In this document: piece by piece, positions 1 to 64,000 of the stretch
How the letters are laid out: each line of letters begins with the position of its first letter
How positions within the stretch are numbered: the stretch's first letter is position 1
Origin: Heterodontus francisci
Lineage: Eukaryota
NCBI RefSeq assembly: GCF_036365525.1
Contig: NC_090404.1
Location: forward strand, 4,402,001-4,466,000
DNA length: 64,000 bases
Reading direction: 5' to 3'
Program-made: the position numbers and the translations under genes
Notes under the pieces: generated by a model
What the model saw: the letters and a program-made list of their open reading frames with translations, nothing else
What the model was told of the DNA's origin: nothing
Databases searched by the model: none

Positions 1-1132
1 GTCTTTCTCTCTGTCTGCATTTCTCGAGCTGCTCCTGACGCCAGTCCTTTTAAAATTACCGAATACAGAAGTCCGCATGCCTTGACACGTAAAATTCATA
101 TCAGCTTTTGAAAAAGAGAATCTAGTGAATCAGAATCAATACGGTAATCAGGAAATCTATCCCTGATACCCAGATCATTGCAGCTAACATTACTAACGAC
201 AGACTGTTTAACACGCACTGGTATCAGGAACACAGTATATCAGGACTTAAAGCTATGCTACAAAATATCACAAAAAGAAACGCTTTATTTGTTGTGGAAA
301 CGGATCACAAAGTGGGCATTTCTCTAACCACTGATATCTCCACTGAGAGGGATGGATATGCAATCCAAATTATCAGATATTAAACTGTCCACAGCTGTTA
401 TCAGCAATGAAAGAGTCTTTATTGTTTGAATGTGATACAGAGCTCTGTGAGAAAATTCAAGGAAATGCAGCGGCTTCAGAGCAATTCCACCTATTTCTTT
501 ATTTAATATACGATTCCCAATTTTCTATTTCCGATGTGGGTGTGGGGGGTCATTAAAATCTCTCTCCAGAACTTCATGCAGTAGAAATAAATGGTCTTAA
601 TGATTCAGAATAATATTTAATTGTCACGTGTCAATTTATTATTTTGCGCTCCCAGTTTATAATGATATGAGCAGTGAGTTTACCGAAAATCATTCTTTAG
701 ACTTGATACTGTGAAATTATTTATTTTTTGTAAGAGCGCTGCTGAATAGTTAATATTTAAATGGTTAAATGCCATCTTTGTCCATTCATATTCACACTAA
801 TCTGCCCCACACAGTATTTGGCACCAACCCAGCCGACTGCCATCAGGGAGACTCAAACAGCAATGTCATTTACAGGAAGCATCTGGGGTTCTGTGCAGTA
901 AATCAAAGATCTGTTTCCTCGTTACTGACCGCTTGGCTACAAACCAACTTCAAACCCTTACCATTGTCAATGAGGCCTATTGGGAAACAAATCTGCCCAG
1001 CAACAATACTGGAGTTAATTTTATTTTTTTCAGTTGCTTACCTAGGTGAACTGTTCCCATCTCTCAGTAAAGGAAACATATCCACTGTCTCAGACACCCT
1101 TTTAGGACCAACAGTCTGAGGAACCGTGCAGC

Positions 1133-1622
1133 NNNNNNNNNNNNNNNNNNNNNNNNNNNNNNNNNNNNNNNNNNNNNNNNNNNNNNNNNNNNNNNNNNNN
1201 NNNNNNNNNNNNNNNNNNNNNNNNNNNNNNNNNNNNNNNNNNNNNNNNNNNNNNNNNNNNNNNNNNNNNNNNNNNNNNNNNNNNNNNNNNNNNNNNNNNN
1301 NNNNNNNNNNNNNNNNNNNNNNNNNNNNNNNNNNNNNNNNNNNNNNNNNNNNNNNNNNNNNNNNNNNNNNNNNNNNNNNNNNNNNNNNNNNNNNNNNNNN
1401 NNNNNNNNNNNNNNNNNNNNNNNNNNNNNNNNNNNNNNNNNNNNNNNNNNNNNNNNNNNNNNNNNNNNNNNNNNNNNNNNNNNNNNNNNNNNNNNNNNNN
1501 NNNNNNNNNNNNNNNNNNNNNNNNNNNNNNNNNNNNNNNNNNNNNNNNNNNNNNNNNNNNNNNNNNNNNNNNNNNNNNNNNNNNNNNNNNNNNNNNNNNN
1601 NNNNNNNNNNNNNNNNNNNNNN
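1133..1622. other. Assembly gap (N run)
   Basis: Run of n. Confidence 1.
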
Positions 1623-1841
1623 AGAAAATACATTCTGTAATTGATAAATATGCTTGTTTGCGTGGATGGAGGCATAGCTGCAACGATGCAGGGATGACTA
1701 GATAGTTGGATGGCTGAATAAAAGCAAAATACTGCTGATGCTGAAAATCTGAGATCAAAGTGGAAAGTGTTGGACATACTCAGCAGGTCTGGCAGCAACT
1801 GTGGAGAAAGAAACAGAGTTAACGTTTAACGTCTATGCACC

Positions 1842-2135
1842 AGGCGACACAGTGGCACAGTGGTTAGCAATGCAGCCTCACAATTCCAGTGACCTGGATT
1901 CGGGTACTGCCTGTGTGGAGTTCTCCTTGTGACCTCGTGGGCTTCTGCCGGGTACTCTGGTTCCTTCCCACAGCCAAAGACTTGCAGGTCGATGGGTAAA
2001 TTGGCTATTGTGAATTACTCCTAGTGTGGGTATGTGGTAGGGATTATGGGATTAACGTAGGATTAGTATCAATGGGTGGTTGTTGGTTGGCACAGACTCG
2101 GTGAGCCGAAGTGTCGGTTTCAGTGCTGTTTGCTT
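1842..2135 (+). mobile_element. HE1-like tRNA-derived V-SINE inserted in a Penelope terminal fragment
   Basis: Head ggcgacacagtggcacagtggttagc and CR1-like tail. Paralogs at 6021-6325, 31565-31893 and 37245-37575. Confidence 0.8.
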
Positions 2136-3759
2136 CTTCATAAACTTTCATCAGAACTAGCAAAGGTTAGACATGTAATAGGCTGTGTGATAGTGGTGGG
2201 GTTGGTGAGGAATAGAACAAAATGGAAGGTTTGGCACAGAGCAGAAGAGATCTCCTGAATGTCTAAACGTTTTGTTTCACGTACTGATGAACAGATTGAT
2301 GGATGCGTGGAATGAACAGATGGACAGATAGATAGATGGGCCTGAAAGATGCTGTTCTACAACCACATCTTTGTGATTGACTAATCCTAACGCGAAGCTG
2401 CCTCTTTATTTCATTTGCATTACTTTTACGCCTTCCAGTTCTTCCTGATTTTCTGGATCATTTCAATCCCTCGGATATCCAGAAGTAATGAGATCAATTC
2501 ACAATAATCCTGGTGATATCCCTGCGGTATCTCTACTAATGGGTCACACTTATCACAAAGATATAAAGGGAGAATATGACTGGGTTATGAAGGGACGATT
2601 GTAATATTTCTGAACATGTGGTCCTTTCATGTACATCAACGCACTCAACTCGAATTACTTCAAACACATCAGCAATATAGTAAATCATTGGATACATTTT
2701 CCACTTCTAAAGAACACAGATAAAAGGAGAATAAACTGTAACTTTCTTTACCGCCATATATTCATTGTAAGTCATTGGCCACAGTGAAAAATATCCTGTG
2801 GGTATAGCACACTGTGGTCCCGAATTCAAACGTCCTTAACTCCTTCAGCCGCATTCCCCAGAGCCTCTCCATTTAGTCCATTCATGCACTATTGTTCACG
2901 AGTTCAGTACATCAGTGAGATTTACTGAGGCTGATGGTATCGGGTCACTGTGATAAGAACATAAGAAATAGAGGCAGGAGTAGGCCATTCAGCTCCTGAA
3001 GCCTGCTCCGCCATTTAAGAATATCATGGCTGATCTTGTTGTGGCCTTGTCACAACTTTCTTGCTTGCCCCGAAACCCTCCCCCACCAATCCCCGATAAC
3101 CCTTGATTCCCTTGTCGATCAAAAATGGGTGACCATGATATCATTGTCGACTGTTGTGAAGACCCATCTGATGCACTAATGTCATTTAGGGAAGTCCTTA
3201 TCTGGTCTGGACTACATGTGACTCCAGACCCACGCCAATATGGTTGACTCTTAACTGTCCTCTGAAATGGACTAGACAGACACTCAGTTCAAGGGCAATT
3301 AGGGATGGGCAATAAATGCTGGCCTATCCAGCGACGCCCACATCGCAGGAACAAATTAAAAATTGGTTGAATATGACAGTGCAATTCCCAGAATGGCAGA
3401 GTTATTCTCGTGTTGGATTCAAGGTCACACCCACAGAAAGTGACTGTACTAACTATAACAAAAACAAAAAGTACTGGAAAAGCTCAGCAGATCTGGCAGC
3501 ATCTGTCGAGAGAGAAGCAAAGTTAACGTTTCAGGTCTGTGACCTTTCATCAAAACTGGCAAAGTTTAGAAAAGAATTTCCTCCTGCACTCTGTACGGAC
3601 TAACTGCCGTTCTGTACCATACGGGGGAATGACCTGAGAGGTCCGGACTCTGTCTGATTTCACACTGTATCTATAATGGAAGTTTAACTGTTGAATGCCT
3701 GGAGTTCCATTTACTTATTCCTCCTTGATCTATATTTTAATGAGCAATGATCCTTGATC

Positions 3760-4245
3760 ATCAGCCGTGGCTTTGTTGGTACCACTCTCCGCTCTGAGTT
3801 TGCAGGTCCAAGTTTCATGTTCTACTCGAGGACCTGAGCACAAAAATTACACTGGAACTACAGTGGAATGCTGCACTGTCAGAGGTATCGTCTTTCGGAT
3901 GGGACAAAAACCATGGGCGCTGTCTGCTCTCTCAGGTGTAAAGGATCCCATGGCACTATTTCGAACAAGTGCCGGAGAGTTCTACCAGGTGTTCTGATCA
4001 GTATTTATCCCTCAACCGACCTCACAAAAACAGACTATCTGGTCATTATCGTATTGCTGTTATTGGAGGGGCCGAGTGGCCTGCTGCTGCTCCCAATTCG
4101 CATGTTCGTATGTTTGCTGTGTGCAAATTGGCTGCTGCATTTCCTACATTCCATCAGTGACGGTAGTTCACAAGTAGTTCATTAGTTGAAAAGTTTTTGA
4201 GACGGCCTGTGGTCGTGAAAGGCCCGAGAGAAATGCAACAATTTT
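3760..4245 (+). mobile_element. tRNA-headed SINE (DeuSINE-like)
   Basis: Head cagccgtggct...accactctc; core tttatccctcaacc...aaaacaga...tgtgcaaattggctgc. Paralog at 19230-19680. Confidence 0.7.
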
Positions 4246-4559
4246 TGGTCGTTTTTACTAACGATAGTTGTAAAAAGGAGTGATGGATTGAGCAAGTAAG
4301 TCATACACTGCTCGAATGAAAAAGCTGAGAAGGAGGCCATTCAGCCTTTCAGGACTGCAGCAGCTCTTTGACAAACTATCCAATTATTCCACTCCCCCCT
4401 GTTATTTCGCCAAAACCGTGCATTCTTTTTCCATTTGAAATATCTATGAAATTCCCTTTCAAAAGTTATTGTTCAATCTACTTCCCCCCTTTCAGGAATT
4501 GCATTCCAGATCATAACAATTTCCTCTGTCATTTGTCTTCCTCCTCATATCGCCTAGAG

Positions 4560-5830
4560 TCATAGAATTAGAGAGTCATTTACGGCACAGACGGAGGCCA
4601 TTCGGCCCATTGAGTACATGCTGGCTCTCCACAGAGCTTTTCAGTCAGTGCCCCACTGCCCCACTCGATCCTCGTCGCCCTGCAAGTCTATTTCCTTCAA
4701 ATGACCATCCAATTTCCTTTTGAAGTCATTTAATGTCTCTGCTTCCACCAACTTTGTGGACAGCAATTTCCAAGTCATTACCACCCGCTGTGTTACAGCG
4801 TTCCTCTTCATATTACCCTTGCATCTATTGCCCAAAGCCTTCATTCTGTGTCCCCTCGTCCTTGTACCATTAGTTAATGTGAACGACCTTTCCTCCTCTA
4901 ATATAAAATAAAACAAGAAATGCTGGAAATACTCAGCAGTATTTATACTCAGAATGGTATGTTAATGCCTTTGTTCCATGACCTTCTGGTCAGTTATTCT
5001 CTGTGATCCTGTCTTTATCAACACCTTCACCTTTGTTATCTCTTGCCCCACCCCCGCTTTACTTGCTTAAAACCTTTTACATTTCTAATATTTGTTAGTT
5101 CTGATGAAGGGTCACTGACCTGAAACATTAACTCTGTTTATTTCTGCACAGATGCTGCCAGACCTGCTGAGTGTATCCAGCATTTCTCGTTTTTATTTCA
5201 GATTTCCAGCATCTGCAGTATTTTGCTTTTATTTTCCACCTCTAACTTGCCTAAATCTGTCATAATCTTGTACGTGTCTATTAATCTCCCCTCAACCTCT
5301 TTTGTTTGAAGAAGAATAAGCTCAGTTTTTCCAACTTATCCTTGTCACTAAAATCCTCCATCCCCAGAACTATTCTAATAAATCTCTCTCAAGGACTCTC
5401 ACATACTTCCAAAAGTGTGGTGACCAGAACTGGACGCAATACTCCAGTATTGGCCTGACCAGAGCTTTAAAAATGTTCAGCGTAACTTCCCTGATTTTGT
5501 ACTCAATACCTGTGTTTATGAAGCCCAAGATCCCATATGCTTGACTAACCACTCTCTCAAGATGTTGTGCCACCTTCAAAGATCAATGCACATGCATCCC
5601 AATGTCCCCCTGTTCCTGTACACTCTTTAGAACTATGCCATTAAGTAAATGCTGCCTCTCCCTTTTCCTTCTGCCAAAATGCATCACCCGCCACTTGTCT
5701 GTCCACTCTGCTGACCTATCTATGACCTGTTGCAGTCGTTATATATCATCCTCACTACTTGCCATACCTCCAACATTGGTGCCATATGCAAATTTGGAGA
5801 TTCTACTCCATATTCCAAGATCCAAGTCCA
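4560..5830 (-). mobile_element. CR1 LINE 3' fragment with nested Penelope terminal piece (~4900-5235)
   Basis: RT C-terminal motifs (LVRPILEYCVQFWSPH; TRTRGH...FTQRVV-like). Confidence 0.85.
5096..5133 (+). ncRNA. Hammerhead-ribozyme-like core in a Penelope terminal repeat
   Basis: agtt-CTGATGA-agggtc/act/gacct-GAAA-catt-aact: stem I, stem II and conserved core boxes. Related copies near 47997 (+), 3521-3560 (-) and 2141-2160 (-). Confidence 0.6.
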
Positions 5831-6020
5831 CGTAGCTTTTGGTTATTTTGCTATTTACCTTGAATTTTTGTCCTCTCGTTATCAACCGTTCTACCACTGG
5901 AAATATTTTCAATTTACATATTCTATCAAACGCACCAAGGCTCCTCAGACAGCACCTTCCAAACCCACAACCTCTACCACCTCGAAGGACAAGAGTACCA
6001 GATGCATGGGACCATCACAG

Positions 6021-6325
6021 GGTGGCACAGTGGCGCAGTGGTTAGCATTGCAGCTTCACAGCTCCAGGGACCCAGCTTCAATTCTGGGTACTGCCAGTGT
6101 GGAGTTTGCAAGTTCTCCCGCATCCAAAAGACTTGCAGGTTAATAGTTACATTGGCCATTATAAATTGTCCCTAGTATAGGTAAGTGGTAGGGGAGTATA
6201 GAGATAGGTGAGGATGTGGTAGGAATATGGGATTAGTGTAGGAATGGTATAAATGGGTGGTTAATGGTCGGCACAGACTTGGTGGGCCGAAAGGCCTGTT
6301 TCAGTGCTGTATATCAAAATCAAAT
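6021..6325 (+). mobile_element. HE1-like V-SINE nested in a CR1/L2-type LINE 3' end (~5930-6570)
   Basis: SINE head and tail. The flanking LINE tail gggcaattagggatgggcaataaatgctggcc also occurs near 3290. Confidence 0.8.
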
Positions 6326-8023
6326 CACCACCTGCAAGTTCCCATCCAAATCACACACCATCCTGACTTGGAACTATATCGCTGTCCCTTCACTGTCGCT
6401 GGGTCAAAATCCTGGAAGTCCCTTCCTAACAGCACTGTGGGTGTAGCTACCTCACATGAACTGCAGTGGTTCAAGAAGGCAGCTCATCAACACCTTCTCA
6501 AGGGCAATTAGGGATGGGCAATAAATGCTGGCCGAGCCAGGGATGCCCACATGCCATGAATAAAAAAAAATCAAAACACCTCTATGAAATCTCCTTTTAA
6601 CCTTTTCTTCTCTCAGCAGAACAAACTTTGCTGCTTCAGTCTCTCCATCTAACAGAAATCTTTATCCTTGGTACCATTTTAGAACATTTTTCTGGACCAT
6701 CTCCAAGGCCTTGATGTATTTCTGAAAAAGTGGTACACAGAAATGAACACAATACTCCAGCTGCGGCCAACTGGTGTTTTGTAAAAGTTTAGCATAATCA
6801 TAATTTTTCTGCTGGAGTCGTCTATGACTTGATGCAATGAGAACTGAGGTAAGGGCTAATGTAATATAAACAGATGGATGGTGCGGTGTAGTAATAACTG
6901 AGACAGGATCTAGTGCAATATAAATTGACACATTATGCAATGCAAGAATAAAAGAGATATTGTCCAGCCTAATATAGATGGATATGTGACATTGAGTAAT
7001 ATAAACAGCGGAATCATTTTGTGTAATAGGTTTAGAGCCATGCTTAAATATATTACATGATCTGCAATTACGTTTTGAATAGAAGGAAATAAAATGCTAA
7101 AATATAATTTGTGAAGGTAATTATCCATCTTTGTTGAATCCATTGAGAAGTATTAATAATGATGTGCTTTCTACACAAACGCACACATTTTACATATACA
7201 CATATACAATTACACATACACGTACACTTACATGTGTGTTTGTGTGTGCTCGATTAGTTTTCGGTTGTTCCCATCTAGCAGCTGAGAGCTATGGAATTAG
7301 GTTAAAGTTACACTAGACTCTGCCTCCTTTGTTACTGCACTAGACACTGCTGCAGTTTATATTACACCAGACATTATCTCAGTTGGCATTGCATTAGACA
7401 TCTCTTTGTTTATTTTGCACACGACTCATTCTAGTTTACTGCTGCACTTGACCATGCTTCAACTTATATTACACAAGGCCCTGCCTCAGTTGTTTCTGCA
7501 ATGCACCATATCTCTGTTTATATGACACTGGACTCTGTCCCAGCATACTACATTAGACCAAGTGCAGTTATTACTGCAGGAGACCATTTGTCTGTTTATA
7601 ATACATAGGCTTTGCTCAGTTGTTACTACTAGATCATGTCCCACTTATATTACACGAAATCCTATCCCACCAATATTGTACTAGACCATGTTGCTTTTTA
7701 TATTATGCTAGGTCTTGTCCCAGTTATTACTGCAGCAGCCCATCGGGTTGTGTTTTGTGGTCACGGTTCCAGACTCTGTCTGACACCGGCATTAGGTCAG
7801 ACGAAACCTAAATAGAAAATCCTGCAGGGAAAACAATTCTTAACAATAGAAAGGAATTGTGAAAATTATCACAGTACAACACAAGTGATGGATTCGTAAA
7901 CTTCAACACAACAGAATTTGTCAGTAAGCAGTGTAAATTGCTTAATTTTAGTCCTATCCCTCAACCCAGTTCATCTCTGGGAGATTGTCACAAGATTCGC
8001 CCCATCCTTTCAACAAAAATATT

Positions 8024-9281
8024 GGTCATGTCTTACCAACTTAATAGAATTCTTTGAGGAAGTGACAAAGTTGATTGATGAGGGAAGTGCTGTCGATGTC
8101 ATATACATGGACTTCAGTAAGGCGTTTGATAAGGTTCCCCATGGTAGGCTGATGGAGAAAGTGAAGTCACATGGGGTCCGGGGTGTACTAGCTAGATGGA
8201 TAAAGAACTGGCTGGGCAACAGGAGACAGAGAGTAGCAGTGGAAGGGAGTTTCTCAAAATGGATACGTGTGACCAGTGGTGTTCCACAGGGATCCGTGCT
8301 GGGACCACTGTTGTTTGTGATATACATAAATGATTTGGAGGAACGTATAGGTGGTCTGATTAGCAAGTTTGCAGACGACACTATGATTGGTGGAGTTGCA
8401 GATAGTGAAGGGGACAGTCAGATAATACAGCACAATATAGATAGATTGGAGACTTGGGCAGATAAATGGCAGATGAAGTTCAATCAAGGCAAATGTGAGG
8501 TGATGCATTTTGGAAGATCCAATTCAATAGTGAACAATACAGTAAATGGAAAAGTCCTGGGGAAAATTGATGTCCAGAGAGATTTGGGTGTTCAGATCCA
8601 TTGTTCCCTGAAGGTGGCAACGCAGGTCAATAGAGTGGTCAAGAAGCATCCGGCATGCTTTCCTTCATCGGACAAGGGTTGGCAGGTCATGTTACAGTTG
8701 TATAAGACTTTGGTTCAGCTACATTTGAAATACTGCGTGCAGTTCAGGTCGCCACATTACCAAAAGGATGTGGATGCTTTGGAGAGGGTGCAGAGGAGGT
8801 TCACCAGGATGTTGCCTGGTATGGAGGGCACTAGCTATGAAGAGAGGTTGAGTAGATCAGGATTATTTTTATTAGAAAGACGGAGGTTGAGGGCGGACCT
8901 GATTGAGGTGTACAAAATCAAGAGAGGTTTCGACAGGGTGGATAGCAAGAAGCTTTTTCTCAGAGTGGGGGATTCAATTACTAGGGGTCACGAGTTCAAA
9001 GTGAGAGGGGAAAAGTTTAGGGGGGATATGCGTGGAAAGTTCTTTCCGCAGAGGGTGCTGGGTGCCTGGAACACGTTGCCAGCGGAAGTGGTAGACGCGG
9101 GCACGATCGCGTCTTTTAAGATGTATCTAGACAGATACATGAATGGGCAGGAAGAAAAGAGATACAGACCCTTAGAAAATAGGGGGCATGTTTAGACAGA
9201 GGATCTGGATCGGCGCAGGCTTGGAGGGCCGAAGGGCCTGTTCCTGTGCTGTAATTTTCTTTGTTCTTTCTTTGTTCTTTG
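8024..9281 (+). mobile_element. Young 5'-truncated CR1 LINE (RT C-terminal half) with TATT target-site duplication
   Basis: ORF with [28 protein letters not shown]; (TTCTTTG)n tail. The empty site ...aaatattacccac is seen in paralogous modules at ~20090 and ~25580. Confidence 0.95.
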
Positions 9282-9589
9282 TATTACCCACATAATACCA
9301 GAGCAATTAGAAATTGCACACCACTGCTTATCGCTATGAACAAGATTAAACGTATTCTTACAACCAAAAATGATTGCACCACACACAGACATATATTTTC
9401 ATTTATATTCCTATCCATCTATCTATATAACAGTTAAATGGTCTGGTGCCGTAAAATAACTGAGACACGGCCTCGTATAAACAAAAGACAAAGACATGGT
9501 TTAATGTAATTAAACAGAGTTATGGTTTAATGCGATATTCAATTCAATTCAATACCATTTTATTGATGATAAGATGAATTGGAGAGAAC

Positions 9590-10010
9590 AGAGTGGAGAT
9601 GTGGTGGCCAAGTGACATACACCAATATACTACTCAGAAAATTAAAATCCTTTTGAGTAGAACCCGTAATCATGAAACTCTTCTATACAGTTGTTGTTTT
9701 GGGTGCTGTCCTTTTTGGATGTCTTTCCTGGTACTGTTGTCTTCGGAATGTAGATACTTTAAGTGTACAGAGATTTCTGAACCAAGCAGGAATGGTAGTG
9801 ATGAGCAGATATTTCTTGGCAACATCTGCTCTCAAAGAATTTGTACAAAAGAACATCATGAACAGTAAGAATCGCCCCTTGTCTCAATTTTACTTTTCAA
9901 AGCGTTCAGGGAAAAGGCTACAATCTCTTAAATGTAGGACAAATCGGTTCTTGAACTCGTTCGTGCTTTTCTCTGAAATAACTTTTAACGGGAGATTGAT
10001 AAATGGATGA
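9590..10010 (+). mobile_element. Rex1/Babar-type LINE 3' fragment
   Basis: LFYTVVVLGAVLFGCLSWY...SGKRLQSLKCRTNRFLNSF resembles the typical Rex1/Babar RT C-terminus. Confidence 0.7.
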
Positions 10011-10599
10011 CCATATCCATTCATTAAGGGACTCATTGATTATTTTCATGTATTGAAATTAGTTTTAAACATCTATTTTAATCAACTTAGACTTTGTGTG
10101 ATAGGGTAATTTTCTTTCTTTTTATTGCTATTGTCCATATGCAATTTTAAAGTGTGCAATGTTATTCCGATCGAGCAGCTGAGAGTTATGGCATTAGCTG
10201 GATTTTAGCATCCTGCACCAGCCCATCTGGCGGTGCTGTGTGGTCACGGTTCCAGACCCTGGCTGACACAGTCAGTTGGTCAGATGAAAGCTAAACAGAA
10301 TATCCTGCAGGAAAAACATCCCTCAGCAATAAAAGGAATCTGTGAGCAATTTTCACAGTACAACACAACAGTGAATTCGTAAACTTTCACACAAAGTTTA
10401 TCACGAAGTAGAGTAAAGTTCATTACACCTTTACTCTGTTCCCTCAATCCTAGTTGATCACTGGGAGATGGCTACATTACGCCAGTTGACACTGACCATT
10501 GTTTGTAAAATTTAGCGACATCATTATTTTTCTACTCGTCGTCCACGGCCTCGTGAAATGAGAAATGAAACAAGGCCTATTTTAAATATAAACAGATAC

Positions 10600-11420
10600 A
10601 TGGTCCGGTAATACACATTACATTACAATCGGCCCTGTTTACATTACATTTGGCCCTATTTCTGTTGATGTTACTGTGGTCTTGTCTCAGTTTTAAATGC
10701 AGAAACGTTTGCCTCTTAGTATAGCAAACAAGATTCTGTTCCAGTCATTACTGCACGAGGCCAACTCCCTCTCTCTCTCCCTCTCTGTTTATAATGCACT
10801 ACCTCCTCTCCCAGTTACTAAACCATGTCTCTATTTCCATTACACCAGACCCTGCCTCTGTTATTACTCAACTAAATTAATTCTGCTGATATTTCACTGT
10901 CCCAGTTTATGTTACTAGAGATGCTGCCTCCTTTATTGTTGCACTAGACTACGCTTCTACTCACATTTCACAAGGCCCTGTCTCACATATTACTACACTG
11001 GGCCATATCTCTGTTTCTATTAAGCAAAGCCCTGTATCAGCTGACAACATAAGACCATGTGCTGTTATTAGTGCAGGAGACCAATTCTCTGTTTATAATA
11101 CATTCGGCCTTGCTCCGTTATTACTGCACTAAATCATGTCCTACCTTTGTTACATTTCCTTTGTTCTGAGGAGAATACCTCAAGTCTTCAATTATATTTT
11201 AGAATTTTATTTCCTTCTACCCAAAACGTAATTGCAGATCATTTAATACAATTGGCCAAGGCTCGAGATTTATTGAACACATCGATTTCGTTGTTTATAT
11301 TACATTAGACCATGTTGTTTGTTTCTATTCTGCTCGGCTGCCTCAGATGTTGCGGCGCGAGGCCATATCTCTATTCATTCCACTAAACGATGTCACATTC
11401 TATAATGTTGTAGTTTGTGT
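10600..11420 (+). repeat. Degenerate ~27-bp satellite (consensus ~TATATTACACTAGACCCTGTCTCTGTT)
   Basis: Recurrent unit; also present at 7305-7740 and 16795-16985. Confidence 0.8.
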
Positions 11421-11884
11421 CTCAGTTATTAGTGAAGTAACCAGAAAAAATATTGGAAGATGTCGGAGAGGAAATGGTGACGGTAAAACGTTAAAATGAA
11501 TTTTATGGAAGCAGAAATGGTGCGAAATTCAAATAAAGCAGCAAATGTTTCATTCCTTTACAAACAATGGAAATAATGAATCAGTCATTTACAGATTTAT
11601 TAACTTCACATCATGTACAGGTAGTATCATTGTTACCATCACTTGCACAAATCATTACACACGCAAGGTGTTTACCATCAGCTTCTGTGTGATGGTGAGG
11701 TGATCACTTAACAATAAAGCACAGAGTCGCTGATCATTACCCCTCGGTCTGCAATGACATTTTGAATTAAATAAATGCTTTAAAAATTGGTGAAGATACT
11801 TACTTATGTTTATGGAGTTGTAAACAATATGGTGTGCTTTGCACAGATACAAATGGAGTTACTTTGGTGAAAGAGTGAAACCAG

Positions 11885-12390
11885 GGGCTAAATGGGGACT
11901 GTGCTGACGAAAAGCCCCTGTTTGAATGACTGCATTTCGCACCCAATTTACATCTAATTGCTGATTGCCATAAAATTGAACTTGTCTGGAAATGTTAAAC
12001 CAGAGACCAGCAGGTTCAACACCCAGGTGCTGATTAACCACAATATTCTTGAATCAATATATGTGGGCTCCATGCACGCACTTCTACTATAAGTGTGAGG
12101 TTGGCGGTCTGACACATGGTAACAAGTTTCAGGATGGCTCAGGAACCAACTGAGTGGCTGCACAGATTCTCCGAAAGCCTTGTAGGTCCTGGTGGAGGAG
12201 ATTCAGGAGAGGAGGGATGTCCTGTACCCGCAATGTACCCTTCTGTCTCACTATCCTGCAGCAGCTGGTGCTACTCTGCCTGGCCTCATGTCCTCCTCCC
12301 ATTCGTACACCAGGATGCCGATGACCTAGCTGTGAAGGCCATTCCTTGAGAGGCAGGTTCTGCCACAAGTGGCGGAACCCCTTCAACCAA
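11885..12390 (+). mobile_element. Harbinger-type transposon relic with Myb/SANT-like ORF remnant
   Basis: Frameshifted MAQE..RFSE..VLVEEIQERRDVLYP...CHKWRNPFN resembles Harbinger Myb/SANT proteins. Confidence 0.55.
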
Positions 12391-12639
12391 GATCAACAAA
12401 TTAAACTAACAAACGTTCAGCCATTTTCCTCTATTACAAATTTCTCTGTGCAGAAATCGGCCACATTCATCTGGAATTAGTTGCACTTCAAATTTTGGGA
12501 CCTCCTAGAGAAGGTGATGGGCTGGTACATCAACGCAAGCTGTTTCTTGGTGTATTAGTATCAGAAGCAGTAACTGACATCGACATTTTCACAAGACGAG
12601 CAATGGCCAAACACAACCACAAGGAGTCAGTGAAAGCCC

Positions 12640-14185
12640 GATTGTTTACATTACTTGAAACAGGTGCTGCCTTCATTATTACTGCTCCAGATCCTGTTTC
12701 TGTTTATATTACACTAGATGCTGTCTCTGTTTATATTAAGCTAGAACTTGCTTTTGTCTATATTATACTAGATGTTGTCTCTGTTTATATTATACTCGGT
12801 CATTTTCCAATTCGTATTCCAACAAATATTGTCTCTGATGATATAAAAACAGTATATTGCTCAGCTATTCCGACATTGGCCCAATCCCAGGTGTTAATAC
12901 TCTGGACCATGTTTCTGCTTGCACCACACAATACCCTGTCTCGGTCATTCCTGCACGAGATCACATTTCTGTTTCTGTCACACAAAGCCCTGTCTCTGTT
13001 ATTACTGCAATGGACCATCTCTCTGTTACTACTACACGGAATTCTGTCTCACCGAGTGCTGCACTTGTGCATGTCTCAGATGATTGAAATCGAGGTTCTG
13101 TATCAATAATTACTGCACTGGACCTTGTCTCGGTTTTTCTTCTAATGGACCCTGTCTCACGTATGACTACATTCTATCATGTCCCTGTTCTCATTGCACA
13201 AGACACTGTCCCAATTATTATTGCACTCGACAGATTTCAGATTACACTTGATCATGTATCTGTTTAACTGACACCAGAACATGTCTGTTAATACGACACG
13301 AGACACAATCTCAGTTTTTACTGAGCTGGACCCAGTGTTGGTTCATATTACCGTAGATCTTGTATCAATAATTGGTGCACTGGAGCCTGTCTCAGTATTC
13401 CTGCACAAGGCCCTGTCCCTGTTTATATTACCACAGTGCCTGTCTCTGATCATATTGCACCAGTCCCTCTCTCAGTTATTACTGCTCTGGACCCTATCCC
13501 AGCTGCTACTACACAGGACTATGTCTCTGTTTATATTAAGTTCGGCAAAGTCTCTGTCATTGCTGCACCAAACCCTGTGTCTGTTTATAGTACACTAAAC
13601 CCAGTCTCAATTAGTGCTGGACCATTCAATGTCTCCGTTCATATTACACTGGAACATGTCCCTGTTAATACTCCACTTGAACATGTCCCTGTTCAAATTA
13701 AAATAAGCCTTGTCTTTTCATTACTAATGTGTTCATATTGCAATTGGAACACTCTCTGTTTATATTACACAGGACCCTGTCTCTTTTTATATGACACTTG
13801 ATCCTGTCTCTTTTTATATTACACTAGACCCTGCCTCTGTTTCTATTCCATTTGACCCTTTCTCTGTTTATATTACACTCGAACATGACTCAGTTACGAC
13901 TGGACTTCGTTGCTTCTCTGTTTATATTACATTCGACCCTATCTCTGTTCTTACTGCTCCAGGCCTTGGCCATGTTTACATTACACTCGACCTTATCTCT
14001 GTTCTTTCAGCACCAAGCCCTGTCACTGTTTATATTACTCTCGACCCTGTCTCTGATTGCATTACACTCTGCCGTGCCTCTGTTATTATTGAACTAGGCC
14101 CTGTCTCTGTTTATATTACTTTGGACGCTGACTCTGTTTATATTGCAGTTGACCCTGTCTCTTTTTATATTTCACGAGACCCATT
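12640..14185 (+). repeat. Degenerate 27-bp satellite, best-preserved block
   Basis: Translates as repeated YITLDPVSV nonapeptides, indicating a 27-nt period. Confidence 0.9.
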
Positions 14186-14189
14186 TCAG

Positions 14190-16790
14190 CAAAAGTGACC
14201 ATAACGCTGGAAGGTTTAAGGTAGTTATGGAAAAGGACAAAGATAGATCAGAAATAAAGGTACAGAATTGGGGGAAGGACGATTTCAATACGATAAAACA
14301 GTATCTGGCCTAAGTGGACTGGGAGTCGCTACTTGGAGGAAAGTCTACACCAGACCAGTGGGAGTCATTCAAGGAGGAAACAGTGAGAGTTCAAAGACAA
14401 CATGTACCCGTTAAGGTGAAGGGAACCCTGGATGTCAAGGGATATAGAGGATTGGATCAGGAAAAAAGGAAGCTTTTGGCAGATTCACAGCGCTGAAAGC
14501 AGTGGAGGTACTAGATGAGTATAGAAAGTGTAGCAGGGGGGTACTTAAAAAAGTAGTTAGGAGAGAGAAGAGTAGATAAGAAAAAACACTGGCAGGCTAG
14601 ATAAAGGAAAATTCTAAAGCGTTTTCTAAGTATATTAAGGGTAAGAGGATAACCAGGGAAAGAGTAGGACCCATTAGGGACCAAAGGTGCAATCTCTGTG
14701 TGGAGCCGGAGGACATTGGTGAGGTTTTAAATGATTACTTTTAATCTGAGTTCACCATAGAGAAGGTCAATGTTGGTGTAGAGATCAAGGAAGGGGATTG
14801 TGATATACTTGAACATATTAGCATTGAAAGGGAGGAAGTATTAGCGGTTCTGGTGGGCTTAAAAGTGGATGAATCCCCAGGCCCAGATGAGATGCATCCC
14901 AGGCGGTTATGTGAGGCAAGGGAAGAGATAGCATGGACTCTGACACAAATTTTCAAATCTGCTCTGGCCACAGGAGAGGTACCAGAGGATTGGAGGACAG
15001 CGAATGTGGTACCATTATTCAAGAAGGGTAGTAGGGATAAACCAGGGAATTGCAGGCCGGTGAGTGTAACATCAGTGGTAAGGAAATTATTGGAAAAAAC
15101 TCTGAGGGATAGGATTAATCTCCACTTGGAGAGGCAGGGATTAATCAGGGATAGGGAGCATGGCTTTGTCAGGGGGAGATCGTGTCTAACTAACTAGATT
15201 GAATGTTACAAGGCGGTGACTCAATGGATAGATGAGGATAAAGCAGTTGATATTCTACATGGACTTCAGTCAGGTTTTTGATAAGGTCCCACATGGGAGA
15301 TTGTTTAAAAAGATAAGATCTCATGGGATCCAGGGCAATTTGGCATATTGGATCCAAAATTGGCTCAGTAGCAGGAGGCAGAGGGTTATGGTTGAGGGTT
15401 GTTTTTGCAAGTGGAAGCCTTTGACCAGTGGTGTACCGCAGGGATCGGTGCTGGGACCCATACTGTTTGTAGTGTACATTAATGATTTAGGCGTGAATAT
15501 AGGAGGTGTGATCAGTAAGTTCGCAGATGACATGAAAATTGGTGGTGCCGTAAATAGTGAGGAGGATGGCCTTCCATTACAGGACGATATCGATGGGCTG
15601 GTAAGATGGGCAGAACCGTGGCAAATAGAATTTAATCCTGAGAAGTGTGAGGTGATGCATTTTTGGAGTACTAATCAGGCAAGGGAATATATCGTGGATG
15701 GCAGGACCCTATGAAATACAGAAGGTCAGAGGGACCTTGGTGTAATTGTCCATAGATCACTGAAAGCAGCAGCACAGGTAGATAAGATGGTTAATATAAA
15801 AGCAAAGTACTGCGGATGCTGGAAATCTGAAACAAAAACAAGAAATGCTGGAATCACTCAGCAGGTCTGGCAGCATCTGTGGAAAGAGAAGCAGAGTTAA
15901 CGTTTCAGGTCAGTGACCCTTCTTCGGATAAGATGGTTAGCAGGGCAGATGAAAATTATTAGAGGCATTTATGGGATCGATAGGAAGAAACATTTTCCCT
16001 CATGCGGATAGGTCAATAACTAGGGGACATAGATTTAAGATAAGGGGCAGGAGTTTTAGAGGGGAGTGGAGGAAAGAAAATTCACCCAGAGGTTGATTGG
16101 AATCTGGAACACACTGCCTGAAGAGGTTGTAGAGGCAGGAACACACACGACATTTAAGAAGTATTTAGATGAGCACTTGAAATGCCATAGTATACAAGAC
16201 TATGGGTCAAGTGCGGGCAAGTGGGATTAGTTTTGGACAGGTGCTTGATGGTCAGCGCAGGGGCGCTGGGCCGAAGGGCCTGCTTCTGTGGTGTAAAGCT
16301 CTATGACTCTATAGGATTCTTGACTTTATGAGCCGAGGCATTGAATATAAGAGCAGGGAAGTTATGGTGGAGCTGTATAAAACACTGGTTAGGCCACAGC
16401 TGGAGTACTGTGAACAGTTCTGGGCACCACACTATTGGAAGGATGTGATTGCACTGGAGAGGGTGCAGAGGAGATTCAGCAGGATGTTGCCTGGGCTGGA
16501 GCATTTCAGCTCTTCAGAGAGACTGAAAAGGCTAGGGTTGTTTTACTTAGAGCAGAGAAGGCTGAGGGGGAACATGATTGAGGTTTACAAAATAATGAGG
16601 GGCGGTGATAGGTTAGATAGGAAGAAAATGTTTCCCTCAGCGGAGGTGTCAATCACCAGGGAGCATAGATTTAAGGTAAGGGGCAGGAGGTTTAGAAGGG
16701 ATTTGAGGAATTTGTTTTTCACTCTGAGGATGGTTGGAATCTGGAATGCACTGCATGAAGAGGTGGTGGAGGCAGGAACCCCCACAACAT
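14190..16790 (+). mobile_element. Decayed CR1 LINE ORF2 with nested insertions
   Basis: SPGPDEMHPR, WRTANVVP, FDKVPH, FADD. Penelope piece 15794-15926 flanked by a 13-bp duplication GATAAGATGGTTA; extra CR1 3' end at ~15950-16310. Confidence 0.92.
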
Positions 16791-17678
16791 TTACACTATA
16801 TTACACTAGACCATGTTTCAGTTATGACTGGACTTCGTTGCATCTCTGTTTATATTACACTAGACACTATCTCTGTTCTTACTGCACCAGTCCCTGTCTC
16901 TGTTTATATTACACTGGACCCTCTCTCGGTTTATATTACACTGGGCCATGTTGGTTTTTCACTGCACTAGGCCATGTTTCCAGTAGATGAAGAGATATTA
17001 TTATAAATAAAGATGTTAGACTGGAAATTGGTATCAGGTTACGGCCGAATGAACGCTTTTGGCTCGGCCGCCCTTTCTACCCAGGGCCTGGTGTTCAATT
17101 TCATTGCAGTCAACGGAGTTGCTGTGTCTCCCGGGTGGTCAATCCAATTGCGACGCTTTCTGTGCCACTGCCTGAAACCAATTTCCATCTTGTGTGTCTG
17201 TGTGTTTGGCGGGTGCAATCATTTTCTGTATGGAAGAATACCTTTAATCTTGTTAATACCTATCAGTAGCTTATGTGAAATTTCTAATTGCTCTGGTGTT
17301 ATGTGGGTAATATTTGTGTTGAAAGGATGGGCTGAATCTTGCAACAAGCTCCCAGAGACGGACTGGGTGGGATTGAAGGACAGGACTAAAGGTCAGTAAT
17401 AGTGTACTGCACTTTACAACACTTGGTAACAAACTCTGTTGTGTTAAAGTGTACTAATTCACACTTGTGTTGTACTGTGACAATTCCTCACTTTTTAATG
17501 TTCAGGATATTTTAGTCGCTGCGGGATTTTCAATTTCGAGTTCACCTGACCTCGTGATTGTGTTCGAAACAGCCTGGAACAGTGACCCCGCAGCCCCAAC
17601 CGACAGGCTGCCGCAGGGTCCTAATGTCCACCAAGTTCAATCATCTGATCAACAGGGACAACTGAAATGAAAACACAC

Positions 17679-17812
17679 NNNNNNNNNNNNNNNNNNNNNN
17701 NNNNNNNNNNNNNNNNNNNNNNNNNNNNNNNNNNNNNNNNNNNNNNNNNNNNNNNNNNNNNNNNNNNNNNNNNNNNNNNNNNNNNNNNNNNNNNNNNNNN
17801 NNNNNNNNNNNN
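17679..17812. other. Assembly gap (N run)
   Basis: Run of n. Confidence 1.
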
Positions 17813-17899
17813 ATTGCAAGGTGGTTCCACATCGTTATATAATCTATTTCACTAGATTGTTTCTGCATTTTATTTCCTTTTATTCAAACTGTAATTGCA

Positions 17900-18560
17900 G
17901 ATTGTTTAATACCGTGTGATATAAACAGAGATATGGCCCCGTGCAATTATAACAGAGAGACAGGACATCAGGTGAAACTATAAGAACCATGTCTTGATGT
18001 AATCGTTATTGAAACAATACTTCGTACAATAATAACTGAAAGTGGTTATAGTGCAAGACTAACAGAAGCAGGGTTAGCATTCACAATACCAGAAACATGG
18101 TCCTACAGAAAAGTGACAGAGACAAAGTCTCCAGCAATAATAATAGAGGTGTGCACTGGAATTGGAATAACAGACAGGTTATTTTTCTAAAAATAAGAAT
18201 GGCAATGTGTAACAATTACACAGACAGGGTCTAATACAATAAGAGTAGAGGCAGGATCCAGAGTATAACAGCAAAGATGTGGCTTACTTTGAGTGTAACC
18301 AAGGCAATGTTTGATCCAATAATAACAGAGGCAGGCTGCAGTGTATTACTGAACACATCACTATATCCAGTGTGATGATAACACAGTCAGTATCCAGTGC
18401 ATCAAAACCAAAGCTTTGGTCTCCTATCATAGTGCAAGTGAGTCAGAATCTATTGACATAACATCAAATACTTTGCCTAACACCTCATAACAGAGTCAAT
18501 GTCCACTGCAGTTTGAATGGGATGGGCTTAGTGTAATTACGCAGGCACTGTCTGGTGTAA
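17900..18560 (-). repeat. Same 27-bp satellite, inverted; another inverted block at ~28585-28900
   Basis: Units such as aataacagagacagggtctagtgtaat are reverse complements of the consensus. Confidence 0.75.
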
Positions 18561-19229
18561 TGGGAGCTGGGAAAAGATCATGTCAGCATTGACACTCTCA
18601 GCCTCAGTCAGAAGATGTGGGATCAAGCCCCACTCCAGACACTCGACTGCATAATCTAGGCCGATGCTCCCGTTGCCAATATAAATGCAAGTCGTTCTGT
18701 TCTTTTGCCCACTAATTTCTTAGACTCAGAAGGAGTGAGGGGAATGGCAGATGGAGCAATTCTAGGCAATTTCTCCACCCAGCGAGGCAGGGGTTCTGGT
18801 GACATAATTGCAAGTTTGACGTGACTGCCCACTCCTAAAAGACATCTTCCCCCTCTCCCACTAATAATCACAGAGGCCGGCTCAAGGGTATCAATAACAA
18901 AGGCTGCCTTTACTGCAGGAACTCTTACCTTGAGAGAGGCAGGGGGTCTAATAAACACCCGATTGTAATAGGAAGACAAAGTGCAGGTAAGCACTGACGT
19001 TTTGGGCCCAGTACAGGCTTCTGTGTTATGGTGAGTGAAACAGGGAGTAGTGTGAAAAAATAGGAATGGAAACATCATGACAGGCACATGTGGCTGACTC
19101 CACCTGACTAAGCTGATGCACAAAAGGGGGTGACCATGAGGACAGGGCGTACTCCAGAGATTTCTGATATCTGAGGTGGCAATGGTGCATGTCTCAGAGG
19201 AACTGAAAAGAAACTGTTTCTTCTCATCT

Positions 19230-19680
19230 GTCAGCTGTGCCTCAGTTTTTACAACGCTCACCTTTGAGTCATAAGCTTCCAGGTTCAAGACCCAATCCGG
19301 GGCTTGAGAGCAAAAATCAAGGCTGATACAGTAGTGCAGTATTGAGGTGCCGTCTTTCAGATGAGATGTTAAACCGAGGCCCAAATCTACTTGCTCGGGT
19401 GGATGTAAAAGCTCTCTGGTACTATTTGGAAGAAGAACAAAGGAGTTATCCCCAGTGTCCTGGTCAAGGTTTATCCCTCAATCAACATCACAAAAACAGA
19501 TTATCTAGTCTTGATCGCATTGCTGCTTGTGGGAGTTTGCTGTTTGTAAACTGGCTGATATGTTTCCTGCATTACAACAGTGACTACACTTCAAAAGTAC
19601 TTCATGGATTCTAAAGCATTTTGAGATGTCCGGTGGTTGTGAAAAGCGTGATATAAATGCAAGTCTTTCCTTTCCTTTTT
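19230..19680 (+). mobile_element. DeuSINE-like SINE
   Basis: Paralog of 3760-4245; an internally deleted copy lies at ~18575-18705. Confidence 0.7.
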
Positions 19681-20805
19681 GCAGTCGCTGTGTTGCACAG
19701 GAACATCGGGGCCGGATCTGACAATTCGTAGAAACCAATGTTTTAAATCTTTTGCTAAAGCCAATTAAATTCAAAGTTCAAACCTCACCAGAGGAAAATT
19801 CCGAGTTGTGCAAAAATGAGTGAGCTGTCCAATTAATCCCATTGTTCATATCGCTGCCAATTTGCACCCCCCACCCCCACTCCACCACAACCATCTTTAT
19901 GGCAACAAAACCAAAAGGGGAGATGACAAGAATTTTGTTTTAATACAGAGATTTTCTGTGATCTGGAATGCACACCATGAAAGGGTGCTTGAAGCAGATT
20001 GAACAGTAACTTTCAAAGGGAACTGGATAAATACCTGAGGGGAGAGGGGAGATTGTTGCAGGATTCACCCCATCCTTTCAACACAAATATTACCCACATA
20101 ATACCAGAGCAATTAGAAATTTCAAACAGCTACTGATAGCTATTAACAAGGTTAAAGATATTCTTCCAGACAGAAAATGATTACACCCGCCCTATTTTGA
20201 ACACTTCTATTAAATAGTAACACACGCAGGTGGAGAGAGAGAGAGAGAAAGAGAGAGAAAAACAGACACTTTTAAAAAGGCAGAAACACGAGGTGGTGAG
20301 AGATAAAAGCTGAGAAATAGAGAAAACAAGGAACACACAGAGAGAATGGCATAAAATTAAAGGGAGCAAACTGCCAGCTGCCGGTTTCAGAGAGCAGAGG
20401 GAGCTCAGTGACTGATGCACAGACATGGTCAGTTATGTCCGGGAATGGAGACTCGAAACAGAAACAACAGGTTCATTTGTAAATGTCACCACAATGTGAT
20501 CTGTGTGACTCTGCACCGACTCTGTGGATAGATATAGGCCGCCTTGGCATATGTTTCCACCAGATTGTGGCCCCTGGATTTATTTTCTGCTCAGAAGTGA
20601 GATGTGTGGTTTGGAACCGGCAGAAGAGAAACAGGAAGTTGTGTTGCCTGAGAATGAAATAGCAGGTGTCAATTTCAGGTTGTCACCATGAACAGTCTTC
20701 CTGCCTGTGAGGGTGGATTCAATCTGACAGCACCAAGAACAAGCTCACAAATTGCTTCTGGTCTCAACATCGCGTTCACCTCCATTCACATTTAATTCAC
20801 ATTTG

Positions 20806-21490
20806 ATTCAGTGAGTTCAGTCTGCGAGAGAGGACAGAGGTTCATTGAGTTCAGTCTGAGCAAGAGGAGAGAGGTTCAGTGAGTTCAGTCTGAGAGAGGA
20901 GAGAGGTTCAGTGAGTTTAGTCTGAGAGAGAGGAGAGAGGTTCAGTGAGTTCAGTCTGAGAGAGAGGAGAGAGGTTCAGTGAGTTCATTCTGAGAGAGAG
21001 GCGAGTGATTCCGTGCGTTCAGTCTGAGAGGAGAGAAATTCAATGAGTTCAGTCTGAGACAGTGCAGAGAGGTTCAGTGAGTTCAGTCTGAGAGAGAGGA
21101 GATTGATTCAGTGAGTTCAGTCTGACAGAAAGGAGAGAAATTCAATGAGTTCCGTCTGAGAGACAGGAGAGAGATTCAGTGAGTTCAGTCTGAGAGAGAG
21201 GAGAGAGATTCAGTGTGTTCAGTCTGAGAGAGAGGAGAGAGGTTCAGTGAGTTCAGTCTGAGAGAGAGGGGATAGGTCCAGTGAGTTCAGTCTGAGCGAG
21301 AGAAGAGAGATTCAGTGAGTTCAGTCTGAAGGAGAGGAGAGAGATTCAGTGAGTTCAGTCTGAGAGAGAGGAGAGAGATTCAGTGAGTTCAGTCTGAGAG
21401 AGAGGAGAGAGATTCGGTGAGTTCAGTCTGAGAGAGGAGAGAGCTTCAGTGACTTCATTGCATCTGAGAGAGAGGTTCAATGAGTTCAGT
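20806..21490 (+). repeat. Tandem minisatellite, ~21 units of ~33 bp (GAGAGGTTCAGTGAGTTCAGTCTGAGAGAGAG-like)
   Basis: Directly visible periodicity. Confidence 0.95.
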
Positions 21491-22070
21491 GACAGACGTG
21501 TTCGCCTGGGAATTGGAAGAGTCTGTGTGAGATCACTTTCTCAACAAGACCACACAACAGAATGTGTTGTGAATAGGTGTTATCGTTATTGAATGATACG
21601 TAATACTATTACATTTTGAATAAATTGAAATTGAATAAAATGTTGTACAACGCTTCATGCACATAATCACTTATGTTAGTGCAATGCATTGCATGCATTG
21701 AGAAGTATGTGTTCTGGGCGCGCCGTATCCACACACAACACACACACACACATGTGCCTCACACACGGTCACCCACAAACCACACAACCACACCCACAGA
21801 GCATACCACACACATGCACATATGCACACACAGAAACATTTTGTTTTAGCTGGTTTCAGTTGCACCACTGAACTAGTTGATGAAAATCTAATCAGTTGGA
21901 CATTAGGACCCTACGGCAGCCCATCTGGTGGTGCTGGGAGGACACGGTTCCAGACTCTGTCCAACACAATCTGTGGGTCAGGCGAAAGTTAAACAGAAAT
22001 TCCTGCAGAAAAAAAAAATCCTTAACATTAAAAAAAAATTATCAGCAATGGAGACAGTACAACACAAATA

Positions 22071-25000
22071 TCATAGAGTTATGCAGGACACAAACAGGCC
22101 CTTCGGCCCATTGTGTCTTTCCCGTTCATCAAGCACCTAACTATTCTAATCCCATTTTCCAGCCATTGGATCAGAGCCTTGTATAATATGGCGTTTCAGG
22201 TGCTCATCTATATACTTCTTGTTGTGAGGGTTCCTGCCTCTACCACCTCTTCAAGCAGTGCATTCTCGATTCCAACCACTCTCTGGGTGAAAATGTTTTC
22301 CTCAAATCCACTCTAAACCTCCTGCACCTTACCTTAAAACTATGCCCCCTGGTTATTGACCGCTCGGCTAAGGGAAAATGTTTCTTCCTATCTAACCTAT
22401 CAATGCCCCTCATAATTTTGTCTCCCTCAATCATATCTCCCCTCACCCTTCTCTGCTCCAAGGAAAACAACCGTAGCCTTTTCAGTCTCTCTGCATAGCT
22501 GAAATGCTCCAGCCCAAGCAGCATCCTGGTGAATCTTCTCAGCACCCTCTCCAGTGCAATCACATCCTTCCTATAGTGTGGTGCCCAGAACTGTGCACAG
22601 TACTCTAGCTGTGGCCTAACTGGCATTTTATACAGCTGCATCATAACCTCCCTGCTCTGAAATTCTATGCCTTGGCTCATGAAGGCAGGTATCCCATATG
22701 CTTTCCTAACCACCTTATCTACCTGTGCTGCTGCCTTAAGTGATCTATGGACAAGTATACCAAGGTCCCTCTGACCCTCTGTATTTCCTAGGGTCCTACC
22801 ATCCGTTGTATATTCCCCTGCCTTGTTAGTCCTCTCAAAATGCATCACATCACACTTCTCAGGATTAAATTCCATTTGCCAAAGCTCCACCCATCTTACC
22901 AGCCCATCAACATCGGCCTGTAATCTGAGGCTTTCCTCCTCACTTTTTATGACACCACCAATTTTCGTGTCATCTGCGAACCTACTTACCATACCTCCTA
23001 TGTTCACGTCTAAATCAATAATGTACACTAAAAACAGCAAGGGTCGCAGCAACAATCCCTGTGGTACACTATTGGTCACAGGCTTCCACTCACAAAAACA
23101 ACCCTCGACCATGACCATCTGCCTCCTGCCACTGAGCCCATTTTGGATCCAATTTGCCAATTTGCTTCTTGACCAATCTCCCATGTGGGACCTTATCAAA
23201 AGCCTTACTGAAGTCCATAAATACTACATCAACTGCTTTATTCTCATCTACAAAATGTCATCACTGCCTCAAAAAATTCACTCAAGCTAGTCAGACACGA
23301 TCTCCCACTGACAAAGCAATGCTGACTATCCCTGATTAATCCCTGCCTCTCCAATTGGAGATTAATCCTGTCCCTCAGAGATTTTTCCAATAGTTTCCCA
23401 ACCAATGATATTAGACTCACTGGCCTGTAATTACCTGGTTTATCCCTGCTACCCTTCTTAAATAATGGTACCACATTCGCGGTCCTCCAATTCTCTGGTA
23501 CCTCTCCTGTGGCCAGAGAGGATTTGAAACTTTGAGTCAGAGCCACTGCTACCTCCTCCCTTGCCTCACATAACAGCCTGTGTGACATCTCATCTGGGCG
23601 TGGGGATTTGTACAGTTTTAAGCCCGATATAACTGCTAATACTTCTTCCCTTTCAATGCTAATATGTTCAAGTATATCACAATCCCCCTCCCTGATCTCT
23701 ACACCGACATCGTCCTTCTCCATAGTGAACACAGATGAAAAGTAATCATTTAAAACCTCACCTATGTTCTCCGGCTCCACACACAGAATGCCACTTTGGT
23801 CCCGAATGGGTCCTACTCTTTCCCTGGTTATCCTCTTGCCTTTAATATACTTGCAAAACGCCTTAGGATTTTCCTTTATCTTGCCTGCCAGTGTTTTTTC
23901 ATGTCCCCTCTTCGCTCTCCTAATTACTAATTTAAGTACCCCCCGACAATTTCGATACTCCTCTAGTGCCTCCACTGTTTTCAGCACACTGAATGTGCCA
24001 TAAGTTTCCGTTTTTTTACTGATCCAATCCTCTATATCCCTTAACATCCAGGGTTCCCTGAACTTGTTGGTTCTACCCTTCACCTTACTGGTTACATGTT
24101 GGCTCTGAACTCTCACTATTTCCTCTTTGAATGACTCCCACTGATCTGATGTCGACTTTCCTACAAGTAGCTGCTCTCAGTCCACTTTGGCCAGATCATG
24201 TTTTATCATCCGAAAATCGGCCTTCTCCCAATTCAGAACCTTTATTTTCCGTCCATCTTTGTCCTTTTCCATAACTACCTTAAATCTTGCAGAGTTATGG
24301 ACACTATCCCCGAAATGTTCCCCCACTGACACTTCTCCCACTTGTCCGGCTTCATTCCCTAGGATTAGGTCCAGTACTGTCCCTTCCCTTGTTTGGACTA
24401 TCTACGTACTGGCTCAAAAAGCTCTCCTGTATGCATTTTAAGAATTCTGCCCCCTTTAAGCTATTTGCACTGAGTCGATCCCAGTTGATATTGGGGAAGT
24501 TGAAATTCCCTGCTATTATTACCCTATTATTTTTACATCTCTCTGAGATTTGCCTACATATCTGCTCCTCTATCTCTCCCTGACTATTTGGAGGCCTGTA
24601 GTACACTCCCAGCCAAGTGATTGCCCCATTTGTGTTTTTAAGTTCTACCCATTTGAGGAACCTTCTAAGATATCATCCCTCCTCATTGCAATAATTGACT
24701 CCTTGATCAACAGTGCAAGGCCAACTCCTCTTTTACACCCTCCCCTATCATGCCTGAAGATTCTATTCCCTGGGATACTGAGCTGCCAGCACTGCCCTTC
24801 CCTCAACAATGACCCTGCGACAGTAATAATACCATATTCCCATGTGTTAATCAACACCCTCAATTCATCTGCCTTACTTGTAAGACTCCTTGCATTAAAA
24901 TAGATGCAATCCAGCCTTGAATTTTGCACTTGTGCCTTAACAGGTCTATATTTGCTCTGCCTTCCAGATTGACTCAGTTTATGTCGATGACTGTGCATCA

Positions 25001-25429
25001 CCCTCCACGATACCTACACTCAGTATCCCATCCCCCTGCCAAGTTAGTTTAAACCACACACCCCCACACCCAGCAACAGCACCAGCAAACCTCCCAGCAA
25101 GGATGTTGGCCCGTTCTGGTTCAGGTGCAACCCGTCCAACTTGTTCAGGTCCCAAATTTGCTGGAAACAGACCCAGTGATCAAGGAAACTAAAGCCTTCC
25201 CTCCTGCACCACCTCCTCAGCCACGCATTCATCTGCTCTATCCTACTAATCCTATACTCACCAGCACGTGGCACCGAGAGTAATCCAGGGATTACAACCT
25301 TTGAGATCCTGCTTGTTAATCTTCTTCCTAGCTCACTAAATTCTTGTTACAGGACCTCATCCCTCTTTTCACCTATGTCGTTGGTGCCAAAGTGTACTAC
25401 GACCTCTGACTGTTCCCCTCCCCTTTCAG
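22071..25429 (-). mobile_element. Long CR1 LINE (ORF1 esterase end, APE, RT), decayed; probable AATA duplication
   Basis: NAWLRRWCRREGFSFLDHW, CIYFNARSL, YRPPNS, FADD. It splits a copy of the local duplicated module. Confidence 0.93.
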
Positions 25430-25827
25430 AATATGTATTAGTAAACTTTGACACAACAGAGTGTGTCACTAAGTAATGTAAAGCGCAGTGCACTATTGCT
25501 CACCTTTAGTCCTGTCCCTCAATCCCAGTTCATCTCTGGGAGACTGTTGCAGGATTCAACCCATCCTTTCAACACCAATATTACCCACATAATAAAGAGC
25601 AATTAGAAATTGAAAACAGCTGCTGATAATTATTCACAAAACTAAACGTATTTTTCGTACGAAAAATGAATAATTCCTCACACACAAATGTTTATCTTTA
25701 TATGTATTAATATGTATGACTGTCACTGTCGTCCCATCTAGCTATATGTCTGTCTATCTCCCAATCTATCTGTCTGTCTGTCGCGCTGTGTGGCTAGCTA
25801 GCTATCAAGTTATTTGTGTGGCTATTT

Positions 25828-25870
25828 GTCTATCTATCTATCTATCTATCTATCTGTCTATCTATCTATC
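25828..25870. repeat. (TATC)n microsatellite
   Basis: tatctatctatc run. Confidence 0.9.
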
Positions 25871-28510
25871 AGAATATAAGAAATAGGAGCAGGAGTCGGT
25901 CATTCAGCCCCTCGAGCTAGCTTTGTTGTTCAATCAGATTATGGGCTGATCTGCTCATGACCTTAACTCCACTTTCCTGCCTGTCCACCATAACCCTTGA
26001 CTCTCTTATAAAGCAAAAATTTGTCCAACTCACCTTTGAATATATACAATGACCCAGCTTCCACTGCCCTCTGGGGAAGAGAATTCCAACCACTAACGAC
26101 CCTCTGAGAGAAGAAATTCCTCTTCCTCCGTCTTAAATGGGAGACCCCTTATTTAGAGACTGTGCCCCCGAGTTCTAGATTCCCCTATGAGGGGAAACAT
26201 CCTCTCTGCAGCTACCCTTTCAAACCCCCTCAGAATCTTATATGTTTCAATAAGGTCATCTCTTATTCTTCTAAACTCCAATGAGTATAGGCCCAACCTA
26301 CTGAACCATTTCTCATACGACAGCCCTTCATCCCAGTCACTGGACTAGTAATCCAGATGCCCAGGCTAGTGCTCTGGGGACATGGGTTAGAATCCCACCA
26401 CGGCAGATGGTGAAATTTGAATTCAATTAATAAACCTGGAATTGTAAAAACTAGTCTAATGTTGACCATGAAACCATGTCGATTGTTATAAAAACCCATC
26501 TGGTTCACTCATGTCCTTTCGAGAATGAAATCTGCCGTCCTTGCCTTGTTTGGCCTACATGTGACTGCAGGCCCAGAGCAATGTGGTTGACTCTTAAAAT
26601 GCCCTCTGAAATGGCCTCGCAAGCCATTCAGTTCAAGGCCAAATAAAGATGGGCAATAAATGTTCCCTTAGCCAGAGATGCCCATATCCCATGAACAAAT
26701 AAAAGAAAGGGAATCGGCCTCGTGAAACTTCTCTGAACTGCTTCCAATGCAAGTACATCCCTCCTTATGTAAGAAGACCAAAACTGTACCAATGCCCTGT
26801 GCAGTTGTAGCTAAATTTCCCTACTTTTATACACCACCGTCCTTGCAATAAACACCAACATTCCATTTGCCTTCCTTATTACTTGCTGTATCTGCATGCT
26901 AACTTTTTGTGATGCCTGCACAAGGATACCCAGATCCCTCTGTACCACAGCATTCTGCAGTCTCTCTCCCTGTAAATATTATTCTGCTTTTCTATCCTCC
27001 TGCATTAAACTCCATCTGCCAAATTCTTGCCCAGTCTCTTAACCTATCTATATGTCTTTGCAGACAGTTGTGTCTTCCTTACAGCTTGCTTTCCGAACAA
27101 TTGTCCACAAATTTGGCTACATACACTCGGTCCTTTCATCCAAGTCATAAATATAGATTGTAAATAGTTGAGGCCCAAGCACTGATCCCTGTGGCAGTCC
27201 ACTAGTTATGGTTTGCCAACCTGAAAATGTGCCACTTACCCTGTCTCTCTGTTTCCTGTTAATTATCCAATCCTCTATGTATGCGAACATATTACCCCCA
27301 ACACCATGAGCTCTTATCTTGTGTAATAAACCTTTTTGTGGCAGCTTATCGAACGCCTTTTGGAAATCCAAAAACACATCTGTTGGTTCCATATTATACA
27401 CCCTGCTTGTTACATCGTCAAAGCACTGTAATAAATTTGCCAAATACAATTTCCTTTTCATAAACCATGTTGACTCTACCTGGCTGCATGATAGAGTCAT
27501 AGAGTCATAACGGTACAGGAGGAGGCCATTCAGCCCACCGAGTCCATGCTGGCTCTCTGGAGAGCAATCCAATCAATCCTGTTCACCAGCTCCATCCCTG
27601 TTGCCCTGAAAATGTATTTCTCTCAAGTGCTCATCCAATTTCCTATTGAAATCATTCATCATCTCTGCTTCCACACTCTCGTGGGCAACAAGTTCCATGT
27701 CATTACCACTCGATGTATAAAGCAGTTCTTCCTTATATAACCACTGCATCTGTAGCCAAAAACCTTAAAATTGTATCCTCTAATCCTTGCACCATCAGCG
27801 AATGGGAATAGATTTGCTTTATCTACTCTATCCAAACCTGTCATAATCTTGCATACCTCTATCAACTCTCTCCTCAGTCGCCTTTGCTCCAAGAAGAACA
27901 ACACCAGATTCTCCAACCTAACCTTGTAGCTAACATTCCTCATCTCTGGGGCCATTCTTATAAATCTCCTCTGCACCCTCACATCCTTCCTAAGTGTGGT
28001 GACCAGTACGAGATGCAATACTTTAGTTGTGGCCTAACCCGAGCTTTACAGAGGCTCAGCAGAACATCCCTGCCTTTGTGCTCAATGCTTCTATTTTTGA
28101 AGCCCAAGATCGCAAATGCTTTGTTAACTCCTCTCTTACTATGTCCTGCTACGTTGAAAGATCTATACACATGAACCTCCAGTTCCCTCTGCCCCTGGAC
28201 ACTCTTTGGAACTGTAACATTTGGTCTATACTGCCTCGGCTTACCCCTTTTGTCAAAATGCATCGCCTCACATATCTCTGTAATAACTTCCATCTGCCAC
28301 TTGCCTGTCCGTTATACTTGCCTATCTATGTACTTTTGTAGTTGATTTGTATCATCCTCATTGTCTGCCAAATGATTTTCTAAATGACCTGTTTCTATTT
28401 CCTCAATCATGAATTCGAGCATTTTTCCAATGACACATGTTCGGCTAACCTGGCTATAGTTCCCTGCTTTCTGTCACCTCCTTTCTTGAATCTTGGTGTT
28501 ACATTTGCGT
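25871..28510 (-). mobile_element. Nested CR1 LINE fragments with an inserted + strand SINE/LINE-tail piece (~26335-26705)
   Basis: [24 protein letters not shown] and other RT C-terminal remnants. Confidence 0.8.
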
Positions 28511-30530
28511 TTTTCCCTCTATCTATCTATCTATCCATCCATCAATGTGGCTGTCTATCTATCAATCTTTGTCAGAGATGTTTTACAGTGCAGCAATAAA
28601 TAAGATAGGACCTGGTGTAATATAAAAAGAGACAGGAGTGAATGCAGTCTTGACTGAGACAGGGCTGTGGGTAATATAATTTGAGACTGGGCCTTGTGCA
28701 GTAATAACTGAGACATTGCCGAGTGTAAAATAACAAGATACATGGTCTAGCCGAGTAATAATCTGGACATGTTTTAGTGTAATATAAGCAAGGACTGGGG
28801 GCGGCCTAGTGGAATATAAACAAAAAGAAGGTCATTTAAATAAAAAGTATGTGAGGGCCTTGTGTAATGTAACCAGAGACATGTTCTCGAGTAATAGAGA
28901 CATAAACAGTCAATTTTATTGTAAACAGAATCACCAGTTAATATAGCAAGAACTGAGAGAGGGCCAAATGATGCTAATAAAGCTGCATGACCTCAAATAA
29001 AATAAACGAAGAGAGATTTTTACTTCAATATCCTTCCTAATAGCATTGTGGGTGTACCTACTCCACAGGGACTGCAGCGGTTCAAGAAAGCAGCTCACGA
29101 TCACCTTCTCAAAGGCAATTATGGAACGACAATTAATGTTGGCCTGGCCAACGACACCCACAACCCATTAAACCAATAAATAAAATAGACTTTCACTGCC
29201 ATCCGCTGGCCAGACATTGCCATTGCTCCTACTGTGAAAATGTCAATGTCGCTAACTGTTTCTGTCGTAATGTATCAAGAAACAACTCAACTAATTCCAG
29301 ATGAACGTGGCCGATTTTTGCCTCGATACATCAGGAACAGTGCAAAGCGGTTGAATTCCAGTTTATGTATTTTTGTTGATCTTGGTTCAAGGGAGGAGTG
29401 TTGACCAGGACACAGTGTGGAACTATGGGACTTTTAATGTCCACCTCAACAAAAAAGGGGTGGGGGAGAGATTATTGTTTCAAAATGTCCCTGGAATGAT
29501 ATTGCCTTTTCATTAATGGACCCATTGGAAGCCTGGTTAATATACTCAGTTTCTGAAGCTGACATGGAATCCACAAATTACTGATTCTGAAATCAGAGTC
29601 AAGTTGTGTTACCCAAGTTGCTGCTGAAATGTTTCCTGTGTCCAGGTGACATTTTATATCCACATTGGTGAATACCATTGCTGTTACGCTTCCGTATACT
29701 GATATCACAAATAGCAACTTCTGGATTACAACTACAAAACTTTTGATTGATACAATTGAAATTCATTGAATCATGGAATCTGACAGCACAGAAGGAGGCC
29801 ATTCGGCCCATCGTGGCGGCTGCTTGAAAGAGCTATCCAATCAGTTCCATTCTCCTGGTCTTTCTCCAAAGTCCTGAAAATCTTTCCTTTTCATGTAATT
29901 ATACAATACACTTTTGAAAGTTACAATTGAAAGTGTTTACACCAACCTTTCAGGTAATTCATTCCAGCTGATAACAACTCGCTGAACTTTTAAAAAAACT
30001 CCTCATCTTCTCCCTTCTTCATTTACCATTGATTCTAAATCTGTGTCCTCTCGTTATCAACATTCCTGCCAGCGGAAACTTTGTCATGGATATTTTTCCA
30101 TGCGATTTGTGTGGTTTGGAACAGGGAAATGTTTGTTCGAATGAGTGAGTTCAGAGGATTTAGTATTTCACCTTCTTCCTCAGCACCTGAGGCCAAGAAG
30201 TTAGATGTTGATGTTGAGTAGCTGAGATCAGCATTACCTGACACGGGAAAGGTCCCTGGTCACTTGGGAAACATTTCATTCAGTTTGTGACAGGGTGTTG
30301 CTGGTTTACTAACAGTAATGTAAACTATTATCATTCGCCTGACAGATGAACTGTTTTGTGATAAAAGCAGAAAGCACTGCAAATACTCAGCAGGTCTGGC
30401 AGCATCTGTGGAGAGAGTAGCAGTGCTAAATTTTCAGGTCTGTGACCTTAACTCAGAACACAAATCAGCACTTTCTATTTTCATTTCAGACTTCCATCAT
30501 CGGCAGTTTTTCCTTTTATTGAACGCTTGC

Positions 30531-30601
30531 TTCCCTGGTCAGGAAACAAACCCGGCCGTGGCGGCAGGAACTCCCAATGCTAACCACTAGACCATCAAGG
30601 A
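30531..30601 (-). pseudogene. tRNA-Glu-derived pseudogene
   Basis: Reverse complement TCCTTGATGGTCTAGTGGTTAGCATTGGGAG...CCGCCACGGCCGGGTTTGTTTCCTGACCAGGGAA resembles vertebrate tRNA-Glu. Anticodon arm and T loop are degraded. Confidence 0.7.
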
Positions 30602-31419
30602 ACAGGACCTGCGACCTCCGGAGCCATTGTTGATATAATTGAAGGTATCGGTGTTAATTTCTTAATTTAATTTGTGCTGGATGCAAAACCATTTCATAAC
30701 GCTGCTGCTTCCAGATCTATTTAAATGTGTCTGTATATTTCGTTCACGTTTCGAGTCAGTCTGTCTTCATTCTGAAAGTACTTTCTGCCTGTTTATTTCC
30801 CTCTTACTTTTCATTTACACCTAAATATTATCACAGTCTTGTGTTTTATTTATCTCTTTGGGAAATATTGTGCTGTTCCTTTAAGACTGTAAAAGATCAG
30901 TGCAACTTTCAGGCAGTAGGTTCCGGAGGGTCAGTGAGCCAGGGTGCATTCCGATTGCCAAACAGCAGCCACAGAGAAAGAGAGGACACGAGATTCAATG
31001 TTACAGGTTAGACTTTTAAAATTAGCCGAACAACTGTCAGAAGCGGAGCTCTGAGACAATTTAAAATGAAAAAAACTGTGTTATTTCTCTCTCAAAATTC
31101 TACAAAGCGTCAAGCCGAATTAATTCTATAAAAAATAAGAAAAGGCTTCTTCTTTCACAACAAGTTATTGATATCTGCTGTGTTCATTGCTGGAAAAAAA
31201 AGAAGAGGTTAATGCAACAACTGCCGAACTGCTGAACCTTTATATTTGAGGTATCCTTTTTCTCATGGGACCATGGAAGACTGCAAGTGAATTTTGACTG
31301 CAGTGTATTGGAAGACCAGTCGTAAGAATCGTAACTTACAGAGACTTGTTTATTTGTTCTATTTCTGAGAGGAAGATACACTTACAAATCAGCAATCTTT
31401 TAAAACCGAGTTTCTGTAA

Positions 31420-34270
31420 TCATAGAGTGATAGTGCACAGAAGCAGGCTCTTCGGCCCATCCTGTCCACGCCGGCCATCAAGCAACTATCCATTCTAATC
31501 CTATTTCCCACCATATGGCCCATAGCCTTGTATGCTATGGCGTTTCAAGTGCTCATCAAAATACACACTGCAGCCTCACAGCTCTCGGGACCCGGGTTCG
31601 ATTCTGAGTACTGCCTGTGTGTAGTTTGCAAGTTCTCCCTGTGTCTGCGTGGGTTTCCTCTGGGTGCTCCGGTTTCCTCCCACATGCCAAAGCCTTGCAG
31701 GTTGATAGGTTAATTGGCCATTATAAGTTTCCCTTAGTATAGGTAGGTGGCAGGGAAATATATAGGGACAGGTGGGGATGTGGTAGGAATATGGGATTAC
31801 TGTAGGATTAGTAAAAATGGGTGGTTGATGTTCGGCACAGACTCGGTGGGCCGAAGAGCCTGTTTCAGTGCTGTATCTCTAAACTAAACTAAAATTCGCA
31901 AATGTTGTGAGGGTTCATGCCTCCACCAAAATTTCAGGCAGTGTGTTCCAGATTCCAACCGCACTCTGGGTGGTTTGTTTTCCTCAAATCCCATCTAAGC
32001 CTCCTTCCCCTTATCTTTAATCAATGCCCACTGGTTATTGACACCTCTGCTGAGGGAAATCGTTTCTTCCTATCTACCCAAACTATGCCCCTCATAACTT
32101 TCTACCCCTCAATCAGGTCCCCCCTCAGACTTCCCTGCGCTTAGGAAAACAACCCTAGCCTATCCACTCTCTCTTCACTGCTCAAATGCTCCAGCCCAGG
32201 CAACAATCTGGTGAGGCTCCTCTGCACCCTCTCCAGAGCAATCACATCCTTCCGATAGTGTAGCGACCAGAATTGTACAGAGTACTCCAGCTGTGGCCTA
32301 AATAGTGTTTCATACAACTCCATCATAACTTCCCTGCTCTTATATTCTATGCCTCGCATAATATAGGCAAATATCCCAAATGCCTTCCTAACCACCTTAT
32401 CTACCTGTGCTGCTGCCTTCAGTCTTCAGTGATACATGGACAAGTCCGCCAAGGCCCTTGTGACTCTCTGTACTTCCTAGGGACCTACAACACATTGCAT
32501 ATTCTCCTGCCTTGTTAGTCCTCCCAAAATGCATCTCAGGATTAAATTATACTTGCCACTGCTCTGCTCATCTTATCAGCCCATATATATCGTCCTGTAA
32601 TCTAATGCTATCCTCCTCACTATTTACAACACCACCAATTTTCGTGTCATCTGCAAATTTACTGATACCTCCTATATTCACGTCTAAATCATTAATGTAC
32701 ACCACAAACAGCAAGGGTCCCAGCCCCGATTCCTGTGGTACACCACTGGTCACAGGCTCCCAATCGCAAAAACCACCAACCACCACCCTCTGCCTCTTGT
32801 CACTGAGCCAATCTTGGATCCAATTTGCCAAATTATACTGGATCCCATGGGCTCTTATCTTCTTTCCCAATCTCCCTTGCGGGACCTTATCAAAAGCCTT
32901 ACTGAAGCCCATGTAGACTACATCAACTGCTTTACCCTCATCGACACACCTAGTGACCTCCTAGAAAAATTCAATCAAATTTGTTAGGCACGATCTCCCT
33001 CTGACAAATCCATGCTGACTATCCCTTATTAATCACTGCCTCTCCAAGTGTAGTTTAATCCTGTACATCAGAACACTTTCCAAACGTTTCCCAACGACTG
33101 GTGATGGACTCACTTTCCTGCAAATACCTAGTTTATCCCTACTTCCCTTCTTGAATAATGATACCTCATTCACTGACCCCCAGTCCTCTGGCATTTCTCT
33201 TGTGGCCAGAGAGGTTTTGAAAATTTGTGTCAGAGCCCCAGTAATCTCCTCGCTTGTCTCACAAATCAGCCTGGGTTACATCTCATCTGGGTCTGGGGAT
33301 TTATCCACTTTTAAGCCCACTAAAACCGTTCATACCTCCTCCCTTTCAATGCTAATTTGTTCAAGTATATCACAATCCCCCTCCCTGATCTTTTCACCTT
33401 CATCGTCCTTTTCCAATGTGAACACAGATGGAAAGTAATCATTTAAAACCTCACCTACATCTTCCAGCTCCACACACAGATTGCTGCTTCGGTCCTTAAT
33501 GGGCACTACTCGTTCCCTGATTATTCTCTTGCCATAAATATACTTATAAAATGCTTTGGGATATTCCTTTATCTTGCCCACCCGTGTGTTTTTCATGCCG
33601 CCTCTTCCCTCTCCAATTTTTTTTTAACTGCACCCCGACACTTCCTCTCCTCCTCGAGGGCCTCCACAGCTTTCAGCTCTCTGAATATGCCGTTGGGCTC
33701 CTTTTGTTTTCCTTATTCAATCCTCTATATCACTTGACATCTTGGATTCCCTAGACTTATTGGTCCTACCCTTTACCTTTACTAGAATATGTTGGCTCTG
33801 AACTCTCACTATTTCCTTTTTGAATGACTCTGATATATACTTTTCTGAAAGTAGCTGATCCCAGTCCAATTTGACCAGGTCCTGTTTTATAATATTTGAA
33901 AGTGGCCTTCCCCCAATTCAGTACCATTATTTCCGGTCCATCTTTGTCCTTTTCCATAACTACCTTAACTCTTACAGAGTCCTATCCCCGACATGCTTCC
34001 CCACTGACGCTTCTACCAATTTGGCGGCTTCATTTTCAAAGCGCAGATCCTGTATGGCCCCTTCTCTTGTAGGACGTTCTACGTGCTGGCTAACAAAGAT
34101 CTCACAGATGCACTTTAAGAATTACGCCCCCTTTAAACCTTTTTCACTGAGACTATCTCAGCTAATATTGTGGAAGTTGAAATACCCTACAATTATTACC
34201 CTATTATTTTTACACCTCTCTGAGATTTGCTGACATATCTGCTCCGTTACCTCTCCGTGGCTGTTTGGAG
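31420..34270 (-). mobile_element. Decayed CR1 LINE with nested HE1-like SINE (31565-31893)
   Basis: FSKAFDKVP, FADD, LEYSVQFWS motifs. Confidence 0.9.
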
Positions 34271-34449
34271 GCCTGGAGTGCACTTGGGGGTACTCATTCA
34301 AGGAATGCACAAAATTAATATGCAAGTGCAGCAGGCGATTAGCAAGGCAAATGGAATGTTGGCCTTTATTACAAGGGGGTGGAAATACAGGAAGAAAGAA
34401 GTCTTACTGAAACACTGTCTGCATTTTTGGTCTCCACATTTAAGAAAGG

Positions 34450-35760
34450 AATTTTTTATTCGTTACATGGGATGTGGGCGACGCTGGCCAGGCCAGCATT
34501 TATTGCCCATTCCTAATTGCCCTTGAGAAGGTGGTGGTGAGATGCCTTCTTCAACCGCTGCAGTCCATGTGCAGGTAGGTACGCACAGTGCTATTAGGAA
34601 GGGAGTTCCAGGTTTTGATGCAGCGACAGTGAAGGAACAGCGATCTCGTTCGAAGTCAGGGTTGTGTGTGGCTTGGAGGGGATCTTGCAGGTGGTGGTGT
34701 TCCCAACCATTGCTGCCCTTGTCCTTCTAGGTGGTAGAGATCGCGGGTTTGGAAGGTACGTCGAATGAGCCTTGCTGCATTGCTGCAGTGCATCTTGTAG
34801 ATGGCACACACTGCTGCCACTGTGTGTCGGTGGTGAAGCAAGTGAATGTTTGTGGATGGGGTACCAATCAAGCCGGTTGCTTTATCCTTGATGGTGTCCA
34901 GTTTCTTCTATGTTGTTGGAGCTACATCCATCCAGGCAAGTGGAGAGTATTCCCTCACACTCCTGACTTGTTCCTTGTAGATGGCAGACAGGCTTTGGGG
35001 AGTCAGGAGGTGAGTTACTCGCCGCAGGATTCCTAGCCTCTGACCTGCATTTGTAGTCACGGCTGCTCGTGTATGTTTCTGATCAATGTTCACCCTCAAG
35101 ATGTTGATAGTGGGGGATTCGGCGATCACAATGCCATTGAATGACAAGAGGAAATGGTTAGATTCTCTTTTGATGAAGATGGTCATTGCCTGGCACGTCG
35201 GTGGTGCGAACGTTGCTTGCCACTTATCAGTCCTCACTGGATATTGTCCAGGTCTGGCTGTATTTCTACACGGGATGCTTCAGTATATGAGGAGTTGCGA
35301 ATGGTGCTGAATATTGTGTAATCATCAGAGAACATCCTCACTTCTGGCCTTATGATTGAAGGAAGGTCATCGATGCATCAGCTTAAGATGGTTGGGCCTA
35401 GGACACTACCCTGAGGAACTCCTGCAATGATGTCTGGCAGCTGAGAATTTTGACCTCCAACAACCACAGCCATCGTCCTTTGCACAAGGTATGATTCCAA
35501 CCAGTGGAAAATTTTCCCCCTGATTCCCATTGATTCCAGTTTTACTAGGGCTCCTTGGTGTCGTTCTCTGTCAAATGTTGCCTTGATGTCAAGGGCACTC
35601 ACTCTCACCTCACCTCGAGAGTTCAGCTCTTTTGTCCATGTTTGAACCAAGGCGGTAATGAGGTCTGGAAATGAGTGGCCCTGGCGGAACCCAAACTGAG
35701 CGTCACTGAGCAGGTTATTGCTGAGCAAGTGCCGCTTGATGGCACTGTCAATGCACTAGT
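34450..35760 (-). mobile_element. CR1/L2-type LINE RT fragment; paralog at ~51075-52190
   Basis: [28 protein letters not shown]; tail gggcaattaggaatgggcaataaatgctggcc. Confidence 0.85.
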
Positions 35761-36581
35761 AATCCAGAAATGCAGGGTATTCCCTTCAGGGAAGGAGTTC
35801 GAATCCCACCATGACAGAAAGTGGACTGAAAGCAAAATACTGCGGATGCTCGAAATCTGAAATAAAAACAAGAAATGCTGGAACCACTCAGCAGGTCGGG
35901 CAGCATCTGTGGAGAGAGAAGCAGAGTTAACGTTAAGGGACACTGACTATGATGAGAGGTTGAGTAAATTGGCCGATATTCTCTGGAGTTTAGAAGAATG
36001 AGAGGTCTTCTAATTGACAGGGTGGAAGCTGAGAGATGGTTTTCACTGGTCAGAGAATGCAGAAAACTGGGACACAGCCTTAGGATAAGGGACCAATCAT
36101 TCAGGCGTCAGATGAGGAGAAATTACTACACTCAAAGCTTTGTGAATGTTTGGAATTCTCTACCACAGAGGGTTGTGGATGCGCCATTATTGCATACATT
36201 TAAGGCTGGGATAGATAGTTGTTTGGCTTCGCAAGGATTCAAAGGGTATGGGGAGTGGCAGGAAAGTGGCGTTGAAGCCCAAGATCAGCCATGATCGTTT
36301 TAAATGGCGGAGCAGTCTCGATGGACCATATGATCTACTTCTGCTCCTATTGCTTGTGTTCTTGTGGGAGCTCCCTTGGGCAGTGGTATTTGGCAAATAA
36401 CCCTCTGGCTGGGTAATCTTTTGCAAGTTTCGATTGGATGCTGCTTTAATGCAACTGATGCACTTAAAACTTGCCTCCTCCCAACTGAATAGAATTCCGC
36501 AAGTGTTGTTGTCGAGAGTTGTCGACATTTGCAATTTCAGTGAGATCTTTGTTTCACAGCAGAGGCTGTTTATCGGTGTGA

Positions 36582-36596
36582 CAGCGCCCTCTGGTG
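36582..36596 (-). promoter_or_regulatory. CTCF-like binding site
   Basis: Reverse complement CACCAGAGGGCGCTG matches the CTCF core consensus. Confidence 0.65.
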
Positions 36597-36629
36597 AGCA
36601 CTAATCGGAACTCTCATTCTGGAGTTTTT

Positions 36630-38905
36630 GACGAGAACATCGGAGCAGGAGCAGTCCATACAGCCAATCGAGCCGACTCCGCCATTCAACACGATCTTGG
36701 CAGATCATCCACTTCAACGGCTTTTCCCACGCTATCTCCCCTTAATGCCATTGACGTCTAGAAATCATGTTAATGATTGCTTTAAATATCCTCATTGACT
36801 GAGTTTCCACAAACCGATGGGGTAGAGAATTCCAAAGATTCACAACCCTCTGAGTAATGACATTTCTCCTCATCTCTGCCTGAAGTGGTTTCACCCTTAT
36901 TTTGAAATTGTGCCCCCTGGTTCTAGATCCCCCAACAAGGGGAAACATCTTACCTGCATCTACCCTGTCTATCCCCTTAAGTATTTTGTAGGTTACAATG
37001 AGATCATCTCTCATTCTTCGAAACTCTAGAGAACACAGGCCCAAGTTCCCCACTCTCTTTTCATAAGGCAGTCCTGCCATCCAGGGAGCAAGCCTGGTGA
37101 GCCTCGTTGCACTCTCTCTTTGGTAATAATATCCTTCCTCAGTAAGGGAACCAAAACGGCACACAATCCTGCAGGTGCTGTTTAACCGAGGTTCTATACA
37201 ATTGAAGCCAGACTTCACTAGTCCCGTACTCAAAACCTCTTGCAAAAAAATGATGAGAGATACAGCACTGAAACAGGCCCTTCGGCCCACCGAGTCTGTG
37301 CCGACCATCAACCACCCATTGATGCTAATGCTACTCTAATCCCATATTTCTACCACATCCCCACCTGTCCCTATATTTCCCGACCACCTACCTACACTAG
37401 GGGCAATTGCTAATGGCCAATTTACCTGTCAACCTGCAAGTCTTTGGCATGTGGGAGGAAACCGGAGCTCCCGGAGGAAACCCACTCAAACACAGGGAGA
37501 ACATGCAAACTCCGCACAGGCAGTACCCAGAATTGAACCCGGGACGCTGGAGCGGTGAGGCTGCGGTGCCACCCACTGCATTATTTAATCTCTTACTATT
37601 TAAGAAATACTCTGCACATCTATTCCTCCTAGCAAAGTGAATAATCTCACATTTTTCCACATTATGTCCATCTGCCACGTTCTTGCCCACTCACTAGGTC
37701 TCTCCAAATCCCCTTGAAGCCGCTTTGCATCTTCCTCACAACAGACATTCCGGTCTAGTTTTGTGTCATCCATGAACTTTGAAATATTACATTTGGTTCC
37801 CATATCTAAATCATTGACAAATATTGTGAACAGCTGGAGCCTAAATACTGATCCTCGCCGTACCTCACTAGTCACAGCCTGCTAATGCGAGAATTACCCA
37901 TTTATTACTACTCTCTGCTTTCAGCCTGTTAACAAATCCTTAAACTACTCCAGTATATATTACCTCCTATCGCATGTGCTTTCATTTTGCTGACCAACCT
38001 CCTGTGGAGGACTTCATCAAAACGTTCTGAAAATCCAAGTATACTACGTCCATTGACTCTCCTTCATCACTTCTGTTAGTAATATCTTCAAAAAAACTTC
38101 TAAAGGTTCGTCAAACATGATTTCCCACTCATAAAACCATGTTTACTATGCACAGTCTGATCATTATTATCCAAGTGTCCACTTATTACATCCGTTACAA
38201 TACATTCGAGCATTTCCCTAGCACTGATGTAAGACTAACAGGTCCGTATTTCCCTGTTTTCTCTCTCCCTCCCTTCTTAAATTGTGGGGTGACATTTCTC
38301 ACCTTCCAATTTGCCGGAACCGTTCCAGAATCTATAGAATTTTGGAATATGATCACCAACACTTCCACTATCTCATAGTTTCCGCTTTTAAAACACTGGG
38401 ATACGAACATAGGAATTCGGAGCAGGTGTAGGCCACTCAGCCCCTCGAACCTGCTACACCATTCAATAAGTTCATGGCTGAACTGATTATTGCATATTAC
38501 CACCTACCCCCGATCATCTTTCACCCCCTTGCTTATCAAGAAGCTATCTACCTCCGCCTTAAACATATTCAAAGACTCTGCTTCCATTGCCTTCTGAGGA
38601 AGAGAGTTCCAAAGACTCACGAACCTCTGAGAGTACTGGGATGAGAGAGGGATATACAATATCAGGTCCCATGGACTTATCAGCATTTAGCCCTATTAAT
38701 TTCTCCAATACAACCTTCTTACTAACACCAAATTCCTTCAATTACTCATTCTCCCTCGTCCCTTGAATCTCTAAAGCTGGGAGATTTATTATACCTTCCT
38801 CAGTGAAGACTGACACAAAGTAAACATTTAGCTTTACCATTTCTCTATTCCCCATTTTAAATTCACTTGAATCTGCCTGTAATGGACCCACATTTGCCTT
38901 AGCCT
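36630..38905 (-). mobile_element. CR1 LINE fragments with nested HE1-like SINE (37245-37575)
   Basis: RT remnants (KFMDDTKL, NWKVRNVTP, TRGHNFKI). Confidence 0.85.
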
Positions 38906-38929
38906 AACGAGTCCGATGCATTCCTGAAG

Positions 38930-39382
38930 TAGTGCGGGGCTCATGGCGCAGAAATGCAAGGCGATGTTGGAGATCAGGGCATTGCCAATCGCTAGCTCAG
39001 TAATCTTGGCATCTTTTGTCAACATAGAAACAAACCAATTAATGATGTCGGTGTTCCTGTGTACATTCCCTCCATTAAGATGAAGCATATACTGTGCCGG
39101 CTGCCCAGCGTGCTGACTGCACCAGTACATATAAGTGTGAGAATCGTTTCTCTTTTCAAGCTACACAGTCGTGTGATGTTACTTTTCTCTTCAATTGTCA
39201 TTTCAAGGACAGTCTGTTCAATTGTGTCTTGGTGGTTCAATTATAAGAGAATATCAGAGTAATAGTCATGATTAGAAGCATTATCATCACCACCATCTCA
39301 ATGAACATAATTATCATCATTTGACCAATAATGAAACCTAGGTTGCAGCAGGGAAAATGCATTTTTGCTTGAAAGGAAACAT
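38930..39382 (-). pseudogene. TCR alpha/delta-type V pseudogene (inverted), with probable leader 39338-39382 and V exon ~38937-39242
   Basis: Two frameshifted ORFs join as LNHQDTIEQTVLEMTIEEKSNITRLCSL / YMYWCSQHAGQPAQYML...ELAIGNALISNIALHFCAMS. Acceptor mutated; degenerate heptamer CGCACTA; nonamer region replaced by LINE sequence. Confidence 0.8.
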
Positions 39383-39879
39383 GACAGTAAAGTAATTTAA
39401 TGATTATTAACAGTGGGAGCCTGTTCCATATGATGCTTTCTGAGTCTGTAATTCTGCAGTCTGGAAAATACGCTGTCTGAGCGAACGCATTTCCTAACCC
39501 ACTGACCTTCTAACTCAGCCAGTGCCAAACAGGGAACAGCGACAGCAATCTCTCCATAAACACAGGGGAAGCAAGGCGGCTCAGAGCCAGAGCAACTGAA
39601 ATTTTGCGGGCGGGGCTGCCGCGGGGGCAGTGTTGACACATGGAGGATTCATTTGTAAGGAACTGAATTCATTCATAATGTCGCAATCTGAAATTGTATA
39701 ACTCTGCCTGTCTCTAAGAGTTGTTTTACTTGCGTAATTATTGCACATTCGCTACAAGCAGGCTTGCGATATGAAAGACAGAATTATTATATTATTTACA
39801 AGTTACCAAAATCTTCATCAGTGAAGTGGGTTAAAACTCGGGTGGGAATGTAACGGTGGGAAATGGAATGAAATGGTAA

Positions 39880-40430
39880 TAAAAGCAAAATACTGCAGAT
39901 GTTGGAAATCTAATAGGACAAGGTCACAGAAAATAACTGAGCAGCAGGTCATGGACCAAAGGCAGCGGTATGTTAATGGTGTGGTCACATACAAGCGTTA
40001 GTGCAGAGAGGGTGCACATTGACAGAAAATGAACAGCCCTGACCCCAAGCACAAGCATGAAAAAAACTGTGAGTAGGCACAATAGAAACAAACGAAGCAA
40101 ATTAAAATAAAATAAAAGAAACAAATAACAAAGAAAAAAGAAAAAATAACTAAGAATAAAAATTAAAAGGTGGGTCCGTCATGCACTGAAATTTTTGAAC
40201 TCAGTGTTCAGTCCGGCAGGCTGTAGTGTGCCGAATCGGTAACTGAGATGCTGTTCCTCGAGCTTGCGTTGACGTTCACTGGAACACTGCAGCAACCCCA
40301 GGACAGAGATGTGGGCATGAGAACAGGGGTTGAATTGAAATGGACAGCAACCGGAAGCTCGGGGTCATGCTTTCGGACTGAGTGGAGGTGTTCTGCAAAG
40401 CGGTCACCCAATCTGCGTTTAGTCTCCTCG
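39880..40430 (-). mobile_element. Penelope-like element 3' part (GIY-YIG end plus terminal repeat)
   Basis: GDRFAEHLHSVRKHDPELPVAVHFNS. Confidence 0.85.
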
Positions 40431-40582
40431 ACATTGGGGACGGAAGTGGCTGTTCAGAGATGTAGAAATGGACGAGAGAAGAAATTCCAGCCGGTCTAAT
40501 AACAACTCGGCGCTGTTTCTTCCTTTCCAGGTTCTGTAAGGTCGCAGTCTCTGTTTCTGAAGTTAAGACTGGAACCGCCGAG

Positions 40583-41056
40583 ATTAAACTCTGCCTGACA
40601 CCACTTATTGTCCTGATCACAGGTCGGTACCATTATAAACTCCCTGCAACATTCGCCAATCATCATTAAATTTCCCATCTCCAGCTGCGGGTCACTTTCA
40701 CTTTATTATACTTCATCTAACATGCTGTGTGTCCGCTGTTTATTTTCAGAGATGGGTAACAGAGACTCAGGGCTCCAGTAAGAACAAGGAGTTGGATCAG
40801 TAAATTTAGCAATAATCTATAGTTGTTCTGCATGGTTTCACTTGCCAGCTGTAACCTGTTCTGGCATCACCAGTATCCACACCAAGCTCCTTAGTATCTG
40901 TTCAGAACCGATAGTCACGAAAATAAGGAAACGGCTCCCGGTTTTGAACACTTCAGCGGTAATCTCAACCGGATGCAAGGCACTTTTCTCCTGCCTATGA
41001 AAGGCTTGAGGATCACAGACAACGACTATTATTACTGCACCATAAGACCCACAGTG
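40583..41056 (+). pseudogene. TCR alpha/delta-type V pseudogene (leader 40583-40622, V exon 40750-41049)
   Basis: Leader (ATT instead of ATG)KLCLTPLIVLIT|gt; acceptor ttttcag|. Reads NLFWHHQYPHQAP*YLF...FSGNLNRMQGTFLLPMKGLRITDNDYYYCTIR. Perfect heptamer CACAGTG at 41050-41056, degenerate nonamer, several stops. Confidence 0.88.
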
Positions 41057-41933
41057 AATAAGATTCCTCGAGCAGAACACAGGTCGGCATTAAGGGTGGG
41101 CGCCAAGTAAATACAAGGGATTGAATCCCAGAGAGTTTGCACAGAAAATGAAGGGAATATGCACTTTTTCCGAGCTGTTTTCTCAGTCAGTGCTCTCACC
41201 GTTGTGAAATGTAACATTTTTGCAGCATTTGAATCTAGGGTCAAATTCAGATATTCCCAGCTACCTGTTAACAATGACTTGCAGATCTCTGGGATGAATA
41301 ACAGGATCGATCTGTCCAAGTAACATATCCGTCAGGCCACATCTTGCAAAGTTTCTGGAATTGCATTGGTAACAAAAGCGGCTGAATGAAATCATCACTT
41401 TACTGGTACAAGTTGAACATAAGTGATACCGCACACCGATTTGAAGAGGAGTGGCTACTTATAATGTCCTTGATAGCCTTAGGACTGTAGCAATGATGTT
41501 CATGGTCGGGAGGCTATTCATTCATACCAGGGCTTGAGAGCAAATCGAATTATTTCACCTTAATTAGAGAGAGATCTATTTCTCATATAACATAAAGATA
41601 TCCTGTTATACAACAATGGAGACAAAGTGAGAAAGAAGCAGAAAGACTGACAACGAGATAAAGAACAAGCGACTGAGACAGGGAGAAAGACGCACAAACG
41701 TATTCAGGGAAGAAAGTATTGGTGAGACACAGCAGTAATTAGTCCTCAACGAACCTGATTGGTTCACAGTTGACATAATATCTGAGCCACCAGCCAACGT
41801 TACCCAGAGAAACACCCGTCCGTTTTCCAATAAGTGAATTCTGCCTCGATCAAAGGTCATTCTTCAATGTAGGATTGGAAAATTAACAATTAAAGCATTC
41901 TGCTATTTTCAGTCGAACGCTAAACCAGACAGC

Positions 41934-42400
41934 ATGTGCTTCCTACGTTTCTTACTGATGATACTGGTCTTGTTGTCGCATGAACCTATGTTTAAAAGAA
42001 AAGTGTGTCCTCCATTGGTTATATTCAGTCTTCTAATTTCGACTTCTGTGTATTGTTACAGGAATGAGTGGTGACGATTCAGTGTCCCTGGACCCACTTG
42101 AATTAACGGTTCAGGAAAGACGGGCGGTAATTCTGAACTTTAGTTACACGACAGCGTAGCCTGACTTAAATCTTTTCTGGTACATGCAGTATCTGAGGGA
42201 AGCTCCGAGATTTTACTGAGAACATGCAGCATGGTACAGGGGGATAAATCTCCAGATTTTCCAGATTCTGGTGAATTGGACAAAGAAAAGAAAACAGTTC
42301 CTTCAAAAGTCGACGGGGCTCTTGTCTCTGACTCTGCGGTGCGTTACTGTGTCCTCCGCCTCACACTGTCAGAGGAGCGCAGTCTGTCAGTACAAACATG
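41934..42400 (+). pseudogene. TCR alpha/delta-type V pseudogene with 23-RSS (leader 41934-41979, V exon 42062-42361)
   Basis: Leader MCFLRFLLMILVLLS with donor GT>AT. Reads DDSVSLDPLELTVQERRAVILNFSY..*..LFWYMQYLREAPRF / ...GALVSDSAVRYCVLR. First Cys lost, TAG at 42157, frameshift. RSS CACACTG(42362)-23 nt-ACAAACATG(42392). Confidence 0.92.
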
Positions 42401-43153
42401 TCAAAGGACTCTCACCTCCTCTCACTGAATCTGGATTGTTATCTGATAATGGAACACAAACCAAACTATGGAGATAAACACATGGGTCAATTTATAGATG
42501 GGTAGTTCATTAAACAGTTAGAAAGATAAATGGACAGTCTCCTCGCCTTCACTTTCTCCTTCAATGATCTCTTCCTCCTTTGTTTGAAAGTATCCAGCTG
42601 CTGCAGACAGGCGCCTGTGAATTCCGGCTGTGGAGTCTGTGAGTATAAAGCTCAGTGTGTTTCACAGCTCAGTAACGGGTTGGTTCTTGTTCGTTTGGGA
42701 GCTGAATGATGAGATAGTTGGACATTAGCACTTCAGTCATCACTCCGATTGCCCGACTGCAACATAACCAAGAGGTGGATCGGATCATGAAGAATATAAA
42801 ACAGTTAACTCTGGATATAACTTTAAATTAAACTGCGGAATTATAGCTTAGGGACACGGGTTCAAAGTATGAAAGGTCATTTCAGGACCGGTATCAGGAA
42901 ATTCTTCAGCAATCAATGCGTGGAATCAAGTTCCAGATGCAACAGAAGATGGTCAAACCTGGGAATAATTTCATAAAATGATGGATATTCCAAAGGCGAA
43001 GGTTGGAGCAGGATGGGGTTGGAGGCATGTTGGTGTTAAACAGTCTATCCTAAGAGTGGCAGAATTCCAACTCCCGCCCTGCATGATCCTGTGATCTTGT
43101 GATCAATCGCAGGAGTCGGCAATTTGTTTTGGACATGCAGTCGCTTGTAGTCA

Positions 43154-43169
43154 CCAGCAGAGGGCACTA
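43154..43169 (+). promoter_or_regulatory. CTCF-like binding site
   Basis: CCAGCAGAGGGCACTA matches the CTCF core; it lies between V segments. Confidence 0.65.
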
Positions 43170-44378
43170 AATGTCTTCACTGTGTTGGTGTCAATGTGGC
43201 AGCGACTGCAGCTTCAGTATTGAGTAACTTTACTGAAGAAGCGGATTGAAGAAAAGTTTCGGTAACAGAAACATTCATTTCAAATGGAAGTTGTTTTTAT
43301 CAATGTCATGATGAAGGAATAAAATATTATTACTAATGGCGATATTCTGCATTTTGTAAGAAGCCGATCACCACAGAATCACTCAGTCCATTTGTTGCGA
43401 CACTCCGCCACTCTCCTCAAAGCTGTCAATTATTCCCTATTGCATTCAAGTAAAAGGTGCTGGCTGTCTCGTTTATCTGCAGAACAACTGCAAACTTGTT
43501 ATGCTGGCTGTGGGAAATTCTAATGAGCAGTGCACAGCTCTTCTCGTGGAATTCAATGGCACAGATGCCAGGACAACATGAATTATTTTCCTCATGCACC
43601 AGCCTCACAGACTGGCTCTGTTAAAGGGCCAACATTGAGTTTTAACCCCGTCCAGTTCCCTGTTGTGAGAACAATTTCCCTGTTCACTGCTCTGATGTCA
43701 TCAATTCTGGATGAAAGGACCGAAGAGCTGATTGGATGAATTGCAGTACTAATGCACTGAGTGCTGATTGGATGAACTGGAGAATAAAGGATTTGTGATC
43801 TGATTGGACGAATTAAACAACAAAGGACCCGTGAGTTGACTGGATGTCACATGCTGTCCAGGCCAGCAATGGACCTATCGGGAGAAAGGCTGGATATCGA
43901 ACAGCATCTTCTAAAGGCCTGATGAAAACAATTCCAGCTTCAATCAGTTCAGTTCATATCAGCCCACAACTGTCTGAAAACGTGTTGGATGTTACTTTTT
44001 ATTTATTCCTCACAGCTGCAGCTCTCTTAACTGGGAAGTTCACAATTTGCACAAGGCCGCCTTTCACATCTTGATCATATAGTTCATCGGTCTGTTCCCT
44101 GAAAACAAGGGTAACAATCGATTGATCGGAAGTGAACAAAGCAATCCGGATCTACCTTGAGTCAACACTGAACACTGTTTGAGCAAACTCGACAAGCTCC
44201 CCCAATAAGAGAAATTGGAAGAGTTGAGCTGAGATTACAGGGGAATGGCAGACAGACATGGCCCTCCCCACCAGGGCTAATGACAGACACCGATAGACAC
44301 ACGAGTCTTACACCCACAGGCCGTTTGTCGGCTTCCCTTCACAATCGATCCCAGCACCTACCTGTTGCAGCTTCTGAA

Positions 44379-44839
44379 CTGTGGAAAGTGTATTTGTGTT
44401 TACCTGTCCTGATTTCTCAGTTAAGTATTGGGGGTGACGGGCTGATTCTCGGAGATAGACGTTGGTTAATTTGATATTGCTCTGTTCTTGCAGGATATTG
44501 TCGAGGAGACTCCGTTTCACAGACACCGGCTGTAATCACAGTAAGTGAAGGAGACGATGTTCGGTTGCACTGTGATTATACAACTACAAGCAGCAGCAAT
44601 CCTTACCTATTCTGGTACCGTTAGTATCCCAGTGGATACATGGAATATCTGCTGCAAAGAAACAAATACAGTGAGGACCGAGAAAGATTTCCAGAGGACC
44701 GTTTTTCAGCGGAGCTCGATGATTCGATCCGAACCATCCCACTGAAAGAATCTAAAACAGAACTGACAGACTCTGCGGTGTACTACTGCGCACTGAGACC
44801 CACAGAGACACAGAGCTGGGCTGATCCTGAACAAAAACT
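44379..44839 (+). pseudogene. TCR alpha/delta-type V segment, nearly intact (leader 44379-44424, V exon 44494-44800, 23-RSS 44801-44839)
   Basis: RYCRGDSVSQTPAVITVSEGDDVRLHCDYTTTSSSNPYLFWYR*YPSGYMEYLLQRNKYSEDRERFPEDRFSAELDDSIRTIPLKESKTELTDSAVYYCALR. One in-frame TAG at 44622-44624; leader starts with CTG. RSS CACAGAG-23-ACAAAAACT. Confidence 0.95.
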
Positions 44840-45019
44840 GTCAGAGAGTCTCTCAACATCACAGCAAGTTAGGGAAACATTGTGATTGGAGGCGAGTGTC
44901 TGCATTAGTGATTAGAACTTGTACTGTTAATGTTAATATACAGTTATCCTTTTTCCTGCAATGTTTCACTTTTCAAATAATGATCTAATTTCCTTTTAAA
45001 AGTAACGATTGAATCTGTC

Positions 45020-45900
45020 TCATATAAGCCCACAGACTCCCATAACTACCTCGACTACACTTCTTCACACCCTACCTCCTGTAAGGACTTTATTTTATTA
45101 TCCCAGTTTCTCGGTCTCCAAGGCATCAGTTCTGATGATGCAACCTTCGGCAACAGCGCTTCTGACCTGTTTTCCTCTTTCCTCAACACAGCATTCCCCG
45201 TACCATCCCACACCACCTCCCCCGCTCCACCCCCACAGCCACACTGTTGTTGACGGGGCCCTTCAACCGTGTCTGGCCTATTTCCCACACTTCTGCCCGC
45301 ACCCCTTCCCCTCCATCCCAGAACCGCGACAGGGTTCCCCTTGTCCTCACTTTCCACCTCACCAGCCTCCATATCCAAAGGATCATCCTCCACCATTTCT
45401 GCCACGTCCAGCGTGATGCCAATACCAAACGCAGCTTCCCCTCCTCTCCCATGTCAGCATTCCGAAGGGATCATTCCCTCCACGGCACCCTAGTCCACTC
45501 CTCCATTACCCCCAAAGGCCGTCTCCTTCCTATGGCTCCTTCCCATGCAATCACTGGAGGTGCAATACCTGCCCCTTTACCTCCTCTCTCCTCACTATCC
45601 ACGGTCCGAAACACTCCATTCAGAAGAAGCAGAGGTTTGCTTGTACTTCCTTCAATGCAGTATACTGTATTCGCTGCTCGCAATGCAGTCACCTCTGCAC
45701 TCGGGAGACCAAAGGCAGATTGGGTGACCGCTTTCGGGAACACCTCTGCTCAGTCTAAAAACATGCCCCGAGCTTCTTGTCGCTTGTCATTTCAATACCC
45801 GCACCCGCTCCCACCCATACAAAGTCCCGCCCCCTCCCACCCTCCAACTCCCCCCCTCCCCCCAACTCTGCTCTCTTGACGACTTCTCTGTCCTGGGCTT
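45020..45900 (+). mobile_element. Penelope-like element fragment (RT C-terminus plus GIY-YIG)
   Basis: SQNRDRVPLVLTFH..LHIQRII plus GIY-YIG remnants; paralog of 49390-50325. Confidence 0.85.
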
Positions 45901-45909
45901 GCAGCAGTG

Positions 45910-47710
45910 TTACGTGTGCTGTGGACAGAGTGGAACCAGTGGATGGAGCTTACTTAGGTTTCCAGAAGGCATTTGATAAGGTGCCACATCAAAGATTATT
46001 GCAGAAAATAAAAGCTCATGGTGTAGGGGGTTACATATTGACATGGACAGAAGATTGGTTAGCTAACAGCAACAGAGAGTCGGCATAAATAGGTCAGTTT
46101 CTGAATGGCAAGATGTAACGAATGGTGTGTCACAGGGCTCTGTGCTGGGGCCTCAACTTTTTACAATTTATATAAATGACTTCGATGAATGGACCGAAGG
46201 TATGGTTGCTCAATTTGCTGATGACACAAAAATGGCTGGAAAGTAACTTGCAAAGAGGACATAAGAAGGCTACAAAGGGATGTAGATAGGTTAAGTGAGT
46301 GGGATAAGATCTGGAAAAGTGTGCATAATGTGGGAAAGTGTGAGATTGTCCACTTTGGCAGGAAGAATATAAATGAAACATGTTATCTAAATGGTGAGAG
46401 ATTTCCGAGCTGTGAGATGCAGAGGGATCTTGGTGCCCTAGTGCATGAATCGCAAAAGGTTAGTATGCAGATACAGCACATAATTAGGAAAGCTAATAGA
46501 ATGTTATCGTTTAATTGAATACAAAAGTAAGCAGGTTATGCTTCAGCTATAAAGGACGTTGGCGTGACCACATCTGGATTACTGTGTACAGTACTGGTTC
46601 CTCATTTAAGGAAGGATGTAAATACGTTGGAGGCAGTACAGAGATGGTTTCCGAGATGAATACCTGGAATGGATGGGCTTTCTTACCAGGAAAGGTCCTG
46701 GGGAAAATTGATATACAGAGAGATTTGGGTGTTCAGGTCCATTGTTCCCTGAAGGTGGCAACGCAGGTCAATAGAGTGGTCAAGAAGGCATACGGCATGC
46801 TTTCCTTCATCGGACGGGGTATTGAGTACAAGAGTTGGCAGGTCATGTTACAGTTGTATAAGACTTTGGTTCGGCCACATTTGGAATACTGCGTGCAGTT
46901 CTGGTCGCCACATTACCAAAAGGATGTGGATGCTTTGGAGAGGGTGCAGAGGAGGTTCACCAGGATGTTGCCTGGTATGGAGGGCGCTAGCTATGAAGAG
47001 AAGTTGAGTAGATTGGGATTATTTTCATTCGAAAGACGGAGATGGAGGGGGGACCTGATTGAGGTGTACAAAATCATGAGAGGTTAGATAGCAAGAAGCT
47101 TTTTCCCAGAGTGGGGGGTTCAATTACTAGGGGTCATGAGTTCAAAGTGAGAGGGGAAAAGTTTAGGGGGGATATGCGTGGAAAGTTCTTGACGCAGAGG
47201 GTGGTGGGTGCCTGGAATGCGTTGCCAGCGGAAGTGGTAGACGCGGGCATGATAGCATCTTTTAAGATGTATCTAGACAGATACATGAATGGGCAGGAAG
47301 CAAAGAGATACAGACCCTTAGAAAATAGGCGACATGTTTAGATAGAGGATCTGGATCGGCGCAGGCTTGGAGGGCCGAAGGGCCTGTTCCTGTGCAGTAA
47401 TTTTCTTTGTTCTTTGTTCTTTGAAAGATAGGATGAGGTTGGCTTGCATCAGCTGGAACTTAGAGGAGTAAGAGGCGACTTGATTGAAACATATAATATC
47501 TTGAGGGGGCTTGACAGGGTGGATGTGGAAAGGATGGTTCCCCTTGTGGGAGAATCTCAAACTGTTACTGTTTAAAATTAAGGTGTCGCCCATTTAAGAC
47601 CGCGATGAGGAGAATTTTTTTCTCTCAGAGGGTCGGCAGTCTTTGGATTCCTCTTCCTCAAAAGGCAGTGGAAGCAGAATCTTTGAATATTATTAAGGTA
47701 GAGTTAGATA
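45910..47710 (+). mobile_element. Old CR1 with a nested young CR1 (46695-47422, GAAAG duplication)
   Basis: RT motifs. The nested copy is nearly identical by eye to 8555-9281, including its tail. Confidence 0.9.
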
Positions 47711-48269
47711 TTTTATTTATTTTCATCATTCGTTTTTTAACTATGTGTCTCCCCACTTTTTGTTCGTGTTTGTGCTTTTGGCTTGGGCTGTTAATTATTC
47801 TGTCATTTAATATCCTCTCTGCACTAATGCTTCGTCCTTCACCACACGATTGGCACTCTCTTTGCCTTTGCCCCATGACCTCCTTGTCTGTTAATCGCTG
47901 ACCATCTGTCCTATCAACACTTTCCCTTTTGTTCCCTTTACCCCCAACCCCGCTTTATTTGTATCTAAGCTATTACATTTCTAAACTTTGCCAATTCTGA
48001 TGAAAGGTCAGTCACATGAAACGTTAACTCTGCTTCTCTCTCCTCAGATGCTGAGTGCTTCCATCACGTTTTATTTTTATTAATGTTTTTGTGTCCAGCT
48101 GTTACTGACCCTCCCTCACACGGGCAACAGTTTCTCTTTATTCACTCTATCAAAATCTATTTTTTCTTCATATGTCACTCAGTGATCTTTTATTCTTTAT
48201 ATTGTATCCTGCTTTTGTTGGGATTTACTATTCACACATTCTCTAAATGTTTCTCTCTCTATCCTGCAG

Positions 48270-48614
48270 AGAGCGGCCTTGAAGGCATCACTCATCAACG
48301 AAAAGAAGATGTGACAGCTCGGGGAGGAGTGATCTCCACCATGACGAGCTCCTATACTGAGGTGACGAGAGTTTGCCTGGAATGGTACCGGGATGGTCTC
48401 TCCGTGGATCCGGAGAAATTCTCATCCACTGCACCGACGGGTTCATTGACAATTCGTCTTTTGCAACCCGGCGCTTCACCACATCTTTGGTCAAAAAATA
48501 CACGGCCGTCAGTGAAACAGTTTCACAGGTGGCAGCTGCCGATACCAGGAAATACTACTGAGTCTTAACACCGCACACAGCCGTGTAGGTTGGGAAAGAG
48601 CCTATACATAAACT
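48270..48614 (+). pseudogene. TCR delta/alpha-like V pseudogene with 23-RSS and non-canonical cysteines
   Basis: Acceptor cctgcag|. Reads ESGLEGITHQRKEDVTARGGVISTMTSSYTEVTRVCLEWYRDG / ILIHCTDGFIDNSSFATRRFTTS...VAAADTRKYY*. RSS CACAGCC(48576)-23-ACATAAACT(48606). Confidence 0.85.
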
Positions 48615-49389
48615 GAAGATGTAATGACAAGAATACTGTGTCAGTGAACTCGCGGTATCATTGTATTTCATGATCGCTACTGAGTGCAATGGTCCAATGG
48701 AGAAGCGTAACAATTCTTTCATCCATTTTTCCCTCAGTGTATCATAAACGGACAGATTGACAATTTTATCGAACATTGTGCACCCAAAGGATTTTATTTT
48801 TGTTGACCACAAATTACCGATATCTCGAAAACACTTGGACTCCCAAATTCCTTCATTCCTCCACAAGAGTCAGCGTCAGAATCAATGACACCATTTCTGG
48901 CACAGAATTCCACATTCATACTTCTTACTTTGTGATAAACTTCCTTTTACTTAAAAGTCAATCTTCTGCTGTTTGAAAGCTCACACTATTGGCTATCTTT
49001 ATTGTCGCTGTTTCCACAGGGACCAGCAGAGTTTCTTCTTTGCTTTGCATTGTTGCAGTCCATTTTACCAGATTGTGTTGATGAGCGGTCACCTCCTCCT
49101 GGGAATGCCCCGCCCACCCACCCCCAACACCTTGGATTCAGTCTCCAATCCTCTCACTGATCCTCTCCGCTCAAGACGACACCTGTCGGGACCCAGGAAC
49201 CTCCCGGCAGAAAGGAGGTTCTGTTTGGAATGACTCCGTGATTGACTGGGCAGAGGAGGACTGAAGCTCCCACAATTCACAGCAGCTAGCAAACGCCTGG
49301 GATGTCGCTGACAGTGACGTTTCAGTCAATGATATTGCATTTGCGAATGTGTGGGTCGTGAGCCATCTGACATAAGCAAACAAGACCTT

Positions 49390-50325
49390 CAAGTTTTTGA
49401 AAGCAAGAAATGCTGGAAATACTCAGTAGGTCTGGCAGCATCTGTGGAGAAGAAACAGAGTTAATGTTCACTGGAACGGACAGAGATGTGAGCTTGAGAG
49501 CGGGGGGACTGTTGAAATCGCAAGCAACCGGAAGCTCGGAGTCATGCTTTCGGGCTTGGCGGAAGTGTTCCACAACGCGGTCACCCAGTTTGCGTTTGGT
49601 CTCCCCAATGGAGAGGAGACCATATTGTGAGCAGCGAATACAGCATACCACAGTGAAAGAAGTATGAGTAAATCGCTGGTTCACCTGAAATGAGTGTTTG
49701 GGGCCGTGTATAGGAAGGAGAGAGGAGGTAAAGGGGCAGGTATTACACCTTCTGCGATTGCAGGGGAAGGTGCCTTGGGAAGGGGACGAGGTGGAGTGGG
49801 TAATGGAGGAGTGGACCAGGGTGTCGTGGAGGGAATGATCCCTTCAGAATGCAGACATGGGAAGGGAGGGGAAGATGCATTTGGTAGTGGCATCACGCTG
49901 GACGTGGCGTAAATGGCGCTGGATGATCCCTTTGAATATGGAGACTGATGGGGTGGAAAATGAGGACAAGGGGAACCCTGTCGCGGTTCTGAGAGGGGGG
50001 AAGGAGTGAGGGTAGGGGTGCGGGAAAAGGGCCGGACATGGTTGAGGGTCCTGTCAACCACAGAAGGCGGAATTCCTTGGTTGAGGAAAAGGGGAAGTCA
50101 TATCAGAAGCGCTGTCATGGAAGGTCGCATCATCAGAGAAGATCCATCGGAGACAGAGAAACTGGGAGATTGGAATCGAGTCCTTACAGGAGGCTGGCTG
50201 TGATGAAGTGTAGTCAAGGTGGCTGTGGGAGTCGGTGGGATTATAATGGATATTAGCAGATAGCCTATCCCCAAAGATGGAGACAGAGAAGTCGAGGAAG
50301 GGAAGGGCAGTGTCGGAGATGGACG
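49390..50325 (-). mobile_element. Penelope-like element fragment
   Basis: LPFLDFSVSI...HYNPTDSHSHLDYTSS; VCCIRCS..LLSIGETKRKLGDR..EH (GIY-YIG). Confidence 0.88.
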
Positions 50326-50369
50326 GTTTCCCATGATATTTCCTGAATCTGTAACTCTGCAATGCAGGA

Positions 50370-50616
50370 GCATCTCTGACGGAGCAGAAATACAAATCCC
50401 ACTCCCCCAACACTGCTGATCCAACCAATGACAAGAATGGAGCCGCGGCAGCACTCCCTCCAATAACACAATCGGTTCAGAGCAAGAGCAGCAAACGGAA
50501 GTTGTGGGCGAGGATGCCGCAGACTCAAAATTTGAGTGAAGTGTGAGGCGACACTCTGCTGCACTCGGAACTGATTGAGCGGGAATAGTGTCTGTTGAAT
50601 CTCCAGAATTCAGTGG
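50370..50616 (-). pseudogene. Highly decayed, internally deleted TCR V relic (inverted)
   Basis: LNSGDSTDTIPAQSVPSAAECRLTLHSNFESAASSP aligns by eye with FR1-CDR1 of the 44494 V. Ends SAVLGEWDLYFCSVRD (YFCxxRD). FR2 and RSS are not recognisable. Confidence 0.5.
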
Positions 50617-52899
50617 CTATTCTCCACCTGCTTACTGTTCAGTTGACTGGGAAATTTAGAGTGGAAGGAGAATGAAGCTACCAGAATAATAGAATCTGAG
50701 AGCACAGAGTGAGGCCATTCGGCCTATACTCCCTATGCCTCTTTGGAAGAGTTCACTAATTCATACCTCACCCCCTACATTTTTCGCATTGTCCTGTTTT
50801 GTTGTTCATTTTCAAGTATATATAGAATTCCCTTTCGAAAATTACTGTTCAATCTGCTTCCACCACCCTTTCAAGCAGTACATTCCAAATCTTAACAAAT
50901 CACCGTGTATTAAATATAAATCAATTTTCCCTGTCATTTTTCTCCAACTCTTTTAATTTGGAGTCCTTGGGATACACAATTTTATGCCAGTGGAAACAGT
51001 TACGTGCAATCTACTCTATACTGATATATGGAGAACAATCCCAGCTTTCTCTCGTCCCTCTGCATAAAGGTTCATCATTTTACTTATTCTTTAATCGGAG
51101 GTGGGCATCTCTGGTGAGGTCAGTATTTAATACCTGTCTCTACTTGCCTTTGATAAGGTGGCGGTGAGCTGACTTCTTGAACTACCGCAGTCCTGGGGGT
51201 GCAGGTTCACCCACAGTGCTATTAGGAAGGCAGCTCCAGGATTTTGACCCAGCAACAGTGAAGGAACGGCGCTTTCGTTTCAAGTCAGGATGGTGTGTGG
51301 TTTGGAGGGGAACTTGCAGCTTCTGGCGTTCCTAAGTTTCTACCGTTCTTGTCCTTCTAGGTGTTAGAGATCACGGGAATGGAAGGTACTGTCCAAGGCG
51401 TCTTGGTGCGTTGCTGCAGTGCATCTTGTAGATGGTGCACACTGCTGCTACTGTGTATGGGTGGTGGAGTGAGTGAATGCTGAAGGTTGTGGATGTGGTG
51501 CCGATCAAGCGGGCTGCATTCTCCTGGATGGTGTCGAGCTTCCTGTCTGTTGTTGGAGCTGCACGCATACAGGCAAATGGAGGGTATTCCATCACACTCC
51601 TGACTTATGCATGTAGGTGGAGGACAGGCTTTGTGGAGACAGTACGTTAGTCACTCGCCGCAGAATTCCTCGCCTCTGACCTGCTCTAGTAGCCATAGTA
51701 CTTTTATGGCTGGTCCAATTCAGTTTCTGGTCAATGATAACCTGCAGAATTAGGTACGTGGGGGATTCAGCAATGGCAATGGTATTGTACATCAAGGGAA
51801 GATGGTTCGATTCTCTTTTGTTTGAGATGGTCATTGCCTGGCTCCTGCGTTGTGTGAAGTTTACCTGCCAATTATCAGCCCAAGCCTGGATGTTGTCCAG
51901 TTCTTGCTGCATCTGGATACGGACTGCCGCGAATGGTGCTGAACATTGTGCAATCCTCAGCGAATATAACAATTCTGACCTTATTATTGAAGGAAGGTCA
52001 TTGACGAAGCAGCTGAGGATGGTCTTTCCGAGGACACTACCCTGAGGAACTCATGCAGTGATGTCCTGGGACTGAGATGATTGACCTCCAACAACCACAA
52101 CCATCTTCATTTGTCCAGGTATGACTCCAACCAGCGGAAATGTTCCCCCTTGATTCTCATGGGCACCCGTTTTGCTCAGGCTCCTTGATGCTCTACTCCT
52201 GCTACCATTTTGGTTTACTTCCTCTGCACTCGCTCCAATGTCTTGAGATTCTTTTTCAATAGTGGAGACAGCTGTTAAGCCAACAGGCATATAATTTCCT
52301 GCTATCTGTCACACCCCTTTTTGCGAGTTTTCAATCCTCTCGGAGGTTTCCAGAATCTAGGGTATTTTGGGAGATTGCAACCAATACATCCACTATCTCT
52401 ACAGCGACTTCTTTTAAAGGGAGATGGAGTGGAGCAATGTGAGGGGATCCCTCGGCTGGTGTTCAGTGAGTTCAGGAAGATGGTATCAGAGGGAATGGAG
52501 CATGGAGAGAAGATTCCTGGGGTGATCTTCAGTGAGTTCAAGGAGATGGTGTAAGAGGGAATAGAGTAGAACAAAGAGGAAGTTCAACTGAGGTGGGGGG
52601 GCAGGGGGGTGCGGAGGGCAAATAACGAGGTATAGTAGAAATGATGGAGGCAGTGATTCAACATGTGCATAACAGAAAAGTGGACACTGTGTGTGTATCT
52701 GACAGAACAGGTGGACAGTGTGGTTTGTGTATATATCAGTAAATTTGAAGTTAGAGTCTATGTGTCAGATAGACCTCAGAATCCGGGGCTCATTCCTGCC
52801 GTTTGTCCTCCCTCTTGTGTCTACCAGACTCTGGGAGTCATCCCAGCAATTAAATTGATTCAAATTCATTGAAACCCTAATTAACTATTTAATTAATAA

Positions 52900-55800
52900 A
52901 TAGAGGAGCAACTAATCCGGAGGGAGGAGATTACTGCATTTAATATTTATAGTAGAAAGCTAGCGCTAGGGACCATATAGTTAATTGTAACTTTATTTAG
53001 TAAGGATTTAATAAGTATTTCTTTTAAATTAATGTATTAATTAGTGCTAGAAATGTCTGTTAGAGGGGTAAAGTGCTTCACCTGTGAGATGTGGAAGGTC
53101 CATGACACTTCCAGCATTGCGGACAACGTCATCTGCAAGAAGTGTACCCAATTGCAGCTCGTCACAGACCGCATGGATCGGTTGGAGCAGCAATTGGATG
53201 CGCTTAGGAGCATGCAGGTGGTGGAAAGCATCATAGACAGGAGTTTTAGAGATGTGGGTACACCCAAGGTGCAGGCAGATGGATGGGTGACCGCTAGAAG
53301 GGCAGGCAGTTAGTGCAGGAATCCCCTGTGGCTGTCCACCTCTCTAACAAGTATATCGTTTTGGATACTGTTGGGAGGGATGGCCTATCTGGGGAAAACA
53401 ACAGCAGCAGCCACAACAGTGGCACCACGGCTGGTTCTGTTGTTCAACAGGGAGAGACAAAGCGCAGAAGAGCATTAGTTCTTGGGTAGTCAATAGTCAG
53501 GGGCACAGATAGGCGCTTCTGAGGACGTGAAAGAGACTCTCAGATCGTATACTGCCTTCCTGGTGCCAGGTTCAATGATGTCTCTGAATGGGCAGGGGGC
53601 ATTCTGAAGGGGAAGGTGAACAGCCAGAGTTTGTGATACACACTGGTACCAACGACATAGACAGGAAGAGTGACAGGGTTCTGCAGGAGGAATAACTTCG
53701 GTAGTAAGTTAAAAAACAGGACCTCTCGGGTTGTAATTTCGGGATTACTCTCTGTGCCACGTGCCAGTGAGGCTAGAAATAAGAAGATAGTGCAACTGAA
53801 CACGTGGCTAAACAGCTGGTGTAGGAGGGAGGGTTTCAGATATCTGGATCATTAGGATCTCTTCCGGGGCAGGTGGGACCTGTACAAGAAGGACGGGTTG
53901 CATCTAAACTGGAGGGGCACAAATGTCCTGGCCGCAACTTATGCTCACGTCACTCGGGAGGGTTTAAACTCGTGTGGCAGGGGGGAGGGAACAAGAGCAG
54001 TTGGTCAGCAGGTGAAGCAACTGAGGGGGAACTAGTAAATAAGGCCAGTAAGACTGAGAGGAAGAGCAGGCAGGGAGATGTTGCTGAGCACTGCGGGACT
54101 GGTGGTCTGAAGTGCATTTGTTTCAATGCGAGAAGTATAACAGGTAAGGCAGATGAAATTAGAGCTTGGATTAGTACTTGATGTTGTTGCTATTACAGAG
54201 ATTTGGTTGAGGGAAGGGCAGGATTGCCAACTAAATGTTCCAGGATTTAGAAGCTTCAGGCGGGATAGAGGGGGATGAAAAAGGGGTGGGGGAGTTACAT
54301 TACTGGTTAAGGAGAATATCACAGCTGTACTGTGGGAGGATACCTCGGAAATCTCATGCAGCGAGGCATTATGTAGAGCTCAGGAATAGGACGGGTGCAG
54401 TCACAATGTTGGGGGTTTACTGCAGGCCTCCCAACAGCCAGCGGGAGAGAGAGAAGCATATATGTAAATAGATTTTGGAAAGATGTAAAAGCAACATGTT
54501 TGTTGTGGTCGGTAATTTAAACTTTCCCTATTTTGACTGGGACTCAATTAGTGCTAGGGGCTTGGATGGGGCAGAATTTGGAAGGAGCATCCAGGGGGGC
54601 TTCTTGAAACAATGTGTAGATTGTCCAACTAGGGAAGGGGCCGTACTGTACCTGGTATTGGGGAATGAGCCCAGCCAGGTTGTCGAAGTTTCTGCAAGGG
54701 AGCATTTCCGGAACGGTAGCCATAATTCCGTAAGTTTTAAGGTTCTTGTGGATAAGGATAAGAGTAGTCCTCCGGTGAAGGTGCTAAATTGGAGGAAGGC
54801 TAATTATAACAATATTAGGCAGGAACTGAAGAATTTAGATTGGGGGCGGCTGTTTGAGGGTCAATCAACATCTGGGAGTCTTTCAAACGTCAGTTGATTA
54901 GAATCCAGGACCGGCATGTTCCTGTGAGGATGAAAGATAAGTTTGGCAAGTTTTGGGTACCTTGGATAACGAGGGATATTGTGAGCCTAGTGAAAAAGTA
55001 AAAGGAAGCATTCGTAAGGGCGAGAAGGCTGGGAACATACGAAGCCCTTGAGGAATATAACGAAAGTAGAAAGCAACTTAAGCAAGGAGTCAGGAGGGTT
55101 AAAAGCGGTCATGAAAAGTCTTTGACAAACAGGATTAAGGAGAATCCCACGGCTTTATATACGTATATAATTGTAGCAGTGGAAGGGTGCTTTTCTGAAT
55201 GGAGGACTGTGACTAATGGTGTTTTGCAGGGATCAGCGCTGGGAGCTTTGCTGTTTGCAGTATATGTAAATGATTTGGAGGGAAATGTAGCAGGTCTGAT
55301 GAGTAAGTTTGCGGATGACACAAAGGTTGGTGGAGTTGAGAATAGTGATGAGGATTGTCAGAGGATACAGCAGGATATAGATCGGTTGGAGACATAGGCA
55401 GAGAAATGGCAGTTGGAGTTTAATCCGGACAAATGTGAGGTAATGCATTTTGGAAGGTCTAATACAAGTGGGAAGTATACAGTAATGGCAGAACCCTTAG
55501 GAGTATTGACAGGCAGAGAGATCTGGGCGTACAGGTCCAAAGATCACTGAAAGTGGCAACGCAGGTGGATAAGGTAGTCAAGAAGGCATATGGCATGCTT
55601 GCCTTCATCGGTTGGGGCATAGAGTATAAAAATTGGCAAGTCATGCTGCAGCTGTACAGAACCTTAGTTAGGCCACACTTGGAATATTGCATACAATTCT
55701 GGTCGCCATACCACCAGAAGCATATGGAGGCTTTGGAGAGGGTACAGAAGAGGTTTACCAGGATGTGGCCTGGTCAGGAGGGTATTAGCTGCCAGGAGAG

Positions 55801-56150
55801 GTTGGATAAACTCGTATTATTTTCACTGGAACGACAAGGTGGAGGGGTGACATGATAGAGGTTTACAAAGTTATGAGTTGCATGGACAGAGTGCTTCGTC
55901 GGAAGGTTTTTCCCAGGGTGGAAGAGTCAGTTACTAGACGACATAGGTTTAAGGTGCGAGGGGCAAAGTTTAAAGGGGATGTGCGAGGCAAACTCTTTAC
56001 ACAGAGGGTGGTGAGTGCCTGGAACCTGCTGCTGGGGGAGGTGGTGGAAGCAGGTACGATAGTGACGTTGAAGAGGCATCTTGACAAATGCACGAATAGG
56101 ATGGGAATAGAGGGATACGGTCCCCGGATGTGCAGAAGGTTTTAGTTTAG
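52900..56150 (+). mobile_element. Near full-length CR1 LINE (ORF1 zinc finger plus esterase; ORF2 APE/RT with an internal deletion at ~55170)
   Basis: CFTCEMW...CKKCTQLQL, NTWLNSWCRREGF, CICFNARS, FADD; many stops. Confidence 0.92.
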
Positions 56151-56394
56151 ACAAGCATTGTTCATTTTTCTTTGAATTGTGCCTCCTTCGTTGTCTAATA
56201 GGCTTCAGGATCAGGAAGTCATTCCCAGGGTTTCTGGGATGTATTCGATAGCCCCTTGAATGTGGGCTCCCTGTTGTGGAAAATGGACCCCAGGCTCTTG
56301 GGATAATTCCCAGCATTTATTCTTAATGGTCTATCGTTCCAGATATTCATTAGTCTTGAGGAATCATTCCCAGGGTTTATTGTCTCTCGTGTCT

Positions 56395-56600
56395 GTGTTA
56401 TATTTCTAACCTGGTCAGTGCCTGCCCTGGGAGCGTTTGCTGGTGCAGTGTAGAGGGAGCTTTACTGTGTATCTAACCCGGGCTGTGCCTGCCCTGAGAG
56501 TGTGTTTTGCGGCAGTGTGAAGGGAGCTATACTCTGCATTATCCCGTAAACTACCTATCCTGGGAGTGTTTGATGGACAGTATTCTTTCATATACTACAC
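56395..56600 (+). repeat. About three degenerate copies of a ~65-bp tandem unit
   Basis: The unit tatctaacc...cctgccctgggagtgttt...cagtgtagagggagcttta recurs. Confidence 0.75.
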
Positions 56601-57335
56601 TGCTCTTTAATGCAACCTGGCACCTGACTGTGACAGACCATGGGAGGTGCTCCTCTTCGCTGTGCGGCCATTCCGACCCTGGGCATTGGCATTTTGAGGC
56701 AGAAGGAAAGGTGGCTATATTCTGATGAGCCACTGGATGGCGCAGCAGCACCATCACCGAAAGACTTTTGGTTCAAACACAAACCAGACAGGACTGGTGG
56801 AAAACAGCTGTCAGGAAAAGGGAAAATGTGTAATCGGTAAAATGGAGCGTGTGGATGGGCCTTGGAGCAGGGAATTGAGCAAAGTCACGTTAGTCCATTT
56901 GTTACTCAAGATTTATTCACAATTTCAAAAAAAACATTTTACAGAAACATTTTTAAAGGGTCCAAAGTGAATTTAGCACCTGTGAGTCACATTGAGGACA
57001 AAACACATGCGATCTGAGCTGTAGACTACTTCTAAAATTGTTACAGATCAGAGAGAAAACAGGGGCTCAACATAAAGAGAAGGAAACAGTTGCAAATAAG
57101 GGATAGTTATTTATTTACAGATGAAATTCAAACTATTGTGAAACTCGAAGGTGCATAGACATTAGCGGTAAGATTATCTGACACAATTCAAAGAAAAAAA
57201 CGGAAACAATGTTTATGATCTTCTCAGCTACAGATTCTGAACCATAAACTGACGGCAATTTACTTTTACAGTTTGTTTGATAATACAGAGATGTTAAAAA
57301 ATAAGGAAAATCCAGGGCGGCCGAAATTCGATCGA

Positions 57336-57344
57336 TCACTTAAC
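57336..57344 (-). CDS. IGHM: IgM membrane exon TM2 (coding part VK*)
   Basis: cttttacag|GTT AAG TGA gives the canonical KVK cytoplasmic tail. AATAAA downstream at 57110-57115 and 56912-56917. Confidence 0.93.
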   Translation of the reverse strand, partial: VK

Positions 57345-57476
57345 CTGTAAAAGAGGGATAAAAGAATGAAGCAGAGATTTCGTGGTCTTGGACATTCATC
57401 TCAGAACTATGAAATTTTAGGGATTTGTTAAACAGCTTCATTTAATTTGAAATGTGAGTGGATTGAATATTCTCAC

Positions 57477-57604
57477 CTTCACCAGAGTGACGGCAGCGCT
57501 GTAGAAAATACTCAGGAAGAACAGGATGATGAATGTGGAAGCGGTTGTCCAGATGTTACCGCTCTCTTCCTCATTGTCTTCAATCCAGATGTGGCCTGAG
57601 TAAT
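57477..57604 (-). CDS. IGHM: IgM membrane exon TM1
   Basis: Manual translation [43 protein letters not shown] contains the conserved antigen-receptor TM motif. Donor |gtgag; in frame with the CH4 internal donor. Confidence 0.95.
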
Positions 57605-58149
57605 CTTCGAGTTTTTAGAGGAGAAATATATTTAGATCGTTCATTAATCCAGGATATAAGATTGTCAATTTGCACTCGCAGAGTTCTTCCTTAAGCCATT
57701 ATTTTGCTCTCTAATTTAATTTTCAGTTTGTATCCATTGTGAAGTTAATCACTCTCAGCAATCTACCTCTGTTACTAACCCCACAGCCATTCTTCCCATA
57801 TGATCCTCGTCCAGGCCCTGTTGGAAAATATGATATTTCTTCCTTCAGGGTCAGGCGCTATTCTCGTCTGGATCAATCTTGTTCTATCATTAGGGATATC
57901 GATGGAATTTTACTGATCAATATCGATAGTTTTGAGATTTTCATTGGTGCTGGGTAAGAGATTTGATGCGAGTTCTAATCTTGTTTATTTGTGATGGAAG
58001 TTGTTGGTCAATCATTAACTGACCTCACTTTCGAAGTGAAAACTTTGCTTCACTGTGTTTGTAGGTCCAACATGTATGAGGGAATATGTTGGAGAAGGTG
58101 CCCATTCAAACAGTGCATTTGAATGCAACTTTCACATATAGCCTGGTGC

Positions 58150-59090
58150 TTTTGTTTGTATGCTTTAATACATGTGTATGTGTGCATAAGTATCTGTTAC
58201 TTTGCATCACTCAGTGCGTGTCCATGGCTTGTGTGTGTGAGATTTAATGTATTTTTTAATGCGTTTCTTTGTGCACCCGCCTGTGAATGTCTCAATGTGC
58301 GTATTTATATCTTGATGCCTGTGTGTTGTGTCCCTGTATGTTAGTATGTGCTTATGTGCCAATGTGTATCAATGTGTGCTTTCAAGTGGCCGCGTGTGTG
58401 TGTATGTGCATGTGCGTGTGTATAAAATATATCATCCTTAATGTTTTGTCTTCATTCATCCATGTGTGTGCATGAGCATGATAATGTTTGTTTTTGTGTG
58501 TGGTTTGGTCCCCATGCGTGCTTCATGTTGTGAGCTTTTGTGTTGACAGATGTCTTTATGTTTTCCTGTGTGTCAATGTGTGTTCATGTTTCCATGTGTG
58601 CGTATGAGTTTGTTAATGTTTGTTTTTGTGTGCTTCTGTCCCCATAAGTGTGATAATGCGTCTGATTTTGTGTTGATGTCTACGTTTATGCATTAATGTG
58701 TGTGATTATGTGTACATGTGTGCTAATGTGTGTGTTATGTGCATGTTTTTGCATCCATGTGTGTGTCATAATGTTAATGTTGGTGTCTATTTGTGTGTGA
58801 GTGATCGTGTTAATGTGTCTGTTTAAATGTTTGTGTGCAGATGTGTTAGTCTGTTCATGTGCGAGTATGTTTCCATCTAGCTGTGTTTATGTCTATGATA
58901 ATGAAAGCTTTTCCGTCTATGTTTCTGTGTTTGTGAGACTGTACTAATGTGTACATTTATGTTTATTTTTGCGTGGGTGACTGTGAAGTGTTTACATCTG
59001 CGTTTGAGTCTGTTTGTGTGTGTAGGTGTAAGTGTGTGGTTGTGCATTTGAGTGTGTTTATGTGTGTGTTTTTGTCTGTGTGCCTGCGCA
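58150..59090. repeat. TG-rich low-complexity tract in the IgM CH4-TM1 intron
   Basis: Degenerate (TG)n. Confidence 0.85.
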
Positions 59091-59249
59091 TCTTTATTCT
59101 TGTTCAAAGTTTTACAGAGAATAAATAACCGGGTCTGACCCTGACGGTGTGCATTATGGAGAATATTCTTCACTGTTCTGTGCATAAATGTATTCTGTGC
59201 GAGATGTCATCTGACATCATCTGAATGACTGTAACAATGCAACTGATGG

Positions 59250-59460
59250 ATAAAAACAGAAGTTCTGGAAATACTCAGCAGGTCAGACAGCAGCTGTGGA
59301 CAGAGAAGCAGAATTAACGTTTCAGGTCGGTGCCCTTTTCACACACCTGAAATGTTAACTCTGCTTCTCTCTCCACAGATGCTGCCTGACCTGCTGAGTA
59401 TTTAAGCATTTTCCGTTTTTATTTCAGATTTCCCCCATCTGCAATATTTTGCTTTTATTT
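59250..59460. mobile_element. Inverted pair of Penelope terminal fragments (hairpin)
   Basis: Imperfect ~75-bp inverted arms around a ~17-nt loop at ~59328-59344. Confidence 0.8.
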
Positions 59461-60362
59461 CCATGAAACTGATGGGCCTCAGAATCATCAGGAACAGGAG
59501 ATGATTAAATCTTCAGCTAGATTTAGATGATTATGTTATTAGAATTTAACAGGGAAACCGTGAACGATATTACGTTACATAAATATATATCTTACAATCT
59601 GATTCCCATGTGGAAAGTTTAAAATCTTCGCACACTGCGCTCGAAGCCGACTTTGTACTGATGGCATTTGAGTCCATTTAATAGAGAGCAGGGGGAATGG
59701 GAGTATAAGGTTTACAAATGTCCTTGCCCCTTTTTCTGTTGTAGGAAATGTGGCGAGGAGCTGCAGTCAGTTCACAATTCTCTTTACCGTCTGTCTGTTG
59801 CAGAAGTACCGTTGCAGTGGATTCACAAGTACCCTTTCCTCTTCTCTGTTTGGGAAGTGGGGTACAGTGTTTTAGTAAATTCCTCTTCCCCCTCTTTCTG
59901 ATGGGGGATTTTGGGAAGACTTCGTATTCGTGTGTGGCCATCACTTCAGTTCCCAGTGCGCATGATGCTGCAACTAAAAACTGACCCTATTCTGAAGGGA
60001 TGGCCAACACGAGAAGCAGGTACACCGAGATCTAAATGCACTGCGTATTTTTGTTGGTAAGGAGAAATGTCCAGATTCCCCATCTCCTCCTCCCCGGCCC
60101 CCCACCCATGTCCCCCTCTAATGCTCCCCACCGCCTCCCCCTCCTCCAACGGGAGGAAAGTTGCTGAAATTCTTCCACAGAATCCAATAATGAATCAGGT
60201 TTACTCTGTGAATTAATATGTGCTGGAAACACTGGTTGTACAAGACTTGGGCCCGAGACCTGCAAATATCATGCTTTGATGAAAAGACCTACACTTAGCA
60301 AATGTGGGAAGCACAATTAATTGAGCTGTTGTGTATTTAAATCGCGATTGGAAGAAAAGGTC

Positions 60363-60381
60363 TTTATTGTGTTTTTTTATT
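60363..60381 (-). terminator. Secretory-mu polyadenylation signals (two AATAAA)
   Basis: AATAAA on minus at 60376-60381 and 60363-60368, 30-45 nt after the tailpiece stop. Confidence 0.8.
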
Positions 60382-60409
60382 TAAGAATTGAAATGCAATC
60401 GATAAATTC

Positions 60410-60804
60410 TCATTGACATGAATTAACGGTGTCCAACAGTGCAAGGGAAATGTTCACAAAACTCGGTTTACCGCTGGATTTATTAACTGTTCTGTTGATG
60501 ATCTTCAAGGGGATCGCTTCATGTCCCACCACACAGGAGTAAGAAGTGCCGCTGGCCCACTCCTCTGCTGCAATGGATAACAGGCTGTAGATGAAGAAGG
60601 AGCTCTTGTCGTTCTCCGCCATCACCTCGGTGTTCTTGTAGTTGCCGGGATTCACTGACTTGTCATTGACGGTCCACTTGACGAAGATCTCTCGGGGGGA
60701 GAAACCTCTCACTAAGCAGGTGAGGGAGAGGAACCTCTCAGCGGAGATTTCTTCTGCTGGGGGCAGGAGAACAGACACAGACGGTTCCCGCAGATCTTTC
60801 CATG
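60410..60804 (-). CDS. IGHM: IgM CH4 exon plus secretory tailpiece; an internal donor after 60472 gives the membrane form
   Basis: [19 protein letters not shown]...[17 protein letters not shown]...[11 protein letters not shown]...NKSS|[20 protein letters not shown]. The tailpiece has an N-glycosylation sequon (NIS) and a penultimate Cys. Internal G|GTAAAC donor. Confidence 0.97.
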
Positions 60805-61273
60805 CTGAAAAATTAAAATAAATGTCAATAAACTAGACAATTTCAGAGACAATGACACCGGTGGTTAAATGTGAGAGAAATTGTGAAGGTTTTCCTTTTC
60901 CTCTCTGGGGCCTGTGCTGTTTTCCAGCCGGTGCAGAGGCGCTACAATCCTGCTCGCCGAGAACATAAAGGATTAGACTGGAAAATTACATAGAACTTGC
61001 AGCACAGGAGCAGCTATTAGGAGGAGCTAGCCTATGCTGGTGTTTATGCTGCACACGGACCTCCTCCCACCTTACTTCAGCTCTTTCTATTCATTTCTCC
61101 ATTATCTACGTATCTAGCATCACCTGAAATGCATCACCTCTGGTCCCAGGGAGGTTCAATAGTGAATTACAATTAAATTATCAGCGTAATCCATTCAACC
61201 ACTTAATTGGGCCTTGCACAAACACCGGCAAGAAGCACAACCTCTGAGTTATTGCTTCAATCACATTGCTCAC

Positions 61274-61579
61274 CTTCCTTGTGGATGGAATCTCTGAGAG
61301 GAGTCGGCAGATCCTGATGGCTCACCACACAGGAGAACACAGCCTCACTCAGCCAGGCTTGTGTCGAGATGTCTACAGTGCTGATCACGCTATCGGGTTC
61401 CTCTCCGGGTTGGACGGCAATCTCTGATTTCAAAGGCTTCTGTTCTTGTGTCCAGGACACGTTGACACCATAAGGAGCATTAGACACGACGCAGGTTAAG
61501 GTGACCGTCGCCTTCAGTAAGACCTGTTCTATTGATGGTGGCAGTAGTTTAATTACTGGATGATTGCACTCGGAAGAAT
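61274..61579 (-). CDS. IGHM: IgM heavy chain constant exon CH3
   Basis: [43 protein letters not shown]...[21 protein letters not shown]. Acceptor ctacag|, donor |gtgag, 306 nt. Confidence 0.97.
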
Positions 61580-62977
61580 CTGTAGAACAGAAATGAGAGT
61601 CAAAGAAATCTCCATCTTCAGGATCAGGACGCGAGTATTTAACTATCACTTTCTTCAGGAGGGGAAAAACACCTTTCACTTCAACACTGTCGTTCATGGG
61701 AAGGGCAACGATTTGTAAAATCTGGGACATCCAAGCGGATCACATCTCTGCTGAATATAATGGCTCTGTCACCCCAGGACATGAGCTACACATGTAATTC
61801 ATACTGGCTCAAAACGAATGAAATTACGAATTTTAGGACCAACTGGAAACAAAGTTAATGTTCTGGTGCCTTGTCAGTATATTTGGGGAGATGAAAATGT
61901 TCAGCAACCAGACAGAGGAGGGGCGAAAGGTCGGTAAAATGCAGTCCCAAGGTTTTTGTGTGGTGTGGAATAATTCGCAATACTGGACGAGATAGTTTTC
62001 TAATATCTGCCACGAGTGAGTATTTCTCATGTGTCGGCCTGGAGTTAGAAGGCGATCTGACCACAGGACTGTAATAAGAACATAAGAATAAGAGTGGGCC
62101 ATTCATCCCCTCGAGCACGTTCCGCCATTCAATTGCACGATGGCTGAATTGTATCTTAATTCTGTTTACCCATATATAACCCTTAATACCCTTACCTGTC
62201 AGAAATCTATCACTCACAACATTAAAATTTTCAATGGATGTCAAGCTTCTAAAGTGAATTGGGGGTGAGAATTCCAGATTACCACTATCTACTGTGTGAA
62301 TACTCCCTTCCTGATATCATTCCTGAATGACCATGGTCTAATCTGAAGGTTATGCCCCCTTGTTCTGAAGTTCCTCACCAGAGGAAATATTTTTCTCCAT
62401 TGACTCCATCAATTCCAGTAAACATCTTAACCACCTCAATTAGATCACCCTTTAATCTTCTCTACTCAAAGCAATACCAGTTTGGCCTGTGAAACCTGTC
62501 CTCATAACTTAACCCGATCAGCCCCGTTATCATTATGGTCAATTCTTGTTGCACCACTCCCAAGGCCAATACATTCTTCCTGTGCTCTGCAGTCCAGAAT
62601 TGAACACAGTTTTCTAAAGAGGGTAGATGCTCTTTCTGGCACCTGATTCCGAGGCCGTTACCAAGAAAGGGTTCCAGATGCCGATTGCTGCTCCGTGTAT
62701 GATTAGCCCATTCAGGATAAAGCTGATATACAGGCCACCTCACTCACTATATAACATCACAGTAGAGCTAAACATTCTTTCATGATGTGATGACATGTTG
62801 AACCGTGAGCAATCCTAATTTCTAATTTCTAAATCCTAAACTCACAGCGAAATGACACATAAAAACTGCACGATGGCGATTTAGAAATTGTTCTTTGTAC
62901 AAACTCCAATAAATTCCTGACTTTCAGTAACATGGAGTACAGAAAGATGTGGAGTTTCCTGGGACTGTGCCTCTTAC

Positions 62978-63295
62978 CTGGAGATCCGGTGATGTTTCGG
63001 CTTTGGGTGACCGCTTGATGGGAGACCTGGCAGGTATAGACCGTGTTGGTGAACCATTCCCGAGCGGGGACTGTCAGCCGACTGGTCGCTGAGAAGTTCC
63101 CGTTCGTTTCACAGGCGGGAGAGGTGACGAAGCCCGATTCCATGGGATGTCCATCCTTCAACCAACTCACGGTTATTGCTTCTGGATGGAAATCGATGAT
63201 TGAACACACGACAGTCGCAAATCTGCTGCTTCTGATTTCTTCACTGGAAGTCTGGGTGAGGATAACAGTTGGATGGACGATGTCACCTTTACAAT
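62978..63295 (-). CDS. IGHM: IgM heavy chain constant exon CH2
   Basis: [20 protein letters not shown]...[21 protein letters not shown]...[20 protein letters not shown]. Acceptor cttgaag|, donor |gtaag, 318 nt. Confidence 0.97.
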
Positions 63296-63507
63296 CTTCA
63301 AGAAAAAACATGTTAGACATTTCGAGAAGAAATTAATAACTAATACAAACTGTTCTTATATTTTAACAGGTTATTTGCATCAAGCAGGCACTAACTGATG
63401 TTTCCAGCGGTCTGAACTGTGCACAACACTCGAAATGTGGAATAGCCAAAGTTCTACACAAGATCCGTCGAGCTTTTCTGTTTTTCCACAGTTTCCACAA
63501 CACTAAC

Positions 63508-63804
63508 CTGGAATTTCCTTGATCCAGAGCGACTCTCCGCGTCGAACCTCGCAGTAGATTTTGCTGCTTCCCACCTCTGACTCGGTGATGGTTAACTGGC
63601 TGCTCAGGGTGTAGGTTCCCTTCTTGTTCAGCACTGACGGGTAAGTCTTCAAACCAGTGGTGATCGGTTCTTCACCTTTCTTCCAGGAAACGCTGGTGAT
63701 TTGGGGGATGTAGTCCATCGCCAAACAGCCGTAGGCCATGGAGCCGTCGGTGTTGGGTTGTTCACAGGAGCACAGGCCGTAAAGGGTTGGGGGAGACGGT
63801 GTCG
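63508..63804 (-). CDS. IGHM: IgM heavy chain constant exon CH1
   Basis: [32 protein letters not shown]...WKK...[17 protein letters not shown], a C1-set Ig domain. Acceptor ttcctag| and donor |gttag, phase 1, 297 nt. Confidence 0.97.
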
Positions 63805-64000
63805 CTAGGAAAGAATGGCAAATTGAACAAGTTAGACTGTGATTCATGCTTATTAAATAACCAGACATCTCGCAATTCGACTCCAGCTGGAAACTGATTC
63901 CAACATTTTCCGATTAAAACCTTCATCCGCATTTGAGCTGCGATCAGTTACATCATTTGGTGATCATCACCTGTCGGTCCCCTGGTCAGGAACACACCTC

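What the first reader, a model, noticed from the sequence alone, without database searches (positions are those of the whole stretch)
42362..64000. Geometry allows inversional TCR-V to IgH-D-J-C-mu joining
Seen: plus-strand Vs with 23-RSSs at 42362, 44801 and 48576 face a minus-strand IgM. Established: shark IgH D segments carry a 5' 12-RSS, which is 12/23-compatible. Inference: RAG joining of a plus-strand TCR V to this cluster's D would invert the intervening DNA and put V-D-J-C-mu in one orientation. That would be a TCR-V antibody heavy chain, the mirror image of IgHV-TCR delta chimeras. The Vs in this window are defective, so products would be non-productive unless intact Vs lie further left. 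The cluster's VH could likewise feed TCR delta.
Basis: inference. Interest (0 to 1): 0.7.

Follow-up and report, generated by a model that had tools for sequence, protein, structure and literature searches.

The report
Fossil antibody–T-cell-receptor join in shark
The broken T-cell-receptor pieces in this shark window face an antibody gene in the orientation needed for an inversion join but would give no working protein, yet 2.2 million bases away the same chromosome carries an exact seam between an antibody D signal and a T-cell-receptor V signal, likely left by such a join in an ancestor's germ line.

Summary
Geometry confirmed. The V at 44801 (23-RSS) and the 5' 12-RSS of IgM D1, 27.3 kb away just beyond the window, point the same way, so a RAG join would invert to V-D-J-Cmu. 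But the window is one of 12 tandem units inside the TCR alpha/delta V region; TCR C genes lie 0.9-1.2 Mb left. No copy examined of the three Vs is complete, and the one rearranged transcript seen for the 44801 family uses J-alpha. So no TCR-V antibody is expected from this window. Unexpected: two exact signal joints at an IgM D1 5' RSS stand in the assembly. One is a D1-J inversion in a sister unit 150 kb left. The other, at C34:6.70 Mb, fuses D1's 12-RSS to the 23-RSS of a TCR V family and leaves an intact orphan VH; neither side has an unjoined parent and the coding joint is absent. This likely records the proposed reaction in the germ line. My searches found no paper or earlier scan note on it; four key papers were not held.

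The parts
38939..39130 (-). decayed TCR alpha/delta-type V remnant
   Evidence: tblastn E 3e-8 to a neighbouring TCR V
40844..41038 (+). decayed TCR alpha/delta-type V remnant with a stop
   Evidence: tblastn E 3e-9
42061..42361 (+). TCR alpha/delta V pseudogene 'V42' (stop and frameshift)
   Evidence: translation; broken in 12 of 12 array copies
42362..42400 (+). degenerate 23-RSS of V42 (1+3 mismatches)
44379..44424 (+). likely leader exon of V44, without ATG at the expected start
   Evidence: position inferred from leader length of neighbouring Vs
44495..44800 (+). TCR alpha/delta V pseudogene 'V44', one in-frame TAG
   Evidence: named relatives are TCR alpha V; V-set; open sister copy groups with a shark TCR alpha V, 97/92
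44801..44839 (+). near-consensus 23-RSS of V44; same orientation as the IgM D1 5' 12-RSS 27,315 bases to the right
48270..48575 (+). V pseudogene 'V48' (frameshifts, stop); its acceptor is used in a spliced sterile transcript of the leftmost unit
   Evidence: (broken in 11 of 11 copies found)
48576..48614 (+). degenerate 23-RSS of V48 (2+2 mismatches)
57330..57608 (-). IgM transmembrane exons TM1 and TM2
60410..60802 (-). IgM CH4 with secretory tail, open
61275..61577 (-). IgM CH3, open
62979..63293 (-). IgM CH2, open
63509..63804 (-). IgM CH1, open; its J, D2, D1 and VH lie 7.5-9 kb beyond, outside the window (L001)

Best explanation
The window is one of twelve tandem copies of a unit of broken, inverted TCR alpha/delta V segments plus an IgM cluster inside the TCR alpha/delta V region; RAG likely can join a TCR V 23-RSS to the IgM D1 5' 12-RSS as a rare by-product of this interleaving, but from these Vs the product would be non-productive. 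Shown: orientation and 12/23 match; broken Vs; J-alpha as partner in the one junction seen; two exact signal joints at D1 5' RSSs in the assembly, one with J (inversion, both joints kept) and one with a TCR V RSS (C34:6.70 Mb, orphan VH left, coding joint missing). Inferred: both are RAG products formed in germ cells and inherited; the 6.70 Mb event was either an inversion from a back-to-back block like its sibling at 6.81-6.89 Mb with later loss of the TCR V-D-J-Cmu half, or a deletion that put that half on a lost circle; similar joins likely occur at low rate in lymphocytes.
For: 12 units, CH1-CH2 98-100% identical, one V44 each. TCR alpha C at 3.184 Mb, J-alpha, two TCR delta D-J-C sets at 3.30-3.46 Mb. 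V44 has stops in 11 of 12 copies; the open one has no ATG leader and an in-frame stop upstream. A V44-family contig runs into a J found at C34:3218.2 kb among the J-alphas. Unit at 4.25 Mb: heptamer-to-heptamer joint, whole D1 inverted onto whole J with one added base fitting a P nucleotide; DNA run X3 has 61- and 63-base contigs across both seams, 0 mismatches, depth 8-9 against 41-116 for shared contigs. 6.70 Mb: found by two independent patterns (controls 0 and 1); left side is VH, VH-D1 intron and D1-type RSS; right side is 96% identical over 169 bases, RSS included, to the flank of the unrearranged V at 6856305, collinear at about 89-95% along some 33 kb; that V falls outside the VH clade (98/92) and with TCR alpha-type Vs (90/79, weak). 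No parent for either side: best non-self intron 84%, 5 of 5 family Vs unjoined.
Against: No TCR V-D coding joint exists in the assembly, so the product itself was never seen. Published data say shark IgH rearranges only within a cluster (PMC2435157 abstract; PMC5192425 passage). The 6.70 Mb seam was not checked against reads, and sits in four 99.9% identical inverted copies around a 13-base gap, some of which may be assembly duplicates. The X3 contigs have only 29-30 letters on the shorter side, under the tool's 31-letter rule for bridging, and come from one sample that may be the assembly's source. Inversion versus deletion at 6.70 Mb is undecided.
Confidence: 0.72

Rival explanations
1. Programmed pathway: intact TCR Vs elsewhere in the region are joined to IgM D-J-Cmu in B cells and give real TCR-V heavy chains, the mirror image of IgHV-TCR delta.
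For: By my count 119 of the 150 V matches scored lie right of the array (5.48-13.88 Mb) on both strands, most without stops; each would leave a chromosomal coding joint (deletion or inversion). Array VH exons are open in 12 of 12 units, and the window's C exons are open. The 6.70 Mb seam shows the two RSS types can be joined. The leftmost unit's V44 appears in a spliced unrearranged transcript, so it is likely accessible.
Against: None of the array V copies examined is complete. The one junction seen goes to J-alpha. Within-cluster rule and no IgH transcripts in thymocytes (PMC2435157 abstract and passages). A TCR alpha V on Cmu would have to pair with a light chain V (inference; untested).
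Confidence: 0.1
2. Pure coincidence of layout: the facing orientation is duplication debris, RAG never synapses these pairs in lymphocytes, and the 6.70 Mb seam is a one-off germ-line accident without consequence.
For: 12-fold duplication carried dead Vs along; Vs lie on both strands over 10 Mb, so some facing pair is inevitable; only one Ig-TCR seam in 6 Gb by three patterns.
Against: The seam proves synapsis at least once; thymocytes rearrange most IgH clusters partially (PMC2435157), so D RSSs are open where TCR alpha/delta Vs are active.
Confidence: 0.3
3. The two signal joints are somatic lymphocyte events or assembly artefacts.
For: Repetitive array; gap and near-identical inverted copies at 6.70-6.73 Mb; read support only from one sample and only for the 4.25 Mb seams.
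Against: Base-exact heptamer fusions with 12/23 spacers are not an expected assembly error; the 6.70 Mb seam has no unjoined parent on either side and its flank carries its own 1.5 kb insertion relative to the sibling; depth 8-9 of the 4.25 Mb seam contigs fits one genomic copy rather than a rare clone.
Confidence: 0.08

Closest known systems
IgHV-TCR delta trans-rearrangements of nurse shark (Criscitiello 2010, Deiss 2019; seen only as cited in PMC5931798, PMC6795676, PMC12227049 passages)
   Same: Ig and TCR segments joined by 12/23-compatible RSSs on one chromosome; VH-like Vs lie within 80 kb of D-delta here.
   Different: Known chimeras put an Ig V on TCR D-J-C and are somatic and expressed. 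Here the partners are reversed (TCR V RSS with Ig D RSS), and the evidence is an inherited signal joint without product.
Germline-joined Ig genes of cartilaginous fish (PMC2193156, PMC2193153, PMC5192425 passages)
   Same: RAG-type joints fixed in the genome beside unjoined paralogs; VDD-J clusters also seen here at 6.763 and 6.831 Mb.
   Different: Described cases are coding joints within one Ig cluster, plus one hybrid-joint inversion between D1 and D2. PMC2193153 lists germ-line intercluster signal joints as a hypothesis not then backed by shark data. Here: retained signal joints, one by D1-J inversion and one between Ig and TCR.
Elasmobranch antigen receptor complex (PMC12227049, section 6 read)
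   Same: IgH clusters linked to TCR alpha/delta, with TCR-type V exons between IgH clusters.
   Different: That section reports linkage, not a 12-unit tandem array or Ig-TCR junctions in the genome.
Human inv(14) IgH V-TCR alpha fusions and TCR interlocus hybrids (titles in the reference list and abstract of PMC2191748; listing of PMC2188320)
   Same: RAG joining across receptor loci on one chromosome by inversion.
   Different: Somatic, mostly in tumours or rare lymphocytes; Ig V on TCR C (by title); loci far apart rather than interleaved.

Membership tests
RAG substrate pair V44 x IgM D1 | 12/23-compatible RSSs near consensus | tested here: met
   23-RSS 1+1 mismatches; D1 5' 12-RSS 0+2
RAG substrate pair V44 x IgM D1 | same orientation, giving inversion with V-D-J-C collinear | tested here: met
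   both read on + strand, 27,315 bases apart
Functional TCR-V heavy chain from this array | complete V with ATG leader and open exon | tested here: not met
   V44 0 of 12, V42 0 of 12, V48 0 of 11 found
Functional TCR-V heavy chain from this array | TCR V-D-J-Cmu junction in DNA or RNA | tested here: inconclusive
   16 contigs laid, 1 junction, to J-alpha; contigs cannot show absence
Germline RAG-joined shark receptor genes | exact heptamer-to-heptamer signal joint obeying 12/23 | tested here: met
   C34:4252003/4 and 6700551/2
Germline RAG-joined shark receptor genes | reciprocal coding joint with end processing | tested here: inconclusive
   present at 4.25 Mb with one base fitting a P nucleotide; absent for 6.70 Mb
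Germline RAG-joined shark receptor genes | present in non-lymphoid DNA and inherited | tested here: inconclusive
   single-copy-like depth in one DNA run of one sample; no unjoined parent at 6.70 Mb; no second individual tested
IgHV-TCR delta trans-rearrangement (this cluster's VH as donor) | open VH with 23-RSS and D-delta with 5' 12-RSS in cis | tested here: met
IgHV-TCR delta trans-rearrangement (this cluster's VH as donor) | VH-D-delta-J-delta-C-delta transcripts | not tested
Elasmobranch antigen receptor complex | IgH clusters linked to TCR alpha/delta with TCR Vs between clusters | tested here: met
Elasmobranch antigen receptor complex | linkage to PSMB5, UrIg2, IgW, IgNAR | not tested
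   not searched

The most novel reading that the evidence does not exclude
RAG joins TCR V segments to IgM D segments across the interleaved shark locus, in germ cells as well as lymphocytes. The germ-line version strips an IgM cluster down to an orphan VH with intact leader, frame and 23-RSS inside the TCR V region (C34:6.70 Mb), a direct route to the VH donors of TCR delta, while the reciprocal TCR V-D-J-Cmu gene is a TCR-V antibody heavy chain that can be made from intact Vs right of the array.
Probability: 0.25. Interest if true: 0.85.

Novelty: new variant of a known kind. Interest (0 to 1): 0.62.

Why it matters
Shark IgH clusters are described as rearranging only within themselves, and Ig-TCR chimeras only as Ig V on TCR C. 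An inherited signal joint between an IgM D and a TCR V would be direct sequence evidence that RAG reshuffles Ig and TCR loci in the germ line, a step long proposed for the evolution of receptor loci, and it suggests how orphan VH segments get into TCR delta loci. Both seams are single-PCR testable. The window's own Vs, by contrast, are ordinary dead passengers.

Tried and rejected
Longer-protein search with V44: 80 hits, none with an Ig C1-set annotation marking a V-Cmu fusion; weak by the tool's own warning. Pfam PF09291 did not find TCR alpha C; a shark TCR alpha C stretch did. No RNA holder was listed on record for the VDJ stretch; runs X1, X2, X7, X9 are guessed RNA, one sample, one study, contigs only. 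No V44-to-IgH D/J join among 16 contigs (15 shown): not evidence of absence. Search for the TCR V-D1 coding joint: none, 5 of 5 family members unjoined. The IgM at 6.762-6.781 Mb was rejected as the missing half: it has its own VH joined to DD and is about 79-84% like the sibling block, against 88-90% for the orphan VH region. Pattern hits on C40, C4, C13, C30 and C32 lack a second RSS or were not followed. The 23-RSS-like site at window 3874 recurs in each unit with no V beside it. Reinsertion of an excised circle (PMC1820826, listing only) was considered for 6.70 Mb; long collinear flanks make it unnecessary but do not exclude it. PMC3222143, PMC7039070, PMC7909615 and PMC4874517 were not held, so a published TCR V-Cmu observation there cannot be excluded.
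Full report
Observation. The three plus-strand V ends and the minus-strand IgM are at the stated places. Only the 44801 RSS is near consensus (1+1 mismatches); 42362 has 1+3 and 48576 has 2+2. The window is G000:C34:4402001-4466000. The cluster's J, D2, D1 and VH lie 7.5-9 kb beyond CH1: D1 has a 5' 12-RSS at C34:4474116 reading on the plus strand, like the V44 23-RSS 27,315 bases to its left. Same-orientation 12/23 signals join by inversion (established V(D)J rule), and the product would read V-D1-D2-J-Cmu. The geometry is right.

Context. CH1-CH2 has 12 minus-strand copies at 98-100% between 4.006 and 4.841 Mb, and V44 has 12 plus-strand copies between 3.987 and 4.819 Mb: a tandem array of 71-85 kb units. 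TCR alpha C lies at 3.184 Mb (minus), J-alphas follow, a TCR delta C-J-D set lies at 3.30-3.344 Mb (minus) and an inverted one at 3.443-3.462 Mb; the alpha and delta labels rest on similarity to P0015, on segment layout and on my recall of these families. TCR-type Vs occur on both strands from 3.68 to 13.9 Mb among IgM clusters (150 of 1357 candidates scored). The window Vs are thus inverted TCR alpha/delta Vs whose ordinary partners lie left. Such interleaving is published for other sharks (PMC12227049, section 6 read).

Are the Vs usable? V44 has stops in 11 of 12 copies; the open copy at 3.987 Mb has no ATG at the leader and an in-frame stop upstream. V42 is broken in 12 of 12 and V48 in 11 of 11 copies found. 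Of six plus-strand Vs left of the array examined, two are open but VH-like (tree), one TCR-type exon is open with a poor RSS, three are broken; 3.49-3.826 Mb was not fetched. By my count 119 of the 150 matches lie right of the array, and these would also give chromosomal coding joints with an IgM D1.

Expression. Sixteen contigs from four guessed-RNA runs of one sample were laid on V44 at 80% likeness (15 shown). One paralog-type contig runs into a J that maps to C34:3218.2 kb among the J-alphas. Several run through the unrearranged RSS; one continues from a GT donor into the V48 acceptor of the leftmost unit, a spliced sterile transcript. None joined IgH D or J, which contigs cannot show to be absent.

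First seam. Of 12 units, 11 keep V-D1-D2-J; the unit at 4.25 Mb has a 799-base inversion with an exact signal joint (D1 5' 12-RSS to J 23-RSS) and whole inverted D1 on whole J plus one base that fits a P nucleotide. DNA run X3 holds 61- and 63-base contigs over the two seams without mismatch at depth 8-9, against 41-116 for its other listed contigs; they fall 1-2 letters short of the tool's bridging rule, and all runs are one sample, possibly the assembly's source (32 pieces shown, 1432 not). So this very RSS class has been used by inversion in this array.

Second seam. Genome-wide patterns for fused RSSs gave 6, 6 and 8 matches (controls 0, 1, 1); besides the 4.25 Mb seam, the only ones that I found to have both a 12 and a 23 signal are four copies at C34:6.700-6.730 Mb. 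Left of the seam: an IgM VH with ATG leader, open exon and its own 23-RSS, the VH-D1 intron (best non-self match 84%, to array units) and a D1-type 12-RSS. Right of it: a 23-RSS and flank 96% identical over 169 bases to those of the unrearranged V at 6855999-6856304, with homology at about 89-95% along some 33 kb. That V is a V-set domain, best matched by TCR-type Vs (40%, E 8e-25, against 34%, E 3e-8 for the window's VH) and placed outside the VH clade (seven broken Vs left out of the tree). No Cmu lies in 6.68-6.75 Mb and all 5 members of that V family are unjoined, so the coding joint is not in the assembly. With no parent for either side, a somatic read is unlikely. The sibling block at 6.81-6.89 Mb holds IgM and this V back to back, 26 kb apart, which is inversion geometry; that needs later loss of the coding half. 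A deletion from a tandem arrangement explains the loss at once but needs a prior local inversion. I cannot decide. The four copies are 99.9% identical around a 13-base gap and may be fewer in reality.

Mechanism. Shown: compatible signals, dead Vs, two signal joints. Inferred: RAG made both in germ cells; interleaving lets TCR V and Ig D signals meet; the same likely happens rarely in lymphocytes, above all thymocytes, where most IgH clusters are partly rearranged but not transcribed (PMC2435157, abstract and passages). From this array the product would be non-productive. The VH-to-delta route is open on paper (deletion, 1.13 Mb; inversion, 1.03 Mb), but a separate clade of VH-like Vs (97/99) sits within 80 kb of the D-deltas; use of the array VH was not tested.

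Known and new. Germ-line joined Ig genes, IgHV-TCR delta chimeras and the linkage are known (passages of PMC2193156, PMC2193153, PMC5192425, PMC5931798, PMC6795676, PMC12227049; PMC13433984 and PMC2191748 passages added only general rules and titles). PMC5192425 states that shark V(D)J joining stays within clusters and is deletional; PMC2193153 lists germ-line intercluster signal joints as a hypothesis. Searches showed no report of a TCR V-Cmu chain or of a germ-line Ig-TCR signal joint in a shark, but I read listings and passages only, no supplements, and four primary papers were not held. Scan notes: nothing near, by sequence or by words; 8 of 164 genome notes were shown, none on these seams.

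Verdict. Observation confirmed; interpretation partly supported. Interest 0.62; new variant of a known kind.

Noticed in passing
L033:3205-4005 (C34:4251205-4252004): D1-J inversion with both joints kept. The cluster could still assemble V to inverted D2 to inverted D1-J under 12/23; its VH has Leu in place of the conserved framework-2 Trp.
   Followed up: yes
L083:97-720 (C34:6700096-6700720) and copies at 6713828, 6716874, 6730146: Orphan IgM VH followed by a D1 12-RSS x TCR V 23-RSS signal joint, in an inverted-repeat structure around an assembly gap.
   Followed up: yes
L056-L058 (C34:3443365-3462000): Second, inverted TCR delta-like D-J-C set facing away from the first, with a diverged C exon and a 5-base D.
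   Followed up: partly
L048-L054 (C34:3363751-3422591): Cluster of VH-like V segments without D-J-Cmu next to the D-deltas, forming their own clade; one more distant VH-type V at 3376845.
   Followed up: partly
L021 (C34:3987344-3990766): Spliced sterile transcript from the unrearranged V44 through its RSS into the V48 exon.
   Followed up: partly
L105 (C34:6762943) and L112 (C34:6830580): Germ-line joined VDD-J IgM clusters; the second has stops in V and C exons.
   Followed up: no
C34:4.54-4.85 Mb (L008-L009, L026-L029, L034-L037): Units about 150 kb apart are nearly identical in pairs over the parts fetched, a recent two-unit duplication or an assembly duplicate.
   Followed up: no
window 3874-3912 (+): 23-RSS-like site with a perfect nonamer but no V beside it, repeated about 5 kb upstream of VH in most units.
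   Followed up: no
window 44780 equivalent in a V44 paralog (run X2, X7): A contig of depth 275 leaves the V exon before the second Cys into unidentified sequence, possibly a cryptic splice; target not found in fetched DNA.
   Followed up: partly
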